A DNA stretch of 64,000 nt, taken from contig JAFZKU010000010.1 of the NCBI GenBank assembly GCA_017551785.1, positions 3,980 through 67,979 of the forward strand. The letters run 5' to 3'. The notes beneath the pieces are model-generated. The model did not search any database and had not been told where the DNA came from. It saw nothing but the letters and a program-made list of their open reading frames with translations. Shown in pieces: positions 1 to 64,000 of the stretch. A program made the position numbers and the translations under genes. The stretch is from Bacteroidales bacterium. GTDB taxonomy: Bacteria > Bacteroidota > Bacteroidia > Bacteroidales > UBA932. How positions within the stretch are numbered: the first letter of the stretch is position 1; each line of letters begins with the position of its first letter.

Positions 1-3000
1 ACACTCCAAGCTGCTCATTCAGATAAGCACGCTGTTCAGCCGGCAAGGTCTGCCAGACCTTCCGGACGTCGACGCTGTCCAGAAGGGCATCAGCAGTCGT
101 GGGGATGGGAGTACCGGCCGGAAGCATGTCAGCCCACTTGCTTTCAAAATCTTTCAGCGTGGTGATGTTCGGCTCCCACGGTTCGGTGTCGTCTGGATAG
201 ACCGGATCGTACTCATCGTAGGCATATTCGTCGGCCAGGCCGGCGAAGGCATGCCCGAACTCATGCACGAAGACGATGCCCGAAGTGGGATGGTCGCTGC
301 AGGCCACGGACATATTGTTATAGATGCCACCGCCGCCATAGAGCGGAGTGTTCACCAGGATTATCACATGCTCGAACGGCACCGTCCCCAGCGCATCGTA
401 GAGCTTGCGCATGGACGAAGTCGTGAGGTATCGGGCGCTGTAGAACGTATCGTAATGCGAAGCCACGGCGGTGTCGTGCCATACGCCTTCGCGGGGCACG
501 CTGGGACCCTCTTCGGCAGAAGGCACGAAGACTGCGCGGATGTTGAATCGGTTGCGGTATGACACGTAAGGCTCCGTAGCGAAGAGGCAGTCGCGCACCA
601 GTTTGGCAGCATCGGCATAGAACTTCTCGCGCTGGCCGGCCAGATAACCCTCGCTGATTACCACGAGATCCACGGCCTTATCGACAGAGCCACCCTCCTG
701 CAGCATCCTCAGCTCCCCCTTCGACGACAGACTCGGCTGCCCGGCCTCATCACCCTGCACAGACCTGATCAGTATATCCGCCGGATCCACTTCATGCACT
801 ATCTGCGCCGCCACGGCAGCATGAGTGTCGAAGAGCGTCACCTCCACCGTCACAGGCTCGCGGGGGAACGGCACCTGCAGGCATATCTCGAAGGCGCGGG
901 CGCGAGACTCGGCCTCGGGCGTAGCCAGCCACTCCTGAAACAGCGAAGAGAAGCCGTTCTTGTAGAGCAACTGTCCGGAGCGCGCGTCGCGGACTACGAC
1001 CTGCCCGTTGCCCCTGAGCAGCAGTGTGTCCAGATTACTGCGACGCCCGGCCCATACAGAGGTCCGCAGCATGTCTTCCAGATAAATATCCTGGCGGGAT
1101 GCATCACCTGCCAGCACATAGTCGAGCCGCAGAGTGGCATCCTCGAAGAATCCGTCGAAGGTCAGCTCGCGAGGCGGGAACACAGCCCCTGCAGGCTCCT
1201 CCCCCATCTCGAACTCCAGCGTGCCTCCTCTCATAATGCGACGATGTTTCAGGAACGGCCGCTTCAGCACCCGCCCGTTCAGAGTAACCTTCTGCACATA
1301 ATCTCCCCTGCCGGAAGTAACTATGGTAAAGGTCCGCCCGTTCTCCAGATGCAGCACGGCATTTCTGAAGGCAGGAGCGCCGAGCGCATACTCGCCGCTG
1401 CCCGGACACACCGGATAGAAGCCCAGCGTGGCAAAGATGTACCACGCACTCATCTGCCCGGAGTCGTCGTTGCCGCTCAGCCCGCCCGGAGTGTTGCGGT
1501 ATTCCGTAGCGATTATGTCCCGCACCGCAGCCTGAGTCTTCCAGGGCTGCGAAGTATAGTCGTAGAGCCACGCCACCTGATGGCAGGGCTCATTGCCGTG
1601 CCAGTAGCGCTTCTCGGTAAACATTGAGTCAAGACGTGCGATGAAGACCTCCTCCCCTCCCATCTCCTTGATGAGGCCGGGAACGTCCTGCGGCACATAC
1701 CACGCATAGTGGGCCGGAGTGCCCTCAGTGATGAACGAAGTCTTCTGCAGATAATTGTCGTCGGTGAGGAAGCTGCCGTCGGCATAGCGGCCCTGCGGCC
1801 AGTGGGTGACGGGACTGAACACGTTGCGCCAGTTGCCGGAGCGCTTGCGGAAGCGAATCCAGTCGGCGAAATGCCCCAGCCGGCGGGCCATCTGAGAGAG
1901 GCACCAGTCGTCATAGGCATACTCCATAGTCCGGGATACCTGCTCCTTCTTGTGGAAGGCAAAAGGCACCTCGTCTTCCAGCGGCACATAGCCATACTGC
2001 AGATAAGATTGCAGCGCCCTGCGGCCCCGCCCGTCCTCATACAGGCTGTCGGAAGGCGTCTCGAGGGCATTCTGCCGCATCGCCTTGTAGGCCTTGCTGA
2101 CGTCGAAGCCACGGATACCCTTGGTCCAGGCATCCACAATCATGCTGACGCAGTGGTCGCCTATCATTGCGCTGGTGTAGCTGCCCCAGCAGGGAAAGAT
2201 GGGCAGCCAGCCGCCGCGGTCGTATTTGCGCAGCAGGGCATTCACCATCTCGGAAACCCGCGAGGGCTCGATTATAGTAAGCAGCGGATGCAGGGCACGG
2301 TATGTGTCCCACATCGAGAAATCGTCGTAATCCGCAGCCTCTCCGGCGTCGCTCACGGTGCGGGGAAGCAGCGACGCCCTCCACAGCGAGCCGTAGAAAT
2401 GCTTCACCACCTCCTCGTCTGCCCCGTCCACATCGATAAGGGCAAAGCGGGCCTCCCAGATTGAATCGAGGTCAGCCTTGACGGAGTAGAAGTCCCAGCC
2501 GGGAATCTCGGCCGCAAGGTTGGCCCGCGCAGCCTCTATGCTCTTGAACGACGAAGCAGCCTTCACCACATGCAGGCCGCGGGTCTTGAAGCGTACCAGC
2601 ACAGTCTCTCCTGGCACATATTCCACTACTTCGAACTCTTCGTCGCAAAGCACGGTAAAATGCCCGCTGAAGCCGGCAGGCCGGCCGCTGCCCTGATAGA
2701 TGCGGTGCACAGGATTGCTGCCGGCAATCTCACGAGAGCCGTCGGCAGGGCGTTCCAGCACCCCTTCCTTCTCATCGCTGATGACGGTGATGCGCAGATA
2801 TTCGCAGTCCTCGAAACGGAAGATGGCGCTGTGGCTGCGACCAGTCATCTCCCAGCCGCCAGCCGAATAATAAGAAGGTGTAGCGACCTCTGAAGAGTGG
2901 TCCAGCGGCAGAGGCTCCGAAGAGGGCAGGATGGCGAAAGAACCGTAGTCCTGGGTGGCACCACCGCTAAGCCAGTGGCTGGCCCTGAAGCCCAGCAGTT

Positions 3001-3235
3001 CGCTGTCCTCATAGTAATACGGGCTGACACCCTTGCGCTCCGTCTGACGGGTCTGCGGCGTCCAGAATGTGTGGCCGTGCGGCTCCGTGACGCAGGGTAT
3101 GATGTTGCCATGCACCTCACCCCCGCTGCCGAATATACTGGCAGTGGGTGAGTCGCTTACAGCCGTCCCGACGCGGGTATCAACCCCGGAGACCGGTATG
3201 ACGGCCAGCAGTATGGCTATGAGAAGACCGTGCAT
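1..3235 (-). CDS. Partial CDS (C-terminus beyond left edge): GH92 alpha-mannosidase-like domain fused in frame to a peptidase M64 (IgA-peptidase-like) N-domain and catalytic domain
   Basis: I translated the minus strand by hand from the ATG at 3235 (MHGLLIAILLAVIPVSG...). It stays open for more than 1078 codons to position 1. It is absent from the ORF track, presumably because there is no stop in the window, and no other listed minus-strand ORF uses this frame. GH92 hallmarks: SMWDTYRALHPL, MIGDHCVSMIVDAWTKGIRGFD, SRTMEYAYDDW, EGTPAHYAWYVPQD, GNEPCHQVAWLYDY, GNDDSGQMSAWYIFATLGFYPV. It then continues without a stop into LTFDGFFEDATLRLDYVLAGD (M64_N-like), VNTPLYGGGGIYNN and HEFGHAFAGLADEY (HEFGH codons at 251-265). 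Confidence 0.8.
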   Translation of the reverse strand, partial: MHGLLIAILLAVIPVSGVDTRVGTAVSDSPTASIFGSGGEVHGNIIPCVTEPHGHTFWTPQTRQTERKGVSPYYYEDSELLGFRASHWLSGGATQDYGSFAILPSSEPLPLDHSSEVATPSYYSAGGWEMTGRSHSAIFRFEDCEYLRITVISDEKEGVLERPADGSREIAGSNPVHRIYQGSGRPAGFSGHFTVLCDEEFEVVEYVPGETVLVRFKTRGLHVVKAASSFKSIEAARANLAAEIPGWDFYSVKADLDSIWEARFALIDVDGADEEVVKHFYGSLWRASLLPRTVSDAGEAADYDDFSMWDTYRALHPLLTIIEPSRVSEMVNALLRKYDRGGWLPIFPCWGSYTSAMIGDHCVSMIVDAWTKGIRGFDVSKAYKAMRQNALETPSDSLYEDGRGRRALQSYLQYGYVPLEDEVPFAFHKKEQVSRTMEYAYDDWCLSQMARRLGHFADWIRFRKRSGNWRNVFSPVTHWPQGRYADGSFLTDDNYLQKTSFITEGTPAHYAWYVPQDVPGLIKEMGGEEVFIARLDSMFTEKRYWHGNEPCHQVAWLYDYTSQPWKTQAAVRDIIATEYRNTPGGLSGNDDSGQMSAWYIFATLGFYPVCPGSGEYALGAPAFRNAVLHLENGRTFTIVTSGRGDYVQKVTLNGRVLKRPFLKHRRIMRGGTLEFEMGEEPAGAVFPPRELTFDGFFEDATLRLDYVLAGDASRQDIYLEDMLRTSVWAGRRSNLDTLLLRGNGQVVVRDARSGQLLYKNGFSSLFQEWLATPEAESRARAFEICLQVPFPREPVTVEVTLFDTHAAVAAQIVHEVDPADILIRSVQGDEAGQPSLSSKGELRMLQEGGSVDKAVDLVVISEGYLAGQREKFYADAAKLVRDCLFATEPYVSYRNRFNIRAVFVPSAEEGPSVPREGVWHDTAVASHYDTFYSARYLTTSSMRKLYDALGTVPFEHVIILVNTPLYGGGGIYNNMSVACSDHPTSGIVFVHEFGHAFAGLADEYAYDEYDPVYPDDTEPWEPNITTLKDFESKWADMLPAGTPIPTTADALLDSVDVRKVWQTLPAEQRAYLNEQLGV

Positions 3236-3241
3236 GCTGCT

Positions 3242-4765
3242 CTACCTCTGCCTTTGATATTCGCTGTCCAGAGGGAGGTTGGTAAAGGTAGGAGTAGCTA
3301 CCGCGGCGGGTTGCCAGCCGTCGGCACGTCCGAACACTGTGAAGTCGATCACACCCAGCGGCTGAGCCTTCGGCCAGTCTGTGATGGTAAGGCGCACGAA
3401 GCGGGCCTGTACGGCCGGGAAGTCCTCATAGAAGGTGTCGCGGGGAGTGTCATTGCCAGTGCAGTCGAGGGCGGTGGTGTATTTCTCTCCGTCCATGGAC
3501 ACTTCCAGCTTGAACTTGTAGACCGGCAGAGCTCCGCCGCCGCGCATGCCGCCGAAACCGCGGCGCGCACCGCTGCCGAAGAGTATACGCATGCCGTCTA
3601 CCTTGAAGAGCTGAACCACGTCGAAACGGGTGGCCGGAGACAGTTCGATGGTGAGCTGAGGGGCCGCATCGTCAGCTGCGGGACGCCAGATAGTGCCACT
3701 GAAGTCATCCACTGCGTATGCTGCAGGGAAGCCCTCCTGCTCTGAAGAACACTTCGACAGGGCGTTCATAGCCAGCATCTTGTTGATGGTGACGGGGATT
3801 GAAGGGAGCTTGTCTGGATCAGCCTTCACTCCCGGGGCCGGCTGGGGGCTGTCAGTCACAGTCACGCTCATCAGGCCGTCCTCGTCGAAGGTGACGCGGT
3901 CCATGCCGATGCGGCGGCCTCCCGGAGGGTTCGAAAGCACTATGGTGTAGAACTGCCACCACTCGCCGTCGGGAGCCTGCACGATAGAGCCGTGCGCAGT
4001 GCCAGTCACAAGGCCTTCGGTCTTGCGCAGCAGCGGGTTGTTGGCTGCGTAGGTGTAGGGGCCGAGCGGAGAAGTGGCTGTATAGTAACCTTCAGCATAA
4101 GTCTTCCACTGAGTGCCGGAGGCAGAATATTCCAGATAATAGATGCCATTGCGCTTGATGACCCAAGGACCCTCGATCCAGGCCACGCCGGGATATTCGT
4201 TCTTCTCGCCGTAGCGCTCCCAGGCGTGCATCGGGTTGAAGCCGAAAAGATGCACCGGAGTGCCCACGAAGGTGGTCAGGTCATTCGGGTCGAGCTTGAC
4301 GCCGTAGATGCCGCTGATGCCGCGGCCGGGCCAGAACAGATAAGGCTGGCCGTCGTCATCCACGAAGATCTTGGTGTCGAAACCGCCGTTCCACCCCTGC
4401 TCCACCGGACCTGTGTTCTTGAAGGTGCCGAGGTTCTCGAAGGGTCCGAGAGGGTTGTCTGCCACATAGAGGTTGTCAGTGTTGCCGGAGAGATAGAACT
4501 TGCCTTTGTACTTGACGATGTCGGGGGCAACGGGAACTCCCTGAACGTAGTGGAACTCCCAGTTCAGCAGGTCGTCAGACACCCAGGCGCCGCCGCCGGT
4601 GCAATACATGTAATACTTGCCGCCTTCCTCAAGGACGGTAACGTCGCCGGAAGCGCTGCCCCCCTGCCCCATCGGCATCGGGAGCGGATTGCAGTAGCGG
4701 GGCTGAGCCATTGCGGTTGCTGCGCAGAGCAGGATTGCAGCCGCCAGAAAGATCTTCGTTTTCAT
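3242..4765 (-). CDS. Secreted glycoside hydrolase family 43 with C-terminal F5/8 type C (discoidin/CBM32-like) domain
   Basis: ORF 3242..4819. The likely start is the internal MKTKIFLAAAILLCAATAMAQ signal peptide at 4765. The N-terminal beta-propeller region is GH43-like (YCNPLPMP..., GGAWVSDDLLNWEF, WIEGPWVIKRNGIYYLEYSA). The C-terminus has FVRLTITDW and VIDFTVFG, typical of discoidin domains. Confidence 0.8.
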   Translation of the reverse strand: MKTKIFLAAAILLCAATAMAQPRYCNPLPMPMGQGGSASGDVTVLEEGGKYYMYCTGGGAWVSDDLLNWEFHYVQGVPVAPDIVKYKGKFYLSGNTDNLYVADNPLGPFENLGTFKNTGPVEQGWNGGFDTKIFVDDDGQPYLFWPGRGISGIYGVKLDPNDLTTFVGTPVHLFGFNPMHAWERYGEKNEYPGVAWIEGPWVIKRNGIYYLEYSASGTQWKTYAEGYYTATSPLGPYTYAANNPLLRKTEGLVTGTAHGSIVQAPDGEWWQFYTIVLSNPPGGRRIGMDRVTFDEDGLMSVTVTDSPQPAPGVKADPDKLPSIPVTINKMLAMNALSKCSSEQEGFPAAYAVDDFSGTIWRPAADDAAPQLTIELSPATRFDVVQLFKVDGMRILFGSGARRGFGGMRGGGALPVYKFKLEVSMDGEKYTTALDCTGNDTPRDTFYEDFPAVQARFVRLTITDWPKAQPLGVIDFTVFGRADGWQPAAVATPTFTNLPLDSEYQRQR

Positions 4766-4898
4766 GAGATGAATGGTTTCTGTATATACTATATATATAA
4801 AGGTAGCGATTATCTGCAAAAAGTTTTAACTTTCTTCGTCGTTAGTGTAGTTTTTCAGACGAATCTGCGTCTAATGTGCAAAACAAACAAGACAGACA

Positions 4899-5369
4899 AT
4901 GACAGAACGAGAATTTGAAAACATCGTAAGGGAGCACAAAGGCACCATCTACACAGTGTGCTACATGTTCTCGAACGACCGCGACGAGGTGGCAGACCTC
5001 TTCCAGGAAACTTTGATAAACCTCTGGCGGGGTTCCGGAACCTTCCGAGGCGACAGCGCGCTGAACTCCTGGATCTGGAAAGTAGCCCTCAACACATGCA
5101 TTTCCTACGACCGCAAGCGCAAGCGCGGCATCACTACCGAGCCTCTCTCGATGAACATCGACCTTTTCGACGACACTGCCGAAGAGAACCGTCAGATCAC
5201 TCTTTTGAGAGACCGCATCGGCAAGCTGGGCCCCTTCGACCGCGCGATAGTCCTGCTCTGGCTCGAAAACCTCAGCTACGAAGAGATCGGCCAGATCGTG
5301 GGAATCTCTCCCGGCAATGTCTCAGTCCGTCTTGTCAGAATCAGAGAACAACTTAAAAAGATGCAGTAA
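4899..5369 (+). CDS. ECF-type RNA polymerase sigma-70 family factor
   Basis: 156 aa. Region 2 (DLFQETLINLWR) and region 4 (LLWLENLSYEEIGQIVGISPGNVSVRLVRIREQLKK) are recognisable. Confidence 0.85.
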   Translation: MTEREFENIVREHKGTIYTVCYMFSNDRDEVADLFQETLINLWRGSGTFRGDSALNSWIWKVALNTCISYDRKRKRGITTEPLSMNIDLFDDTAEENRQITLLRDRIGKLGPFDRAIVLLWLENLSYEEIGQIVGISPGNVSVRLVRIREQLKKMQ

Positions 5370-5371
5370 TT

Positions 5372-5950
5372 ATGGAAACCAACGATATCAACCTCCGTGA
5401 AATGCAGGAGCAGATGAAAGTGCTCCGAGAGAAACTCGAAAACGAGAAAGTCATCAACCAAAGGATAATGCGCAGGACCTGCAGCATGACAGCAAACCGC
5501 CTGAAAGTTAAAGCCAACGCGCCCATCCTCTTAGGAGTGGCTGCAATCCTGCTGTCCCCTTCATACCTCCAGCTTGGAGCGTCGCTCTATACTGTAATAA
5601 TCACCTGCGTACTGATGCTCGTCTGCATAGCAGCTACTATCATCTGCAACCGCCACATACCCAGCATGGACAGCGACCTGGTGACGGCAGCCGAGGAACT
5701 CACCAAGTTCAAGAAGTTCCACGCCGAGTGGATCAAGTTCGCCCTTCCAGCCGTCGTAGTCTGGGTAGGAATTGTTGTATGGGACGTCCTCAGGGGCGCT
5801 GAAATGAGCCAGACGCAGAGCATCGCCTTCCTCTGCGGCGTCGCAGTCGGCGTAATCCTCGGCGGCCTTCTTGGCCTCAAACTCCGCCGCCAGCAGATGG
5901 ATGCTGCCGACGAATTGCTGGAGCAGATCGAGGAGCTGAAGAGAGGGTAG
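5372..5950 (+). CDS. Membrane protein co-transcribed with the ECF sigma factor (possible non-FecR-type anti-sigma factor)
   Basis: It starts 3 nt after the sigma gene stop. The N-terminus is charged and coiled-coil-like (REMQEQMKVLREKLENEK), followed by about four hydrophobic segments. No recognisable family motif. Confidence 0.45.
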   Translation: METNDINLREMQEQMKVLREKLENEKVINQRIMRRTCSMTANRLKVKANAPILLGVAAILLSPSYLQLGASLYTVIITCVLMLVCIAATIICNRHIPSMDSDLVTAAEELTKFKKFHAEWIKFALPAVVVWVGIVVWDVLRGAEMSQTQSIAFLCGVAVGVILGGLLGLKLRRQQMDAADELLEQIEELKRG

Positions 5951-5968
5951 AAGGTCTCGAGATAACAA

Positions 5969-6003
5969 TAGCTCCCTTTGACGATATGTGCCAAAGGGAG
6001 CTA
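5969..6003. terminator. Bidirectional stem-loop between convergent genes
   Basis: Perfect 12-bp inverted repeat TAGCTCCCTTTG (5969-5980) / CAAAGGGAGCTA (5992-6003) with an 11-nt loop. It lies between the stop at 5950 (+) and the stop at 6024 (-). Confidence 0.6.
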
Positions 6004-6023
6004 ATTATTTAATAATGGTTTGA

Positions 6024-9000
6024 TTACTCGTAGTAACCGTAGTTAATAACAATTTGAGAAATTTGATTGGGAGTACTTCCGGCTGCCATAGTAATCGTTA
6101 CTGAGGTATCACCTGCTCCTGTGGCTGTACTAGATGCAGTCCATGTTTTCTTATCACTTGACATACTACCTATTGAAGCGCTTACTGTTCTATCATTTCT
6201 ACGATAGGTAATTGTAGCGCTAGTCAACTTACATCCATAAAGAGTAGAATTTGCTGCTGATAATACAATCGTACCAGCAGCTGAGGTTGATCCTATCTGC
6301 ATATAATAATTATTACCATTCTTAACACCAGTAGTATTAGTGAAATCTATAGTAATATTGGATGATTCATGGTAGAAACCTCCTTCCGCATTATTATAGT
6401 TCGATGAACTAACGGTAAGCGTGATACTTCCTGTTTTCCATTCTTTGAAATGTAGTGTAGCAGGATTTGATGTGGTGGCATCTACAAGCTCAGAAAGCAT
6501 TGCTGTTGCAGTGACATACTTATATCCATTATTGTAATAACGATACCAGAAATACACAACAGCATCGTCATTAACCAAAGTGAATTTATTCATATTCATT
6601 GTCAATGCACTATTATTCAAGTAAGAGTTCGAAAAATATGAGCCAGTAAAATAATCGTACGATGACGTATTGTTCACATACACATATGTACTATTACCTG
6701 TCGTGAAATTTGAGGGATTGCCTGTAGATACATTTCTGATATAGACCGCATTCTTCGGTACCGTGAAGGAAGTTTCACGATTAATGGTCTTAGAGGCTTC
6801 GTTATAGTTGTCGCTACTGAGAGTGACAGTGCCGGAGCTGAAGCGGGTTGTAGACTTCAGAGATATCGATTGTGAAGTGTTAGTGTTGTTAGGCGTGAAT
6901 GTGTATGTTCCGTCGCCGTTATCAAACATTCTGGAGTCTGTGCCATTGAGTGTCAGGCCGGACATCGCAATCGTAATAGGTTCTATCAGACCGTCTACAT
7001 ATTGGAAACTGAACGTTGTTGTCTTGTTCAGGCCCAGTGGAAGAGTAGAAGGATTGCTGAATGCAAGATTACTGAATGAAGCCCCCTGGATAGTGATAGC
7101 TGAAGATGCCAGAGATGCATAAAGCAGAGGATTATCGGAAAGATTGGCAGTCGAGAGCGTAACCATGCCAGATGAACCGATTGCTCCCGTAGCTTTGAGT
7201 GCAAGGTTTACAGTTGCCATCGTACTTGTAGGGGTACCGGTACCGACATAATAGAGGTAAGTATTACCGCTTGAGTGCACTAGTCCTGTTGTCACCGGAG
7301 TCTCACCATCATCCTGATATTGAGGCGTGAAGCCATTTAGAGTGACTGTCATGATGGGAGGAAGCACCCTATTTGAGGTTGACAGACCCTTTTCCCTTGC
7401 CTGCTCAGCACTTGAACTCTGATTAAGAGCATTGGTCGGATCCCACCATACTGTCGTTGCCGAGCTGTGGGCGCTATCCATTACGAAGGTAAACGTAGTG
7501 TTTCCATTGCGATAGATAGTAGTGGGTACAGTACTCCATGTGAACAACCTCTGAGAATAATTGTAGAACAAGTCGCTGGCCTGTGCATCTTTGAAGAAAC
7601 GGTTCTTAACGTAAATGGTGCTGGCATTCTGGGCTACAGTCGTCTTGAAGTGGCAATCAAAGACTTTCCATGTCTTACCATTTTCCGTAACCGTCCCCAG
7701 CGCATCGTATTGCGCCTGGGTAAGTGTCTTCACGAAATAGTAGGCTGGACCATCATGATTTTCGATCGTCGATGTACCATAGGCAACAGGCATGACATCT
7801 CCATTCGGAGTCAAGCTGTAAGCATCAGCTTCTATCGTAAATTCAAGAGGGAATACTGATCGGGAAAGACCGGTAGGAATCTTTATACGAAGCACTTCCT
7901 GCTCCCCGGCTTTCTCGGCAACATATTTCTGCTGACAGTTCACGATTAGATCCTGTCGCGGAGACGTCTTGATTACTACGTTTCGGCTCATCTCCCTGTT
8001 GTCATAGATACCAGTCACGTGAATAGCCATAGAACGTTCCTGAGTGAAGTAATCATCTTCATCTTTGTATGATTCACTAAGCTCATACTTGATCATACCC
8101 CACTTTTCAATATTAGGATCATTGATCTCCGTCGTTGCTTTTACCCATCTGTTGTTGGAACGGACGAAAGGAACAGCCACATTGTTCTCCTTTACTATCC
8201 ACACCTTATAATTGTTTCCCTCAGTCTTGAATGTCAAAATATTCTGACTTGCTGCTTCTGAAGTAGTGAGTTCAGTAAATGCACCAGTATTGGCATTGTA
8301 AGAACCCACTTTTATTGTAACGAGTTCATTACCTTCCTGGTTGGCAGTATAATTATCATCTGTAATATTGGTAGGGATATAACGGAACATCAAAGAGTCA
8401 GTCTGCGGCTGGACATAGAACTGCTCTGTGAAAGAAGTACCGATGCTTGACTTACCATCGGATATGTTTATAAGGTTCTGGTAGGTAGGGTCTCCAGAAA
8501 CAGTTGCTGAAGATGCCTTGGACGCCTTGTTGATATCCGTTTCACCAGTTCCAGCTTCAATACTAAGCAGATGGACAGTATATGTCTGATTACGGAGCAG
8601 CGGGATCGAAACACCTTCAGTATTCACAATATCCAGTGCATAATATTTATCACCTTCGCTGACAGGATTATTAGGATCTGTGCAATCAAACCTCTCCGCT
8701 TTAATAATCACGCGTGTTGCACGGCGGGAAGCATTAGGAATCGTACGCTCATAGACAAAGAGTACATTCTGTGTCAAATCGGATGAGTTCCACGTCTTCA
8801 TATCAGCGTCCGCGGGAATCTGGACATCCGTATTGCCGACGTAATAATTATATGACTGATCTGAGGGAGAATAACCTTCGTAATTAAACGGGGCGGATGT
8901 GAGAAGAGTATCTGATGCATTATTAGAATCTATCGAATATCTCTGATAATTCATGAAGAAGCTTTCGTAGTATACTCTCGTGGTATTATCCTCATCAGAC

Positions 9001-9752
9001 ACTTCCGGTATTGGTACACCCACAACATTGGATGAATATGGAGCAGAAAGAATCGGCGCTATCACACCTTCTGACGGAGCATATGCCAGGGCGAATTTCT
9101 TAATCACAACTTCCTGCTGACCATTGTAGATTGGAGTAAGGTTTCGCAGATATACACGAGCGAAGTTTCGTACAAGCACAATCGGGTTCGGAAACTGATT
9201 GGTGGTCGCAGTTGTAGGAATCCATACACCTTGGTTATTCTTCTCTGCCCTTATACCGTTAGGCAGTATGATTTTCTGCCAATAACCGTCGTTATATGAT
9301 TCGGAAAGCTGGGAACGAATCTTGGAAAGCACATTCTCTTCATTATCAGAACTACCCGAGATAGGCGGGCTCGTGCGGACAGAAACGGGACAGTTCGCGA
9401 TGAAATGCAAACGCAGACGGCTGTCGCTGACAGTGAAAGATGCTGAGAGCGTATAAATAGTACTACTTGTAGTGTCGTAATTGGCTGTAGCTGACTGGAC
9501 CGTCGCTTTCACCCATTCATTAAAATAGCCGCTGCCGCCGAATACAGCAACATAGAAGCCGTCAGGATCAATGGCCGGAGTATTGCCCATCGCCTTCGTT
9601 TCCTCACTGTCGGTGGGAATCGCCACCTGGAATGAGACTGTCACTTTCTCACCCTCAGGGGTATTGCCAAGCACCATTCCAGGCTCGTCAATAAGGTTGC
9701 AGCCGGCAATCATTGCCAGCGAAGCAAACAATATGTAGATGAATCGTCTCAT
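6024..9752 (-). CDS. Very large (1242 aa) S/T/N-rich surface lipoprotein, last gene of the pilus operon; putative tip or adhesin component
   Basis: Lipoprotein signal MRRFIYILFASLAMIAGC. Its start overlaps the upstream gene stop by 4 nt (9749-9752). No catalytic motifs recognised. The function is inferred from operon context only. Confidence 0.55.
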   Translation of the reverse strand: MRRFIYILFASLAMIAGCNLIDEPGMVLGNTPEGEKVTVSFQVAIPTDSEETKAMGNTPAIDPDGFYVAVFGGSGYFNEWVKATVQSATANYDTTSSTIYTLSASFTVSDSRLRLHFIANCPVSVRTSPPISGSSDNEENVLSKIRSQLSESYNDGYWQKIILPNGIRAEKNNQGVWIPTTATTNQFPNPIVLVRNFARVYLRNLTPIYNGQQEVVIKKFALAYAPSEGVIAPILSAPYSSNVVGVPIPEVSDEDNTTRVYYESFFMNYQRYSIDSNNASDTLLTSAPFNYEGYSPSDQSYNYYVGNTDVQIPADADMKTWNSSDLTQNVLFVYERTIPNASRRATRVIIKAERFDCTDPNNPVSEGDKYYALDIVNTEGVSIPLLRNQTYTVHLLSIEAGTGETDINKASKASSATVSGDPTYQNLINISDGKSSIGTSFTEQFYVQPQTDSLMFRYIPTNITDDNYTANQEGNELVTIKVGSYNANTGAFTELTTSEAASQNILTFKTEGNNYKVWIVKENNVAVPFVRSNNRWVKATTEINDPNIEKWGMIKYELSESYKDEDDYFTQERSMAIHVTGIYDNREMSRNVVIKTSPRQDLIVNCQQKYVAEKAGEQEVLRIKIPTGLSRSVFPLEFTIEADAYSLTPNGDVMPVAYGTSTIENHDGPAYYFVKTLTQAQYDALGTVTENGKTWKVFDCHFKTTVAQNASTIYVKNRFFKDAQASDLFYNYSQRLFTWSTVPTTIYRNGNTTFTFVMDSAHSSATTVWWDPTNALNQSSSAEQAREKGLSTSNRVLPPIMTVTLNGFTPQYQDDGETPVTTGLVHSSGNTYLYYVGTGTPTSTMATVNLALKATGAIGSSGMVTLSTANLSDNPLLYASLASSAITIQGASFSNLAFSNPSTLPLGLNKTTTFSFQYVDGLIEPITIAMSGLTLNGTDSRMFDNGDGTYTFTPNNTNTSQSISLKSTTRFSSGTVTLSSDNYNEASKTINRETSFTVPKNAVYIRNVSTGNPSNFTTGNSTYVYVNNTSSYDYFTGSYFSNSYLNNSALTMNMNKFTLVNDDAVVYFWYRYYNNGYKYVTATAMLSELVDATTSNPATLHFKEWKTGSITLTVSSSNYNNAEGGFYHESSNITIDFTNTTGVKNGNNYYMQIGSTSAAGTIVLSAANSTLYGCKLTSATITYRRNDRTVSASIGSMSSDKKTWTASSTATGAGDTSVTITMAAGSTPNQISQIVINYGYYE

Positions 9753-12145
9753 TGCTTTACAACATTATTACGGGCTTCGTCGCCCCATGTCCATTGTGTC
9801 TTGGTGGCAGTTTCATGAGCAGTATCACTCCAGAACCATTCGTCATATACGCAACGGGTCCAATGCTTGCCGGAGTTATAATTGCTGGCCTGGGAAATTG
9901 TACAAGTTTCTACATTACCATTCGTCAGAGGGAATACAACTCCATTCGCGCTCCAGTATCCACCTGCACTCATCTGACTTTCGGCTGAGAATAGCGCGGG
10001 AATTTTATTCTTTTGCGACAATGTTATCATATAGAAAACTTCTGCTTCCGTAGGAAGTCTCCATCGACCTGCAGGATATCCATCTTCTTGATAAACTGCA
10101 CACCGCCATATGGCATCATTGCGGACCATAGAAGAAGATGTACCAAAGGAAGAAGCGATACGGAAACTTGGCGCAACGAACACTTTGTGGTCATCATCTT
10201 CTGCTGCCGGATAATAATTAGCCATTTTTCGGTCTGTACCTCCTGCGATATCAGCTCCAGTTGCAAAATCACTGGCGGATTTACCAGAAGTGGTGGCAAC
10301 CGGGCTGCTCTGGCGAGGATCGCCGAGAACATATCCGCTCAAAGCACCTTCTGTCGGCAACACAGATGTCTCGACAATATACATATTGAAGTTGGTGTTG
10401 GTACGGTTTGTATTCATACTTGTGTTGGTACGTGTACCGTTGATGAATACATAACCATCTTCAGCAGTGTGTCCTGTTCCGCGGCCAGTTCCCGATGATA
10501 GTATATCTCCAGTATCACTATTATGTTGCGGCCTGATGATAATTGACGGACGCTGCTCTATAATAACATCTGTAAAGTAATTGTCAGCATCATTCAGATG
10601 CCGGATGCGGAAACGCATCGTATAGGGCGCCACATCGAAGTCATTACTTGACATCGTACGGTTCAAAGTATGACTGACTGTAATGGATTCACGCCCACCA
10701 ATTGAAATTGTCCATCCGGATGCACTGACCACAGGGGTCGGAGGGTCATTCTGATAATTCGGACGAACGGCGTTTACGGCAGAAGTATTGAGTGTATTGA
10801 GATAAGGATTATATATGTGCAATTCAGACTCCGTGTAATTAGCTTCATTATTGATATGTGCCGGCTTGTACGCATTGCTTTCATCGACATTGAACCCGAC
10901 CACTTCCACATCATGGCTGGACTGTATGGGTATTGTCAGCACATCTTCATCATAAAGTATATACTCAGTAGTGGGGACATTCAGATATCTGGCCGTAATA
11001 ACCGTCGCGGGGACAGAAGTAACGCTGGTAATCTGCTCAGCAGTAGCATTATCCATCACGCCTTGCCAGTCTGCTATCGCATAATGTATATCCACTTGCG
11101 GAGGATCGGCCTGCTCAGTACCAAGGATCTGCACGTCAATGGAAATGTGATACCAATGGTTGCGCAACAGTTCATTGCCATGGAATGGAATTTTATAGAA
11201 ATACTTCCTTGTAGTATTGCCGTATGTCCACGGGATAATGAGTTTCATGTACGGCTCCATCGCGGAGCTGGTCTCCCAGGCGCAGGGATAGGTGTAGAAG
11301 GGTTTCGCTCCGTCGTGTTCGGTTGAGAAAACCGAAAGGGTTTGAGTTCCGTTCGGACGTTGACGCTGTTTAGTCGTACCTGTGTCATATAGCACTTTGT
11401 CGACATACTGAGAATAGACTACAGGTTCTCCTGAGCCATAGGTAACTGACGCTGTGGCCGGCATGTCTACAGGTTCAGCCCCAAGAGTAGCCTTTCGCAT
11501 GGCATAAACCATATATACCGACATATTGCTGGTATCAGGAGTCCATCCTCCTTCAATATTCGGAGATACCGTAACATCGAAGGTAACTTTTGCTGCCACT
11601 CTGGCAAGACCGATAGTAGCATAAACAGGGGTCTGACCTTGTGCGCTTCCCAGAGTTACTTCCTGCTCTCCAGTCATAACGAAGCTGGCCTGAGGGAGTG
11701 TCTCCCATGTCGGGGCAGGAAGAAGAGAACCCTTGATGTCTGATATTGTCCTGCTGCCTGCCGTTCCGGAGTAACTACCAGAGAAATTGGCCACAACGAA
11801 TACGCCACAATGAGCTCCGGCCGCTATTGTTCCGAATATTCCTTCGATATCGTTGGGGTTGGTCTCAATCTGCACCAGATTACCTGAGCGGATAGCACCA
11901 AGCACTTCCTTGGTAATCTGACCCGTAGTCTCATCGTAGAAGAAAATATCTATGGTATTGGAAACCAGATTCTCGTTCAAAGCGCTGTCTCCATCAAGGG
12001 TGGCCTTGGTCTGAGAATCCTCCAGATAGAGATTGAGTACAATGCCTCCCTTGGCTGTATCGATGAAACCAGTTTCAGGGACACAACCGGAAAGCAGCAA
12101 GGCTACCAATGTGAGTAATAATATTCTAGTTCGCATCGAGTACAA
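9749..12145 (-). CDS. 798-aa fimbrillin-related lipoprotein with a C-terminal WRLPT-motif (DUF1566/FISUMP-like) domain; putative pilus tip adhesin
   Basis: Lipoprotein signal MRTRILLLTLVALLLSGC. N-terminal fimbrillin-like segment (IGLARVAAKVTFDV). The C-terminus has GYPAGRWRLPTEAEVFYM. It overlaps the upstream gene by 20 nt. Confidence 0.55.
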   Translation of the reverse strand: MYSMRTRILLLTLVALLLSGCVPETGFIDTAKGGIVLNLYLEDSQTKATLDGDSALNENLVSNTIDIFFYDETTGQITKEVLGAIRSGNLVQIETNPNDIEGIFGTIAAGAHCGVFVVANFSGSYSGTAGSRTISDIKGSLLPAPTWETLPQASFVMTGEQEVTLGSAQGQTPVYATIGLARVAAKVTFDVTVSPNIEGGWTPDTSNMSVYMVYAMRKATLGAEPVDMPATASVTYGSGEPVVYSQYVDKVLYDTGTTKQRQRPNGTQTLSVFSTEHDGAKPFYTYPCAWETSSAMEPYMKLIIPWTYGNTTRKYFYKIPFHGNELLRNHWYHISIDVQILGTEQADPPQVDIHYAIADWQGVMDNATAEQITSVTSVPATVITARYLNVPTTEYILYDEDVLTIPIQSSHDVEVVGFNVDESNAYKPAHINNEANYTESELHIYNPYLNTLNTSAVNAVRPNYQNDPPTPVVSASGWTISIGGRESITVSHTLNRTMSSNDFDVAPYTMRFRIRHLNDADNYFTDVIIEQRPSIIIRPQHNSDTGDILSSGTGRGTGHTAEDGYVFINGTRTNTSMNTNRTNTNFNMYIVETSVLPTEGALSGYVLGDPRQSSPVATTSGKSASDFATGADIAGGTDRKMANYYPAAEDDDHKVFVAPSFRIASSFGTSSSMVRNDAIWRCAVYQEDGYPAGRWRLPTEAEVFYMITLSQKNKIPALFSAESQMSAGGYWSANGVVFPLTNGNVETCTISQASNYNSGKHWTRCVYDEWFWSDTAHETATKTQWTWGDEARNNVVKQ

Positions 12146-13751
12146 GTCTTATATTTTTTCTATTGAATTCTGAGTCGGCATCGTGCCATTCCCCGTTAAA
12201 GAAGATTGCTACATTGAAGAACAGGGTCTGGGTCGAGCTCGGTGAGAGATCGGGATTCACACTCACGGTAAACTCCGCCTTGCCGTTTTCAGTATTGACG
12301 TCGATGTCTCCGGAGGTGGGTTCAATGACGAAGTATTGTGCCGCGGACATAGGATATGCAGTCACCTGCCAGCGGCCTGATGTGGGCGCTTCGATGTAGA
12401 AACGGCCTTGGAGGACTTCGTTGCGGGTGGTGAATCGCATGGTCTTGGCAGACCATTCGTCGGTTGTAGGTTCCACTATGTATTGTTCTGTGGTAGGGTT
12501 GTAGCGGTAGAAGGCAAGCACACCATCCTTGAAAGTACCACTTCGCGCCGAAATAGAGCGGTTTGAATAGTCCCAGTCGTATTCCTCATACTCCCAAGGA
12601 AGCACTCTGGTGTATATGTCGAGAGAACTCTTCTTGAACTGGAGGGTGAACTCATACTTGACTCCGGCATCCATACCGGTCGAATTGGTTTTGAAGAAGT
12701 TCTGTTTGTTCAGCACGACATGGGCAGTCAGTTCGTCGGAATCGCTGATGACTGTTTCGTTATTTACTTCCCTTATTGTGCGGACCTTGTAGACAATTTC
12801 CAATGACGCCGGTGTGGTCGCATCCGAGAGTTCCGCATAGGTCTGGGGCCACATCAGAAGGAAGTTCTGCATAAGGATATTCTCTATTTTCGCATCCTTG
12901 TTGACAAACTCGTATCCATAATCTTCTCCGCTATAAGTATAAAGCGGAACATCTACAGACGACAGATTAGCATTCTGGACAGTAGGAGTCGCTGTCTTGA
13001 AGTCGATAGTGGCGCTGCGGCGGTTCTTCATGCCGGTGAGGGTTACCGATTTGATTACAACTGAGTTGCCGGAAGTGTTCATCACCGTCAACTTGAATGC
13101 TGAGAACAGGTGTTTCAGCTGCATGGGCACTACTGAGCCGGGAACACGGGTAGCAGCATCGATGCTGACGACATCCGAATAAGAGAAGTCGAACTGAGGA
13201 GTATAACCGCTCACAACCATATCCTGCGAAGGGCCCATGGTTGTCGTCGGGATAGAAAGGACGCGGGTAGATTCGTCAAAATAAGGCTGTCCGTTGCCGA
13301 ATAGCTGGGTTATATCCATACTCGGGATATAATTACCATCAGCTGCCAGCCATCCGAAGAAGCTGTGAACGCCGCTCTTAGTCCACGGATAAGTAGTGGC
13401 AGGGTCGCAGTAAGGCCAATAAGTAGTTGTCTGCGAATCAAAGGCGATCTTGTTAGTGAAGTACTTCACCGTCTGGCTTGAAGTGACCGGACTACCATTG
13501 ATCTGGCCGTCGAAACCGGAGATATAGTCATATACCTTGATCTGCGTACCGTTCTCCGAAAGGTTGTTGGAATTGATAAGAGCCTTCGTCGAAAGGATCG
13601 ACGGCGCAAACACGATATCCTCCGCCGGCTCTTTCTCCAGAGGGTCCGTGGGGTCCAGTGTCTCCACACGGGTGCAACTCTGCAGCAGCGCCAGCAGACA
13701 AACTGTCAGCCCGATCGCTAAGCTTCTAATATATATAGGTATCTTTTTCAT
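12126..13751 (-). CDS. 541-aa fimbrillin-family lipoprotein with an extra C-terminal domain
   Basis: The ORF track starts at 13901, but the lipoprotein signal MKKIPIYIRSLAIGLTVCLLALLQSC begins at the ATG at 13751. It shares the paralog motif (VPMQLKHLFSAFKLTV). Confidence 0.6.
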   Translation of the reverse strand: MKKIPIYIRSLAIGLTVCLLALLQSCTRVETLDPTDPLEKEPAEDIVFAPSILSTKALINSNNLSENGTQIKVYDYISGFDGQINGSPVTSSQTVKYFTNKIAFDSQTTTYWPYCDPATTYPWTKSGVHSFFGWLAADGNYIPSMDITQLFGNGQPYFDESTRVLSIPTTTMGPSQDMVVSGYTPQFDFSYSDVVSIDAATRVPGSVVPMQLKHLFSAFKLTVMNTSGNSVVIKSVTLTGMKNRRSATIDFKTATPTVQNANLSSVDVPLYTYSGEDYGYEFVNKDAKIENILMQNFLLMWPQTYAELSDATTPASLEIVYKVRTIREVNNETVISDSDELTAHVVLNKQNFFKTNSTGMDAGVKYEFTLQFKKSSLDIYTRVLPWEYEEYDWDYSNRSISARSGTFKDGVLAFYRYNPTTEQYIVEPTTDEWSAKTMRFTTRNEVLQGRFYIEAPTSGRWQVTAYPMSAAQYFVIEPTSGDIDVNTENGKAEFTVSVNPDLSPSSTQTLFFNVAIFFNGEWHDADSEFNRKNIRLVLDAN

Positions 13752-13762
13752 ATTTGTGACCT

Positions 13763-13782
13763 GGAGCGGTATCACCCGCTCC
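13763..13782 (-). promoter_or_regulatory. Intercistronic stem-loop followed on the transcript by GGTCACAAA
   Basis: GGAGCGG (13763-13769) / CCGCTCC (13776-13782) is a perfect 7-bp stem with a 6-nt loop. The adjacent plus-strand TTTGTGACC is also found at two other intergenic sites of the operon. Confidence 0.4.
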
Positions 13783-13803
13783 AAGCCTATAAGGTTCTTC
13801 AAC

Positions 13804-14964
13804 TTACATGCCAAGTGAAATGTCGATGTTGGTTCCGTAAGTCTTTGCTTCCCAAGCGTCAACTGCAGGGTCGAAGGTGATCTGCTGACCGGCAGGGCCA
13901 AGGGTGATGTTGTAAGTGACGAACTGGTTCATCTGCCATGCGAATACAGAAGTGTTGGCGTCGCCGCTGTCGATAAGAAGGTCGGCTGAGAACACTTTGT
14001 CGCTCTGAGTCAGATAAGGATCAGAAGGATAATTCTCAGGATATACCCAATCATTGTTGGCATCCTGAGTTGCTGTCATACGATAAGCCTTGATAGTGAC
14101 TTTGAGGCTGATCTTCTGCTGGTCAGCAACAAGGGTCTGAGGAAGTGCATAGAACGGACCGATTACAGTCTGACCCTGGTTGGGAACGAGGTTGCGCAGC
14201 TGAACATCCTTATAAAGAGTATTATCTGTGTCGTTAGTGATGGTCTTATCAGCATTCCATACTTTGTATCCATCAGTGTCCTCAGGTTTAGTCCAGGGAA
14301 TGATGCCGTGATCAGTGCCTGAGAGGGTGAGTACGCAGCTACCTTTGGTGTAGAGACCTGAGAGAACTACCTGAGAAAGTGATACTTCCCATTTGGTCTT
14401 TGTGTGGCTGACGGCATCTTCTTTCTCATTTTCGCCGAGGATCACATTGATCTTAACCTGGGCACCGGCGTGACGGAAGAAAGTGGGAACACCACCGCGG
14501 GCGCTTACACCATCTTCAACCTGGTTGGCATTGTCAGTATAGCCGACAGCCTTGTCAGCATACATGAAATCGGTCTGGTTAGCAGTAAAGTCAATGTCGC
14601 TGTAAGTAATTTTGTTCTGCTGAACGGCAGGAACACCTGTATTGACAGGATAGTAGCAGAAGAAATCTACAGCCTGATTCTTAGGCCAGTAGTAAGGAGT
14701 AGTAGTGGTCCATACGTCATGGGTTTCGTTGTATGAAACCGTCTCGTTGTTGATGAAATAATCGCCTGAAGTACCTGCAGTCCATGCATAAGCACCGAAG
14801 ACTTCGGTTTTAGGGAATTCTGAACCGGTAACCTTTGTTCCATTAACATAGTTAGCGGCGAGGAATGAGATAGTGTTGTCATTTGCAACCGGCACCAGTT
14901 CACTCTTGGTGCAAGAGATTGCGAGAGTTGCAGCCATAGCTGCGAGAACGATGAAACGTTTCAT
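13804..14964 (-). CDS. Fimbrillin-family (type V pilus, Mfa/FimA-like) lipoprotein, paralog 7
   Basis: Signal MKRFIVLAAMAATLAISC. Motifs ISFLAANYVNGTKV, PTFFRHAGAQVKINV, and C-terminal ITFDPAVDAWE, shared with the neighbouring paralogs. Confidence 0.75.
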   Translation of the reverse strand: MKRFIVLAAMAATLAISCTKSELVPVANDNTISFLAANYVNGTKVTGSEFPKTEVFGAYAWTAGTSGDYFINNETVSYNETHDVWTTTTPYYWPKNQAVDFFCYYPVNTGVPAVQQNKITYSDIDFTANQTDFMYADKAVGYTDNANQVEDGVSARGGVPTFFRHAGAQVKINVILGENEKEDAVSHTKTKWEVSLSQVVLSGLYTKGSCVLTLSGTDHGIIPWTKPEDTDGYKVWNADKTITNDTDNTLYKDVQLRNLVPNQGQTVIGPFYALPQTLVADQQKISLKVTIKAYRMTATQDANNDWVYPENYPSDPYLTQSDKVFSADLLIDSGDANTSVFAWQMNQFVTYNITLGPAGQQITFDPAVDAWEAKTYGTNIDISLGM

Positions 14965-14999
14965 TAGTGTGTTGATTTTTAGGTTGTTATATTAATAAT

Positions 15000-16124
15000 T
15001 TATAGTTGTATACTAGTTGTTAATTCTATGCTTTCCCAATCGTCGACGGCAGGGTCGAAGTAAACTACTGTAGGCACCTGGTCTTCCAGTCCGTCACCGT
15101 CCAGGTCCTGTCCAGAGTTCTCTGCATGGCTCGGGGCAAGAACAAAGGTGTAAGTTATGTTCTGGTTGATGCCCCAGCCGGAGATTGCCGAAGTCTTGAG
15201 GTATGCTCCGACGTGGACATGGCTTTCTGTCAGGAAGAGATAGTAACCTTCGCCATTGTCTCTCCATGTACGGATAGTGACTTCCATATCTACCATCTGC
15301 GAAGTGCCGAAGGCTTGCGGCAGAACCATCTGAGGTGAGCCGACCACATGGAGTTCAGTATTCTCCAGCATCGGCAGCTGCGAGCAGTCCAGAGTGATGT
15401 CGGCCGGATCGCCGGATACAGTCCATGCATTGGTAGCAGGCTTATCCCACTCTTTGCCGTCCTCACCGAGATTAAGCGTCAGGCTGCCCTTGCTGTAGAT
15501 GTCTGTAAACTTGATGTTGTGGACAGTCACATCCCAGCGCGTCTTGTCATTGTCAGCGACCACAACTTCGTCATATGCCAGACGCAACTTCACTCCTACC
15601 CTCGCCAATGCGTGGTGGAAGAGGGTCGGCACTCCGTTGTAGTAGTATGTGGTCACAGGCGCAGTCATGCCAGGAGCTTTAGTAGCGTACATCAGGTCGA
15701 CGCCTTCGTTCTCTCCCATATCCCAGTCAGTCCAGCTGATGCTGCTTTCAGCAACCGTAGGACCGCTGTCGGCAGAGAACGGAGAGTAGCAGATGAAGTC
15801 CAGCGAACCGCCCTTCGGCCAGTAATAAGCAGCCCCGGCCGGCTTCCAGACATTGCCGTCGAATATTACTTTCTCATTTGTCATGAAGTCGGTATTGTCC
15901 GCATCTGTATCGCCCTTGTACCATGCATACGCGCCGAACGGAGTGTCGTCGTCATATTCGGACACTTTGACGTCTGCACGGGTCTTGACCACAGAATGTC
16001 TGGCCACCTGGAACGATATCAAGCGGGCCGGAGCATCCATTTCAGTCCGGGCGCAAGACACCATCCCCGCGGCTATGAACACCGCAGCCAGCACAATCCA
16101 TATGGCAGTCCTAAGCGACTTCAC
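15000..16124 (-). CDS. Fimbrillin-family lipoprotein, paralog 6
   Basis: Signal ...AAGMVSC. Motifs ISFQVARHSVVKTRA, PTLFHHALARVGVKL, VYFDPAVDDWE. Confidence 0.75.
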   Translation of the reverse strand: MKSLRTAIWIVLAAVFIAAGMVSCARTEMDAPARLISFQVARHSVVKTRADVKVSEYDDDTPFGAYAWYKGDTDADNTDFMTNEKVIFDGNVWKPAGAAYYWPKGGSLDFICYSPFSADSGPTVAESSISWTDWDMGENEGVDLMYATKAPGMTAPVTTYYYNGVPTLFHHALARVGVKLRLAYDEVVVADNDKTRWDVTVHNIKFTDIYSKGSLTLNLGEDGKEWDKPATNAWTVSGDPADITLDCSQLPMLENTELHVVGSPQMVLPQAFGTSQMVDMEVTIRTWRDNGEGYYLFLTESHVHVGAYLKTSAISGWGINQNITYTFVLAPSHAENSGQDLDGDGLEDQVPTVVYFDPAVDDWESIELTTSIQL

Positions 16125-16143
16125 GATTGGGGGTCAGAATTTA

Positions 16144-17385
16144 TTAGTCGTTTTCGTTAAGATTAACATCTGAAGAATAAACATCGGCCCATGCAACAAC
16201 TGCAGGGTCGAAGGTAACGGTCTGAGTTGCATACGGGTTGATGGAAATTCTATAGGTAATATTCTGGTTTTCCTTCCATTCAGTAATTGTTCCGTTGTTG
16301 AGACGAACGGTAGAAGTCACAGATTCAGTTGCCCAGTAGCCCTCATCGGTCTCAGTGATTGTTGAGGGAACGCTGGTGTAGTGAAGCTTGATGGTGTATG
16401 CAACTACGAGCACCTGATCGGTGGTAGTAGCGACATTCACCGGCTTATTGTTTGCATCGAGAGTTGTGAGGAGAGCCTGCGGAAGAAGGATACGGCTCTT
16501 GCCGAGGGCTGTATAATTGTCTGTAGCAAGAACATTGGCTTCAACAGTACCGTCAATCATTTCAAGAGAAAGGGTGCTGGAGGGAGCGAAGTCATAATCG
16601 GCAACGCTGGTGTGGTCTGAAGCCCAGCTGGGAGTGGCCGGAGTTGTGGTGGCCGGAGTCTGGGTGAATGAGCCTTTATTGTCGATATTCTTGATATCCA
16701 CATCGGTAACATCGATCACGATTCTGTCGACGTTGGGGTTCTTGCGGCCGATGGCGCGGAATGCGAAATTGATCTGGCAGAGGGCGTGGTTGAAGATGGT
16801 GGGAACGCCTTTATATCCATGGTCAGTAGTATTAGTTAACTGGTCATCAGTAACTAAAGTACCATCTGAATTATAATCCTTTGAGCAATTGGCGGCAAGA
16901 TTGGCATACATCAGGTCAACGTTGGTATTGTCGACAATAGTATAATTATTGAAAAGGAAACCTTTGTTAACATTATATTCTGGAACTCCAGAGAAACCAT
17001 CGGTAGCTGTGTTATCTCCAGTTGTATAAGGAGAATAAGAAGCAAAGGTAATCTTACCGGTTTTTGTCCAGTAATAAGTAGTGTTAGGGGCCCATTTTGC
17101 AACCTCAGTGTCAGTGGCGTTAGAGTGAATAATCTGCTCATTATTCATGAAGACATATGTCTGGTCAGCAGCTATACCAGTCCAATCACCGCTTGTCCAC
17201 CATGCGAAAGTTCCGAAAGGAACACCAACGGGATACTCAAGACCTGCTGTGGCCTTGGTCTGCTGAAGATGGTTGATGACACTGAAAGAGATGGGAGTTT
17301 CAACAGTGCTCTCCACTGTCTCGATCTTGGTGCAGGCTGCCAAGACTGTCAAGGCAGCAGCTGCGAGGATGAAATACTTTTTCAT
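16144..17385 (-). CDS. Fimbrillin-family lipoprotein, paralog 5
   Basis: Signal MKKYFILAAAALTVLAAC. Motifs ISFSVINHLQQTKA, PTIFNHALCQINFAF, VTFDPAVVAWAD. Confidence 0.75.
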   Translation of the reverse strand: MKKYFILAAAALTVLAACTKIETVESTVETPISFSVINHLQQTKATAGLEYPVGVPFGTFAWWTSGDWTGIAADQTYVFMNNEQIIHSNATDTEVAKWAPNTTYYWTKTGKITFASYSPYTTGDNTATDGFSGVPEYNVNKGFLFNNYTIVDNTNVDLMYANLAANCSKDYNSDGTLVTDDQLTNTTDHGYKGVPTIFNHALCQINFAFRAIGRKNPNVDRIVIDVTDVDIKNIDNKGSFTQTPATTTPATPSWASDHTSVADYDFAPSSTLSLEMIDGTVEANVLATDNYTALGKSRILLPQALLTTLDANNKPVNVATTTDQVLVVAYTIKLHYTSVPSTITETDEGYWATESVTSTVRLNNGTITEWKENQNITYRISINPYATQTVTFDPAVVAWADVYSSDVNLNEND

Positions 17386-17437
17386 TCTGTTTTGATTTTT
17401 TAGTTGTTATTGTTTGTTCATTTTACTTTCACTTTGT

Positions 17438-17467
17438 GACCGGAGGCAGGGTCAGCCGCCCCCGGCC
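17438..17467 (-). promoter_or_regulatory. Intercistronic stem-loop plus GGTCACAAA box
   Basis: CCGGAGGC (17440-17447) / GCCCCCGG (17458-17465) with one mismatch and a 10-nt loop, preceded on the plus strand by TTTGTGAC. Homologous to the element at 18666-18689. Confidence 0.4.
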
Positions 17468-17473
17468 TAAATA

Positions 17474-18607
17474 TTATTCTGATACAGGAACATTGATGTC
17501 TCTAGCAGTTTCGCTACTCCATGACTCAACTGCAGGATCGAAGCGTACTTTCTGTGTAACAGGATCGATAATCACGTTATAAGTAATTTTCGTATTCATG
17601 TTCCAGCTTGCAAGAGCTGTGCTGACAAGTTGATCCAATTTTTTAGTTACGGTAAGATTCTCTTCCATAAATGCGACATCCCCATGCTTGGCAGTCACCT
17701 TGTAATTGAGAGTGAAGTCAATCGCATTTGTAAGCTGGGGCATCATAGTACGTTCATCAAGGAGAGATACAGCAGTGGTTTCATGCGTATCAACATCCAT
17801 AGTCATTGTAGGAGTGAGGAAACTAACTGTCTCGGTAGTACTCTCACCGGTTGCTGCCACCCACCTGTAAGCAGTAGCATAAGCACTTTCGGCTTCCGGA
17901 GCATACTGGACTGTACCTTTTGAACCAGGATCTGCGGCTTTCATAACAAGAGTACCAGTCTTTTTTACGACTATGTTAGAGAGTTTCGTATCGGCATTAA
18001 GAATCTCAACAACCCATGTAGTATTTGCAGACTCATTAGCCGCAGCTGTAGCAAGTTTTACAGTGAAATTCACACGGCTCAGAAGGTGGCGGAACATGGT
18101 CGGAACTCCTTCTGTAATTCCATCCTTTCCATATGCATCGCCATTCGTACTACTGGTCACATTTGCAGTATAACGGTATGCTGCATCTGCGAGCAAGTAG
18201 TTATCAGCGCTTGTAATAGTTTTGTTAGAATAAGTAACTGTTGCTCCATTATCAGAGTATGTAGGAGTACCAGTACCTGCATATGAGAAGAAGTTAACAT
18301 AACCTGTCTTCGGCCAGAAATAATCGTCATCGGCACCCCAGAAGTCAGTTTTGTATTTTATGAGTTCATTGTTCATAAAAGTCTGAGCTGATCCCGATGA
18401 AGGGATATACCATGCATACGTGTTAAACTGATTGTAACCTTCTTTAAGGAGACCACCATCCTGATAATCAGCCTTGGTTTGTACACTGTAATTAGCAACC
18501 TCAAAAGAGATTTTCTTGAGAGTGTCAGGAGTGTTTGCAACTTCCATCTTGGTGCAGGCGGTGAGCGCTACCAGCGCGGCGGCTGCGAGTACGAAATACT
18601 TTTTCAT
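17474..18607 (-). CDS. Fimbrillin-family lipoprotein, paralog 4
   Basis: Signal MKKYFVLAAAALVALTAC. Motifs ISFEVANYSVQTKA, PTMFRHLLSRVNFTV, VRFDPAVESW. Confidence 0.75.
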   Translation of the reverse strand: MKKYFVLAAAALVALTACTKMEVANTPDTLKKISFEVANYSVQTKADYQDGGLLKEGYNQFNTYAWYIPSSGSAQTFMNNELIKYKTDFWGADDDYFWPKTGYVNFFSYAGTGTPTYSDNGATVTYSNKTITSADNYLLADAAYRYTANVTSSTNGDAYGKDGITEGVPTMFRHLLSRVNFTVKLATAAANESANTTWVVEILNADTKLSNIVVKKTGTLVMKAADPGSKGTVQYAPEAESAYATAYRWVAATGESTTETVSFLTPTMTMDVDTHETTAVSLLDERTMMPQLTNAIDFTLNYKVTAKHGDVAFMEENLTVTKKLDQLVSTALASWNMNTKITYNVIIDPVTQKVRFDPAVESWSSETARDINVPVSE

Positions 18608-18665
18608 AGTCTTTTGATTTTTTAGTTTGTTATTGTTTGTTACTTATTGATTTTCAATTTGTGAC

Positions 18666-18689
18666 CCGGGGCAGGATCAGCCGCCCCGG
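18666..18689 (-). promoter_or_regulatory. Intercistronic stem-loop plus GGTCACAAA box
   Basis: CCGGGGC (18666-18672) / GCCCCGG (18683-18689) is a perfect 7-bp stem with loop AGGATCAGCC, preceded on the plus strand by TTTGTGAC. Confidence 0.4.
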
Positions 18690-18700
18690 ACCTATGTTGC

Positions 18701-19960
18701 TTATTCTGCAGGTTTGGGAACCTCTACATCATAATTAGCTGTATCCCAGTCAACAACTGCAGGATCGAAGAGGATAGTATCAGTTGTAGGATCAATGATA
18801 ATGTTGTAAATAATCCTCTTGTTCATCTCCCAGTTAGCAGGAGCATTTGCGATCTTGTTCAGTTGCAGACCATTAGCAGTATATGCGTCATCTGCTGTAG
18901 TTGCGAAGTCCGTAACCGGGAAAACTTCAGTACCAAGGTTGGTGCAACCAGAATGTCCTTCAGCATTAAACTGAGTCTGAGTACCATACCATTTCGTAAT
19001 AGAGATGGTGAAAGTGAGTTTCATATCATTAGTAACAGCCTGAGGTCTAACAGCGATGAAGCCATCGGGCATGTAATTGGTAGCGTTGAGCGCTGAATAT
19101 GCAGCAGTGGTGAGGACCTCGCTTCCAGTTGCTGCTGCAGTAGTGAACCAATCATTTGGAGTATTGACAAGGGTAGCAGAAGTAGCATTTGCCCAAATTG
19201 CAGGACTTGGAACAGTCCATGCAGTAGTTGTTTTTGAACTCTCATATGTTTTAGTAAGGCTCAAAGTGCCATTCTTATGAACTTGGGGAAGTGTAAAGGC
19301 TGAAAGTTTCACCTCAAAGAATGTATAATAGCCACTATTCTTACTGTCTGCTTTTTTATCTTTTTCTTCTTTGATCTTCGCCTGGAATTTAACCTGAGCA
19401 AGGGCATGATGGAAGAGTGTAGGAACACCACTTGATACACCATCAATTTGGTTACGCTCTTGGTTAGCAGTCTGATGCCATGCAATGTCAGCGAAGAGAA
19501 TATCTGATTTGTAGTCAACAGTACGGTTTGTCCACACAAGTGTAGGTGCAGAGCTACCATTATAAGTGAGGGTCGGTGCTGCGGCAGTGCCGTCGAAATC
19601 ATACCATGAGAAGAAGTCGATGTTGCTGCTAGGTGATTTGGGCCAATAGTAATCTTTGCTAGGCTCCCACTCAGTGCTGGTGTCATTCCATGTGATAGTT
19701 TCAGGGTTAGGGTTGAAGAAATCTCCGAAGCTGCCACCATTCGGGTGGATGAATGCACTACTCTTGAAAGCTATTGTAGTTGCTTCCATGTTCGTAAGTT
19801 CGGTAAGGAAGCTTGAACCATCAGCTTTGGTCTGAGACATGTAGTTGGCTACCTCAAAGCCAATTTTAACATCGGGAGTTGCGGTTTCGTCGAGCTCCAT
19901 CTTGGTGCAGGCGGTGAGCGCTACGAGCGCGGCGGCTGCGAGAATGAAATACTTTTTCAT
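18701..19960 (-). CDS. Fimbrillin-family lipoprotein, paralog 3
   Basis: The ORF track extends to 20053, but the lipoprotein signal MKKYFILAAAALVALTAC starts at 19960. Motifs IGFEVANYMSQTKA, PTLFHHALAQVKFQA, ILFDPAVVDWD. Confidence 0.75.
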   Translation of the reverse strand: MKKYFILAAAALVALTACTKMELDETATPDVKIGFEVANYMSQTKADGSSFLTELTNMEATTIAFKSSAFIHPNGGSFGDFFNPNPETITWNDTSTEWEPSKDYYWPKSPSSNIDFFSWYDFDGTAAAPTLTYNGSSAPTLVWTNRTVDYKSDILFADIAWHQTANQERNQIDGVSSGVPTLFHHALAQVKFQAKIKEEKDKKADSKNSGYYTFFEVKLSAFTLPQVHKNGTLSLTKTYESSKTTTAWTVPSPAIWANATSATLVNTPNDWFTTAAATGSEVLTTAAYSALNATNYMPDGFIAVRPQAVTNDMKLTFTISITKWYGTQTQFNAEGHSGCTNLGTEVFPVTDFATTADDAYTANGLQLNKIANAPANWEMNKRIIYNIIIDPTTDTILFDPAVVDWDTANYDVEVPKPAE

Positions 19961-19994
19961 GATCTTTAGTTTTTTGATTGTTATATGATTATTA

Positions 19995-21191
19995 TTAATT
20001 TCCATTGTTCTGGTTAGGGTTCGGATACACAGCGCTGTCTGTAAGCCAGTCAACCATCGCAGGATCGATCTTGATTGTAGTGGTTTCGGGGTTGATTGTT
20101 ATCGTGTAAGTAATCTTCTTGTTCATATCCCAGTTGGCGATATGATCAGCTATAGTGCTCAGGTTGATATCAGCATGAATCTTTTCCTGGGCGTACTGCT
20201 CGTTATTGAACTTAGTCACGATTTTATAGTCAAATGAAAGAATCATGTCTGATGTAACCGCCTGGGGCATCACTGTCTGCATCTCAAGGACATCGACTGC
20301 GGTTGTTTGGAGTGGTGCATCTACATTCCCCATTGCAATAGAAGCAGCATTTCCTACAGGAGTCCATGAGCCGCTCCAAGCTTTAGTTGTAGCATCAGAT
20401 TGCGGCTCAGGATCATTGGCCGGGTCACCATTAGTAAGAGCAAGTGTTCCCTGGTTATACACACCCGCTAAAGAAATATTGCTCAGAGTAACTTCCCATT
20501 TAGTTTTTCCAAGACCTTCGCCTCCGGTAACATTGGCTTTAGTTGTATCAGCGACCGCTGCCTTGATGCAAAGTTTTGCAAGAGCATGGTGGAACATCAT
20601 AGGAACACCTTTGGTGACACCGCCATCTTTGTGATATTCTGCATTGGGGGTAGCCTTGAAATGCCAGGCTTCGTCCGCAAAAAGAAGATTGTCATCGGTG
20701 AGGACGGTATAGTTCTCCCACTTAAGAGACTCCTCTGTAGCTTCTGTGGGTGCAGTGCCTTTCTTGTCATACCAGCCGACAAAATTGATGTAGCTCCTGC
20801 TTCCCTTCGGCCAATAATAATCATGGCTCGGAGCCCAGTAAGCGACGAGAGCAGAATTAGTGGTTATACTGTTAGAGCCATCATATGCGGAAATGGTTTC
20901 ACCGTTTGCACCGAACATATCCTGAGTCGTGAAATACGAACCGACGCTGTCAGCATGCAGAAACGCCTTGCATTTGAAGCTTGCAAACTCTCTCATAATC
21001 GACCCAGCAGCAGGAACGGTATCATTGTCAGCCTTTGTCTGCGGCCTGTATGTAGCTGTCTCGAAAGTAATCTTTCTCGGAGGGGCAGTGTCTTCCAATT
21101 TCGTGCAAGCTGCCAGCGTCATCATCGCGATGACTGCGATGATGAAACACTTTTTCGTCGTTGAATTGTTCTTTGTCATTATCTTTTTCAT
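19995..21191 (-). CDS. Fimbrillin-family lipoprotein, paralog 2
   Basis: Signal ...CFIIAVIAMMTLAAC. Motifs ITFETATYRPQTKA, PMMFHHALAKLCIKA, IKIDPAMVDW. Confidence 0.75.
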   Translation of the reverse strand: MKKIMTKNNSTTKKCFIIAVIAMMTLAACTKLEDTAPPRKITFETATYRPQTKADNDTVPAAGSIMREFASFKCKAFLHADSVGSYFTTQDMFGANGETISAYDGSNSITTNSALVAYWAPSHDYYWPKGSRSYINFVGWYDKKGTAPTEATEESLKWENYTVLTDDNLLFADEAWHFKATPNAEYHKDGGVTKGVPMMFHHALAKLCIKAAVADTTKANVTGGEGLGKTKWEVTLSNISLAGVYNQGTLALTNGDPANDPEPQSDATTKAWSGSWTPVGNAASIAMGNVDAPLQTTAVDVLEMQTVMPQAVTSDMILSFDYKIVTKFNNEQYAQEKIHADINLSTIADHIANWDMNKKITYTITINPETTTIKIDPAMVDWLTDSAVYPNPNQNNGN

Positions 21192-21203
21192 TTTTCTATT
21201 TTT

Positions 21204-22304
21204 CTACTCAAGCGTTACGCCGCCTCCGCCGATGTTTGCATCCCAGTTCTGGAGGGTAGGCTGAATCTGTATCAGATCGGTTGAAAGATCGAATACAAGG
21301 GTATATATAATCCTGTGTCCCATCTCCCATGCAGGGATGACAGACACGAGTTCGTTAAGTTTCTCTGAAAGTGTTATGGTTTCTTCGCTGAACGCCGTCT
21401 CGCTGTTACCGTAGTAGGTGCTTATCTTGTAGGTGACGGTAAGTACCATGTCGTCAGTAACCGTCTGCGGCAATACTGTTCTAAGTGAAATCAGATCGGT
21501 TGATGACGTAGTAAGAGTGGTGGCACTTGACATTGCCATCGGGGCTGCAGTGCCGCTGGGAGTCCAAACATTATTTGTGGCAACCCAAGGCACGGTGGCT
21601 CTCGTAGTCGAGCCGGCGTTAGTCAGCGATACTGAACCGGTTGAATACACATTTGACAGTGAGAGGCTGTTGACAGTCACTGTCCTGGTCATGCCATTGC
21701 TGCTGGCATTGGTCTCATATGCCCTGAAAGCAACCTGAGCCAGGGCGTGGCGGAACAGCATCGGAACACCCGCAGCGACAGGGTCGCCGGTATACAGTGA
21801 ATTACTTGTATTCTCTTTATAATGCCAAGCCTCTTCAGCGACAAGCAGGTTGTCGGTACTCAGGACAGTGTAGTCGGTCCAAGAGAGGCTGGTCTCAGTG
21901 GCAGTGGCAGGTGTAGTGCCTTTGGCATCATACCAGGCGATGAAGTTCAAATAGCTGTCGCTGCCCTTCGGCCAGAAGAAGTCGTGCGAAGGAGCCCAGT
22001 AAGAAACGCTGGCCTCGGTGGTGGCTGCTGCGCCGGCGCTGGTGTAAGGAGTGATGAGCTGGCCGGCAGCGCCGAAGAAATCTTGAGTCTGATTTGCTGC
22101 TGTGTAACCCTCGGCATGCAGGAACGCTTTCGCGGTGAAAGAGGTGAATTCGCTCCAAATAGAAGAGTTGGCCTTTGTCTGCTGTGCATAGCTGGCAACC
22201 TGGAAGGTCACCTTGCGGTCCGGGTTGTACTCCTCCATATCCACCTTGGTGCAGGCGGTCAGAGCTACAAGAGCCGCAATTGCTATGTACAACAATTTCT
22301 TCAT
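21204..22304 (-). CDS. Fimbrillin-family lipoprotein, paralog 1
   Basis: Signal MKKLLYIAIAALVALTAC. Motifs VTFQVASYAQQTKA, PMLFRHALAQVAFRA, IQIQPTLQNWD. Confidence 0.75.
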   Translation of the reverse strand: MKKLLYIAIAALVALTACTKVDMEEYNPDRKVTFQVASYAQQTKANSSIWSEFTSFTAKAFLHAEGYTAANQTQDFFGAAGQLITPYTSAGAAATTEASVSYWAPSHDFFWPKGSDSYLNFIAWYDAKGTTPATATETSLSWTDYTVLSTDNLLVAEEAWHYKENTSNSLYTGDPVAAGVPMLFRHALAQVAFRAYETNASSNGMTRTVTVNSLSLSNVYSTGSVSLTNAGSTTRATVPWVATNNVWTPSGTAAPMAMSSATTLTTSSTDLISLRTVLPQTVTDDMVLTVTYKISTYYGNSETAFSEETITLSEKLNELVSVIPAWEMGHRIIYTLVFDLSTDLIQIQPTLQNWDANIGGGGVTLE

Positions 22305-22310
22305 CAGTTA

Positions 22311-23387
22311 CTAAATCGCTATCTCTCCATGTTCTTCCTCCCAATCATCCACGCTCGGCTGGAAACCGCCGTTGCTAGGATTCTCGTTGGGCAGAGGGTT
22401 CTCAATAACCCAGGTTTCATTTACAATCAGCCAGTGGCGCTCGATGGCATCTTCGGTGAGGAAGATCTGGTCGAGGCTGGTCTGGTATTGCTGGAGGTTG
22501 CCGGCCACGTCGATCACATTGAAGGTCACGATAAGCTCGGACTCAACCTCAGGTATCTTTCCAAATGTGTTGAACACAGCGCAGAGGACATCTTTGTTTT
22601 CTGTCTCCAGCCTCGGGTCCTGGCTCTTATTAAGGTCGAAGGCAACGGCGATCGAAGGATCTTCGGTGCGTTCGTCGAGACCGATGTGGTTAGACGGCGA
22701 CAGACCTGAGATGACTGCCATTGCAGAAGAAGCGTACTGCATTCCTTCTACATGGATTTGCAGGTAATATGAATCAACCACTGTGTGGGCCTCTGTGTGG
22801 ATCACAATTATAGAGTCGTGAGGAGACACCCTGAGGTTCTGCTCGCGGGCAACCAGCAGGTGGTCGGGCTCATAACGCATGTCGAGATTCATAAGGTCTT
22901 CGAAGCTGCTCCCCTCGTCGCCGGCCTTGGTGCGGCCTGAATAGCGTGCCTTCTGTGCTGCCGGAATCTCTTCGGTGTAGGCCAGGATCTCATTCTCGTC
23001 AGACTCGCCGGTAACCTTGGTCTCGGGAGTATCGAAGTTGTAGACGAGGATGTCGTAGTTACCGTAAGCAATGTTCAGGGAGCCTGTAAGGATCTGTGAA
23101 CCGTCTTCGGCGTATGACTTACCCTGGATGAAGCTCTGGGTCAACAGCTTCTTGGTCACAGGGTCATATACGAGTACGCGCATCACGTCGGTGTTGACGT
23201 CGGGAGTCGGTATATACTCGTTGTAGACGTCAACCTTGACGTTTGCTACTGCCTGGACGTTGACCTGAACTTTGATCTCTACGTACTCTGAAGGCTCCTC
23301 GAGGGGACGTCTCTCGCAGGCGACAAGAGTCATCAGCAGCGCGGTCACGCAGCAAATAAGCTTGAATATGTTTTTATTTCCTGTCAT
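22311..23387 (-). CDS. Pilus-operon lipoprotein, Mfa2/FimB-anchor-like or DUF5119-like
   Basis: Lipoprotein signal ...ALLMTLVAC. It is second in the operon, after the DUF3575 gene, as in other Bacteroidales fimbrial loci. It overlaps the upstream stop by 4 nt. The family assignment comes from context and a weak resemblance remembered from other loci. Confidence 0.5.
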   Translation of the reverse strand: MTGNKNIFKLICCVTALLMTLVACERRPLEEPSEYVEIKVQVNVQAVANVKVDVYNEYIPTPDVNTDVMRVLVYDPVTKKLLTQSFIQGKSYAEDGSQILTGSLNIAYGNYDILVYNFDTPETKVTGESDENEILAYTEEIPAAQKARYSGRTKAGDEGSSFEDLMNLDMRYEPDHLLVAREQNLRVSPHDSIIVIHTEAHTVVDSYYLQIHVEGMQYASSAMAVISGLSPSNHIGLDERTEDPSIAVAFDLNKSQDPRLETENKDVLCAVFNTFGKIPEVESELIVTFNVIDVAGNLQQYQTSLDQIFLTEDAIERHWLIVNETWVIENPLPNENPSNGGFQPSVDDWEEEHGEIAI

Positions 23388-24166
23388 CTGCGGTTATTGT
23401 CATTGTTAGCAAAAACTGGGATCACCAGGCTTATCTTGGCCTTGGTGGGTCCGAAATATGAAACGCGGCCGACATTGTATTTGTCACGGATCAACACTGA
23501 GTAGTCGTCGGTCGGGAGGTAGTGCCTGAAGTCGGTCTGCAGATATCCGGCTGCGATCGAGAATTCAAGTCTAGCATTGGTGGGCTTGCCGAAGAGGTCT
23601 TTGATCTGGTGTACATAACCAAAGCTGACGCCTGCTGAATAATATTCGCCCTGATAGTTGAATTTGACATCGAGCTGGAAATCGTACTTGGCAGACATCA
23701 CATAGACTCCACCAAACCAGCCCTGCATCTTGTCCTTGCTGTAGCGATCCCACTTGTTGAGCCAGAAGCGAAACTCGGGACCGAGCTCTACCATCTGGAG
23801 GCAATACTTGTTGCCAGTCTCCCACCAGGGGAATACATATTCGAGCATCAGGGAGAATCTGTTGAACATGGGAACTTCAGCTTCGATGTTGATGGCGCTC
23901 GCCACGTCGTAAAGAATATTTTTCTTGACTGCGAAAATTAACCGAACATCCTTGTCTGAGCTGGTGGTATATTCGTGTGTAGCGGGTGCGGGCTCGCCCA
24001 CGCGCGTATAAAAAAAGGTTTCGTCGGCAGCTGATGAAGAAGCAGCCTGCGCATAAACCGGGAACGAGAGGAGAAGAGACACTGAGAACAGGACTGCAAA
24101 AAAGAGCATCCTGCATACCGGGAACATAGGTTCGATTTTCTTCAGTGCTATAGAGTTTGTATTCAT
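23384..24166 (-). CDS. DUF3575-family outer-membrane beta-barrel protein (first gene of the pilus operon)
   Basis: Signal peptide ending VYAQA. The stretch FAVKKNILYDVASAINIEAEVPMFNRFSLMLEYVFPWW...ELGPEFRFWL...GWFGGVYVMSAKYDFQ matches the DUF3575 pattern as I remember it. Confidence 0.7.
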   Translation of the reverse strand: MNTNSIALKKIEPMFPVCRMLFFAVLFSVSLLLSFPVYAQAASSSAADETFFYTRVGEPAPATHEYTTSSDKDVRLIFAVKKNILYDVASAINIEAEVPMFNRFSLMLEYVFPWWETGNKYCLQMVELGPEFRFWLNKWDRYSKDKMQGWFGGVYVMSAKYDFQLDVKFNYQGEYYSAGVSFGYVHQIKDLFGKPTNARLEFSIAAGYLQTDFRHYLPTDDYSVLIRDKYNVGRVSYFGPTKAKISLVIPVFANNDNNRR

Positions 24167-24176
24167 GAATCGGATG

Positions 24177-24184
24177 CAAAAGTA
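24177..24184 (-). promoter_or_regulatory. Candidate -7 box (TACTTTTG on the minus strand) for the pilus operon
   Basis: Plus-strand CAAAAGTA is TAnnTTTG on the minus strand. It lies only 11 nt from the first ATG (24166), so it fits better if translation starts at the internal MFPVCRM (24127). Confidence 0.3.
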
Positions 24185-24455
24185 GATATCAAAAATTTAC
24201 CATTTAGCAATTATAAAAATTAGGTTGTAAGGATTTAAACAATATCATCCTCATATCCGCCGTTAACTATAAATTTTATAATAATAGGTAAGAGCATATT
24301 TTTGTCGGTGTATTTTTGATGTTTTTGCTCATATAGGCACGAAGCGTGCCAAAAATCACAGGAAAAACACGACTTTTCTGATTAATGACAAAATTTCTGA
24401 TTTCAAAATCGGAAATTTTCCGTTTGAAAAATTATTGCAATTTCAAATAAAGTGT

Positions 24456-24463
24456 TATATTTG
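24456..24463 (+). promoter_or_regulatory. Bacteroidetes -7 promoter box TATATTTG
   Basis: Matches the TAnnTTTG consensus, 22 nt upstream of the ATG at 24485. Confidence 0.5.
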
Positions 24464-24484
24464 CAGAAAAATAGCTCGAAAAGC

Positions 24485-25720
24485 ATGATAAACGCCTTCA
24501 TTTTGCTCCTTCCGGCTGCAGTCAGTTTTTTCTGGCTGCTGCTTTATCCACTGACAATTCCAAAGGCAGGCACTTACAAGCCGCTTATGTTCCTTGCGCT
24601 GGCCATCGGACTGTTTTTTCTTGCCGACAGTTGTTATTCCAGTCCTTTGACTTCAGCCCGCACACTGGCGATCACCAGTATGTTCACCCAGCTGGCAGGC
24701 CCCAGCATCATACCTCTTTTATTAATATATCTGAGGAAAATCGGCAATAACGATCAGCTCAAGCACATCCATCTCATATGGGTTCTGATCCCGTTCATTC
24801 TTTTTACGGGAGAGCTGACCATGGTTGTTATCTATGGCATCGACAATATAGAAAAGTATCTGTCTGACTTTTATACTTACGGCATCGATGTAGCTAACTT
24901 GAACAGCGGCTATGTCTACAACAAATACTATCTGTGGGCTGTAGTTCTGTTCCGTGTAGTCATGGCAGTCGAAATACTCCTGATATTGGTCAATTTCGCG
25001 CTTCTTATATGGCACAGAGGATTGCCGCTGCGCTATCTTACTGCTTTTCTCTATCGCAAAGGCAACATCAAAGTGCTGGGCCTCTCCTATGCCGCACTTT
25101 CATTGATTTTCATCATATGCATTTTTAAAATGGCCTTCCTAAGGGATGTATTGCTCCAGAAGCAGTGGATACCTCTAACAACCTCCGTCCTGCTGGCCCT
25201 GCTGCTGTTTGCATTCTTCTATTTCGGCCTGTTCTCGACCAGGAAGACTGTGCATTTGAGCGAAATGAAACAGGGTATTTTCTACGTTGACATGGACCCG
25301 GACAGTGCCTCGGCAGCCGGAGAGGGAAGATCAGATTCATCCGTTAAGCCAGCTGCTACCGGCAACAGGGAGAATGATATGCTGTTGAACAAGTTCCAGC
25401 GCATCGTCGTCAATCAGGAGATGTTCCTCCAGCCGCGTCTTACAATTACTGAAGTGGCCGACAGGCTCGGCTCCAACAAGACCTATATATCAAAGCTCGT
25501 CAACAGCACTTACCATATGCCGTTCCCCGACCTGATCAATTCGCTTCGCGTAGACTTCGCTCAGAGATATATTATCAACCACCGCGAAGCCACCCAGGCC
25601 GATGTCGCTCGTGCCAGCGGCTTTACCAGCGCTTCTGCGCTGAACAATATCTTCAAGAAGGTAACCGGGATGACCCCGAAAATATGGCTTGCTACCTACG
25701 ACCGCAAGCATAACAGTTAA
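24485..25720 (+). CDS. AraC-family transcriptional regulator with a large N-terminal polytopic membrane domain
   Basis: The C-terminus has an AraC-type HTH pair (LTITEVADRLGSNKTYISKLV...ATQADVARASGFTSASALNNIFKKVTGMTPKIW). The N-terminal ~270 aa contain about 7-8 hydrophobic helices. The GTG at 24452 in the ORF track overlaps the promoter box, so the ATG at 24485 is preferred. Confidence 0.8.
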   Translation: MINAFILLLPAAVSFFWLLLYPLTIPKAGTYKPLMFLALAIGLFFLADSCYSSPLTSARTLAITSMFTQLAGPSIIPLLLIYLRKIGNNDQLKHIHLIWVLIPFILFTGELTMVVIYGIDNIEKYLSDFYTYGIDVANLNSGYVYNKYYLWAVVLFRVVMAVEILLILVNFALLIWHRGLPLRYLTAFLYRKGNIKVLGLSYAALSLIFIICIFKMAFLRDVLLQKQWIPLTTSVLLALLLFAFFYFGLFSTRKTVHLSEMKQGIFYVDMDPDSASAAGEGRSDSSVKPAATGNRENDMLLNKFQRIVVNQEMFLQPRLTITEVADRLGSNKTYISKLVNSTYHMPFPDLINSLRVDFAQRYIINHREATQADVARASGFTSASALNNIFKKVTGMTPKIWLATYDRKHNS

Positions 25721-25725
25721 TTGAG

Positions 25726-26880
25726 ATGACTAAGAAGACACATTGGCCTCCCAGCAGGACTTCTATAGAGGCTCTTATTTTCATCATTCTGTTCCTGGTA
25801 TTTTTCATTCCGCTCGGAGCCAGGATGGGCGGCGAGAATCTCCTGAATACCATAATGCGGACTGCTCACGGGCTGCTGCTGAACACGGTGTTCTATCTGA
25901 TGAGCATCACGGTCCTCACGGGCGCGCTGTCGAAGCTCATGTCGGAGTTCGGTGTGGTTGCGCTGATCGGCCGGGTGCTGAAGCCGCTTATGAAGCCTCT
26001 CTTCAATCTTCCGGGCGTAGCCGCGCTGGGCGCCATAATGACCTTCCTGTCTGACAATCCGGCCATTATCTCGCTGGCCCAGGACAAGTCTTTCTCGTCT
26101 TATTTCAAGAAATACCAGTTGCTGTCGCTCACAAACTTCGGCACTGCCTTCGGCATGGGCTTCGTGGTGATTGTCACCATGATAAGCTTCGGCCAGCCCG
26201 GCGGTGCGCTGGTCGGCCTTTTCGGTGCGTTCTGCGGCTCTATCATATCTACCCGCATCATGCAGCGCAGCTGTCTGAAGTCTTTCCCGGAGCTCGACAC
26301 TCCAGCTGTCGATAAGGTTGTTGACGCAGAGATCACTGAAGGCCAGCAGGGCGACGGCAAAAAGCAGAGTATCTTCCTGCGCTGCCTCAATGCCATCCTG
26401 GACGGTGGCAAGAGCGGTGTGGAGCTCGGTCTGGCCATCATTCCGGGTGTGCTGGTCATCACTACTATGGTTATCCTCGTCACCTTCGGCGCAGGTCCTG
26501 AAGGTTACACCGGAGCTGCCAACCAGGGCGTCCCTATCCTACCCTGGCTTGCTCAGAAGATTCACTGGGTGTTCGAATGGCTCTTCGGCTTCGGCGACAT
26601 GCGTCTCATCGCCTTCCCGATGACTACTCTCGGCTCGGTCGGGGCCGCGCTTGGTTTGCTGCCCACCTTCAATGCTGAAGGTCTGCTTGACGGCAATGCA
26701 ATTGCAGTCTTCACCGCCATCGGAATGTGCTGGAGCGGCTTCCTGTCAACCCACACCGCCATGCTCGACGCCCTCGGCTTCCGCAAGGCCATCTCCAAAG
26801 CCCTCGGCGCCCACACCATCGCAGGCCTCGCCGCCGGCATCATCGCCCACTTCCTCTACCTGCTGATCTCGCTGATCTAG
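25726..26880 (+). CDS. Polytopic membrane protein, nucleoside-recognition (Gate) domain / YjiH-like
   Basis: 384 aa with about 10 hydrophobic segments. The motif region LIGRVLKPLMKPLFNLPGVAALGAIMTFLSDNPAII resembles Gate-domain proteins. It starts 5 nt after the AraC gene stop. Confidence 0.5.
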   Translation: MTKKTHWPPSRTSIEALIFIILFLVFFIPLGARMGGENLLNTIMRTAHGLLLNTVFYLMSITVLTGALSKLMSEFGVVALIGRVLKPLMKPLFNLPGVAALGAIMTFLSDNPAIISLAQDKSFSSYFKKYQLLSLTNFGTAFGMGFVVIVTMISFGQPGGALVGLFGAFCGSIISTRIMQRSCLKSFPELDTPAVDKVVDAEITEGQQGDGKKQSIFLRCLNAILDGGKSGVELGLAIIPGVLVITTMVILVTFGAGPEGYTGAANQGVPILPWLAQKIHWVFEWLFGFGDMRLIAFPMTTLGSVGAALGLLPTFNAEGLLDGNAIAVFTAIGMCWSGFLSTHTAMLDALGFRKAISKALGAHTIAGLAAGIIAHFLYLLISLI

Positions 26881-26914
26881 CCCGCCTCCCGCACTCCCGG
26901 GCCGCCTCGAATCC

Positions 26915-27206
26915 GTCTGGCCCGTGAAAAGCCGGTTTGCGGGGCCAGATGACTGCTCGGAGCCCGTCTGGCACGTGAAAGCCCGGTTTGCGGGGCCAGA
27001 TGCTCGCTTGGGACCAGTCTGGCCCGTGAAAAGCCGGTTTGCGGGGCCGGATGCTCTTCCGGAGCCTGTCTGGCCCGTGAAAGGCTGGTTTGCGGGGCCG
27101 GATGATTGCTCAGAGCCCGTCTGGCCCGGGAAATGGCGGTTTGCGGGGCCGGATGATTGCTCAGAGCCCGTCTGGCCCGTGAAATGACGGTTTGCGGGGC
27201 CGGATG
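26915..27206 (+). repeat. REP-like array A: 6 tandem units, exact 51-bp period (37-nt imperfect palindromic core plus 14-nt linker)
   Basis: Cores GTCTGGCCCGTGAAAAGCCGGTTTGCGGGGCC(A/G)GATG start at 26915, 26966, 27017, 27068, 27119 and 27170. Confidence 0.9.
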
Positions 27207-27294
27207 CCAGTGCTGAGGGTCCGGGAGGCCGACCGAAGGCCGCAGCAGGACAGAGCAAATGCGGCCGGCGATGCGATAAGTCGAAAAGAATGAG

Positions 27295-27302
27295 TATCTT
27301 TG
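27295..27302 (+). promoter_or_regulatory. -7 promoter box TATCTTTG upstream of obg
   Basis: TAnnTTTG match, 9 nt before the ATG at 27311. Confidence 0.45.
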
Positions 27303-27310
27303 CCAGCGAT

Positions 27311-28303
27311 ATGGCAGACAGCAACTTCATAGACTATGTCAAGCTCTACTGCAGGGCCGGGAACGGCGGTGCGGGTTCGGTGCATCTGCGCCGCGAGAAA
27401 TACATTCCCAAGGGCGGTCCTGACGGCGGCAACGGCGGGCGCGGCGGCAACATTATCCTGCGCGGCAACGCCCAGATGTGGACGCTGATCCACCTCAAAT
27501 ACCAGAAGCACGTTATCGCCGAGAACGGCGAGGGCGGCAGCGGCGGCCTGAAAGACGGCAAGGACGGCAAGGACATCATCCTCGAAGTGCCGCTGGGCAC
27601 AGTAGCGAAGGATGCAGAGACCGGCGAAGTGCTGCTGGAGATCCTCGACGACGGTCAGAAGGCTATCCTGGCCAAGGGAGGCCGCGGCGGCCTGGGCAAC
27701 AACAACTTCAAGAGCCCCACCAACCGCACGCCGAGGTACGCCCAGCCGGGCGAGGAAGGCGTCGAAGGATGGTTCATCCTGGAGCTGAAGATAATGGCCG
27801 ACGTGGGTCTGGTGGGCTTCCCCAATGCCGGTAAATCCACTCTCGTTTCGACCCTTTCTGCAGCCAAGCCGAAGATTGCAGATTATGCCTTCACCACTCT
27901 GGAGCCCAGCCTCGGCATCGTCAGATACCGTGACGAGCGCTCTTTCGTGATAGCCGACATCCCCGGCATCATCGAAGGCGCCCACGAAGGCAAGGGCCTC
28001 GGGCTCCGCTTCCTGCGCCATATCGAGCGCAATTCGATGCTGCTGTTCATGGTTCCCGCCGACAGCGACGATATCGCCCGCGACTACAAGATCCTGCTCA
28101 ACGAGCTCAAGCTCTACAACCCCGAGCTGCTCGACAAGGACCGCATCCTGGCCATCTCCAAGAGCGATATGCTCGACGAGGAGCTGCGCCGCGAGATCAG
28201 CAAGCATCTGCCCCGCAAGGTGCCTCACATTTTCATCAGCAGCGTCACCGGATATAACATAACGGAGCTCAAGGATATGCTCTGGAATACCCTGAACAGC
28301 TGA
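27311..28303 (+). CDS. obg: GTPase Obg/CgtA
   Basis: [52 protein letters not shown] is the Obg fold. G motifs GFPNAGKST and DIPGIIEGA. The ORF-track start at 27290 overlaps the promoter box. Confidence 0.9.
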
Positions 28304-29283
28304 TGCTCAGTATTATAGACAACCATACCGACCCTTACTGGAACCTGGCTGCCGAGGAATACCTTCTCGGCCGTTTCGACTGCCCTGTTTTCAGGCTCTG
28401 GCAGAACGCCCCGGCTGTCATTGTCGGCCGCAACCAGAACGCCCGCGCCGAGATCAATCAGGAATACATCGATAGCCACGGCATTGCAGTAGTACGCAGA
28501 CTCAGCGGAGGTGGCGCCGTCTACCACGACCTTGGCAACGTCAATTACACTTTCCTGGATGCGCGCAGCCGCAAGGAGAGCTCTGCTGAGATGTTCGCCC
28601 GCTTCACGGCCCCTGTAATCGCAGCGCTGGCCAAGCTGGGCGTCGAAGCGAAGCTGGAAGGCCGCAACGACCTCACCATCGACGGTGCCAAATTCTCCGG
28701 AAATGCCATCTACGTCAGCTCCGGCCGCATGATGCACCACGGCACCATGCTCTTCGACACCAGCATGGATGAAATGGCGGCAGCGCTGTCCGCCGATACT
28801 TCTAAATTCACCAGCAAGGCCGTAGAGTCGCGCCGCAGCCGCGTCACTAACATACTTCCCCATCTGCCCAAGCCCATGACGGCAGCAGAGTTCATCGCCT
28901 TCATCGGACAGGAGATTTCTGCTGAAGCGGAGCCCTACACATACACTCAGGAAGACATCCAGGCAATAGACCTTCTGGCAGAGCGGAAATACAGGAGAGC
29001 TGAGTGGAACTTTGCGGCAGGGCCGGCCTATTCATACGTCAAGACCGCAAAATTCCCCTGCGGAACCATAACTCTAACGGCAAAGATTGAAAAAGGCATA
29101 ATTGAAGGCCTTGCTATCACAGGAGACTATTTCTTCACCCTAAACACGCGCGAGTTCTGCGAAGCCATGCGCGGATGTCCACTCTCGAAAGAAAAAATCG
29201 CCGAGCGGGCATCTGACCTCCCGTTCGGCGACTATTTCAACGGCATAACCCTCGAGGAGTTATGCTCCCTGTTCATTATTTGA
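28303..29283 (+). CDS. lplA: Lipoate-protein ligase A
   Basis: NLAAEEYLL...VGRNQN...EINQEYIDSHGIAVVRRLSGGGAVYHDLGNVNYTF...KFSGNA. Confidence 0.85.
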   Translation: MLSIIDNHTDPYWNLAAEEYLLGRFDCPVFRLWQNAPAVIVGRNQNARAEINQEYIDSHGIAVVRRLSGGGAVYHDLGNVNYTFLDARSRKESSAEMFARFTAPVIAALAKLGVEAKLEGRNDLTIDGAKFSGNAIYVSSGRMMHHGTMLFDTSMDEMAAALSADTSKFTSKAVESRRSRVTNILPHLPKPMTAAEFIAFIGQEISAEAEPYTYTQEDIQAIDLLAERKYRRAEWNFAAGPAYSYVKTAKFPCGTITLTAKIEKGIIEGLAITGDYFFTLNTREFCEAMRGCPLSKEKIAERASDLPFGDYFNGITLEELCSLFII

Positions 29284-29578
29284 AACGTTTCTCCTTGGCA
29301 GAAACCAGTTTCTCTTTAAGGATGCCTGCGCATTCAACGATAGCGTCCTCAAAGGTGCTTGCATTGCGTTCTACCACTACTTCCGTTCCCGGAATCAATA
29401 CCCTGACCTTGACATTCTTGTTTTCAGGCTCGGGGAGGAGTGAGAGGTTTACTTCGGTCCTGACAATGTCCTCATAGAATTTGTCGAGCTTGCCGAGCTT
29501 CTTCTCTGTGAAGTCGATGAGCTTCTTGTCTGCATCGAACTTGAGTGAGTGAACTTTAATTTCCATTTTTACCTCCAA
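29276..29578 (-). CDS. hpf: Ribosome hibernation promoting factor / RaiA family
   Basis: ~100 aa: MEIKVHSLKFDADKKLIDFTEKKLGKLDKFYEDIV...VKVRVLIPGTEVVVERNASTFEDAI. The start may be 29566. Confidence 0.85.
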   Translation of the reverse strand: MEVKMEIKVHSLKFDADKKLIDFTEKKLGKLDKFYEDIVRTEVNLSLLPEPENKNVKVRVLIPGTEVVVERNASTFEDAIVECAGILKEKLVSAKEKRFK

Positions 29579-30497
29579 TCTTTGCTCTTGGATGAGCGGT
29601 TAAATATGTTTTCTTCAATTGCTCGAAAGAGTTGTGCGTATAAACTTGTGTGGCTGCAAGGGAACTGTGTCCAAGGATCTCCTTTATGCTGTTCAGGTCA
29701 GCGCCGTTGTTCAACAGGTGGGTCGCCAGCGAGTGACGCAGCAGGTGCGGCGACTTGCGCCCGGTAAACCCTTCTGCCTTCGACAATTCCGCCTTCACTA
29801 TGTTGTTGACCATCGCAGGATACATCTGCGCGCCCTTGTCAGTGGTAAAGAAGAAACTGTCGTTGCTGCTTGAAAATTCCTTGCCAAGCCTTTTCAAATA
29901 TAGCAAAATATATCGACTTATCAAAGCCGGAACGGGAACTTCGCGCGGCTTGTCACCCTTGCCGACAATGCGGAAAACACCCCTTGCCGGGTCGAAGTCT
30001 CCCACTCTCAGATTGCATATCTCGCTGCGGCGCATGCCCGTAGCGTAGAGCACCATTATCAGCATCCTGGCCCTCAGATGATCCATCGGCTCTTCGCCTT
30101 CGAAGTCGCTGTCCTTCATCTCGAAATAGTTCTCGAGAGACTGCTCGGTGTAGAACTCCGGAAGCCTGCGGGCCTCCTTAGGGCGGAAGACCTTCCGGGC
30201 CGGATTTGAATGCAGCTCGCCCTGCTTGATAAGCCAGTTGCAGTAGCTGCTGATGGCTGACAGCTTGAGGTTCACAGTCCGCGCTGAGAGCCCGTTTTCC
30301 AGCCCGTGAGCCACGAATCCGCGCAGATTGTTGCTCTTGAGGACGTCGAGCTGCTCCGCCTTGGAGAGAGCATCCACAGAGCTCTTCTCAGGATAGATGA
30401 AGGCATAGAACTCGCGCAGCGCCTCCTCGTAGAGAGCCGCCGTGCGCTTCGAATAGCGCTTCTGCAGGGAGATATAATCCAGAAAGGCCTTAATCAT
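29556..30497 (-). CDS. xerC: Tyrosine site-specific recombinase XerC/XerD family
   Basis: MIKAFLDYISLQKRYSKRTAALYEEAL..., ATGMRRSEICNLRVGDF, HLLRHSLATHLLNNGADLNSIKEILGHSSLAATQVYTH. Start chosen at the ATG at 30497. Conserved rpsU-xerC-hpf neighbourhood. Confidence 0.85.
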   Translation of the reverse strand: MIKAFLDYISLQKRYSKRTAALYEEALREFYAFIYPEKSSVDALSKAEQLDVLKSNNLRGFVAHGLENGLSARTVNLKLSAISSYCNWLIKQGELHSNPARKVFRPKEARRLPEFYTEQSLENYFEMKDSDFEGEEPMDHLRARMLIMVLYATGMRRSEICNLRVGDFDPARGVFRIVGKGDKPREVPVPALISRYILLYLKRLGKEFSSSNDSFFFTTDKGAQMYPAMVNNIVKAELSKAEGFTGRKSPHLLRHSLATHLLNNGADLNSIKEILGHSSLAATQVYTHNSFEQLKKTYLTAHPRAKIGGKNGN

Positions 30498-30554
30498 TAC
30501 CGTAAATTTAGCGAAAAAAGGCGACGGCTCCGTTTGTTTTTCCAAAATCTTGTT

Positions 30555-30562
30555 TATCTTTG
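30555..30562 (+). promoter_or_regulatory. -7 promoter box TATCTTTG upstream of rpsU
   Basis: TAnnTTTG match, 35 nt before the ATG at 30597. Confidence 0.45.
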
Positions 30563-30596
30563 CCGTCCACAAGAAAAAGGAGGTGTGCAATAGACT

Positions 30597-30788
30597 ATGA
30601 TTATCGTTCCCATCAAAGAAGGTGAAAACATTGAGAGGGCTCTCAAGAAATTCAAACGCAAATTCGAAAAGACCGGCATCGTAAAGGAACTCCGCAACAG
30701 GAAGAACTTCGAGAAACCGTCTGTAAAGAGGAGAGATGAAATCAAGAAGGCAATCTATGTCCAGAAATTGCAGCTCCGCGACGAATAA
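30597..30788 (+). CDS. rpsU: 30S ribosomal protein S21
   Basis: MIIVPIKEGENIERALKKFKRKFEKTGIVKELRNRKNFEKPSVKRR. Confidence 0.95.
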   Translation: MIIVPIKEGENIERALKKFKRKFEKTGIVKELRNRKNFEKPSVKRRDEIKKAIYVQKLQLRDE

Positions 30789-30810
30789 TCTCTGATTTCA
30801 ATATAAAAAA

Positions 30811-30842
30811 GGGTGACCGCAATCGGCCACCCTTATTTTTTG
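30811..30842 (+). terminator. Rho-independent terminator of rpsU
   Basis: GGGTGACCG-CAAT-CGGCCACCC stem (one mismatch), preceded by an A-run and followed by TTATTTTTTG. Confidence 0.7.
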
Positions 30843-30877
30843 TCATCCGAGCCCCTCGTACCTTGGCCATCGACCGT

Positions 30878-31016
30878 CATCCGGCCCCGCAAACCGGCTT
30901 TCCACGGGCCAGACAGGCTCCGGAAGAGCATCCGGCCCCGCAAATCGGCTTTTCACGGGCCAGGCGGAACCCAAGCGAGCATCTGGCCCCGCAAACCGGG
31001 CTTTCACGGGCCAGAT
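30878..31016 (-). repeat. REP-like array B: 3 units, 51-bp period, reverse orientation relative to array A
   Basis: Cores CATC(C/T)GGCCCCGCAAA(C/T)CGG...CACGGGCCAG start at 30878, 30929 and 30980. The last core ends 1 nt before the stop codon (31018-31020) of the RAYT-like gene. Confidence 0.9.
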
Positions 31017-31017
31017 G

Positions 31018-31995
31018 TTACTTCCTGAACGGGAATTGCTCGTCGACAATATTCTTTTCCAACTTGAGTAGCCTGGCAATCTTTTCGTTGTCGGCGTTGT
31101 AGTCGAAGTGGAGGGTGCGCGCGAGATCTTGTTTCGCCTTTGTGGGAAGCAGGGCTGGTTTATTACCGTTGTATTCTTGATTACAAATACGGTAGACTAC
31201 GGCAATGAGTTCATCGTCAGTATAATAGATGGAATCTCCGAGCTGGGCGGCTATTTCTTTGTAAGATTCGATGTCACGTGATATCTTGTGGAAATAATGG
31301 CGTGCGTCGCGGAACAATCCCTCGCCGATGTCGAGTCTGACATAGTTGACAGGTGAGATATACCCGTCATACAGAATCCACGCTTCAGGATAATCTATTT
31401 CTTTGGAACGGACAAGTTTGCGGCGATCATGAATAAACAGTTCTCCGAAAGTTCCGTTGGAATACCGTTTGGCAGCTGGAGAAAAGTAAAAGCTGTTGGC
31501 ACCGAAAGGGTAAGAGAAAGGGGTCTGATTGGGGTCTACCACATAGTTGTTCCGATTGACATAAACAATTTGATTGCGAACGGATTCAAGCGATTCAACC
31601 GGAATCAGCTTAGCATTCTCAAAGTGTCTGAGGCTGACCGTATTGCCTTCCTTCTTTAAATTGAATCTCAGCTTTTTATAAAGCATGTCGAAGAAGTCCA
31701 TGACATTTTCTTTGCGGCCGCAAACGAGCATGTGTAGATGGTTGCTCATTATCTCAAAGGTGAGTATCTGGATGTCTGGACAATCATGAGAACATATCGC
31801 GATGAGATTCATCATGGAAACATAGGCTTCCTTGTCGTGGAAGATTACGGGCTGTCCGACACCCGGGGTACAGAGGTGCCAGATGCCCCCGAAATTGGCG
31901 AGAACCCATCGAAACATGAGATTGCATTTGTTTTCTTTTGCACTGAAAGATGCGTAATCGGACGCATGCTCAGAATTATTGATGATTGTTGCCAT
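31018..31995 (-). CDS. IS200/IS605 Y1 (HUH) superfamily protein, REP-associated tyrosine transposase (RAYT)-like, with an extra ~120-aa C-terminal domain
   Basis: 325 aa. IWHLCTPGVGQPVIFHDKEAYVSMMNLI, then HUH motif FEIMSNHLHMLV, then a Tyr motif region RNQIVYVNRNNYVVDPNQTPFSYPFGANSFYF (compare Y-I-x-x-N-P ... YPWSS of RAYTs). REP-like arrays sit on both flanks. Confidence 0.7.
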   Translation of the reverse strand: MATIINNSEHASDYASFSAKENKCNLMFRWVLANFGGIWHLCTPGVGQPVIFHDKEAYVSMMNLIAICSHDCPDIQILTFEIMSNHLHMLVCGRKENVMDFFDMLYKKLRFNLKKEGNTVSLRHFENAKLIPVESLESVRNQIVYVNRNNYVVDPNQTPFSYPFGANSFYFSPAAKRYSNGTFGELFIHDRRKLVRSKEIDYPEAWILYDGYISPVNYVRLDIGEGLFRDARHYFHKISRDIESYKEIAAQLGDSIYYTDDELIAVVYRICNQEYNGNKPALLPTKAKQDLARTLHFDYNADNEKIARLLKLEKNIVDEQFPFRK

Positions 31996-32019
31996 ATTCG
32001 ACCTCTACTTGTTTTCAAG

Positions 32020-32027
32020 CAAAGCTA
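32020..32027 (-). promoter_or_regulatory. -7 promoter box (TAGCTTTG on the minus strand) for the RAYT-like gene
   Basis: Plus-strand CAAAGCTA is TAnnTTTG on the minus strand, 24 nt upstream of the ATG at 31995. Confidence 0.45.
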
Positions 32028-32330
32028 TGATACTGGGGGCATAATAGGCGTTTTTAAACGTTTAGATACGTTTTATTTGTTTAACAGGAATACAATTATA
32101 CACTGGACTGGAGTCTGCTGCAGAGGTGGAGTCGGCGGAAACAAAAAGTTTTCTCCCGTCGGCTCTGCGGGGGCTCAGGAAAAGCCCTCCTCGCATAGCT
32201 AAGGAAAACTTTTGTATGGAAGCTCATCCAGCCGCGGTGAAAACGGAGAAGGAGGTTTTCTCCAGCCAGCAAAGCGAGCTCTTTGGGTGGCTCGCTTTGT
32301 CCGGCTAGGAAAACCTCGGCGCTACACTGG

Positions 32331-32520
32331 CACTTGGCCCCGCAAACCGCCCTTTCGCGGGCCAGACAGGCTCCGGACTAGCATCCGGCCCCGCAAACCG
32401 CCATTTCCCGGGCCAGACAGGCTCTGAGCAATCATCAGGCCCCGCAAACCGGGCTTTCACGGGCAAGACAGGCTCCGGAAGAGCATCCGGCCCCGCAAAC
32501 CGGACTTTCGCGGGCCAGAC
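32331..32520 (-). repeat. REP-like array C: 4 units, 51-bp period, same orientation as array B
   Basis: Cores start at 32331, 32382, 32433 and 32484 (for example CATCCGGCCCCGCAAACCGCCATTTCCCGGGCCAGAC). Confidence 0.9.
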
Positions 32521-32560
32521 GGGCTCCAGGCGGGGTGCGACGGGCGCTGACCCGGGCGCG

Positions 32561-32593
32561 AAAAAAGGGCGACCACAACGCGCGGCCGCCCTC
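32561..32593 (-). terminator. Rho-independent terminator downstream of mutB
   Basis: On the minus strand, AGGGCGGCCGCGCGTTGTGGTCGCCCT is followed by TTTTTT. It begins 20 nt after the stop at 32613. Confidence 0.7.
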
Positions 32594-32612
32594 TTCGCTG
32601 AGCTTGCTCCCC

Positions 32613-34754
32613 TTATGCCTCGCGGGCAGCATTGAGCAGCTCGATCATCTTGATGACGCACATCGGGATGCGGGTGCCGGGGCCGAAGATGGCGGCAGCG
32701 CCAGCCTTGTAGAGAGCGTCGTAGTCCTGTGCAGGGATCACACCGCCGACAGTGACGATGATGTCCTCACGGCCGTACTTCTTGAGCTCCTCGATAACCT
32801 GAGGAACGAGGGTGAGGTGACCTGCAGCAAGAGAGCTGATGCCGAGGATGTGGACGTCGTTCTCGACAGCCTGCTTAACAGCCTCTTCGGGAGTCTGGAA
32901 GAGCGGGCCCATGTCGACGTCGAAACCGCAGTCGGCGAAACCGGTGGCAACCACCTTGGCGCCGCGGTCGTGACCGTCCTGGCCGAGTTTGGCAACCATG
33001 ATACGGGGCTGACGGCCTTCTTTCTTGGCGAACTCAGCCACCATAGCCTTGGCTTTCTCAAACTCATCGTTATGCTTGATTTCTGATGAGTAAACACCTG
33101 TGTTCATACGGATGATAGCTTTATAACGTCCAACAACTTTTTCGCAAGCGTCGCTGATCTCACCGAGAGTAGCGCGAACCTTGGCGGCCTCTACTGCAAG
33201 AGCGAGCAGATTGCCGTTCTTCTCGGCCACGGCCTTGGTGATAGCAGCGAGGGCGGCCTGAACAGCAGCCTCGTCGCGGTGAGCGCGGAGATCTTTCAGA
33301 CGAGCAATCTGGCTCTCGCGAACCTTGGTGTTGTCCACAGCAAGAATCTCGATAGGATCCTCATGCTCGAGGCGGAACTCGTTGATACCGATGATCTTCT
33401 CCATGCCGCTGTCGATGCGGGCCTGTTTGCGGGCTGCAGCTTCCTCGATACGGAGTTTAGGAATACCGGTCTCGATGGCTTTGGCCATACCGCCGAGCTC
33501 CTCAACCTCCTGGATGTGTTTCCATGCTGCGTTGACAAGATTCCTGGTGAGGCTTTCTACATAGTAGCTGCCGGCCCAAGGATCGACGTTCTTGCAGACT
33601 GAAGTCTCTTCCTGGATGTAGATCTGAGTGTTACGGGCGATACGCGCGCTGAAGTCGGTAGGCAGGGCGATGGCCTCGTCGAGAGCGTTGGTGTGAAGGC
33701 TCTGGGTGTGGCCCAGGGCAGCTCCCATAGCCTCGATGCAGGTACGTGCCACGTTGTTGAAAGGATCCTGCTCGGTGAGCGACCATCCTGAAGTCTGGCA
33801 GTGGGTACGCAGAGCGAGACTCTTCGGATTCTTCGGGTTGAACTGGTTTACCAGCTTGGCCCAGATCATACGTGCAGCACGCATCTTGGCGATCTCCATG
33901 AAGTTGTTCATGCCGATTGCCCAGAAGAATGACAGACGAGGTGCGAAAGCATCTACCTGGATGCCGGCTTTGATACCTGTGCGGAGGTACTCCAGACCGT
34001 CGGCGAGGGTGTAAGCCATCTCGATGTCGTTGGTTGCGCCGGCTTCCTGCATGTGGTAGCCGGAGATTGAGATCGAGTTGAACTTGGGCATGTTCTGCGA
34101 AGTGAATGCGAAGATATCGCCGATTATGCGCATAGAGAACTCAGGCGGATAGATGTAGGTGTTGCGGACCATGAACTCCTTGAGGATATCGTTCTGGATG
34201 GTTCCAGCCATTTCCTCGAGCTTGGCGCCCTGCTCAAGACCTGCCACGATGTAGAAGGCCATGATAGGAAGCACGGCACCGTTCATAGTCATTGACACTG
34301 ACATTTTGTTGAGAGGGATCTGGTCGAAGAGGACCTTCATGTCCTCGACAGAGCAGATACTTACACCGGCCTTTCCGACGTCACCGACTACGCGGGGGTG
34401 GTCGGCGTCATATCCACGGTGAGTGGCAAGGTCGAAGGCCACTGACAGACCTTTCTGGCCTGATGCAAGGTTACGGCGGTAGAATGCGTTGGATTCCTCG
34501 GCCGTAGAGAAACCGGCGTACTGACGGATGGTCCAGGGACGCATCACATACATGGTTGAATAAGGGCCGCGGAGATAGGGAGCGATACCTGCAGCGTAGT
34601 TCAGGTGCTCCATGCCTTCGAGATCCTCAGCGGTATAGAGAGACTTGACGTCTATGTTTTCAGGGGTGTGCCAGAGTTCCTCGGCAGCTTTAGAGCGGGC
34701 AGGGGCAGCACCGAATTCCTTAAGATCTATTATATCTGTAAAAGTAGGTTTCAT
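32613..34754 (-). CDS. mutB: Methylmalonyl-CoA mutase large (catalytic, B12-binding) subunit
   Basis: 713 aa. [44 protein letters not shown], and a C-terminal B12-binding domain [19 protein letters not shown]. Confidence 0.95.
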
Positions 34755-34766
34755 CTGCTGAAGTTT

Positions 34767-36650
34767 TTAAAGTTCTTTAATGCCCATTGCTGCCTGATAT
34801 TCCTTGAGGGTCTCAAGGACATTGCATCTGACATGTATATATTTATCGATTCCCTTGGCTTCGAGTTCAGGACGGCACTCGGGATCGCCGGCCACAACTA
34901 CGATGGCCTTGTCGCCGATGAGCTCTTTGATCTTCGGGACAGCCTCTGCGTATTCGTCGTCAGCAGAGCATGCCACAACGATGTCAGCCTTGGCTGCGAG
35001 AGCGGCCTCGACACCCTCTTCTACTGAAGAGAAGCGGTTGTTGTCGACAACCTTGAAACCGGCCACTGCAAAGAAGTTGCAGCTGAACTGAGCGCGGGCG
35101 CGGCACATTGCGAGGTTGCCGAAGGTGAGCATGAAGGCCTGCGGCTGCTTGCCGCTGCGGTCTGTGGCAAGGCGGAGAGCCTCGAAAGCCTGGGCGCCGC
35201 GGTAAGGACGCAGCGGCTCGGCCACTTCTTTGTCTTCGCACTTCTTGCCGCAGCACTCTGCGCTATCGGCATAGCGGGTTACGATCTCTTTGGTGATCTC
35301 TTCCGGAGCCTTCTCGAGGAAGTTAGGATACTGGTTGGTACCAAGGATAGTGTCGCGGCGCTTTGCGATGGCCTGGTCTTTCTTGTCAGCAACGGCCTTA
35401 ACGGCTGCCTGGACTTCGCCGGCCTTGAATGCAGCGACATATCCGCCCTTGGCGTTGACAGCCTTGAAGATATCCCAAGCTGCCAGAGCGATAGACTTGG
35501 AGAGGGTCTCGATGTAATAGCTGCCGGCACCCGGGTCAACAACCTTGTCGAAGTGAGCTTCTTCCTTGAGGATTGACTGGGTGTTGCGGGCGATACGGTT
35601 CGAGAACTCGTTGGGCTCGCGGAACGCATGGTCGAACGGAAGCACCTCAATAGAGTCGACGCCTGCAAGGGCGGCGCTCATGGCCTCAGTGGTGCCGCGG
35701 AGCATGTTGACGTAAGCGTCATAAACCGTCTGGTTCCAGGTGCTGGTCACGGCGTGAACCTTGATCTTCATAGCCTCGAGGCTCCTGACCTTGTAGGCCC
35801 TTACGACGTCAGCCCACAGAACGCGTGCTGCGCGGAACTTGGCAATCTCGAAGAAGTAATTGCCGCTGATGGCGAAGGTGAACTTGATGCGCTTTGCAAC
35901 CTCAGCTGCGTCAAGACCCCTGTCGGTGAGTTCAGTCATGTACTCGCTGCCGATGGCCATGGCATAGCCGAGCTCCTGGCTGATGCTGCTGCCTGCTGCA
36001 TTGAAGTCGAAAGCCTTGACAGCCACAACGCGGATGTTGGGATACTCAGCCACAGCCTTGATGCAGTCGACGAGCTTGTCATAAGCATCCTCGCAGAAAT
36101 GACCTTTGACTGTAAGCGAGTGCAGAGGGCTGAAATCGAAGCTTGCGTGGATTTCATTCTTTGCAACGCCCATAGACTCGGCGACCTTCAGGAAACTGTC
36201 GATCACTCCGCGGGTCTTGCCCGGGCAGCAACCGGTGAAGTTAACCTCGACGGCCTGGAGGCAGAAGTCCTTCAGCAGGACTGCCATCTCTTTCTCATTC
36301 AAACCGTTGCGGCTGATCTTGAAGCCGATGGAATTGGCACCCTTCATAAGGGCATCCAGAGCCAGCTTATTGGCCTCTACAAGATCTTTACAAGCACAGA
36401 AATCCTGGCGGATAAGCCATTCATTAGAATTTTTGGTACCCCTTACGAACGGGAACTGGCCCGGCTGGGTATCCATGAACTTGATGTCGGCGAGGTTCTC
36501 GGCGCGGTAGTAAGGACGCACGTTGAAACCTTCGATGGTCTTCCAGACAAGTTTCTTGTCATAGTCGGCCCCTTTCAAGTCAACGTTAATCGCCGCTTCC
36601 CACTGTTCCGTGGTGACGGGCGGGAATTCGGCAAATAGTTTTTCTGACAT
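34767..36650 (-). CDS. mutA: Methylmalonyl-CoA mutase small subunit
   Basis: 627 aa, mutase-like without the DxHxxG B12 motif, immediately upstream of mutB. Confidence 0.85.
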   Translation of the reverse strand: MSEKLFAEFPPVTTEQWEAAINVDLKGADYDKKLVWKTIEGFNVRPYYRAENLADIKFMDTQPGQFPFVRGTKNSNEWLIRQDFCACKDLVEANKLALDALMKGANSIGFKISRNGLNEKEMAVLLKDFCLQAVEVNFTGCCPGKTRGVIDSFLKVAESMGVAKNEIHASFDFSPLHSLTVKGHFCEDAYDKLVDCIKAVAEYPNIRVVAVKAFDFNAAGSSISQELGYAMAIGSEYMTELTDRGLDAAEVAKRIKFTFAISGNYFFEIAKFRAARVLWADVVRAYKVRSLEAMKIKVHAVTSTWNQTVYDAYVNMLRGTTEAMSAALAGVDSIEVLPFDHAFREPNEFSNRIARNTQSILKEEAHFDKVVDPGAGSYYIETLSKSIALAAWDIFKAVNAKGGYVAAFKAGEVQAAVKAVADKKDQAIAKRRDTILGTNQYPNFLEKAPEEITKEIVTRYADSAECCGKKCEDKEVAEPLRPYRGAQAFEALRLATDRSGKQPQAFMLTFGNLAMCRARAQFSCNFFAVAGFKVVDNNRFSSVEEGVEAALAAKADIVVACSADDEYAEAVPKIKELIGDKAIVVVAGDPECRPELEAKGIDKYIHVRCNVLETLKEYQAAMGIKEL

Positions 36651-36711
36651 AATTAGCTAAAAATATTATTTGTTGTTGTTTTTGCGAATCTGCTAATATA
36701 ATCAATTTCTG

Positions 36712-37269
36712 TTATAAATCATCCATATAGGCGACCTTTTCGGGATGCAGCCCGGATATGGGCATGCTCTTGTATATGCGCTGCATTCTCTTCATATCTT
36801 CGTTGACATCGTCGCTAAGCTCGAACTTCTCCCCCCTGGAGATGCGTTTGTGCTTCCAGTCTATATAACCCAGATATACGGGAACATTAGCCTTCTTGGC
36901 TATGTAATAGAAACCGTTGCGCCACTGTTTCACCGGCGCCCTTGTCCCCTCCGGAGCCATGCCGTAGTGGCACACCTCGCTGTTGTTGAACAGGTTGATG
37001 ATCTGGATCATTACATTCACCTTGCTGGACAGCGGCACTCCTCCCATCCTGCGGATTATGCCTTTGATGGGGAATACGAAGAATTTCTCCTTGACAAGGA
37101 TGGTGATCCTGTTCCCTATCGCCGTGTAATAAAGATATGAGATGGGCAGATCCCACACCGTGGTGTGAGGCACTCCAAGAATGAGTGCTTTTTTCTCCGG
37201 AACCGCCGGAGTCACTGCCGTCCACCCGAGAACTTTCTCAAAAATGAATTTGGCTGTTTTCTGTTTCAT
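36712..37269 (-). CDS. Lysophospholipid (1-acyl-sn-glycerol-3-phosphate) acyltransferase family protein
   Basis: HX4D motif (HTTVWD) and PEGTR motif. Confidence 0.7.
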   Translation of the reverse strand: MKQKTAKFIFEKVLGWTAVTPAVPEKKALILGVPHTTVWDLPISYLYYTAIGNRITILVKEKFFVFPIKGIIRRMGGVPLSSKVNVMIQIINLFNNSEVCHYGMAPEGTRAPVKQWRNGFYYIAKKANVPVYLGYIDWKHKRISRGEKFELSDDVNEDMKRMQRIYKSMPISGLHPEKVAYMDDL

Positions 37270-37271
37270 GC

Positions 37272-39140
37272 CTACTGGGCTTCTTCCGTATTGTCGATGT
37301 CGCTGCGGAGGTTCTCCCTGATGAAGTCCAGACGGACGCTGTCGTTCTCACCCATGTAGAACTCGAGCAGGTCGGCGACGTTGTCTTCCTTGGTGAGGTG
37401 CACGGTCTCAAGCTTGATGTCGTCCCCGATGAAACCTTTGAATTCGTCCGGAGAAATCTCGCCGAGGCCTTTGAAACGGGTCACCTGGGCGTTCTTGCCG
37501 AGCTTCTTCGTAGCCGCCTCTTTTTCTGACGAACTGTAGCAGTAGATGTTGTGGGCTTTGTCGGCCACCCTGAAAAGAGGGGTCTGGAGGATGTATACAT
37601 GGCCCTGGCGCACCAGCTCGGGGTAGAACTTGAGGAAGAAAGTCAGCAGCAGGAGACGGATGTGCATACCGTCCATATCGGCATCAGTCGCAATCACCAC
37701 GTAATTGTAGCGGAGATTGTTGATGTCTTCATCTATGTTGAGGGCTGCCTGCAGCAGCGCGAGCTCTTCGTTCTCGTAGACATCCTTCTTGGAAGCCTTG
37801 AAGCTGTTCAGAGGTTTACCCTTGAGGCTGAAGACCGCCTGGTTGACGGTGTTGCGGATCTTCTTGATTGAGCCGGAGGCTGAATCACCCTCGGTGAGGA
37901 AGATCATGGAGCGGGCGGCCTCCTCTCCCTTGTCGGTGAAGTGGACCTTGCAGTCGCTGAGCTTCTTGTTGTTGAGAGAAGCTTTCTTGATGCGCTCCTT
38001 GGCCTCTTTGCGGATGCCCTGGATGGCTTTGCGCTCCTTTTCGGACGCAAGGATCTTCTGGAGCAGGATGTCGGCGGTGGCGGGATGGATGTGAAGGTAG
38101 TTGTCGAGCTCCTTGCTGATAAAGTCGCCCACGAACTTCTGGATGGTCGGGCCGTCCTTCGACATGTTCTTGCTGCCGAGCTGCACCTTGGTCTGGGCCT
38201 CGAACTCGGGCTCCTGCACGCGGATGCTGATGGCTCCTATGATGGACTGGCGGGTATCGGCAGGGGTGAAATCTTTCTTATAGAACTCCTTCAGCGTCTT
38301 GCCGAGAGCCTCCTTGAAGGCAGCGAGGTGTGTACCTCCGAGGATGGTGTTCTGGCCGTTGACGAACGAATAGATGTTCTCGCCGTATTTGAGGCCGTGG
38401 GTTATCACCACCTCGATGTCCTGGCCGCGCAGATATATCGGCTCATAGAGCGGCTGCTCGTCGAGATTGTCGTTCAGCAGGTCGAGAAGGCCGTTCTCGG
38501 ACTTGAAGACTTCCTTGTTGAACACCAGCTGAAGACCTACGTTCAGATAAGCGTAGTTCTTGAACATGGTAACAAGGAAATCAGTCTGGAAGGCATAGCC
38601 GGGGAAGATCTCGTCATCGGGGATGAAGCTCACCATGGTGCCGTTCTTCTCGTTGGTGTCGGTCTCTTCGCTGCTCTGCAGCTTGCCGCGTTCGAAGACG
38701 GCCTTCATGGTGCGGCCGTTGCGGAACGCCTGAACAGTGAAACTGCTCGAGAGCGCATTGACGGCCTTCAGACCCACGCCGTTCAGACCAACCGACTTCT
38801 TGAAGACGGCGGTGTCGAACTTGGCGCCGGTGTTCAGCTTGCTCACCGCGTCGACCACCGACTCCAGCGGAATGCCTCGGCCGTAGTCGCGCACCGTCAG
38901 GCAGTTGTCTTCCAGAGTTATGTCAATACGCTTGCCGAAGCCCATCGCGAACTCGTCGATAGAGTTGTCGATGACCTCCTTGGCGAGGACATATATACCG
39001 TCTGTAGGATCCTTGCCGTCTCCCCTGCGCCCGATATACATCGAGAGCCTGCGGCGGATATGCTCCAGGCCGTCAAGGGTGACGACTTTATCTTTGGTAT
39101 AATCGTCTTCGAGCTGTTGCTTCAGTAAATCTTCTGCCAT
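37272..39140 (-). CDS. parE: Type IIA DNA topoisomerase subunit B, topoisomerase IV ParE-like
   Basis: GLEHIRRRLSMYIG, GHKL ATPase fold (VIDNSIDE, GRGIP, LNGVGLKAV), Toprim (EGDSASG, IATDADMDGMHI). Its ~620-aa size fits Bacteroidetes ParE. Start chosen at the ATG at 39140. Confidence 0.8.
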   Translation of the reverse strand: MAEDLLKQQLEDDYTKDKVVTLDGLEHIRRRLSMYIGRRGDGKDPTDGIYVLAKEVIDNSIDEFAMGFGKRIDITLEDNCLTVRDYGRGIPLESVVDAVSKLNTGAKFDTAVFKKSVGLNGVGLKAVNALSSSFTVQAFRNGRTMKAVFERGKLQSSEETDTNEKNGTMVSFIPDDEIFPGYAFQTDFLVTMFKNYAYLNVGLQLVFNKEVFKSENGLLDLLNDNLDEQPLYEPIYLRGQDIEVVITHGLKYGENIYSFVNGQNTILGGTHLAAFKEALGKTLKEFYKKDFTPADTRQSIIGAISIRVQEPEFEAQTKVQLGSKNMSKDGPTIQKFVGDFISKELDNYLHIHPATADILLQKILASEKERKAIQGIRKEAKERIKKASLNNKKLSDCKVHFTDKGEEAARSMIFLTEGDSASGSIKKIRNTVNQAVFSLKGKPLNSFKASKKDVYENEELALLQAALNIDEDINNLRYNYVVIATDADMDGMHIRLLLLTFFLKFYPELVRQGHVYILQTPLFRVADKAHNIYCYSSSEKEAATKKLGKNAQVTRFKGLGEISPDEFKGFIGDDIKLETVHLTKEDNVADLLEFYMGENDSVRLDFIRENLRSDIDNTEEAQ

Positions 39141-39229
39141 GGCGATTTTTTGCGACGCAAATTTAACCAAATAAATCGATTGTCGCGGCCCCAGTCAGGG
39201 CTCAGTTATTAACAGAAGACGGTAGGTTA

Positions 39230-42200
39230 TCAACCTAATAGCTTGGGAAGAACTATAACGAAGTCGGCTCCGCCCATATCGGATGTACGGTAGAAGATGC
39301 GGCCTGAGCTCTGCTCCACGATGCTGCGTGTGATGGCCAGTCCGAGGCCGGTGCCGGACGTCTTGGTGGTGAAGTTCGGCTTGAACAGCTTGCTGCGGTT
39401 TTCTGGGCTTACGCCGGGGCCGTTGTCCGCTATGGAAATTGAATACTCCCCTTTGTCGGCTTCGTCCACGCTGATGCGCACCTTGCCTCCCGGGGTCTGC
39501 TCCACAGCCTGGACGGCGTTTGATATAAGATTCACGAAGGCCCTGATTATCTGCTTCTTGCGCACTTTCACAAGCGGCTGCGCAACATTGCAGCAGTAAG
39601 ACACGACCACATCGTCACGGCCGCCGAAGAGCACCACCTGTTCCGACAGCAGATCGTCGAGATTCTCGACAGTCTCGTCTTCGCTGTAGAACTTCGAGAA
39701 CTGCGAGAACTCGTTGGCTGTTTCACTTAGGATGTCTATCTGCTCCAGCAGTGAATGGCTGAGCTCCTCGAAGCGGTCTTCCCAGCCCGGAACATTCTGC
39801 TTCTTGAGGCGCATCATATGCTGTATGCTCAGCCTCATCGGCGTCAGAGGGTTCTTTATCTCATGCGCGATCTGGCGAGCCATCTCCTTCCATGCCTGTT
39901 CCCTTTCAGTCTCGGCCAGACGCTTTGTGCTCTCCTCCAGGTCGTCTACCATCTTGTTGTAGGCCTGCACCAGCACGCCCAGCTCGTCGCGTGTGTCGCG
40001 GTAGTTGATATGCTCCTTCTGAAGTCCGTCAACGGTCAGGGACTCCATCTTGCTCTTGATCTCCGTCAGAGGTCTCGAAATCGAATTGGCGAACACCAGT
40101 CCGATGATAAGGCCCGCCAGCAGGATGAGCAGGTAGATGTTCACTATCGTCGCCACAGTCTGCAGCGCATCGGCCTGCAGCTCAGAGCTCGTGGAGATGT
40201 AAGGAATATTGGCCACGGCCACCAGGGAGCCGTCCACATTGAAAAGCGGAGCGTAAATAGAGAGGTACTTGTTGCCAGCGATTACCTCCTCGGCGATATA
40301 GCGGCTTGCATCTTTCTTGACTATGTTGTAGAAGGCGTCGTGGTTCATGCGCGAGCCCATGATGAACTGCTCGAACAGCTCAGGCTTGGTAGAGCGGATC
40401 AGCGAGCCGTGGGTGTCGTAGAGGTTCACGTCGCTCTGCGTATTGCCAGCCACCCTCTGCATGGCCTCATACAGCTGGGTGATGTTCAAGTCGTTGTAAC
40501 GCAGGGCATACTGGCAGAACTCCGACAGAGTCGCCTGCACTATGGTCATCTTGCTCTCCATCTGCTCCTCGTTGCTGGCTCTGGTACGGCTCAGGGTGTA
40601 GAATATGGTGCCCACACCCACGCAGATAAGGGCGGTAGCCAGCGCTATGACGATCAGGAAAGTGATCTTCCTCTTGAATGAGTGAGCCGGAAGGTTCAGC
40701 AGAGAGCGGCGCCGCATCCCGTGGGTTCCGATCATGTTCACGATGCAGAACAGAAGCAGGAGATACGACAGGGAGACGAGGAAAGAATACTCGGGTATTA
40801 CAGCCCTGGACAGCACTATCACCTCGTCGTCTGACAGTTTGTTTACGAAATGAAGGTAACCGTCACTGTGAGTCACGTGATAGCCTACGTCGATGTCGGA
40901 ATATGTGTTCCGCGACGGGTAATTGAAATCTCCCGAAGAAGACACCAGCCTGCCCGAAGCATATTTGGCGTAGGAGTATTGCTCGGGGATCGAAGAACGC
41001 ACGTTCTCGGAGGTCATCATACCCTCCGGGTAGACGAACGTGCCGCTCTGGGATTTGCGGACTATCTCTATATACAGCCGTGCGGTCTGGTAGGTCTGGT
41101 AGTTCATGTAGGTGAATATACCCACATAGACCGTCTCGCCGTAGTAGTTGTTCATGTAGAAGAAACGCGAAGTGGGCGCCAGCTGCACGCCGTAGCGGGT
41201 GATCTCGTCGCTGTAGAAATCGTAGCAGTCCACCACCTGCGTATACTGGTCGATAAGCAGCTTGCTGTTGGTCTCGCAGGTAGTCACTGCGATATCGTAT
41301 TTCTGGCTGAAATTACTGTAGAGATAACGCTCCAGGATCCTGCTGCGGATGACTTCGGTGCCCCCTTCCGGCCAGTAGCTAAGCATGCCTATCAGCTGGT
41401 CGGATGCAATCGGGTTCTCTATCTCACGCAACTGGATCTCCAGCGAAAGGTCGCGCTCCACGGCCATCCTGTTGGTACGCACCAGATTGGTCCGGATCTC
41501 TTTGTCCTTACCGTAAATGGACACTGCCATGGCAGTATAGATCGCGGCCACGGCAGAATAGATCAGGATGCCTTTCAGCGAAGTTATCTGGAAGCGGTCC
41601 TGCTTGTCCCAGACCACCAGCGTCACCTGGATCAGGAACAGCAGCGACAGGAACAGCAGCGCATACATGAAGTAGCTCAGGATGGAATAGAACGACAGTT
41701 CCGTGATCCTGTACAGAGCCATCACGATGCTCGAGTTCAGGATCAGCGACCTGAGAGTAAGGTGTATATACAGCACCATCAGTACTATCGCCCCGACTAG
41801 GACTCCGCCGACTATGCGTCTTTTCACAGAACTCATCACGAGGATCCTCTTGTAGAGAATCTTCCTTATGATGAATGCCGCAAGTATAACCAGCGAGATG
41901 TACAGATGGCTGGCCAGCATGGCTGCGTACGAATTGAACCAGCCTGTGTCGGCATAGAGCACCGGAGAAAATATCTTCGCGTCGGTATCCACATGACGGA
42001 ACAGGATCGTGGCATATAGCAGCGTGGCGGATAGGACAACCAGTGTCACAAAGAAAGATGTACGGCTGCGCTTGCTGAAATGATAGAAAAACACCGCCAG
42101 CAGGATCAGCGAAAGAGCCACGAAACGCAGGCTGTAGTCACGGTACATCACCGTCGAATCCGACGCCGGAACTATAGAGAAAAGCGGGGTGCCGTCGATG

Positions 42201-42790
42201 CCGTGGACGAACACGCCGTTGTTCTCGTCGAGAGTTGAAGATGTAAATCCTTTGTTCATGCCGAGCGAAGGATTCATCTTGCTCACGATGGCCATATTGT
42301 CGGAAGGATATTCGTCCTTTATTCGTATACCGGTGATGATCTTGGTTGTGCCTGTGGTGTATGACCTCACGACATACCACGACAGTCCGAGGTTTACATA
42401 ACTGTCTTCGTCGGTGATATATGCCAGAGGAGTGTTGTAGAGGTTGTCGTTGCTCATGAAGTGCAGACGGTACCAAAGCGGCGGCACGTCCACTTCATCG
42501 TTGCTGATAGAGAATTCGTTTACCCACGCCTGCAGGGTGTCGGCATTATAGCGGTAGAGAACCATGTCGTCGGGGAAGCCTGGGAGCAGTATCCACTCGT
42601 CCACCGGAATCTCCTGAACCTGGCGGACGTAGCGCTCCATCTGCCGCTGCTTCTTGACCAGTCGCCGCTCTACCCTTGAAGACTGCCTTGCGTCGATGCG
42701 CTGAGCCACCGGGGGGATCAGCGACAGCAGGAATGCCAGCAGAGCAGTTGCGGCAAGCAGGATGGTAATGTGTTTGGCGTCGGCCTTCAT
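39230..42790 (-). CDS. Large (1186 aa) polytopic sensor histidine kinase, NtrY-like transmitter
   Basis: Multiple TM blocks, a HAMP-like segment, H box ARQIAHEIKNPLTPM, N box NLISNAVQA, G boxes DNGPGV and GTGLGLAI. Confidence 0.85.
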   Translation of the reverse strand: MKADAKHITILLAATALLAFLLSLIPPVAQRIDARQSSRVERRLVKKQRQMERYVRQVQEIPVDEWILLPGFPDDMVLYRYNADTLQAWVNEFSISNDEVDVPPLWYRLHFMSNDNLYNTPLAYITDEDSYVNLGLSWYVVRSYTTGTTKIITGIRIKDEYPSDNMAIVSKMNPSLGMNKGFTSSTLDENNGVFVHGIDGTPLFSIVPASDSTVMYRDYSLRFVALSLILLAVFFYHFSKRSRTSFFVTLVVLSATLLYATILFRHVDTDAKIFSPVLYADTGWFNSYAAMLASHLYISLVILAAFIIRKILYKRILVMSSVKRRIVGGVLVGAIVLMVLYIHLTLRSLILNSSIVMALYRITELSFYSILSYFMYALLFLSLLFLIQVTLVVWDKQDRFQITSLKGILIYSAVAAIYTAMAVSIYGKDKEIRTNLVRTNRMAVERDLSLEIQLREIENPIASDQLIGMLSYWPEGGTEVIRSRILERYLYSNFSQKYDIAVTTCETNSKLLIDQYTQVVDCYDFYSDEITRYGVQLAPTSRFFYMNNYYGETVYVGIFTYMNYQTYQTARLYIEIVRKSQSGTFVYPEGMMTSENVRSSIPEQYSYAKYASGRLVSSSGDFNYPSRNTYSDIDVGYHVTHSDGYLHFVNKLSDDEVIVLSRAVIPEYSFLVSLSYLLLLFCIVNMIGTHGMRRRSLLNLPAHSFKRKITFLIVIALATALICVGVGTIFYTLSRTRASNEEQMESKMTIVQATLSEFCQYALRYNDLNITQLYEAMQRVAGNTQSDVNLYDTHGSLIRSTKPELFEQFIMGSRMNHDAFYNIVKKDASRYIAEEVIAGNKYLSIYAPLFNVDGSLVAVANIPYISTSSELQADALQTVATIVNIYLLILLAGLIIGLVFANSISRPLTEIKSKMESLTVDGLQKEHINYRDTRDELGVLVQAYNKMVDDLEESTKRLAETEREQAWKEMARQIAHEIKNPLTPMRLSIQHMMRLKKQNVPGWEDRFEELSHSLLEQIDILSETANEFSQFSKFYSEDETVENLDDLLSEQVVLFGGRDDVVVSYCCNVAQPLVKVRKKQIIRAFVNLISNAVQAVEQTPGGKVRISVDEADKGEYSISIADNGPGVSPENRSKLFKPNFTTKTSGTGLGLAITRSIVEQSSGRIFYRTSDMGGADFVIVLPKLLG

Positions 42791-43260
42791 TCGTGGTGGT
42801 AAGGTTCCCCTTCAATTATGGTAAAAGCCCTGTACAGCTGCTCGAGGAATATAAGCCGTACCATCTGGTGCGAAAAAGTCATCTTTGAGAGAGACATCAA
42901 GCTGTCGGCCCTGTCATATACCTTCTTACCGAACCCCATGCTCCCTCCGATGACGAAAACTATGTTCCTGGAACTGTGGGCGAACTTTTGCTCCAAATGT
43001 TGTGCCCAACTGCTCGAAGTGAACTCTTTTCCCCTTTCATCCAGCAGGATGCATTCGTCCGTGGGGGACAGATTCTTGAGGATGAGTTCGGCCTCGCGGT
43101 CCTTGAGCTGCTCCTTGCTGAGGCTCCTGACACCCTTCAGGGCCGGAATAGTCACCATTTCGAAACGACAATAGTGTTCAAGTCTGGCACGATAGATGTC
43201 TATGCCCTCGCACAGGTATTTTTCTTCTGTCTTGCCGACAACTATCAACTTGATCGTCAT
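42787..43260 (-). CDS. rlmH: 23S rRNA (pseudouridine1915-N3)-methyltransferase
   Basis: 157 aa. MTIKLIVVGKTEEKYL...IVFVIGGSMGF...LSLSKMTFSHQMVRLIFLEQLYRA. Confidence 0.9.
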   Translation of the reverse strand: MTIKLIVVGKTEEKYLCEGIDIYRARLEHYCRFEMVTIPALKGVRSLSKEQLKDREAELILKNLSPTDECILLDERGKEFTSSSWAQHLEQKFAHSSRNIVFVIGGSMGFGKKVYDRADSLMSLSKMTFSHQMVRLIFLEQLYRAFTIIEGEPYHHE

Positions 43261-43319
43261 TTCAGGAGGTTTTGAATCATTAGTTCATGCAAATTTAAGA
43301 TATATGGCTTGATTTTTGC

Positions 43320-43327
43320 TAAATTTG
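43320..43327 (+). promoter_or_regulatory. -7 promoter box TAAATTTG
   Basis: TAnnTTTG match, 22 nt before the ATG at 43350. Confidence 0.45.
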
Positions 43328-43349
43328 CGGCGTTGAATTAATCACACAG

Positions 43350-43823
43350 ATGAGAAAATTTGATTTTTTAGTAGCACTCGCGTTATTTGCCATACCGGTT
43401 GCAGCATCTGCCCAGAACACAAATCCTATCCAGATGCAGCTGCAGCCCAGTCAGTCCGTTATGCAGACTGGCAGTCAGCAGAATCAGTCGCAGGCCGCTA
43501 CGGATGTCTTCACCTCTATAGGTAAATACATTGAATCAGGAGATGCAGAGAAGCTTTCAGCATGGTTTGCAGACAATCTCGAGCTTGACATCACAGGCTC
43601 AGTCAACAGCTGCACCCGCAGCCAGGCCAAGCTCATCATGAAGAATTTCTTCAACAACAACACTCCCAAGAAATTCACCATTATCCATAAGAGCGGCCGC
43701 CCGCCGATGTCATATGCGGTTGGTAGCCTGAGCGCCGGAGCCGAGAAGTTCAGAGTCATCATCTATGTCCGCACAGACGACGGCAAGAACTCCATCCAGC
43801 AGCTCCGCATTGAAAAAGACTAA
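43350..43823 (+). CDS. DUF4783-like secreted protein
   Basis: Signal peptide, then LSAWFADNLELDITGSVNSCTRSQAKLIMKNFF...FTIIHKSG. Confidence 0.55.
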   Translation: MRKFDFLVALALFAIPVAASAQNTNPIQMQLQPSQSVMQTGSQQNQSQAATDVFTSIGKYIESGDAEKLSAWFADNLELDITGSVNSCTRSQAKLIMKNFFNNNTPKKFTIIHKSGRPPMSYAVGSLSAGAEKFRVIIYVRTDDGKNSIQQLRIEKD

Positions 43824-43826
43824 GTC

Positions 43827-44390
43827 ATGCATAGATTCTTAACAATACTAGTGACGGCCCTGGCGGTCGTCACTTCTTGTAATAACAAGACCCCCGATCC
43901 GGTGGCAGCCGCCATCGAGGCCGCCGCAATGAAAGACACCGAAGGCGACTACAGCTTCCGCATCTACGACCTCGCGAAGATAGACTCCACTACCTTCCGC
44001 ACAGAGTTCGAACGCCGCAGGGATGTCTTCCGCCTCAAGCAGCAGACCGAAGAGAAGCTCTACTGGAGATACAATGCCGAAGGTAAGCCCAAGACCTCCG
44101 AGAGTCACCGTCAGGCCATGGAGAAGGCCAAAGTCAATCTGGAGACTATGGATTATCTCGAGAAGGAAATTGGAGCCCGTATTGACGACGTCGCCTACTA
44201 TGACTACGTCTTTTCCGGCTATTCAGAGACCAAAGAAGGCCGCATGACCTACGACAAAGTCTATGTCACTGTCACTCCGGATTACGAGGTGCTGACCATG
44301 ACTGCAAACCAGAGAGACCTGCACAAAGGCACTGGCCGGGTCATCCCCGGCTATATCGAAACCATTTCAGCAGAACTGCTGGAGGAATAG
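43827..44390 (+). CDS. Hypothetical lipoprotein
   Basis: MHRFLTILVTALAVVTSC lipobox. No family recognised. Confidence 0.5.
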   Translation: MHRFLTILVTALAVVTSCNNKTPDPVAAAIEAAAMKDTEGDYSFRIYDLAKIDSTTFRTEFERRRDVFRLKQQTEEKLYWRYNAEGKPKTSESHRQAMEKAKVNLETMDYLEKEIGARIDDVAYYDYVFSGYSETKEGRMTYDKVYVTVTPDYEVLTMTANQRDLHKGTGRVIPGYIETISAELLEE

Positions 44391-44416
44391 ACCCTTCCCT
44401 ATTCCAGGAATGACAG

Positions 44417-44446
44417 AAAAAGGCGGCCCCGAAAGGTCGCCTTTTT
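44417..44446. terminator. Bidirectional rho-independent terminator
   Basis: AAAAA-AGGCGGCC-CCGAAA-GGTCGCCT-TTTT between convergent genes (stops at 44390 and 44468). Confidence 0.7.
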
Positions 44447-44467
44447 CGCTACTAAAAACTTGATGCG

Positions 44468-45034
44468 TTATCTCACGCGCTCGCCGTAGCTGCGGTCAAC
44501 GGTATTGACCCTGATCTTGTCACCCTGATTGATGAAGAGCGGAACCATGATCTCGGCGCCGGTCTCGAGGGTGCAAGCCTTAAGAGCGTTGGTAGAAGCA
44601 GTATCGCCCTTTACAGCGGGCTCGGTGTAGGTAACTTCCAGCTCGACGTAGGTCGGCAACTCGCAAGTGAGGCATCTCTCTTCATCAGCCTGAAAAACCA
44701 TCTCCACCTGCTGGCCCTCTTTCATGAGGTCTGCATTTTCAATCATGTCGAAACCGAGGTGAACCTGCTCGAAAGTCTCAACGTGCATGAAGTTGAAACC
44801 GTCCTCATCCTTGTAGAGGAACTGGTAAGGCCTGTGCTCGACGGTGATGACGTCAATCTTCTCACCTGCACTGTAGGTCTTCTCGAGGATTCTGCCGTTT
44901 TCGAGATTGCGGAGTTTGGTCTTTACGAATGCCGGACCCTTGCCGGGTTTAACGTGTTGGAACCATACGATTGAACACGGCTTGCCGTTGAAATCAAGAC
45001 AAAGACCGTTTTTGAAGTCAGCAGTTGTTGCCAT
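44468..45034 (-). CDS. efp: Elongation factor P
   Basis: MATTADFKNGLCLDFNGKPCSIVWFQHVKPGKGPAFVKTKLRNLENGR. Confidence 0.95.
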   Translation of the reverse strand: MATTADFKNGLCLDFNGKPCSIVWFQHVKPGKGPAFVKTKLRNLENGRILEKTYSAGEKIDVITVEHRPYQFLYKDEDGFNFMHVETFEQVHLGFDMIENADLMKEGQQVEMVFQADEERCLTCELPTYVELEVTYTEPAVKGDTASTNALKACTLETGAEIMVPLFINQGDKIRVNTVDRSYGERVR

Positions 45035-45044
45035 ATATCTTTGT

Positions 45045-45923
45045 TTATTGTTTGTTTATGATATTATTGTGCAAATGTATATATAATTCTTCCAATTGCC
45101 AACGGGGAGTTGAGGTTGCCCCGCAGATGCCGACGCTGTCGCCGTCATGCAATATTCCTGCCGGAATCTGCCCGTTCTCCACCCAGAAGGTGCGGGGGTT
45201 GTGCTTGCGGCAGAGGTTGTAGAGCACGTTGCCGTTGGAGCTCTCCCGGCCGCTGACGAACAGTATCACGTCGTGCGACTCTGCGAAGCTGGCGAGGGCG
45301 GCATGCCTTCCTGCCACCTGACGGCAGATGGTGTTGAAGGACTCGAACTTGCCTGAGCATTCCTGGCTCCTGCGGCGGCATTCCTCCGTCAGTGCGGCAT
45401 ATTCCTCAGTGTCCTTCGTTGTCTGTGAGAAGAGGGCCACCGGCTTGGAGAAGTCGATGCTGTCCAGCTCAGAGATGCTCTCCACCACCACTGCGTTGCC
45501 TTCTGTGTGGCCCACCAGTCCGTTGACTTCGGCATGGCCTTTCTTGCCGTAGATTACCAGCGTACCGCCAGCGGCATGGACCTTCCTGTATGTTGCGGCA
45601 ATCTTCTTCTGGAGCTGCAGCACCACAGGGCAGGTGCAGTCGATGATGGTGATGCCGTTGCGCTGAGCCAGCTCATAAGTAGCCGGCGGCTCGCCGTGAG
45701 CTCTCACCAACACCACATCGTCCCTGATCGAGGCCATGCGGTCGATGTCGATTATCTGGAGCCCTTCAGCAGCCAGCCTTTCAATCTCCTGGGCGTTGTG
45801 GACTATGGCTCCCAGGGAGTAGAGCCGGTCGTGGTCAGACAGATAGCTTTCAGCCTTCCTTACGGCACGTACCACCCCGTTGCAGAAGCCGGAGCCGGAG
45901 TCTATTTCTATGGTGAGGCGCAT
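45045..45923 (-). CDS. ispH: 4-hydroxy-3-methylbut-2-enyl diphosphate reductase
   Basis: GFCNGVVRAV, VHNAQEI, RAHGEPP, CPVV, FNTICRQV motifs. Confidence 0.9.
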   Translation of the reverse strand: MRLTIEIDSGSGFCNGVVRAVRKAESYLSDHDRLYSLGAIVHNAQEIERLAAEGLQIIDIDRMASIRDDVVLVRAHGEPPATYELAQRNGITIIDCTCPVVLQLQKKIAATYRKVHAAGGTLVIYGKKGHAEVNGLVGHTEGNAVVVESISELDSIDFSKPVALFSQTTKDTEEYAALTEECRRRSQECSGKFESFNTICRQVAGRHAALASFAESHDVILFVSGRESSNGNVLYNLCRKHNPRTFWVENGQIPAGILHDGDSVGICGATSTPRWQLEELYIHLHNNIINKQ

Positions 45924-46603
45924 CAGAGGTTTATGCCGAACTTGGTGCTCATGAGGTCTGTGAACCAGGTCATTTCCTCTTCCAGCGTCATGTTGGTGTT
46001 GTCCAGCACGATGGCGTCGGGAGCCTGGCGCAGCGGAGAGATATCGCGGTGGGTGTCCTTGTAGTCGCGGTCCTGGATGTTCTGCATCACTTCGTCGAAA
46101 GACACTTCCTTGCCGCCGGCGACCATCTCGTCGTAGCGGCGCTGGGCCCTGACTTTGGCGTCGGCAGTCATGAAAATCTTGAGCTGCGCATCCGGGAACA
46201 CGTTGGTGCCGATGTCGCGGCCGTCCATCACGATGCCGCCCTTCTTTCCGTAACGGCGCAGCAGACGGTCAACGTAATTCCGCACGAAGCCGAGGGCTGA
46301 AACGGGGCTGACAGCGTTGGAAACGTCCATCTGGCGGATGAGCCCTTCGACATTCTCCTCGTTGATGTAGGTGTCGGGACGCAGAGAGACCCTGAGCTGC
46401 CGCATGGCGGTGCGCAGAGCCTTCTCGTTAATATTGTTCTCAGAGTCTATCCAGCCTCCGCGGATGCCGAAGAGGGTGACGGCCCTGTAGACAGCGCCTG
46501 AATCGAGATGGAGATAGCCGGTTTTGCTGGCTATGAGTTTGGCGAAAGTACTTTTACCGGTTGAAGAGTAACCGTCTATTGCAATGATGATTTTCCTTGA
46601 CAT
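45923..46603 (-). CDS. cmk: (d)CMP kinase
   Basis: IIIAIDGYSSTGKSTFAKLIA...LDSGAVYRAVTL...MDGRDIGTNVFPDAQLKIFMTA. Confidence 0.9.
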   Translation of the reverse strand: MSRKIIIAIDGYSSTGKSTFAKLIASKTGYLHLDSGAVYRAVTLFGIRGGWIDSENNINEKALRTAMRQLRVSLRPDTYINEENVEGLIRQMDVSNAVSPVSALGFVRNYVDRLLRRYGKKGGIVMDGRDIGTNVFPDAQLKIFMTADAKVRAQRRYDEMVAGGKEVSFDEVMQNIQDRDYKDTHRDISPLRQAPDAIVLDNTNMTLEEEMTWFTDLMSTKFGINL

Positions 46604-46643
46604 CGTTCAAAAGCTTAACAAACAAAAATACTCAAAAAATATC

Positions 46644-46651
46644 TATCTTTG
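46644..46651 (+). promoter_or_regulatory. -7 promoter box TATCTTTG
   Basis: TAnnTTTG match, 20 nt before the ATG at 46672. Confidence 0.45.
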
Positions 46652-46671
46652 CTCAATAACTATTGAATATT

Positions 46672-47832
46672 ATGAAGATTCTGGTGATAGACGACGAGCG
46701 CAGCATCCGCAATACTCTTAAGGAAATCCTCGAGTTCGAAGGGCACACCATCGCCACTGCCGAAGACGGCAAGCAGGGCCTTGACATGGCGCTGAACGAT
46801 TCCTACGATGCGATTTTCTGCGACATCAAGATGCCGAACATGGACGGACTGGAAGTCCTTGCAGCCCTTGCCGAAAGCGAGAGCGACACTCCGATAATCA
46901 TGATTTCTGGCCACGGCGATATCGACACCGCAGTGGACTGCATCAAGAAGGGAGCATACGACTTCATCCAGAAGCCGCTCGACCTTAACCGCATCCTCAT
47001 CACCCTCAAGAACGCTACAGACAAGTCGACTCTCGTCAAGGAGACCAAGATCCTCAAGAAGAAGGTCGACACCAAATATGAGATAGTAGGCGAGAGCGAA
47101 GCCATCAAGCATATCAAAGATGTGATCTCCCGCGTAGCCGCTACCGACGCCCGCGTGCTTATCACCGGCTCGAACGGCACCGGCAAGGAGCTGGTGGCCC
47201 ACAATCTCCATAACCAGAGCCAGAGGGCTTCGATGCCGTTCATCGAGGTCAACTGCGCCGCCATTCCCAGCGAGCTCATCGAGAGCGAGCTGTTCGGCCA
47301 CGAGAAAGGCTCCTTCACTTCTGCTGTAAAGCAGCACAAGGGTAAGTTCGAGCAGGCCGACGGAGGAACCCTCTTCCTCGACGAGATCGGCGACATGAGC
47401 CTCGCCGCCCAGGCCAAGGTGCTGCGCGTGCTTCAGGAAAACAAGCTCATGAGGGTCGGCGGAGACAAGGACATCAGCGTGAACGTCCGCGTCATCGCCG
47501 CCACCAACAAGAACCTCACCGAGGAGATTGCCAAGGGCACCTTCCGTGAGGACCTCTATCACCGCCTGAGCGTTATCGTAATCCACGTGCCTACTCTGGC
47601 GGAACGCACCGACGACATCCCTCTGCTGGTTACCCACTTCATCAAGAGGATATGCGACGAGAGCGGCAAGCCCGAGCCCAAGGTCGATGCTGCGGCCTAT
47701 GACGAGCTCAAGAAGCTTCCCTGGACCGGCAACATCCGCGAACTTCGCAACGTTGTCGAGAGACTGCTGATTCTCTGCGGCAACACTATTACCAAGGAAG
47801 ATGTCCTGTTGTATGCAACTCCTTCAATCTAA
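46672..47832 (+). CDS. Sigma-54-dependent response regulator (REC plus AAA+ domains) without an obvious C-terminal HTH
   Basis: REC domain (MKILVIDDE...DIKMP). Walker [15 protein letters not shown]-like motif (GSFTSA). Walker [19 protein letters not shown] lies near the end. The protein stops about 25 aa after that motif. Confidence 0.85.
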
Positions 47833-47840
47833 ATACGATT

Positions 47841-49157
47841 ATGAACCTTGTAGCTATAGTAGGACGTCCTAACGTCGGCAAGTCGACCCTTTTCAACCGA
47901 CTTGTAGGCATGCGTCAGGCCATTGTCGATGATATTTCCGGAGTGACACGCGACCGCCACTACGGCCGTTGCGAATGGTGCGGCCATGAGTTCTCAGTGG
48001 TCGACACTGGCGGCTTCACCACCAACAGCGACGACGTCTTCGAGAGCGAGATCCGCAAGCAGGTGATGATTGCCATCGAAGAGTGCGACCTGGTGCTCTT
48101 CCTCGTAGAGGTTGCTACAGGCATCACTGACTTCGACGCCGAGATAGCCGACGTGCTGCGTCGCAGCCGCAAGCCCGTGGTCCTTGCTGTCAACAAGGTG
48201 GATTCCGGCGACAAGATATACGGCACATACGAATTCAACGCCCTGGGCCTCGGAGAGCCCTGGAGCATCTCTGCTGCCACAGGCAGCGGCACCGGCGACC
48301 TGCTGGACGAGATCATAGCCAAGCTTCCCTCGGATTCTACTATAAAGGAAGAAGTTGAGGGTGAGAATACCATCCCGCGCATTGCCATCGTGGGCAAGCC
48401 GAATGTCGGCAAATCGTCCCTTACCAATGCGTTGCTGGGAGAGGAGAGGAACATAGTGACTCCGGTGGCCGGCACCACCAGGGATTCCATAAGCACTCAC
48501 TACAACAAGTTCGGCCATGAATTCATACTGGTCGACACTGCGGGAGTGCGCAAGAAATCGAAAGTGACGGAAGATCTGGAGTTCTACTCAGTGCTTCGCT
48601 CCATCCGCGCCATCGAGAATTCAGACGTCTGCATCCTGATGGTCGACGCCCAGACGGGCCTCGAGAGCCAGGACATGTCTATCTTCAACATAATCCAGCG
48701 TAACCGCAAGGGCTGCGTCATAGTCATCAACAAGTGGGACCTTGTGACCAAGGACAGCAACACCCTGATGCGTTATCGTGAGGCTGTGCTGCGCAAGATC
48801 GCTCCCAACGACGACATCCCCGTGGTCTTCACTTCGGTGATCAACAAACAGCGCATCATGGATGTGCTGGACACCGTCGCCAAGGTCTACGACAATTATG
48901 CGAAACGCATCCCTACCTCGGAGCTGAACGAGGTGATGCTTCAGGAGATAGACAACTATCCGCCTCCGGCATGGAAAGGGAAGTACATCAAGATCAAGTA
49001 TATCACCCAGCTGCCGACCGCGGCGCCTTCGTTTGCATTCTTCTGCAATCTGCCGCAGTACGTCCGTGACCCGTACAAACGCTTCCTGGAGAACAAGCTC
49101 CGCGAGCATTTCGACTTCACGGGCTGTCCCCTGCAGATCTATATCCGACAGAAATAA
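47841..49157 (+). CDS. der: Ribosome biogenesis GTPase Der (EngA)
   Basis: Two GTPase domains ([28 protein letters not shown]) plus a KH-like C-terminus. Confidence 0.95.
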
Positions 49158-49985
49158 CTAGTAGACTTTCAGCTCGCCGATTTCGACGCCCTGGCAGCCG
49201 GCTGTGACTATTATCACTTCCTGGCCCTTCTTGTTGAGGACGTACGAAGGCTCGTCGATGAAGGTGTGGCTGTGGCCGCCGATTATGATGTCGATATTAG
49301 ACGACTCGGCTGCCATCACATGGTCTGACGGGCGGTCATAGTCGCCGCCGTCGAAGCCGAGATGCGACAGGAAGATCACCAGGTCACATTTTTCCTCGTT
49401 CTTCAGATAGTCGGCCCACCTGTTCACCTCGGCTACAGTGTCGAGATGCTCCATGTCCTTGATGTATTCATACATCACGTTGCTTTCAAGATATGAAGTG
49501 GCGCCTACGATGCCTATCTTCAGGCCGCCACGCTTTACTATAGTGTAAGGCTTCACATACGGCTCCAGGGGAGTGCCCTTTACTCCGTAGTTGCACATCA
49601 AGGTAGGATATTTCGCACTTGAAAGCCTGCGTGCAAGCTCTTCCAGACCGTTGTCGAACTCGTGGTTGCCGAGAGTGGCCACGTCATAGCCCAGAGCGTT
49701 CATGAGCTCGAGTTCAAGGTCGCCCTTGGCTACAGTGAAATAAGGAGTGCCCTGGTTGTAGTCGCCTGCATCCAGGAGCAGCACTTTCTTCTTGCCGTAG
49801 TGGGCACGGACGCTGTCGATGAACTGAAGCCTGCGGTCTACTCCGCCGAGGCCTTCGTTGCGACCTGTGCGCAAAGGTTCGATCTGACTGTGTGAATCAT
49901 TGGTGTGAAGTATCACCAGACGCTGTGCATCTGACATTCCGAATGCCAGGCACACTATTGCAATTGTCAATACTAACCTTCTCAT
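49158..49985 (-). CDS. 5'-nucleotidase/UshA-family metallophosphoesterase domain protein
   Basis: ILHTNDSHS, DAGD, GNHEFDNG, GGHSH motifs, with a signal peptide. Confidence 0.8.
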   Translation of the reverse strand: MRRLVLTIAIVCLAFGMSDAQRLVILHTNDSHSQIEPLRTGRNEGLGGVDRRLQFIDSVRAHYGKKKVLLLDAGDYNQGTPYFTVAKGDLELELMNALGYDVATLGNHEFDNGLEELARRLSSAKYPTLMCNYGVKGTPLEPYVKPYTIVKRGGLKIGIVGATSYLESNVMYEYIKDMEHLDTVAEVNRWADYLKNEEKCDLVIFLSHLGFDGGDYDRPSDHVMAAESSNIDIIIGGHSHTFIDEPSYVLNKKGQEVIIVTAGCQGVEIGELKVY

Positions 49986-49989
49986 AGTC

Positions 49990-50751
49990 CTAGTTCCTGT
50001 CTACGTTTTTAATAACCACACGGCCGTCCATCTTCGGGTCGACCTTCTTGCCCTGGGCGGTAAGCTCCCTGATATGGTCGCACACGGCGTCGCGGATTAG
50101 CACGTCGGTGTCGATCACCTTGTCGGCATAAGCGCCGATCCTCGAGCCGTCACCTCCGTCGAGCAGGAAGTTGATGGTTGCGAAGTTGTAAGTCTTGTTG
50201 GGATCCAGCGGTTTGCCGCCGATGTTGAACTTGGTGATCTGGTAGTTGTCGATTACCAGCTCTACGCCGCTAAGGCACTCCACATAGCCCTTCTTTGCAT
50301 AATTGTCCATGAACTGGCGAAGCTTAGATCCCTTCACCTTGCAGACTACTATGTCATTTTCGAAGGGGAAGATGGAATAGATGTCATAGACTCTCACGTC
50401 TCCCTTGGGCATGGCGGTGCGGATGCCGCCGTAGTTGGTCATGGCCATCTCCACCGGCTCCCCTATTTCCTTCTCGGCCCTCGCGCGGATGACGTCCGCA
50501 GCGAAGTTCGAGAGTTCGCTCTCCGGCCCGCGCCTGCTTTCGATCAGGCGGTCGGTGTAACCGATTATTTCCATAAGCGGAGCAACCTGGGGCGAATACT
50601 TATCTATTATATCCTGAGCCGCCCAGTCGCTGCCGGTGTCGTAACGGGAATCGATGTAGTGGTATTGCCATGCATAGTCGAAGGCCGCGTTTTTCCTGCC
50701 GCATGCCACCAGCATCAGGCAGGCCGTCAGTATCAGTAATATCCGTCGCAT
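49990..50751 (-). CDS. 5'-nucleotidase C-terminal (substrate-binding) domain protein
   Basis: LSNFAADVIR..., NYGGIR, and NFLLDGGDG are typical of 5_nucleotid_C. The likely start MRRILLILTACLMLVAC at 50751 removes the overlap with the upstream gene. Confidence 0.75.
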   Translation of the reverse strand: MRRILLILTACLMLVACGRKNAAFDYAWQYHYIDSRYDTGSDWAAQDIIDKYSPQVAPLMEIIGYTDRLIESRRGPESELSNFAADVIRARAEKEIGEPVEMAMTNYGGIRTAMPKGDVRVYDIYSIFPFENDIVVCKVKGSKLRQFMDNYAKKGYVECLSGVELVIDNYQITKFNIGGKPLDPNKTYNFATINFLLDGGDGSRIGAYADKVIDTDVLIRDAVCDHIRELTAQGKKVDPKMDGRVVIKNVDRN

Positions 50752-50753
50752 AT

Positions 50754-52073
50754 CTATTTTTTGCTTTTCATCCATTTATAGAGATCCTTGAAGGTAGCCT
50801 TCTTGCCGTACATCAGAATACCCACGCGGTATATCCTTGCCGAGATGTAGGTGACAAGAATGAAAGTTGCCAGCAGCAGAGCTATCGACAGAGCGAGCTG
50901 CCAGCCCGGCACTACGCCGAACGGAAGCCTTGCCAGCATCACCATCGGTGATGTGAAAGGAATGATGGAAGCCCAGAACGACAGAGCGCTGTTAGGGTGC
51001 TGGAAGGTGTGGAGCATGATGAACAGACCGAGCATCAGCGGGATGGTGATAGGCATCGCCAGCTGGCCTGTGTCAGCCTCGTTGTCGACTGCAGAGCCAA
51101 CAGCGGCGAACATCGATGCGTAGAGCAGATAGCCCAGCAGGAAGTAAATGAGGAAGAATACCAGCAGATAAGGGATGTTCAGGCTGGCCAGGCCGCCGAG
51201 GATTCCGGAAGCCACGTTCTCAGAAATGCCCTCCCCTGCTGCAAGCACATCACCTGCGCCGGCAGACATTACGTCAGCCCCGAAGATAAGGCCGCCGCCA
51301 GTGACAAGCACGAGGGTCAGCACTATCCAGATTATGAACTGCGTCAGCGCCACACCGGCCACGCCGATGATCTTGCCCATCATAAGCTCGAACGAGCTGA
51401 CAGATGAAACCACGACTTCCACGATGCGGTTTGACTTCTCCTCGATGACTCCCCTCATGACCATGTTTCCGAACATGAAGGTGAATATATAGATAAGGAA
51501 ACTCATGATGTAGGCGATAATCATGTATGCCTCTACCGAGTCTTCCTTCTCGCCTCCGTCTTCAGTCAGGGTCAGAGCCTCGACAGGAACTGATGTACGC
51601 ACCTTGGCCATAATGTCCTCGTACCCTACTATGTCGTAGGCTTTCAGCTTGTAGTCACGCACCGCCGTTTCCACCCTGCGGGACAGGTCGCTTTTGGTAT
51701 CCAGCGACACAGGCTCCTTGCTGTAGGTAGTCACCGACACGTTGTTGTCCTCGTCAAGAGGAGACACGAACACAAGGATGTCTACGCCGAGGTCATTGAA
51801 ATCGGCTTTCATCTGTTCCATGTCGGAGTTTGCGTCTGCAAAGCTGTACTGCACTGACTCTCCGCTTTCGAAGTAAGGCTGCACCAGGCCGGAACGGTCG
51901 ACGAACATCACCTTCTTCTGGCCGTCACCCTTGTAGAGCATTATAAGCGACGGGATGAGTATCAGCGCCGCCATGAATACCGGAGTGAGGATGGTGGTGA
52001 GTATGAAGGATTTCTTCTTGACGCGGACTGAATACTCACGACCTATGATAATTCCTATTTTGCTCAGATTCAT
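50754..52073 (-). CDS. ABC-2 type transporter permease (NatB-like)
   Basis: 439 aa: N-terminal TM, large extracytoplasmic loop, then about 5 C-terminal TMs. It overlaps the ATPase gene by 4 nt. Confidence 0.75.
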   Translation of the reverse strand: MNLSKIGIIIGREYSVRVKKKSFILTTILTPVFMAALILIPSLIMLYKGDGQKKVMFVDRSGLVQPYFESGESVQYSFADANSDMEQMKADFNDLGVDILVFVSPLDEDNNVSVTTYSKEPVSLDTKSDLSRRVETAVRDYKLKAYDIVGYEDIMAKVRTSVPVEALTLTEDGGEKEDSVEAYMIIAYIMSFLIYIFTFMFGNMVMRGVIEEKSNRIVEVVVSSVSSFELMMGKIIGVAGVALTQFIIWIVLTLVLVTGGGLIFGADVMSAGAGDVLAAGEGISENVASGILGGLASLNIPYLLVFFLIYFLLGYLLYASMFAAVGSAVDNEADTGQLAMPITIPLMLGLFIMLHTFQHPNSALSFWASIIPFTSPMVMLARLPFGVVPGWQLALSIALLLATFILVTYISARIYRVGILMYGKKATFKDLYKWMKSKK

Positions 52074-52996
52074 AACTTTTCCTCCTGTTTTTCACCTCCT
52101 ACAAGCTTGATGAAGATGTCGTTCATCCTCGGGATAAGCCTTCTGAAGGATATGATTTCCACTTCGTCATTGAGTTCGGCGATGACATCCTTCGAGGTGA
52201 AACCCTCGTTGATGTCGAGCACGGCGCGGCGTTCGTTCTTCTGCTGGTCGTCCAGATAGATTGAATATGAGCGGCCGGCAGGGACTTTCTCCAGATCTGA
52301 CTTGTAAAGCAGTTCCACCTGGTCTGAACCCCAGCGGCGGCGGACTTCGTCGGTGCCGCCGGTTACCACCAGCTTCGCCTTGTTGATCAGTGCTATGTTG
52401 TCGCACAGCTCCTCCACCGACTCCATGTTATGGGTCGAAAGGATAATGGAAGTGCCTTCGTCGCGCAGGCGGAGGATCTCTTCGCGGATTACCTGTACGT
52501 TGACCGGGTCGAAGCCGCTGAAGGGCTCGTCGAGGATCAGCAGGCTGGGTCTGTGGACCACTGTGGTAATGAACTGGACCTTCTGGGCCATACCCTTGGA
52601 AAGGTCTTCCACTTTCTTGTCCCACCACGACTGGATGCCGAATTTCACGAACCATTCGCGCAGCGCCTTCGAAGCTTCGGCTGAAGTCATGCCTTTCAGC
52701 CTGGCAAGGTACATGGCCTGCTCGCCGACCTTCATCTTCTTATATAGACCGCGTTCCTCGGGCAGGTAGCCGATCTTGCGTACGGCTTCTTCGGTCATGG
52801 GTTTTCCGTTGAAAATGACCGTGCCTTCGGTGGGTATGGTAATCTGGTTGATAATGCGGATCAGGGTTGTCTTTCCCGCACCGTTGGGACCCAGCAAGCC
52901 AAAAATCTTGCCTTCGGGAACTTCGATGGACACATTGTCGAGGGCGGCGAACTGGCCGAACCTCTTGGTGATGTCCTTACATTCTATGATGTTCAT
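52070..52996 (-). CDS. ABC transporter ATP-binding protein (NatA-like)
   Basis: Walker A GLLGPNGAGKTT, signature LSKGMAQK, Walker B LLILDEP. Confidence 0.9.
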   Translation of the reverse strand: MNIIECKDITKRFGQFAALDNVSIEVPEGKIFGLLGPNGAGKTTLIRIINQITIPTEGTVIFNGKPMTEEAVRKIGYLPEERGLYKKMKVGEQAMYLARLKGMTSAEASKALREWFVKFGIQSWWDKKVEDLSKGMAQKVQFITTVVHRPSLLILDEPFSGFDPVNVQVIREEILRLRDEGTSIILSTHNMESVEELCDNIALINKAKLVVTGGTDEVRRRWGSDQVELLYKSDLEKVPAGRSYSIYLDDQQKNERRAVLDINEGFTSKDVIAELNDEVEIISFRRLIPRMNDIFIKLVGGEKQEEKL

Positions 52997-53001
52997 CTGT
53001 A

Positions 53002-53577
53002 TTAGATATTGTTTTCTTCTCTGTATTTGTCAAAACAGTGCCTGCACAACGGCTCGTAGATGTCTTTCTCTCCAAGCTCGACAAGCTTTTCGCTGGCGCT
53101 CAGGCGGTGTGAATAGTTGGCGGGATCGCCGCACTTTACGCAGATCGCGTGGACTTTGGTGACATATTCGGCCACTGCCATCAGGGCAGGCATCGGGCCG
53201 AAAGGCTTGCCGCGGAAGTCGGTGTCTAGGCCGGCGACAATCACCCTGATGCCCATGCTGGCCAGCTGCTGCACTACGTCCACTATGCCCATGTCGAAGA
53301 ACTGGGCTTCGTCGATGCCGACTACATCGACATCTCCGGTGAGCAGAAGCAGGCTGCTGGAAGACTCTACCGGCGTTGAGATGATGGCGTTGGCATCGTG
53401 GCTCACCACCTCCTCTTCAGAATAGCGCACGTCGATGCGGGGCTTGAAAATCTCCACCTTGAGGTTGGCAATCTTGGCCCTCTTGAGACGGCGTATGAGC
53501 TCTTCGGTCTTGCCTGAGAACATCGAGCCGCAGATGACTTCTATCCAGCCGGGTGTCTTTGCGTTTTCAATAAACAT
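53002..53577 (-). CDS. tdk: Thymidine kinase
   Basis: [22 protein letters not shown]-terminal Cys pairs (CVKCG...CRHC). Confidence 0.95.
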
Positions 53578-53585
53578 TTCCTTTA

Positions 53586-53615
53586 CTATCTTTGTAGGGT
53601 GACTGACAAAGATAG
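53586..53615. promoter_or_regulatory. Perfect 10-bp inverted repeat carrying a TATCTTTG -7 box on each strand (divergent tdk and rsmI promoters)
   Basis: CTATCTTTGT (53586-53595) / ACAAAGATAG (53606-53615). TATCTTTG reads rightward at 53587-53594 and leftward at 53614-53607. The start codons at 53577 (-) and 53622 (+) are almost symmetric about the dyad. Confidence 0.5.
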
Positions 53616-53621
53616 GAAAAA

Positions 53622-54314
53622 ATGTCTGAACTTTTCATCGTACCGACGCCCATAGGCAATCTCGACGACATGACCTTCAGGGCAGTGCAGGTGCTCCGCG
53701 AAGTGGATCTGATCCTGGCGGAGGACACCCGCACCAGCGCGGTGCTGCTGAAGAAGTACGGCATTGCGACCCATGCTGAAAGTCACCACAAATACAACGA
53801 ACACCAGAAGGTGGAGCTCATCAAGGAAAAGATCCTTTCGGGCATGTCGGTAGCGCTCATCAGCGACGCCGGCACTCCCGGCATCAGCGACCCCGGGTTC
53901 CTGCTTGTCCGCACCTGTGCGGAGGCCGGCATCAAGGTGGTCACCCTGCCCGGGCCGACAGCTTGCATCCCCGCCATCGTCAATTCGGGTCTCCCCTGCG
54001 ACCGTTTCTGCTTCGAGGGTTTCCTTCCGCAGAAGAAGGGCCGCCAGACGAGACTCACCGAGCTGTCTGCCGAGCGCCGCACCATGGTGTTCTACGAATC
54101 CCCCTTCAGACTTGTTAAGACTCTCGCGCAGTTCGCGGAGTTTTTCGGAGACGGGCGGAAGGCCGCCGTCTGCCGTGAGATCTCAAAGGTTCACGAAAGC
54201 ACTGTCAGAGGCACTCTTGCCGAGTTGCGGGATTTCTACACCGCCAACGAGCCCAAGGGTGAGATTGTGATAGTGGTGCAAGGAGCCGATGATCATCCCA
54301 AAAAGGATTCTTAA
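53622..54314 (+). CDS. rsmI: 16S rRNA (cytidine1402-2'-O)-methyltransferase
   Basis: [34 protein letters not shown]...[11 protein letters not shown]. Confidence 0.9.
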
Positions 54315-54343
54315 ACTTTTAATGTCTTCTTGGAGGAGTTTGT

Positions 54344-55321
54344 ATGAAGGGCAAAAAGGCTTCTGCGGCTGCAGCGAGCGGTGCTGTGGCTTTGATTTTT
54401 CTGATTCTTGGCTTTCAGGCAGCCATCTTTACCGGTAATGTCTTCAAATTCAGGCAGGCGGCCAAGGCCGAAGCTGCTATGGATGATTATTATTATGATA
54501 GCGATGATTCGTCTGGCATGAGCACAGACGAGGTCCGCAAAGCAAACAGGGCTTCCTCCAGTGGCGAGGGTGGTGTTGCGCAAGAGAGTATTTTTTCTAC
54601 TCTCCTAGCAACATCCACCGAGCCCAAGGGAAGCCCGGGCGAAAAAGGCAGTGCGGTGCGCAAGGCGCTGGAAGCGAGCGGCCAGCGGGAGCGCGACTAC
54701 AGCGACTCGCGGACGGTCATAGCCGAAAGGACGGCCAGGAAGACCGTCGAGACATTCGAGTTCAATCCAAACACAATCACACTTGAAGAGCTCACCCGGC
54801 TGGGCTTCTCAGAGCGCCAGGCACAAGTCATCCTGAACTACCGAGACAAAGGCGGCCGCTTCCGCAGCGAACAAGACTTCGCCAAGATGTATGTAGTCGA
54901 CAGCGCCACCTTCGCCAGGCTGGAGCCGTACATCCGCATCCCCAAACTCGACCTCAACGCCGCCGACAGCGAAGCCCTGCTCAGCCTGAGAGGCATAGGA
55001 CCATACTATGCATCAAAGATCCTCGACTATCGCCGCCGACTCGGCGGCAGCTTCACCAGCCTCGACCAGCTGCTCGAGATCGACGGCTTCGACCGCAAGC
55101 GCCTCGACGGCTTCCGCTCCGACGTAGAGCTCCGCAAACCGCCGAAAGGCTTCAACATCTGGGAAGCCACCCAGGCCCAACTTGAAGCCCACCCCTACAT
55201 CGGCACTTACGCCGCTAAAGGCATCATACGCTTCAAACGCACAGTCGACACCCTCTCCTGGACTCTCTCCAACCTCGTCGAGGCCGGCATCCTGAGTCCG
55301 GAAAAAGCAGCAAAACTGTAA
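54344..55321 (+). CDS. Membrane-anchored helix-hairpin-helix (ComEA-like) DNA-binding protein
   Basis: N-terminal TM, then two or three HhH modules (LTRLGFSERQAQVILNYRDKGGRF, LLSLRGIGPYYASKILDYRRRLGGSF). Confidence 0.65.
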   Translation: MKGKKASAAAASGAVALIFLILGFQAAIFTGNVFKFRQAAKAEAAMDDYYYDSDDSSGMSTDEVRKANRASSSGEGGVAQESIFSTLLATSTEPKGSPGEKGSAVRKALEASGQRERDYSDSRTVIAERTARKTVETFEFNPNTITLEELTRLGFSERQAQVILNYRDKGGRFRSEQDFAKMYVVDSATFARLEPYIRIPKLDLNAADSEALLSLRGIGPYYASKILDYRRRLGGSFTSLDQLLEIDGFDRKRLDGFRSDVELRKPPKGFNIWEATQAQLEAHPYIGTYAAKGIIRFKRTVDTLSWTLSNLVEAGILSPEKAAKL

Positions 55322-55325
55322 GAAA

Positions 55326-56363
55326 TTAATTACGGCACTCGTCCATGAGGTCCTCGAGGGCCTTGCGGTCGGCTGGATAGAACTTCACAACCGGAGCCAC
55401 CGTCATGCGGGCGCTCTTGCCGAGACGCTTCTCCAGCTCCATAAACTCAGTGTACTTCTCCAGATAGCTCTGCTTCTGCTCGTCAGTCAGCGGCATGTCG
55501 ATTCCAGCCTCTCTCATCATGAAACGGCTCTTCGACGCCACCGACAGCTCAACGTGCAGCTGGACATAGCATATCACATCGAAAAACACCTCGGGCGGGA
55601 AAGACTCCTTCACCGTCATCAGGAACTGGCCGGTCTTGGTATCTCTCAGCTCTCCCCTCTGGATAGCCTGGAGCAGCACGACCTGCTTGTCGAGGCCGCG
55701 GTCCAGCCAGCGGTGGATCATGTCGCCGTCGTACTGGTAAGTCCAGACCAGCAGTCCAGCCAGAGCGGCCAGGATGAATACGAACTGCAGCACGGGATTG
55801 AAATGGAGGGTGTTATGAAGAATGTGAAGCACAGGGGCGATGACCAACAGGAAAATGGACATCAGGGTGTCATTGCGCTTGATGGGCAGATTGCCTTTGC
55901 GACGCTCAGCAAGACGGACGGCGAACATCAGACCGGCAGCCACGATGGCGCTGCAGCCCATGTGGATCAGAGCCACCTCAAGGCCGCGGAACAGCACGGT
56001 CCCAATACCCAGCGGCTCGCCGAGCACCAGATAGAAAATGTTCTCCAGGATGGAGAAGCCACCTCCCACCGCCGCACCGCAGATTACGCTGTCGATAAAG
56101 AACACTATCTTCTTCCTGCTGGCAAGCAAGAACAGCGGAATAGCCTTCACAACCTCTTCCAACAAGGGATAGAGAAAGTCAGACACAGACACCGGGATGA
56201 ATGTGTCCAGCAGCCAGAACAAACCGAAGCAGACCAGTGCCGCACCCATGCCTGCTCCCACCAGCAGCAGAAGCCTCTTCACGCTCAGCAGCGAGAAGGA
56301 GTCCAGCTCATACACTACAAAAATGTAGATAGCTACCGGGAGAAGGGAAGCAATGAACGACAT
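55326..56363 (-). CDS. PrsW-family intramembrane protease-like protein with a ~130-aa cytoplasmic C-terminal extension
   Basis: Polytopic. LLEEVVKAIPLF (EExxK), GGGFSILENIFY, and ALIHMGCSAI match the PrsW family signature positions. Its ATG overlaps the upstream stop by 1 nt (TAATG). Confidence 0.65.
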   Translation of the reverse strand: MSFIASLLPVAIYIFVVYELDSFSLLSVKRLLLLVGAGMGAALVCFGLFWLLDTFIPVSVSDFLYPLLEEVVKAIPLFLLASRKKIVFFIDSVICGAAVGGGFSILENIFYLVLGEPLGIGTVLFRGLEVALIHMGCSAIVAAGLMFAVRLAERRKGNLPIKRNDTLMSIFLLVIAPVLHILHNTLHFNPVLQFVFILAALAGLLVWTYQYDGDMIHRWLDRGLDKQVVLLQAIQRGELRDTKTGQFLMTVKESFPPEVFFDVICYVQLHVELSVASKSRFMMREAGIDMPLTDEQKQSYLEKYTEFMELEKRLGKSARMTVAPVVKFYPADRKALEDLMDECRN

Positions 56364-59300
56364 TACAGAAGTTTAAGAGAAATCATCAATTCGTTGTTGT
56401 GGCGGCCTCTGACGAAACCTTCGGGGGCGAACAGATGGGCGTAGCCTATCGAGAGGGTGGTCTTCAGATAGTTGAAGAACACTATCTCGGTGGTCACCTG
56501 GGCTCCCGTGCTGTAATACATCTGGCGCTGCAAACCGGGATTCCATGTTGACAGGCCGGTGCCGAACAGTGAGCACTGGATCCATGTCGGATATAGGAAC
56601 AGGAAGCCGAAATCGTTGAGACGCAAAGGACGGAGATTCAGTTCACCTGTCGCCTTGGCGTAAGAGTGAGCCTTGATATCGTCGATGCAGGCGCCCGGCA
56701 TAGCTATGGAGGTGCGGTACATGAACGCATTGCGGTTGTCGATGCGGTTGTTGCGCATTCCTCCGAGGTAGGTATTACCGAAGGCCGACTTGGGATCGCC
56801 GAAAGAATGACCTGCAGCAGTGCGGAGCCAGAACGTGGTATTGCGGCTGACGGGCAGCAGCACGCCGAAGTCTCCGGTAGCTTCCACAGACGGGAAGAAG
56901 CTGCCGCCGGCCAGATAGCCGTAGCCCTGAAGGCCGACCTCAAAGCCTTGCTCCTTCATCACTGCGCCGAGGGTGTTGCGGAACTTGCTTATCTTACCGT
57001 AAGCAGAAACAGTCTGCATTGAGCGGATGCCATCGTCGACGCTGATCTCCTGATAGAGAGGCAGCGCGTCCATGTCGCCGTATGCACCGACAGAAGCTCC
57101 CCAGTTATATGTGTAGGGCACATGCAGAGTGTTGGTCCAGTCATAAGCCACTGACACCATGTATCCTTTACGGCTGTTGCGGATAGGGCCCGCGAGGTCG
57201 TAGAAGTCGGTATGGTTCCAGGCAGCCTTCATGGTCCAGAAGTAATACTTCCACTCGAAGTCCGCATGGAACTTGTTTTTCATGTCGTTGCTGCTCCACG
57301 GAGACACACCCAGACCAAGCTTGATGCTGCTCAGACCCACCGGATCCCTGAACTGAAGACGATAGCCCAGCACGGGGGTCACGCGGTTCCACGCCTTGTT
57401 GTCGACAAAACCGGTGATGATGGGATATGCTCCCGCAAAACGCATCTCTTTGAATACGTTGTAAGGAGTGATATTGTTGTAGACATCTCCGAAGTCGATC
57501 TGCTTCAGCGGCTCCTTGAGCAGACCCACAGATTCCAGAGCTTCTACGTTATTATCGTAAGCCTTCTGGCCGTACAGCTCGATGGCGTTGGCATCCTCCA
57601 CCACTTTGCGGTCCAGCATCACGGGGCGCATGCCGTCACGCTCAAACTCCAGGGCCATTATCTTGCCCGGCTCGATTTCCAGCGGGGCGAATAGGCCGAT
57701 GTCGGTGTTCGTGAGCAAATCCATCTCGCCAGTAGCGATCTCAATCTGCCAGATATTGGAAACTCCGGTATAGTATGAACTACCTATCAGGTATTTGTCA
57801 TCCAGAGAGAAGCGAAACTGACCCAGGTTGGTATCTTCGAAGGTCACCAGTTCCTCGGCCTCGAACTTTGCATTGTCCAGGTCTTCGGTGCGGAACAGCA
57901 GCAGAGTGTGCTCGCCGTTCTCGCCCTGCTTAGTCATGGAAATCAGCTTGCCGTCATGGCTCACGGCAAGGTCGAAAATGCTGACGCCGAAGGGGAAGGC
58001 ATAGATTATTTCCGGATTCTCGATGTCCTTGTCGTATCGTATGATGGACTGAGTGCCGGCGTTCGAGAACAGACCGTAGAGGCGGTCGGTGGCATCGTCG
58101 TACACTATATTGTTGACACGCTGGAACTCTTTCTTCTTCACCACCTTCTTCTTCTTAAGGTCATAGACGCTAAGACCGCGGTACTTGGCGTTGTTGAAGG
58201 TGAATATCAGACGCTGGTTGTTGCGGTCCAGAGCCACATAAGCCGGGTTGTAAAGCTGGATGCCGTAGAGGGGAGCCACTTTACGCTCCTTGCCGGTGTT
58301 AAGGTCTATCTCAGTGATGTGGGCGAAGTCGCCGGGCGCGTTCATAGCTGCGTAGGCCTTGCCTGTACCGGGGTCATAGACGAAAGGCGACACGGAACCC
58401 AGAGGCTCCTTGCTGAGCGGAGTGGTCTCGGTAATCGGATACTCGCGGATGATTGCCAGATTGGCTTCATCATGCTTCTTTTCATCCTCCTTCCATTCGT
58501 TCCACACCTCGCGCAACGGACGTCCGTACACCTGCTTGAACTGGCTGCCCATGAAGGGGCGGCTGTCAGCAGTACGGTTATAGAAACTTATAAGATTTTC
58601 GTAGCCGTAGTTGGCCACCATGTAATTCACGAAACGTGTACCGTAGAGGTACGCATTCGCTCCCACCTGGAAGTCCATGGTAGAGCCTTCAGTCTCCAGA
58701 CCTACAACAGAATAGAGAGGTTCTCCACCGTTGATGATGCTGCGGAAATACATCTCGTCATATCCGCCAAGGGCGCGGCCCACTCCGCCGCCCAGCCATG
58801 TCTCCATGAAGCAGGCGATGCCTTCGTGGTACCAGCGCGGCGCATACCAGCGCGGAACGGTCAGATAGCTCCAGATGGCGGAAATAGGCTGAGAGTTGTC
58901 GGTACCCACTTTGGTGCCGAAGAACTTGCGCCAGCCCAGATCCTGGCGGTTGTACTTGTCAGACATCACGATATGCGTATACTCGTGACAGAAAAGCTTA
59001 CGGTAACGCTCAGATGACGGAGCGATGTAATAGGCCATGTTCATTGGCGCCATACCGATCTGGATCAGGGAACGCTGAAGCGGAGTGGCTCCGCCGTTAC
59101 CATCGTCTTCCCAGTCGGTCAGAAGCAGTAGAGGGGGCTCCGGAACATAGAGAGAATCGGTGGTCCATATCTGTTCGTGGAGGGCCTTGCCATTCTGGAA
59201 CATGCGTACCACATGGGGGATGTAGCGCGACAGGTTCTTGTCGAAGAAGACCAGTTGAGCCTCATCTGTCTTATACTGATAATAAGTCTGGCTCTGCGCC

Positions 59301-59368
59301 TGAGACACAAGCGGAAGAGCCAGAATTATGGTCAGTATGCAAATGCGTATGCGGATAGTACTTGACAC
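56363..59368 (-). CDS. 1001-aa secreted protein: N-terminal HExxH zincin-like domain, TolB/PD40-like beta-propeller region, C-terminal Omp85/BamA-like beta-barrel
   Basis: Signal peptide (GTG start at 59368). CHEYTHIVMS (HExxH), with downstream WYHEGIACFME as a possible third ligand. The middle has repeated propeller-like segments. The C-terminus has YLGGMRNNR...GELNLRPL...FGFLFLYP...SLFGTGL, reminiscent of Omp85 barrels. Domain calls are by eye. Confidence 0.55.
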   Translation of the reverse strand: MSSTIRIRICILTIILALPLVSQAQSQTYYQYKTDEAQLVFFDKNLSRYIPHVVRMFQNGKALHEQIWTTDSLYVPEPPLLLLTDWEDDGNGGATPLQRSLIQIGMAPMNMAYYIAPSSERYRKLFCHEYTHIVMSDKYNRQDLGWRKFFGTKVGTDNSQPISAIWSYLTVPRWYAPRWYHEGIACFMETWLGGGVGRALGGYDEMYFRSIINGGEPLYSVVGLETEGSTMDFQVGANAYLYGTRFVNYMVANYGYENLISFYNRTADSRPFMGSQFKQVYGRPLREVWNEWKEDEKKHDEANLAIIREYPITETTPLSKEPLGSVSPFVYDPGTGKAYAAMNAPGDFAHITEIDLNTGKERKVAPLYGIQLYNPAYVALDRNNQRLIFTFNNAKYRGLSVYDLKKKKVVKKKEFQRVNNIVYDDATDRLYGLFSNAGTQSIIRYDKDIENPEIIYAFPFGVSIFDLAVSHDGKLISMTKQGENGEHTLLLFRTEDLDNAKFEAEELVTFEDTNLGQFRFSLDDKYLIGSSYYTGVSNIWQIEIATGEMDLLTNTDIGLFAPLEIEPGKIMALEFERDGMRPVMLDRKVVEDANAIELYGQKAYDNNVEALESVGLLKEPLKQIDFGDVYNNITPYNVFKEMRFAGAYPIITGFVDNKAWNRVTPVLGYRLQFRDPVGLSSIKLGLGVSPWSSNDMKNKFHADFEWKYYFWTMKAAWNHTDFYDLAGPIRNSRKGYMVSVAYDWTNTLHVPYTYNWGASVGAYGDMDALPLYQEISVDDGIRSMQTVSAYGKISKFRNTLGAVMKEQGFEVGLQGYGYLAGGSFFPSVEATGDFGVLLPVSRNTTFWLRTAAGHSFGDPKSAFGNTYLGGMRNNRIDNRNAFMYRTSIAMPGACIDDIKAHSYAKATGELNLRPLRLNDFGFLFLYPTWIQCSLFGTGLSTWNPGLQRQMYYSTGAQVTTEIVFFNYLKTTLSIGYAHLFAPEGFVRGRHNNELMISLKLL

Positions 59369-59397
59369 GCAGCTATACTGTTTTGGGAATTTAAGAA

Positions 59398-60726
59398 TTA
59401 CTGAGGTTGAATAACAAGGTCATTCACCATGCCAAACTGGTCATGCATAACCAGGCCGAACTGGTCTTGCAGAGGGGTGAATTCAGCCTGCTGAATACCA
59501 GGAACACCGTTCACTACAATAACGGCTGAGGCTACGTCGTTCAGAGCAGGGAAAGGCATAGATAAGCCCATTACACCGACAAGATCGCCAATAGTGAATT
59601 TGTCGCCAACCAGGAAGTCACTGCCGATCTTGAATTCATCGTTAACCTGGAATTCATCGTTAACCACGAATCCATCATTAACCACGAATCCATCGTTAAC
59701 TACGAATCCATCGTTAACCTGAAATCCATCGCCAACCTTGAATTCATCGCCAACAAAGAAAACATGGTCACCCACAGTAATTAACTGGTCTCCAATTTGG
59801 AATCCATCGCCAACCTTGAAATCAGTACCAACAACGAAAGTCTGGTCGCCCACTGTGAATTTGTCACCCACAGTGAATTTGTCGCCGACCTGGAAACCAT
59901 TGTCGCCGACCTTGAATTCATCGTTAACAGTGATTACACCAGCCTGATCGGCAAAATATTGAGTAAAATCAGAATTGTAGCCCATTACCAGTTCCAATCC
60001 AGTATTGGAGAATAAAGACATTTGGAATTCCTGAGGGAACTCTTGCAGAACTGCGGCGGTCTTTTCTGCTGCAAGCTGATAACCTTTCTTTTTCAATTCT
60101 GCTGCAGTCTTGTCGTCCTTATTGAGGAAAGCGGTCACTTGCTGATATTCAAGCCACTGGTCGCGGATGAATTTGAGGGGGTCGCTGCCGGCATTGTTCT
60201 TCAGATAAGTATCGGCTGTGTCGATAAAACGAGTGGCCAGATTGTTCTGTTTCTGGAGGAGATTGTATGCCAGAGCAGCATTGTTGGTGCTCTGGGCAAC
60301 GTCTTTGGCTGACTCGCCGCTAAGAACTGCATTCAGATCAGCACCAGCCGCTTCCATCGAAGCGCAGACATTATTGATTGTCGGCTGAACATCTTTCATA
60401 TCCTTGAGCACAGCGCTGAACTCCGGAATGTTGCCAGCTACTTGATCAGAAGCCTCAACCAGAGCGTTGAACTGATCGGCACGAGTCTTCATCACCATGT
60501 ATGCGGCCACGATGTTGTTTCTGTATTCTACATCGTTCATCAGGAGTTCCTGCATATTGCTATCACCTTCACCGGCAGTTTTGCGGGAGAAACGGGCAGA
60601 CTTGGCTACATTACCGCTAGCATTGTCATAATCAATAGGCCAGTCGATAATCCTTGATACGACATAGCCGACAACACATACTGCAAGTACTGAGAGCAGT
60701 ATGATAAGTCCTTTTTTCTTTTTCAT
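59398..60726 (-). CDS. Membrane-anchored protein with a helical domain and ~18 tandem hexapeptide repeats (V/I-G/N-D-x-F-x)
   Basis: MKKKKGLIILLSVLAVCVVGYVV is the TM anchor. Residues ~270-385: VGDNGFQVGDKFTVGDKFTVGDQTFVVGTDFKVGDGFQIGDQLITVGDHVFFVGDEFKVGDGFQVNDGFVVNDGFVVNDGFVVNDEFQVNDEFKIGSDFLVGDKFTIGD. Confidence 0.7.
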   Translation of the reverse strand: MKKKKGLIILLSVLAVCVVGYVVSRIIDWPIDYDNASGNVAKSARFSRKTAGEGDSNMQELLMNDVEYRNNIVAAYMVMKTRADQFNALVEASDQVAGNIPEFSAVLKDMKDVQPTINNVCASMEAAGADLNAVLSGESAKDVAQSTNNAALAYNLLQKQNNLATRFIDTADTYLKNNAGSDPLKFIRDQWLEYQQVTAFLNKDDKTAAELKKKGYQLAAEKTAAVLQEFPQEFQMSLFSNTGLELVMGYNSDFTQYFADQAGVITVNDEFKVGDNGFQVGDKFTVGDKFTVGDQTFVVGTDFKVGDGFQIGDQLITVGDHVFFVGDEFKVGDGFQVNDGFVVNDGFVVNDGFVVNDEFQVNDEFKIGSDFLVGDKFTIGDLVGVMGLSMPFPALNDVASAVIVVNGVPGIQQAEFTPLQDQFGLVMHDQFGMVNDLVIQPQ

Positions 60727-60767
60727 ATGATAATAAAATTAGTTATCAAAAAAGTAAATTCTCAATG

Positions 60768-60775
60768 CAAAGTTA
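60768..60775 (-). promoter_or_regulatory. Candidate -7 box (TAACTTTG on the minus strand) for the 60726-55326 operon
   Basis: Plus-strand CAAAGTTA, 41 nt upstream of the ATG at 60726. Confidence 0.35.
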
Positions 60776-61014
60776 GATAAAAATCACCGAGAATGCAATA
60801 GAAACACCTATTTAATTAGGAGCGTGCGATGAGACGTGGCAGGTTGGCGCGAAGACCCGTGCGAAAACCCGTGCGCCAGACAGTCACTCCGCACTGTCCG
60901 GACATCCACTCCATCTTGCCAGGACATCAAGTATGGCTTCAGGTGCGCAAGGCCTGCTAAAATGCAACAGACCTTGTACGCTGGGGTGTCTTTCTCGCTC
61001 TGTAGGGCCGGAGA

Positions 61015-61524
61015 TTACTGGGTGGGAATCACGTAGATTTCTACGCGACGGTTCTTGGCGCGGCCTTCCTCAGTGCTGTTGTCTGCGACCGGATCGTCGA
61101 ACGCCAGGCCTTTTGTGGTGATGCGGTCGGCGCCTATTCCCTTGGTCTGAAGATATTTGGAGACCTCGTTGGCGCGTCTGGCCGAAACCGTCAGGTTCGC
61201 TTCGTGGGTGCCTACATTGTCGGTGTGGCCATAGACTCTGATGCGGCTCTCGGGCAGGTCGGAAATGGCTTCGACCAGTTCGTCGAGAGATGTTTTGGCT
61301 TCATTGCTGATTGACGTCTGATTGAAGCCGAACAGGATTCCGCTTTCAAATGTGACTTTCAGGGCGGCAAGGCCGTCTTCGAGGGTTACGGATTCCACTA
61401 TCGCGCCCTTGAGGTCCGAGAGGGCCGATACTTTTTCTTTGACGACTCGTCTGGCCGAATTCATTGATAGGCTGCAGCTGGCGACAAGTGTGCTGCACAA
61501 AAGGAGAAGGAATAACTTTTTCAT
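61015..61524 (-). CDS. OmpA-family (peptidoglycan-binding) lipoprotein
   Basis: MKKLFLLLLCSTLVASC lipobox at 61524. OmpA_C motifs: FGFNQTSI, RIRVYGHTDNVGTHEANLTVSARRANEV, GRAKNRRVEI. The ORF-track N-terminal extension to 61719 runs through the tRNA gene and is rejected. Confidence 0.85.
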   Translation of the reverse strand: MKKLFLLLLCSTLVASCSLSMNSARRVVKEKVSALSDLKGAIVESVTLEDGLAALKVTFESGILFGFNQTSISNEAKTSLDELVEAISDLPESRIRVYGHTDNVGTHEANLTVSARRANEVSKYLQTKGIGADRITTKGLAFDDPVADNSTEEGRAKNRRVEIYVIPTQ

Positions 61525-61640
61525 ATTCAAATATATAAAAAAGAATTTGGAATTCCACACTCTCCGGGAGAGCAAGCTCACGACGGGTACGTAAACGAAA
61601 AAGGCATCGCAGTTTTGCTGCAATGCCTTTTCCTTCTTTG

Positions 61641-61725
61641 CGGAGAGTGAGGGATTCGAACCCCCGAACCCTTTCGGATCAACAGTTTTCAAGACTGCCG
61701 CCATCAACCACTCGGCCAACTCTCC
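61641..61725 (-). tRNA. tRNA-Ser (anticodon UGA)
   Basis: Minus strand GGAGAGTTGGCCGAGTGGTTGATGGCGGCAGTCTTGAAAACTGTTGATCCGAAAGGGTTCGGGGGTTCGAATCCCTCACTCTCCG. 7-bp acceptor stem, anticodon loop CU-UGA-AA, long variable arm, GTTCGAATC T-loop. Confidence 0.9.
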
Positions 61726-61788
61726 TTCCCATAAGGGACTGCAAATATAGATATTTTTGGATATTGTACAAAAATAAATTTCGCAGGG

Positions 61789-64000
<2,212 letters not shown>

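Follow-up and report, generated by a model that had tools for sequence, protein, structure and literature searches.

The segment from position 6024 to 24166 of the 64-kb window (the whole stretch of DNA that was analysed) carries seven tandem fimbrillin genes in one operon, which raises the question of what kind of surface structure would be built from so many pilins. The preliminary description had offered three answers: a heteropolymeric fibre, alternative shaft subunits, or an undescribed surface assembly. The last is disfavoured because the type V parts list proved complete; the choice between the first two could only be narrowed. Based on gene content, the fold of g07, and the lipobox, cleavage and donor-strand motifs, the locus is classed as a type V pilus operon of the fim type in which the shaft module has been multiplied; it comes from an uncultured ruminant-gut Bacteroidales.

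The ORF check on the window confirmed the operon as described, and the observation is far beyond chance. It consists of 12 intact ORFs, all on the minus strand (g01 to g12 from the 5′ end), which are separated by gaps of 6-93 nt or else overlap slightly, by 4 nt at g01/g02 and g11/g12 and by 11-20 nt at g10/g11, depending on the start chosen for g11. The order is a DUF3575 barrel, a DUF5119/Mfa2-like anchor, seven fimbrillin lipoproteins, another pilin (g10), a FimD equivalog, and a FimE_C protein. The mechanically called ORFs of g05 and g10 begin at an upstream TTG (450 and 591 aa); starts placed at the signal peptides give 419 and 541 aa. For g11, gene callers use the ATG at 12136 on identical metagenome contigs (795 aa), and the ORF reaches a TTG at 12145 (798 aa).

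Since no terminator-like site was found in the intergenic gaps and one strong terminator lies past g12, g01-g12 are predicted to form a single transcription unit. This terminator-like hairpin (5969-6003, minus strand; 14-bp stem, U-rich tail, fold z-score -7.4) starts 21 nt past the g12 stop. At the other end, a promoter and leader region (24167-24451, minus strand) is common to the operon and a divergent gene (24452-25720, plus strand), which codes for an AraC-family protein with a polytopic membrane N-terminal domain. Its residues 336-413 match Pfam HTH_18 (8e-14) and HTH_AraC (1.5e-7), and the N-terminal ~270 residues are strongly hydrophobic. By its position this protein is a candidate regulator of the pilus operon; the upstream flanks of related loci, which are short, yielded no homolog. 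On the minus strand, positions 24239-24210 gave the best sigma-70-like match, and a TAnnTTTG-like motif (TACTTTTG) was read by eye immediately before the g01 ATG. The promoter/leader region has no long inverted repeats of the kind that flank invertible promoters.

The first two genes code for a putative base. The product of g01 (23384-24166; 260 aa) is a DUF3575 outer-membrane beta-barrel (Pfam, 2.3e-27) with an ordinary signal peptide and without a lipobox. In related loci, homologs of g01 stand first in the same operon and often carry OmpA-family peptidoglycan-binding domains. The g02 product (22311-23387; 358 aa) is a lipoprotein of the Mfa2/FimB class (Pfam DUF5119, 3.9e-16), an anchor or terminator pilin which matches the solved pilin 5CAG in sequence (E 1.2e-6); the homolog in locus L018 has a weak Pfam Mfa2 match. 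Besides a lipobox, g02 carries a donor-like motif at its C-terminus (FQPSVDDW...GEIAI, including the xxPxVxxW type). The T-K/R-A motif is absent from g02 and present in g03-g12, a motif pattern in line with the rules that have been published for anchor, shaft and tip pilins (PMC13655056).

The seven fimbrillin genes are g03 (21204-22304; 366 aa), g04 (19995-21191; 398 aa), g05 (18701-19960; 419 aa), g06 (17474-18607; 377 aa), g07 (16144-17385; 413 aa), g08 (15000-16124; 374 aa, GTG start) and g09 (13804-14964; 386 aa). Their paralogy is genuine: each of the 21 blastp comparisons gave a significant match over nearly the full length (E 6e-97 to 8e-10, 22-42% identity), and their alignment has 26 invariant columns. 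Every motif that had been listed for them was seen there, namely the lipobox Cys, (I/V)xF...T(K/R)(A/V), GVPxxFxH, and (F/I)(D/Q)P(A/T)(V/L/M)xxW. With the pilin fold, a lipobox, a T-K/R loop and a C-terminal donor-strand motif in all seven, they stand as candidate polymerising subunits, shaft or adaptor. Few segments of the family are as well conserved as the donor-strand motif, whose P394 and W399 (g07 numbering) do not vary in 94 sequences. Pfam Mfa_like_1 matches g04 (2.4e-11), which is 42% identical to g03, and g08 (3e-21); relatives are named "fimbrillin family protein" by NCBI. Structure prediction bore out the proposed pilin fold for g07, the most divergent paralog (AF2 model, pLDDT 75, pTM 0.75): its top 37 Foldseek matches consist entirely of type V pilins from Bacteroidales, led by 4QB7 (E 1.9e-11; BvuFim1C, a shaft pilin), and they include FimA, Mfa1, Mfa2, Mfa3 and Mfa4. 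In the model, a low-confidence loop (41-48) holds the QQTKA site and the tail (400-413) is disordered, which would be expected if a protease can reach the loop and the donor strand is mobile.

The three distal proteins had been regarded as candidate adhesins without catalytic motifs. As tip-type adhesin candidates without catalytic domains they stand, yet they are not orphans: g10-g12 are classed from their sequences as a fim-type tip module, because g11 is a FimD equivalog, g12 has FimE_C, and g10 is a pilin paralog with an added domain. The g10 product (12126-13751; 541 aa) is a divergent eighth pilin in the FimC position; its family aligns with the paralog family (hhalign, 98.2%, E 3.6e-14, 309 columns), and many of its homologs have PF13149. 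Past the donor-strand-equivalent segment it has an extra ~150-aa C-terminal domain, for which no Pfam match was obtained. Over the full model length, g11 (9749-12136) matches the NCBIfam equivalog FimD_tip_adhes (3e-94; 317 bits, cutoff 170). Its C-terminus has a weak Lcl_C (C-type-lectin-like) match (E 0.0035, below the gathering score), and its L018 homolog has Pfam FimD_3rd. The giant g12 protein (6024-9752; 1242 aa) has a precomputed Pfam FimE_C match, and its AF2 model (pLDDT 88.5) shows beta-sandwich modules in an all-beta array, for which Foldseek gave only generic Ig-array matches. Its C-terminal ~240 aa are variable, swapped between close strains, and rare (15 clusters in 1.84 billion proteins). 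Domain searches gave no match to a von Willebrand A (VWA) tip protein of the Mfa5 type.

Uncultured Bacteroidales of the ruminant gut have the same architecture at about 20 loci; the layout with multiplied shaft genes is not unique but recurs among relatives. The operon had been called unusually expanded, which holds against the characterised Porphyromonas gingivalis loci but not within this clade: paralog numbers there are 4, 5 (the commonest), 7, at least 8, or at least 9, and seven is thus mid-range. These loci share their gene order and the C-terminal tails specific to each paralog, and the paralogs form positional ortholog groups whose members are only 35-57% identical. For example, g06 is the ortholog of L007 p3, and g07 is 57% identical to L007 p4. 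First-position orthologs keep the g03 tail ...GGGGVTLE (group pattern ...V(T/V)(L/V)E), g08 orthologs keep ...LTTSIQL (pattern ...TTSIQL), and last-position orthologs keep the T-K-V variant of the g09 cleavage motif together with a ...TNI(D/E)... tail.

We lean, somewhat cautiously, towards a single pilus built of specialised shaft and adaptor subunits, with intercistronic hairpins possibly setting subunit ratios. The seven-paralog layout hints at such a mixed-subunit fibre but is not proof of it. In this scenario, g02-g12 would be exported as lipoproteins, and a Lys/Arg-specific surface protease would cut the exposed T-K/R loop of g03-g12, freeing the C-terminal donor strands and opening the groove of each pilin. 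Subunits would then join by protease-mediated strand exchange, tip first, with g10, g11 (FimD) and g12 (FimE) as the distal adhesive tip complex. The apparently polymerisation-competent g03-g09 would be non-equivalent, one or a few being major shaft pilins and the others adaptor or minor pilins, an arrangement resembling that of chaperone-usher pili with their ordered minor subunits. Having a donor strand and no cleavage motif, g02 would cap growth and anchor the fibre in the outer membrane. The g01 barrel may sit at the fibre base, its sister-locus homologs being fused to OmpA peptidoglycan-binding domains.

Three copies of a conserved 35-nt hairpin lie on the minus strand, compared with none expected in the window: 8 nt past the g05 stop (18658-18692; 12-bp GC-rich stem, CUGAUC loop and GGUCACAAA tail; z -3.9, 64 bits), 6 nt past the g06 stop (17433-17467; 60.5 bits), and at the shaft/tip module boundary (13753-13787; z -4.6), where L017, L019, L020, L022 and L023 also have it. 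The stem is supported by covariation: 98.4% of cells are paired (slid controls 38-62%), with compensatory changes in 4 of 12 pairs. All 19 full-length covariance-model hits fall within these operons on the coding strand; the hairpin is absent from Rfam. The hairpins would split the transcript into g01-g05, g06, g07-g09 and g10-g12, and are probably 3′-end stabilisers or partial attenuators that possibly tune subunit ratios, with the tip genes lowest. Against this, they lack a U-tract and are limited to one subclade (the 5-paralog loci L008 and L013 have a different hairpin), and they are equally readable as recombination-prone repeats.

A serious rival, although we consider it rather unlikely, is that the paralogs are interchangeable shaft variants on a common anchor and tip, which would yield homopolymeric or random-mix fibres of diverse antigenic or adhesive character. 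A heteropolymer would be without precedent among type V pili, since every characterised shaft is a homopolymer of a single pilin (PMC13655056; bioRxiv 10.64898/2026.07.16.738973). All seven paralogs have almost the same anchor strand and first donor motif (xFDPAVxxW), which argues for promiscuous rather than ordered pairing. The range from 4 to at least 9 paralogs is easier to understand with dispensable or interchangeable subunits; there are recent duplications in the g03/g04/g05 clade, the GC3 mosaic across the operon genes (0.38-0.66) suggests cassette exchange, and the type V loci of Bacteroides have been called modular and seemingly redundant (bioRxiv 10.1101/2024.11.15.621889). However, the succession of orthologs, with their distinctive tails and variant cleavage motifs, has been preserved at only 35-57% identity, which points to long-term non-redundant roles. 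Furthermore, no DGR, integrase, shufflon, recombinase or invertible promoter that might select a variant was found adjoining the array, and the genes lie in one unit.

That the products form no filament at all is improbable. They would then be monomeric or oligomeric surface lipoproteins with a pilin fold, e.g. glycan- or particle-binding on the outer membrane or vesicles, and some solved members of the fold are indeed annotated only as "cell adhesion" or polysaccharide-binding (e.g. 3GF8). The operon nevertheless has the full type V set in canonical logic (anchor without cleavage motif, shaft-class pilins, FimD/FimE_C tip), and the donor-strand motif is highly conserved. Decaying duplicates or a collapsed or expanded repeat, conceivable for tandem paralogs in a window apparently from an uncultured MAG, are effectively refuted and very improbable: all 12 ORFs are intact, the paralogs are too divergent to confuse an assembler, the identical arrangement with intact copies occurs in at least six independent strain-level contigs from different samples, and orthologs are intact in distant genomes.

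The specialised-subunit pilus that we favour shares much with the Fim system of P. gingivalis (fimA-fimE). In both, the pilins are lipoproteins that combine an Arg/Lys cleavage loop with C-terminal donor strands, the anchor lacks the cleavage motif, and the distal accessory module has three genes, here with a full-length FimD equivalog (g11) and FimE_C (g12); g10 is likened to FimC by position alone. The operon analysed here differs in having seven shaft-class pilin genes (eight with g10) rather than one fimA, in Pfam matches to Mfa_like_1 instead of P_gingi_FimA, in an anchor gene ahead of rather than after the shaft genes, and in the DUF3575 barrel gene added at the operon start. The FimE-like (1242 vs. 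550 aa) and FimD-like (795 vs. 670 aa) proteins are larger (P. gingivalis sizes from PMC9409006). With the Mfa system (mfa1-mfa5) it shares shaft paralogs from an Mfa-like Pfam family and a DUF5119/Mfa2-class anchor, and Mfa3 already exemplifies an accessory pilin that links shaft to tip while retaining its donor strands (PMC13655056). Unlike Mfa, it has Fim-type tip proteins, no Mfa5-type VWA tip, and far more shaft-class genes.

Gut Bacteroides and Phocaeicola type V pili include the best structural match of g07 (BvuFim1C = BVU_2522, PDB 4QB7). Their loci are regarded as modular and redundant, with a varying number of pilin genes per operon, and B. fragilis 638R has 93 pilus genes in 22 operons, on average ~4 per operon (bioRxiv 10.1101/2024.11.15.621889). 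Here, in contrast, the operon has 12 genes, and the array is syntenic across the clade and not accompanied by a DGR, an integrase or an invertible promoter.

The chaperone-usher P and type 1 pili of Escherichia coli (PapA/K/E/F/G/H) offer an analogy only, without homology. In these also, one operon codes for a major rod and several ordered minor or adaptor subunits with a common fold and donor-strand chemistry, and in pap, intra-operon RNA structures contribute to differential subunit expression. Their fold family is unrelated, and they are built with a chaperone, an usher and N-terminal donor strands, whereas type V pili use lipoprotein export, proteolysis and C-terminal donor strands.

Twelve consecutive ORFs (g01-g12) are listed on the minus strand of the window, from 24166 down to 6024, with spacings of 6-93 nt or short overlaps, which confirms the tightly spaced 12-gene operon reported in the preliminary description. 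With starts picked so that the products carry a signal peptide, the encoded proteins have 260, 358, 366, 398, 419, 377, 413, 374, 386, 541, 798, and 1242 aa (g01 to g12); gene callers place the start of g11 on identical contigs at the ATG at 12136, which results in 795 aa. In all products from g02 to g12, the signal peptide ends with [ASG]C, which marks the pilins as lipoproteins. The gene for the anchor, g02, precedes the shaft-class genes g03-g09. A hairpin at 5969-6003 (14-bp stem, U-rich tail, 21 nt past the g12 stop, fold z -7.4) is the sole strong terminator-like structure at an intergenic site, and no terminator-like sites were found in the gaps inside the operon. From its sequence, g01-g12 reads as a single predicted transcription unit, partitioned by conserved hairpins.

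The operon has a GC content of 0.470 versus 0.544 for the remaining window, and the GC3 of its genes ranges from 0.38 to 0.66, with 0.67-0.81 for housekeeping genes. The GC3 values form a mosaic (0.38-0.44 for g05, g06, g11, and g12; 0.60-0.66 for g01-g03, g08, and g10), for which cassette exchange from lower-GC relatives is a possible source. Recent horizontal acquisition was considered in view of the low GC and the mosaic, but was rejected because the operon has no flanking mobility genes. As, in addition, the GC of related loci equals that of their flanks, we regard the GC contrast as a compositional feature and not as evidence for an island.

The remainder of the window is ordinary chromosome, coding for Obg, lipoate ligase, methylmalonyl-CoA mutase, a ParE/GyrB-type topoisomerase, Der, LytB, an ABC transporter, GH43, and an ECF sigma factor. 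Proteins clustering with Obg carry names of Bacteroidales and Bacteroidaceae MAGs. A 1001-aa ORF without Pfam match (56363-59368, minus strand), followed by a 442-aa ORF with a marginal match, is unrelated to the pilus. An AraC-family regulator with a polytopic membrane domain (24452-25720, plus strand) is encoded divergently, 285 nt upstream of the operon. Its N-terminal region of ~270 aa contains many hydrophobic helices, and the sequence suggests a membrane-embedded sensor fused to an HTH domain. The intergenic region shared by regulator and operon contains a 14+14-nt palindrome (24390-24419). No homolog of the regulator was detected in the upstream flanks of the related loci (1-3 kb each). 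A phase-variable promoter was rejected: upstream of g01 there are only short, imperfect AT-rich inverted repeats, and the nearest tyrosine recombinase is 5.4 kb off, past housekeeping genes. This recombinase (Phage_integrase, 4e-34; 29556-30590, minus strand) adjoins a 325-aa ORF without Pfam match (31018-31995, minus strand); no link between the recombinase and the pilus locus was found.

The products of g03-g09, described at the outset as seven paralogous lipoproteins, are by sequence comparison one family. In an all-versus-all blastp analysis, each of the 21 pairs is significant over nearly the full length (22-42% identity, E 6e-97 to 8e-10). The alignment of the seven proteins has 26 invariant columns and contains every motif that had been listed for them: the lipobox Cys, which is invariant across 94 family members; an (I/V)xF strand, followed by T-(K/R)-(A/V); GVPxxFxH; and the C-terminal (F/I)(D/Q)P(A/T)(V/L/M)xxW. 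T43 is invariant in the seven window paralogs, and T43 and K44 are at least 90% conserved in the 94-sequence alignment. Pfam assigns Mfa_like_1 to two paralogs (g04, 2.4e-11; g08, 3e-21), the other five remain without score, and P_gingi_FimA was never matched by the shaft paralogs in this search. Their database relatives are named "fimbrillin family protein" by NCBI.

A PDB sequence search returned no meaningful matches for the paralog profiles (A1, A2), g10, g11, and g12, and structure prediction was therefore chosen. We modelled g07, the most divergent paralog and one without Pfam match, using the 94-sequence alignment of paralogs and database relatives. The AF2 model (pLDDT 75, pTM 0.75) is almost wholly beta. 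All 37 PDB matches with E <0.005 obtained by Foldseek are Bacteroidales fimbrial or "cell adhesion" proteins, and each of these top 37 has a probability of at least 0.82. The best match, BVU_2522 (4QB7, E 1.9e-11), is the protein BvuFim1C, for which a role as shaft ("stalk") pilin has been described (bioRxiv 10.1101/2024.11.15.621889); BF1861, FimA (6JZK, 6KMF), Mfa2, Mfa3, Mfa1, and Mfa4 follow. The pilin fold that had been anticipated is thus found in the g07 model, and a two-domain beta-sandwich pilin fold is assigned to g03-g09 by homology to g07 and to g10 by a profile-profile comparison (hhalign, 98%). The only low-confidence internal segment of the model, residues 41-48, is the loop containing QQTKA; strands are predicted for residues 389-398 and 407-409, and disorder for the final 14 residues. 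Such a loop and tail are what one expects of a protease-accessible site and a mobile donor strand, respectively.

The proteins encoded at both ends of the operon can also be assigned. g01 matches DUF3575 (Pfam, 2.3e-27). In the related loci with five paralogs, the first gene codes for a DUF3575 protein of 640-825 aa with OmpA-family peptidoglycan-binding domains (e.g., L008:954-3428 and L013:1442-3400; equivalents in L009, L010, L012, and L027-L033), and in the window and in L007 for a DUF3575 barrel alone (~260-270 aa). This suggests that the barrel fastens the base of the pilus to the cell wall, as an OmpA-like base or tether. The anchor protein g02 matches DUF5119 (Pfam, 3.9e-16) and PDB entry 5CAG (1.2e-6), and its homolog in L018 also matches Pfam Mfa2.

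The three distal proteins, named candidate adhesins in the preliminary description, are not orphans. g11 is a FimD_tip_adhes equivalog (NCBIfam NF052322; 317 bits versus a cutoff of 170, E 3e-94, model positions 6-664 of 664), with a weak, below-threshold Lcl_C (C-type-lectin-like) match in its C-terminal part (E 0.0035). g12 is assigned to FimE_C (Pfam PF27397) by precomputed annotation, as are nearly all of its 187 relatives. g10 has no Pfam match and matches no FimC-specific model in NCBIfam or Pfam; it occupies the FimC position and is pilin-like, and many of its homologs carry Mfa_like_1. When the g10 and paralog families were compared by hhalign, they gave a match of 98.2% probability that spans 309 columns, beginning at the lipobox and reaching a VLPWEYEEY segment which aligns with FDPAVxxW. 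We thus interpret g10 as an eighth, divergent pilin with an extra domain of ~150 aa after the donor-equivalent segment, and g10-g12 as a Fim-type tip module. A search for a von Willebrand factor A domain in g10-g12 gave no match.

The giant protein g12 has only the pre-pilin leader in common with the paralogs. Its mature form is modelled as a long string of beta-sandwich modules (pLDDT 88.5), and a Foldseek search with the whole protein retrieved only generic Ig-like domain arrays (alpha-2-macroglobulin, invasin, mastigoneme; TM ~0.1); at the level of the model this says "fibrillar beta-sandwich array" and nothing about a ligand. Residues 1 to ~1000 are conserved and the last ~240 are variable, one strain variant being 93% identical over residues 1-1122 and then continuing into an unrelated end. 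The C-terminal ~240 aa (window 6027-6743, residues ~1004-1242) form an exchangeable module: close strain variants that are 89-93% identical upstream of it differ in their ends. This terminal domain has only 15 relatives in a set of 1.84 billion representative proteins, and in every full-length one it is located at the C-terminal end of a similar-sized protein. The variable module is a candidate ligand-binding head. Together with the lectin-like end of g11, it is a candidate for determining what is bound in the rumen, be it feed particles, host mucus, or other microbes.

Structural work on type V pilins is reported to go back to a survey by Xu et al. in 2016. By the published rules (PMC13655056), donor strands at the C terminus are present in shaft and anchor pilins, whereas tip pilins lack free ones; pilins that polymerise are cleaved at an Arg located in the loop that follows the N-terminal anchor strand, and the anchor pilin, which has no cleavage site, stays lipidated and stops growth. 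In the window, T-(K/R)-(A/V) as putative cleavage site is present in g03-g12, 23-35 residues past the lipobox Cys (23-24 in g03-g09, ~29 in g10, 26 in g11, and 35 in g12), and also in their orthologs. g02 has no T-K/R-A motif after the lipobox, and its C terminus reads FQPSVDDW...GEIAI, a donor-type motif shared with all seven paralogs. In g03-g09 and g02, the conserved xFDPAVxxW segment precedes a short tail prone to beta structure; in g10 and g11 the donor-equivalent segment is internal. This pattern fits predicted roles of g02 as anchor, g03-g09 as polymerisation-competent pilins, and g10-g12 as tip. The 64-kb window contains no candidate for an Arg/Lys-specific maturation protease. We consider it very probable that the locus is a type V pilus operon whose pilins would be exported as lipoproteins, cleaved with Lys/Arg specificity, and joined by exchange of C-terminal strands, with g02 as its anchor and g10-g12 as its tip.

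For a comparison of related loci, the g10 family served as single-copy anchor with 10-kb flanks, and genomes were scanned with the 57 closest g10 sequences. The comparison comprises 10 loci from GTDB species representatives, three retrieved by exact look-up, and 16 from metagenomes, the ORFs of which were scored with HMMs from the window locus. The 10 GTDB-representative loci are from MAGs of uncultured Bacteroidales, mostly from ruminant rumen or gut (goat, sheep, yak, red deer, water deer) according to their records. All loci long enough to be judged show the same order: DUF3575, DUF5119, n fimbrillins, then the g10-like, FimD-like, and FimE-like genes. The number of fimbrillins is 3-4 in L018, four in L031, five in L007, L008, L009, L010, L012, L013, L027, L028, L030, and L033 (and in L021 and L026, which duplicate the contig stretches of L007 and L008), and seven in the window; as lower bounds set by the available flanks, it is at least eight in L022 and L023 and at least nine in L016, L017, and L019. 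Because L019 shares the downstream flank of the window (a 192-aa protein and an ECF sigma factor), the number differs at one chromosomal position. "Unusually expanded," as the operon had been called, holds with respect to the characterised P. gingivalis loci with their single fimA but not within this clade, where seven is mid-range between four and at least nine.

A distance tree resolves positional ortholog groups. The fifth window paralog corresponds to position 4 in L007 and 5 in L016, the seventh to position 5 in L007 and 9 in L016, the fourth to position 3 in L007, and the sixth to positions 7/8 in L016; window paralogs 1-3 are in a single clade with positions 1-2 of L007. First-position paralogs and their orthologs share a tail ending in ...V(T/V)(L/V)E, g08-type paralogs end with ...TTSIQ(L/F), and last-position paralogs have T-K-V in place of T-K-A and a tail ...TNI(D/E).... 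At least six independent metagenome contigs carry an identical copy of the window locus in which every gene is intact. Positional orthology, shared tails, and these intact copies indicate that the paralogs are old, ordered, and maintained. Two further observations concern the surroundings of the sister loci. In L019 (17298-17989) and L017 (17467-18158), the gene of a PIN-domain toxin, preceded by that of a small partner, directly follows the FimE-like gene. L015, from the same MAG as L016, is a second g10-FimD-FimE module; the HMM recognised no fimbrillin array within 10 kb upstream of it (E < 1e-3).

When the three longest intercistronic gaps were folded, all three proved to contain the same element of 35 nt, with a 12-bp GC-rich stem, a CUGAYM loop, and a GGUCACAAA tail. 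The copies (18658-18692, 17433-17467, and 13753-13787, minus strand) are located 6-16 nt past the stops of g05, g06, and g09. A search with the hairpin pattern gave three matches versus zero expected, with none elsewhere in the 64 kb. Coding-strand copies are present in the gaps of the expanded sister loci (four each in L017, L022, and L023, three in L019, one in L020), one of them always directly before the g10 homolog. Across 16 copies, 98.4% of cells pair, compared with 38-62% in a slid-partner control, and four of the 12 stem pairs show compensatory changes. A covariance model detected 19 full-length copies in the 483 kb that the loci add up to, each located within one of these operons, and a partial match in L007, where the gaps contain a related hairpin that shares the loop but not the tail; the hairpin of L008 and L013 is larger and of another kind. 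Rfam contains nothing like this element, nor does it match anything else in the operon, and we regard the hairpin as a small uncatalogued RNA or DNA element. Since it has no U-tract and is followed by an A-rich leader sequence, we take it for a putative stabiliser of 3' ends, a processing site, or a partial attenuator, and not for a full terminator. As an alternative, it may be a repeat that promotes unequal recombination between cassettes.

How the seven paralogs relate to each other within the pilus is less certain than the nature of the operon. We lean towards specialised, non-equivalent subunits of one fibre, in which a major shaft pilin would be accompanied by adaptor or minor pilins. We prefer this reading because gene order, orthology, and paralog-specific tails are conserved over deep divergence and the genes form a single predicted transcription unit partitioned by hairpins. 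The main rival, interchangeable shaft variants, is possible but appears less probable to us; in its favour, the anchor strand and the first donor motif are nearly identical in all seven paralogs, copy number varies among relatives, the operon is a GC3 mosaic, and all known shafts are homopolymers (PMC13655056; bioRxiv 10.64898/2026.07.16.738973). A non-filamentous array of surface lipoproteins, which corresponds to the "undescribed surface assembly" that the preliminary description had offered as an alternative, is improbable given the complete and coherent type V parts list. Pseudogenes or misassembly are effectively excluded by the intact genes on at least six independent contigs.

The specialised-subunit reading can be taken further only tentatively. 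In an ordered heteropolymeric type V pilus, at least seven distinct donor-strand-competent pilins might occupy defined zones, directed by paralog-specific C-terminal strands, with ratios set by the undescribed intercistronic RNA hairpins. We think this possible but less probable than not; if true, no earlier type V pilus would have had a composite shaft, and the fibre would be a functional counterpart of the P pilus that arose in an unrelated assembly system. Type V shafts studied so far each consist of a single pilin, and the ordering rules for accessory subunits have been described as unclear (PMC13655056). A clade of abundant, uncultured ruminant-gut Bacteroidales that keeps fixed-order paralogs in one operon is a natural system for asking whether strand-exchange specificity can encode subunit order and how stoichiometry is set.

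The window locus would work like the Fim and Mfa fimbriae of P. gingivalis, yet it is not a straightforward member of the fim cluster. It has the FimD and FimE tip families in common with Fim. However, its shaft pilins are Mfa_like_1 or without match rather than P_gingi_FimA, it has seven or eight shaft-class pilins instead of a single fimA gene, its anchor gene comes first, in contrast to the shaft-anchor-tip order, it contains an extra DUF3575 gene, and its FimE-like protein (1242 aa) is more than twice as long as FimE (550 aa; PMC9409006). Unlike the mfa locus of P. gingivalis, it has no Mfa5-type VWA tip protein. Extra fimA-like genes can occur in the fim-like clusters of P. distasonis (PMC9409006), and B. 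fragilis 638R has 93 pilus genes in 22 operons, gut Bacteroides carrying many modular, seemingly redundant type V operons (bioRxiv 10.1101/2024.11.15.621889). A multi-pilin operon as such is thus no novelty. New features are the conserved syntenic architecture with four to at least nine shaft-class paralogs in an uncultured ruminant-gut clade, the position-specific tails, and the family of intercistronic hairpins.

Follow-up and report, generated by a model that had tools for sequence, protein, structure and literature searches.

The 64,000-nucleotide stretch of a rumen Bacteroidales chromosome analysed here (the window) contains a known bacterial repeat system with a new twist, in which a divergent gene of the Y1 HUH transposase type lies between direct hairpins with a 51-base spacing. 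The explanation that we consider probable is that its product is a REPtron-like domesticated Y1 transposase, of predicted activity, by which direct doublets and arrays of hairpins are mobilised. Nearly all work on REP/RAYT systems has been done in Proteobacteria; to our knowledge their mechanism of spread is still unproven, and we know of no biochemical activity for the family of 300-330 amino acid proteins described here. The features of the locus, with coordinates in the window, are as follows.

26913..27207, minus strand: array A, six 51-nt units of the array B/C family, inverted.
30809..30834, unstranded: bidirectional terminator hairpin common to rpsU (plus strand) and the transposase-like gene (minus strand), with a T-run on both strands.
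30878..31017, plus strand: array B, downstream of the gene, three 51-nt units that abut the stop codon of the transposase-like gene.
31018..31995, minus strand: divergent Y1 HUH (TnpA_Y1 or RAYT-like) gene of 325 amino acids, from the open reading frame, Foldseek and homologues.
31021..31530, minus strand: conserved C-terminal region, residues ~156-325, without counterpart in classical Y1 transposases.
31546..31563, minus strand: Tyr motif codons Tyr145-Val-Asn-Arg-Asn149-Asn150, from invariance and the alignment with the distant family member P0262.
31732..31740, minus strand: HUH motif codons His86-Leu87-His88 (within SNHLHML), from the invariance of both His and the alignment with ISDra2.
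32020..32027, minus strand: putative -7 promoter box of the Bacteroidetes type, TAGCTTTG, placed 32 nt before the ATG, read from the sequence.
32055..32064, unstranded: palindrome TAAACGTTTA, a candidate operator, upstream of the -7 box.
32135..32330, minus strand: second repeat, unrelated to the 51-nt units, inserted between array C and the promoter region.
32331..32527, plus strand: array C, upstream of the gene, four 51-nt units oriented as in array B.
32561..32597, minus strand: mutB terminator-like hairpin with a T-run, directly before array C, read from the sequence.

An earlier note made from the DNA sequence had assigned the open reading frame at 31018-31995 (minus strand) an IS200/Y1 layout on the basis of an HUH motif and a downstream tyrosine motif, and both motifs (SNHLHML and QIVYVNRNNYV) are present. 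Searches of Pfam, NCBIfam and the PDB (phmmer) with the window protein returned nothing significant. The profile comparison that the note had suggested, against Pfam Y1_Tnp (PF01797), gave 13 bits for the window protein, under the cut-off of 23, and sub-threshold matches in 22 of 29 homologues; P0262 did pass the threshold, with 26.2 bits over profile positions 35-119, and its YIHRNP aligns with YVNRNN of the window protein. Since the direct sequence searches were non-significant, the Y1 assignment rests on the fold, the motifs and this bridging homologue, which together bear out the proposed layout.

The AlphaFold (AF2) model of the protein (pLDDT 84, pTM 0.77) follows the Y1 order, strand-helix-strand-strand(HUH)-helix-strand-helix(Tyr). 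The HUH motif is predicted to start strand 87-92, the third strand of the core sheet, and Tyr145 to lie within helix 136-147, downstream of strand 129-132. When the model was compared with the PDB using Foldseek, the sole credible neighbours were Y1 transposases (2ec2, 2vic/2vhg, 4er8, 2xm3 and 2f4f), including the IS608, ISDra2 and IS200 TnpA proteins and the E. coli RAYT 4er8, with probabilities of 0.96-1.0, target-normalised TM scores of 0.45-0.60 and rmsd of 3.2-5 A, at E-values of only 0.02-0.2. His86, His88, Tyr145 and Asn149 were invariant in an alignment of 29 diverse homologues, as were Asn147 and Arg148. The catalytic positions align as anticipated, the HUH motif with MPDHVHLLL of ISDra2 TnpA and the Tyr motif with that of P0262. 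Asn149 stands at Tyr+4, matching the Y-x-x-x-Q/N of known TnpA_Y1 classes (PMC6006769). The sequence comparisons and the model support the window protein as a divergent Y1 HUH enzyme of the IS200/RAYT type, with activity predicted.

The C-terminal extension, first put at ~120 amino acids, is in fact longer, as the non-core part comprises ~170 amino acids (residues ~156-325). Blocks FRDARHYF, YYTDDEL and LHFDYNADN are conserved in it among the 29 homologues, and its pLDDT is 80-95 when the whole protein is modelled; the model of the region by itself was weaker (pLDDT 73). The last ~60 amino acids are helical and possibly of helix-turn-helix type, as had been proposed, but a Foldseek search with the isolated region gave only non-significant helix-turn-helix matches (best E 0.4), and this assignment is therefore no more than a suggestion. 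NCBI records mostly list the protein as 'hypothetical', and neither Pfam nor NCBIfam has a model for it.

By Pfam labels, rpsU, a XerC-like integrase gene and hpf lie on one side of the gene and two methylmalonyl-CoA mutase genes on the other, in agreement with the housekeeping surroundings described in the earlier note. TAnnTTTG, the Bacteroidetes -7 consensus used for the putative promoter at 32020..32027, occurs at the matching position in most homologous loci. At the position of the candidate operator, the window and loci L058-L079 share AAACGTTT or AAACGATT with AAACGG after it, and many family members have a 5' leader element between promoter and start. A counterpart of the mutB terminator-like hairpin also precedes an array in L005 and L009. 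The second repeat includes a ~65-nt long hairpin at 32253-32317, has a fold z-score of -4.3, and is also found beside arrays in L003 and L006/L005 of MAG RGIG8143, with compensatory changes. Neither the arrays nor the second repeat matched Rfam.

Each unit of array B consists of an imperfect ~38-nt palindrome and a ~13-nt spacer. Its last hairpin (CATCTGGCCC...GGGCCAGATG) ends at 31017 and is directly adjoined by the stop codon at 31018-31020, and a decayed unit lies at about 30842-30877. Because array B is situated between the stop codon and the bidirectional terminator, it lies inside the 3' untranslated region of the gene. Array C, with the mutB terminator on one side and the upstream region of the gene on the other, starts 335 nt from the ATG at 31995. 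TRF reported 51-nt arrays with 2.7 copies at 30878-31015 and with 3.8 copies at 32336-32527, and a degenerate 27-nt core pattern had 13 matches in the window, against 0.00 expected from shuffles, with three at 30883-31011 (plus strand) and four at 32336-32515 (plus strand) spaced exactly 51 nt. Both methods thus agree with the original description of co-oriented arrays of one imperfect palindrome on a 51-nt period, three units at the stop codon and four from 335 nt upstream of the ATG. The third array, A, had been overlooked; it is located between a Gate-domain transporter gene and obgE, 3.8 kb from the transposase-like gene, and over 208 nt its arms show 88% complementarity with array C. The 13 units of the window are therefore distributed over three arrays, each at the 3' end of a gene beside a terminator, and are arranged head-to-tail, with loops and spacers in one orientation. 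No GTAG/CGTC tag was found at a fixed position at the hairpin foot in the units, and most hairpin families share a purine or A-run in the spacer instead. Hairpin mismatches in the window are G.T on the gene-sense strand; a strand preference inferred from them was rejected, as the family-wide count (220 G.T against 252 A.C) shows no bias that would mark an active strand.

A search with the protein returned 237 homologues at E <= 1e-3 (best 120 of 237 listed), and the wider family has 2125 representatives in ~2,100 clusters at 50% identity, with named members from rumen and other Bacteroidales. In most of ~80 related loci the gene lies between hairpins specific to the lineage, in general with a direct pair on either side. 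The two flanks were direct relative to each other in 29 loci and inverted in two. Hairpin type tracks protein clade, protein identity being 68% within and 50% between types, and the window stem CTGGCCC/GGGCCAG is replaced by the compensatory CTGTCCA/TGGACAG at the same locus in L009. The proposal that the gene is flanked by its own repeats therefore holds across the family, and the departure from classical RAYT loci in having direct, periodic arrays was correctly recognised and proved general.

This large family has a clean quantitative signature. The best lag was 51 in 69 of 128 non-redundant flanks, compared with 21 of 257 controls, and of 90 centre-to-centre distances 62 were 51, 102 or 153 nt. 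Stem length (8-13) and loop length (5-19) vary, and the spacing of hairpin centres is constant regardless of stem, loop or spacer. A related MAG and many related loci have repeats without the gene. In 13 of 32 loci, cognate doublets with common sharp ends were found at distances above 1.5 kb from the gene, with about one distant doublet per 15 kb over the 32 loci, and in some lineages the doublet carries ~10-nt terminal inverted extensions. The core pattern had been expected to go with the gene, and among 185,579 species genomes it was found, one stray match aside, solely in MAG RGIG8143, where an ortholog is present; about 30 units form 7 stretches spread over 5 contigs of this MAG, genome-wide copy numbers here being derived from fragmented MAGs. 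The window lacks regions orthologous to the other array loci of RGIG8143, and no empty/filled site pair in which insertion would be seen directly was found. Near-identical strains vary in unit number.

REPtrons (TnpA_REP/RAYT with REP/BIME; E. coli YafM/RayT, PDB 4er8; class 2, PMC6006769) resemble this family in the Y1 HUH fold, the NH[VL]H motif and a Tyr with Asn at +4, in having one chromosomal gene per hairpin type between its own hairpins, in an apparent intergenic dispersal of cognate hairpins and in hairpin-protein co-variation, and in vertical retention under purifying selection. They differ in carrying YIxxNP and a W motif, in place of Y[TVI]NRNN[FY] without a W motif here (neither the W motif nor the Pro of YIxxNP of class-2 TnpA_REP, PMC6006769, was found in the alignment of 29 homologues), and a GT[AG]G or CGTC tag, whereas the present hairpins are untagged. 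They also form inverted pairs (REPIN/BIME) in contrast to head-to-tail doublets and arrays with an invariant 51-nt spacing. The window protein, in addition, does not reach the Pfam Y1_Tnp threshold, and the family proteins are about twice the REPtron length because of the conserved C-terminal region. Inverted pairs are the rule and head-to-tail pairs rare (PMC3733652, PMC8266576), head-to-tail dimers being absent or rare in classical families (PMC3733652). According to a published TnpA_Y1 survey, subclasses with large C-terminal domains are not REP-associated (PMC6006769), a generalisation that this family contradicts. REPINs, the inverted REP doublets mobilised by RAYTs (PMC3116915), share the two-hairpin doublet with a fixed spacer and sharp ends, and the terminal inverted extensions of some lineages are a further likeness. 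Here, in contrast, both hairpins including the loops are direct repeats, so that the doublet does not fold into a single long hairpin, and in the lineage of the window such doublets have expanded to arrays of 3-6 units.

TnpA_Y1 subclass 2.6 (Bertels group 5), which is mostly from Bacteroidetes and has 'atypical secondary structures' (PMC6006769), is similar in its hosts, in the NH[LIV]H form of the HUH motif, in flanking hairpins without GT[AG]G that are found elsewhere in the genome too, and in its YIH[QN]NP, to which YIHRNP of P0262 is close. It differs, in a comparison made by description only, in a median length of 179 amino acids, in a reported WQ motif that is absent here, and in that no periodic head-to-tail arrangement or fixed spacing is described. 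The IS200/IS605 elements (IS608, ISDra2, IS200) share the catalytic fold and co-oriented hairpins on both sides of the gene, and the 5' leader element of the family recalls, as an analogy only, the IS200 leader hairpin; unlike them, the family has no multi-copy state, distinct left and right ends or tnpB, and has a conserved chromosomal position and repeats that spread without the gene. A literature search for rumen or Prevotella tandem REPs found nothing relevant.

In the mechanism that we propose, the enzyme would bind hairpins on transiently single-stranded DNA as a dimer, with one hairpin per subunit, would cut at fixed positions relative to the hairpins by means of the HUH-bound metal and Tyr145, forming a 5'-phosphotyrosine link, and would then rejoin the ends. 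As the natural substrate would be two neighbouring hairpins, the mobilised unit would be a direct doublet or a whole number of units. Units would be gained, lost and inserted exclusively in 51-nt steps, which would explain the head-to-tail arrays, strains that differ in copy number, and the presence of cognate doublets in distant intergenic regions. The dimer may act as the ruler behind the 51-nt spacing, and the exact spacing and sharp-ended direct doublets make the idea that a dimer binds two hairpins directly testable. We infer that the enzyme, not replication slippage or homologous recombination, has moved the units; slippage or unequal recombination alone could be the source of array length changes.

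It is unlikely that the hairpins, promoter, gene and hairpins together form an autonomous IS200/IS605-like insertion sequence, with the hairpins as left and right ends and the distant doublets as solo ends or deletion derivatives. The flanks do carry matching hairpins in one orientation, like IS200/IS605 ends, and in many loci the last upstream hairpin is at a near-constant position of about -158 from the ATG, which indicates that the promoter travels with the gene. Homologues below ~60% identity occupy unrelated contexts, which means that the cassette as a whole was mobile at some point, and two paralogs (L016 and L078) occur on a single contig. Closer relatives argue for residency, as the mutB-gene-rpsU-xerC synteny was retained at 100%, 72% and 66% protein identity (window, L090-92, L077 and L009) with dS saturating. 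The dN/dS was 0.09 against the RGIG8143 ortholog and 0.14 in a second comparison, and by these sequence estimates the gene is under purifying selection. The window has one copy of the gene, and identical multi-copy cassettes were not seen; among the matches listed, clusters were on 1-14 contigs, with the repeated contigs having common flanks. Also against an insertion sequence, the upstream and downstream repeats are an identical unit and not distinct ends, and arrays of 3-6 units and doublets are situated far from any gene copy. Plasmid, phage, PHROG and PADLOC searches gave no matches for the gene, the family too being absent from plasmids and phages, and a defence-system, phage or plasmid origin was rejected on this basis. 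The earlier view of a domesticated gene and not a conventional IS is upheld by the synteny, the dN/dS, the lack of plasmid and phage matches and the repeats without a gene. Recent horizontal transfer, considered because the gene has 45% GC compared with ~57% for nearby flanks, was also rejected; GC3 is not low and the offset is found likewise in 45 of 48 loci, so the low GC reflects amino-acid composition.

We think it improbable that the arrays are mainly duplex sites, to which the C-terminal region would bind cooperatively in autoregulation, in structuring of the nucleoid or in inversion, or RNA elements, as 3'-UTR stem-loops for stabilisation or termination, with the HUH core having little or no role in their spread. 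Such functions would fit a 51-bp period, which would be about five turns of B-DNA, a spacing kept centre-to-centre whatever the stem and loop length, the position of the window arrays at gene 3' ends beside terminators (array B being in the 3' UTR of the gene), the weak helix-turn-helix-like matches of the C-terminus, and the presence in both orientations of the segment between inverted arrays A and C. The helix-turn-helix assignment is non-significant, however, and the invariance of the HUH, Tyr and Asn residues speaks for catalysis having been kept. Distant, discrete doublets whose ends are identical require copying or mobilisation, and the compensatory stem changes between lineages fit recognition of a hairpin and not of a duplex. 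That the repeats are incidental beside the gene, as a CRISPR-like array, a coding 17-residue repeat or an assembly artefact, is very improbable, and the association seen throughout the family already speaks against this reading. The period of 51 nt is divisible by three, long open reading frames such as 26746-27330 (minus strand) run through the arrays, and contig ends are frequent in them; yet several frames are open across the arrays on both strands, and the arrays are situated between terminators and genes, so a coding repeat was rejected. A CRISPR array was rejected because the 'spacers' are conserved, not unique, and cas genes are absent. Dozens of independent assemblies that differ in hairpin sequence show the pairing of gene and hairpins.

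Beyond the domesticated REPtron-like transposase that we favour, it is possible, though doubtful, that the family forms a separate Bacteroidales-wide class of Y1 enzyme and repeat, in which a direct hairpin doublet is mobilised and the enzyme, as a dimer with its C-terminal region, is the ruler for its 51-nt centre-to-centre spacing, arrays arise via self-targeted whole-unit insertion, and inverted arrays are frequent inversion switches, as for the 5.4-kb obgE-rpsU-transposase segment. The arrays appear to mediate inversion of housekeeping genes, and this apparent inversion and the variation in unit number are relevant to the quality of MAGs and to comparisons of strains. Short-read assemblies break at the arrays, and contigs were often observed to terminate within them. 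The 5.4 kb between arrays A and C was observed in both orientations among near-identical strains.

The open reading frame at 31018-31995 encodes 325 aa, as claimed in the earlier note, and lies between tandem arrays of 51-nt units. The gene and arrays are arranged as follows.

26913-27207, minus strand: array A, six units, inverted relative to the other two arrays and away from the gene
30878-31015, plus strand: array B, 51-nt array 3' of the gene, detected by Tandem Repeats Finder
31018-31995, minus strand: transposase-like gene, 325 aa
32336-32527, plus strand: array C, 51-nt array upstream of the gene, detected by Tandem Repeats Finder

A 27-nt degenerate core, GGCCCCGCAAAYCGNNNTTYNNCGGGC, gave 13 matches in the window at no more than 3 mismatches (0.00 expected from shuffles), each adjacent pair being exactly 51 nt apart. 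The unit consists of an imperfect palindrome of ~38 nt (CATCYGGCCCCGCAAA...TTTCRCGGGCCAGAYG) and a ~13-nt spacer. The last hairpin of array B ends at 31017 and directly abuts the stop codon, and 335 nt separate the ATG from the start of the upstream array. The earlier note had the positions and the exact period of the two flanking arrays right, but missed the third, inverted array. Its placing of the locus between rpsU/xerC and mutAB was also correct: rpsU, a XerC-like integrase gene, hpf, lplA and obgE lie on one side, and two methylmalonyl-CoA mutase genes on the other.

With the window protein, Pfam Y1_Tnp gave 13 bits (E 0.11), below the cut-off of 23, an NCBIfam search returned no match, and phmmer against the PDB returned nothing relevant. 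In a non-redundant collection 237 homologues were found at E <= 1e-3, the best 120 of these 237 being mostly 315-345 aa long. Among the matches listed, the NCBI-named homologues were from Bacteroidales MAGs and a few homologues carried the JGI label 'REP element-mobilizing transposase RayT'; at NCBI, family members are annotated as 'transposase' or 'hypothetical protein'. When 29 diverse members were aligned, the HUH and tyrosine motifs reported from the sequence were borne out, with His86 and His88 invariant in T-F-E-x-M-S-N-H-[VL]-H, and Tyr145, Asn147, Arg148 and Asn149 invariant in R-N-Q-I-x-Y-x-N-R-N-N. Several C-terminal blocks (FRDARHYF, YYTDDEL and LHFDYNADN) were likewise invariant, and in the PDB a profile of the 29 members found the HUH motif of ISDra2 TnpA (ITFELMSNHVHL vs ITMEVMPDHVHL, E 0.07).

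An AlphaFold model built from the alignment (pLDDT 84, pTM 0.77) predicted the order strand 38-42, helix 55-71, strand 76-82, strand 87-92, helix 95-115, strand 129-132 and helix 136-147. This modelled order is that of the Y1 transposases, with the HUH motif predicted where the third strand begins and the Tyr on a later helix, 136-147. Foldseek against the PDB returned Y1 transposases with a probability near 1 (0.96-1.0), namely S. tokodaii 2ec2, IS608 2vic/2vhg/2a6o, RAYT 4er8, ISDra2 2xm3 and IS200 2f4f, at target-normalised TM-scores of 0.45-0.60 and E-values of only 0.02-0.2. Each match spans ~105-135 alignment columns, approximately the length of the Y1 core domain. An exhaustive profile search gave 2125 representatives at E <= 1e-3, of which 265 reached <= 1e-30; among the 150 listed, the majority were 300-330 aa long and covered nearly the full profile. 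One distant member, P0262 (E 1.5e-51), clears the Pfam Y1_Tnp cut-off, scoring 26.2 bits across profile positions 35-119, and its YIHRNP is aligned to YVNRNN in the window protein.

The C-terminal extension pointed out in the earlier note is conserved, at ~170 aa, and was confidently modelled within the full-length model. The helix-turn-helix suggested for it was not substantiated: the region modelled alone gave a weaker model, Foldseek with it returned nothing significant (best E 0.4), and the top-ranked non-significant matches were mostly helix-turn-helix (sigma region 4, DeoR, TetR, ParB). In the TnpA_Y1 classification the signatures of class 2 (TnpA_REP) are NH[LIV]H and Y-I-x-x-N-P, the Asn at Tyr+4 being the counterpart of the Gln of IS200/IS605 enzymes (PMC6006769). 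In the window family NH[VL]H, the Tyr and the Tyr+4 Asn are present; the W motif and the Pro are missing. Because of the predicted fold, the kept motifs and the bridge formed by P0262, we assign it to the Y1 HUH superfamily, in which it appears to be a divergent class-2-like branch.

Scanning metagenome contigs yielded 80 loci with homologues of 37-72% identity, mainly of rumen and gut origin. Tandem Repeats Finder arrays with a period of 50-52 or 102 adjoined the gene at 22 of the 80, and direct inspection of loci without such an array revealed a hairpin pair on either side of the gene. The best self-similarity lag (46 lags tested) was exactly 51 in 69 of 128 non-redundant flanks and 52 in 10 of 128; lag 51 was best in 21 of 257 controls more than 2.5 kb away. 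Centre-to-centre distances from one perfect hairpin to the next of its type (n=90) were most often 51 nt (42), followed by 102 (14), 153 (6) and 52 (6). Since these distances are fixed despite stems of 8 to 13 bp and loops of 5 to 19 nt in the same set, the spacing is invariant and its parts are not. Upstream and downstream repeats had the same orientation at 29 loci and were inverted at 2, three artefact scores from truncated flanks being left out, which agrees with the earlier claim that these direct periodic arrays differ from classical inverted pairs.

The palindrome differs between lineages (CTGTCCA/TGGACAG, CCGGCCACG/CGTGGCCGG, CCATCCTCA/TGAGGATGG, GTGCTC/GAGCAC, GGGGCG/CGCCCC, GGGAGC/GCTCCC), and hairpin type tracks the clade of the protein: proteins sharing a type are on average 68% identical, versus 50% between types. 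In the related locus L009, at the orthologous mutB-gene-rpsU site, the stem is CTGTCCA/TGGACAG in place of the CTGGCCC/GGGCCAG of the window, both arms having changed. In most hairpin families the spacer contains a purine or A-run (GAAAAAC-like), on a strand that varies by clade relative to the gene. Among the 32 loci whose distant sequence sufficed, 13 also had cognate hairpins more than 1.5 kb from the gene (14 sites across 207 kb). These usually took the form of a 51-nt doublet of two neighbouring units, and distant and gene-flanking doublets have sharp ends in common. A terminal inverted extension of ~10 nt, GAAGCGGyTG...CAACCGCTTC, is likewise common to the doublets of the CCGGGCAC and CCGGGAGC lineages.

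When one genome from each of 185,579 species was scanned, the core was found, one stray match aside, only in RGIG8143, a Bacteroidales bacterium MAG from water-buffalo rumen, and not in representative genomes of other species. There it forms seven stretches on five contigs, with about 30 units at no more than 4 mismatches in arrays of 2-6, nearly all 51 nt apart. As RGIG8143 also carries an ortholog of the gene (308/325 residues identical), the repeat is dispersed in a gene-bearing genome.

Y1 transposases are dimers with two hairpin sites, as established for IS608. A dimer holding two neighbouring hairpins would fit both the fixed 51-nt spacing, for which it might serve as a ruler, and the doublet as the dispersed unit. 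By analogy with IS608, ISDra2 TnpA and E. coli TnpA_REP (PMC6006769, PMC8266576), the enzyme may bind the hairpins on single-stranded DNA, cut beside them using Tyr145 and an HUH-bound metal, and then rejoin the ends. Exchange between equivalent cut sites would change an array by whole units only, and could also release or insert doublets, giving the enzyme a possible part in copying the repeat. Of this picture the fold, the motifs, the association, spacing and dispersal of the hairpins and the retention of the gene are shown, and catalysis, the single-stranded substrate, the ruler and the part in copying are inferences. Unit number varies among strains that are 99-100% identical elsewhere (L091 vs the window). 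It is quite improbable that the phased palindromes serve mainly a duplex-binding or RNA role, and hardly credible that the repeats are incidental, CRISPR-like or coding.

An autonomous IS200/IS605-like element is an unlikely reading of the locus. The window, L090-L092 (identical protein), L077 (72% identity) and L009 (66%) all retain the order mutB, array, gene, array, rpsU, xerC; dN/dS was 0.022/0.247 = 0.09 for the comparison with the RGIG8143 ortholog and 0.14 with a 98%-identical strain. Plasmid and phage searches and the PHROG and PADLOC models gave no match to the family. More distant homologues lie in unrelated genomic contexts and two paralogs occur on one contig, and therefore the cassette has moved or been duplicated over long time scales. 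The finding is real, and the interpretation in the earlier note, of a RAYT-like and probably domesticated gene bracketed by its own repeats rather than a conventional IS, is essentially right. Gene GC was below that of the surroundings in 45 of 48 loci; recent transfer was rejected as the cause since third-codon-position GC is not low, and the low GC reflects amino-acid composition.

Among known concepts, the REPtron (a tnpA_REP gene with its own REPs on either side) comes closest to this gene and its hairpins, and among listed groups subclass 2.6 does (Bacteroidetes, 'atypical secondary structures', 179 aa) (PMC6006769). In contrast to these, the window family is roughly double in length with a conserved C-terminal region, its W and Tyr motifs are altered, and its hairpins lack a GTAG or CGTC tag and form head-to-tail doublets and arrays of invariant spacing. 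In BIME arrays the repeated element is an inverted pair (PMC8266576). According to the published survey, subclasses whose C-terminal domains are large are not REP-associated (PMC6006769), a rule to which the window family is an exception. No description of the 51-nt periodic arrangement was found in the literature searched, and one may yet exist. The overall logic of a Y1 enzyme with its own hairpins is already established. What surprises is the constancy of the 51-nt spacing and the direct orientation of the doublets, and both are open to experiment.

Upstream of the gene, a Bacteroidetes-type -7 box, TAnnTTTG, is present in the window and most relatives. About half of the loci (e.g. L013, L016, L024-L044, L078) have a leader, CCAnAGCCAYGGTGGCGTTGG, between this box and the ATG, and the window clade (32055-32064) and L058-L079 have TAAACGTTTA or TAAACGATTA, then AAACGG, upstream of the box; these two conserved non-coding motifs are possibly regulatory sites. 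A second repeat, unrelated to the 51-nt units and matching no Rfam family, lies between array C and the promoter region (32135-32330) and contains a ~65-nt long hairpin (32253-32317, fold z-score -4.3). Copies occur at L003 5860-6140, L006 290-495 and L005 5880-5959, and in RGIG8143 it again adjoins 51-nt arrays, with compensatory stem changes.

The 5.4 kb between arrays A and C (26913-32527), containing obgE, lplA, hpf, xerC, rpsU and the transposase-like gene, was found in both orientations: that of the window also in L090, L096 and L009, and the inverse in L089 (a 98%-identical strain) and RGIG8143 (L005). The breakpoints fall within the arrays; as all assemblies are short-read, a chimeric join might explain this. 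Many metagenome contigs end within 51-nt arrays (arrays A, B and C; L090-L095, L005, L006), and the repeats therefore systematically break assemblies of these genomes.

In L068-L070 the flanking arrays are very long, with up to ~11 copies of a 102-nt period in which two GTGCTC-family hairpin subtypes alternate (84-86% identity at lag 102, 63-67% at lag 51). The paralogs L016 and L078, 36 kb apart on contig Ga0256405_10000445, each have their own hairpin type (CGGCCATAAA vs GGGAGCAA), like genomes with several RAYTs that each have their own REP. Elsewhere in the window, an 18-nt (6-codon) tandem repeat of at least 14 copies lies apparently within a coding region at 59585-59940. At 13700-22400 on the minus strand, at least five paralogous genes run at a spacing of about 1.15-1.35 kb, with common signal-peptide-like 5' ends and internal blocks, and the counterpart of this region in L089 has genes matching Pfam DUF5119 and DUF3575.
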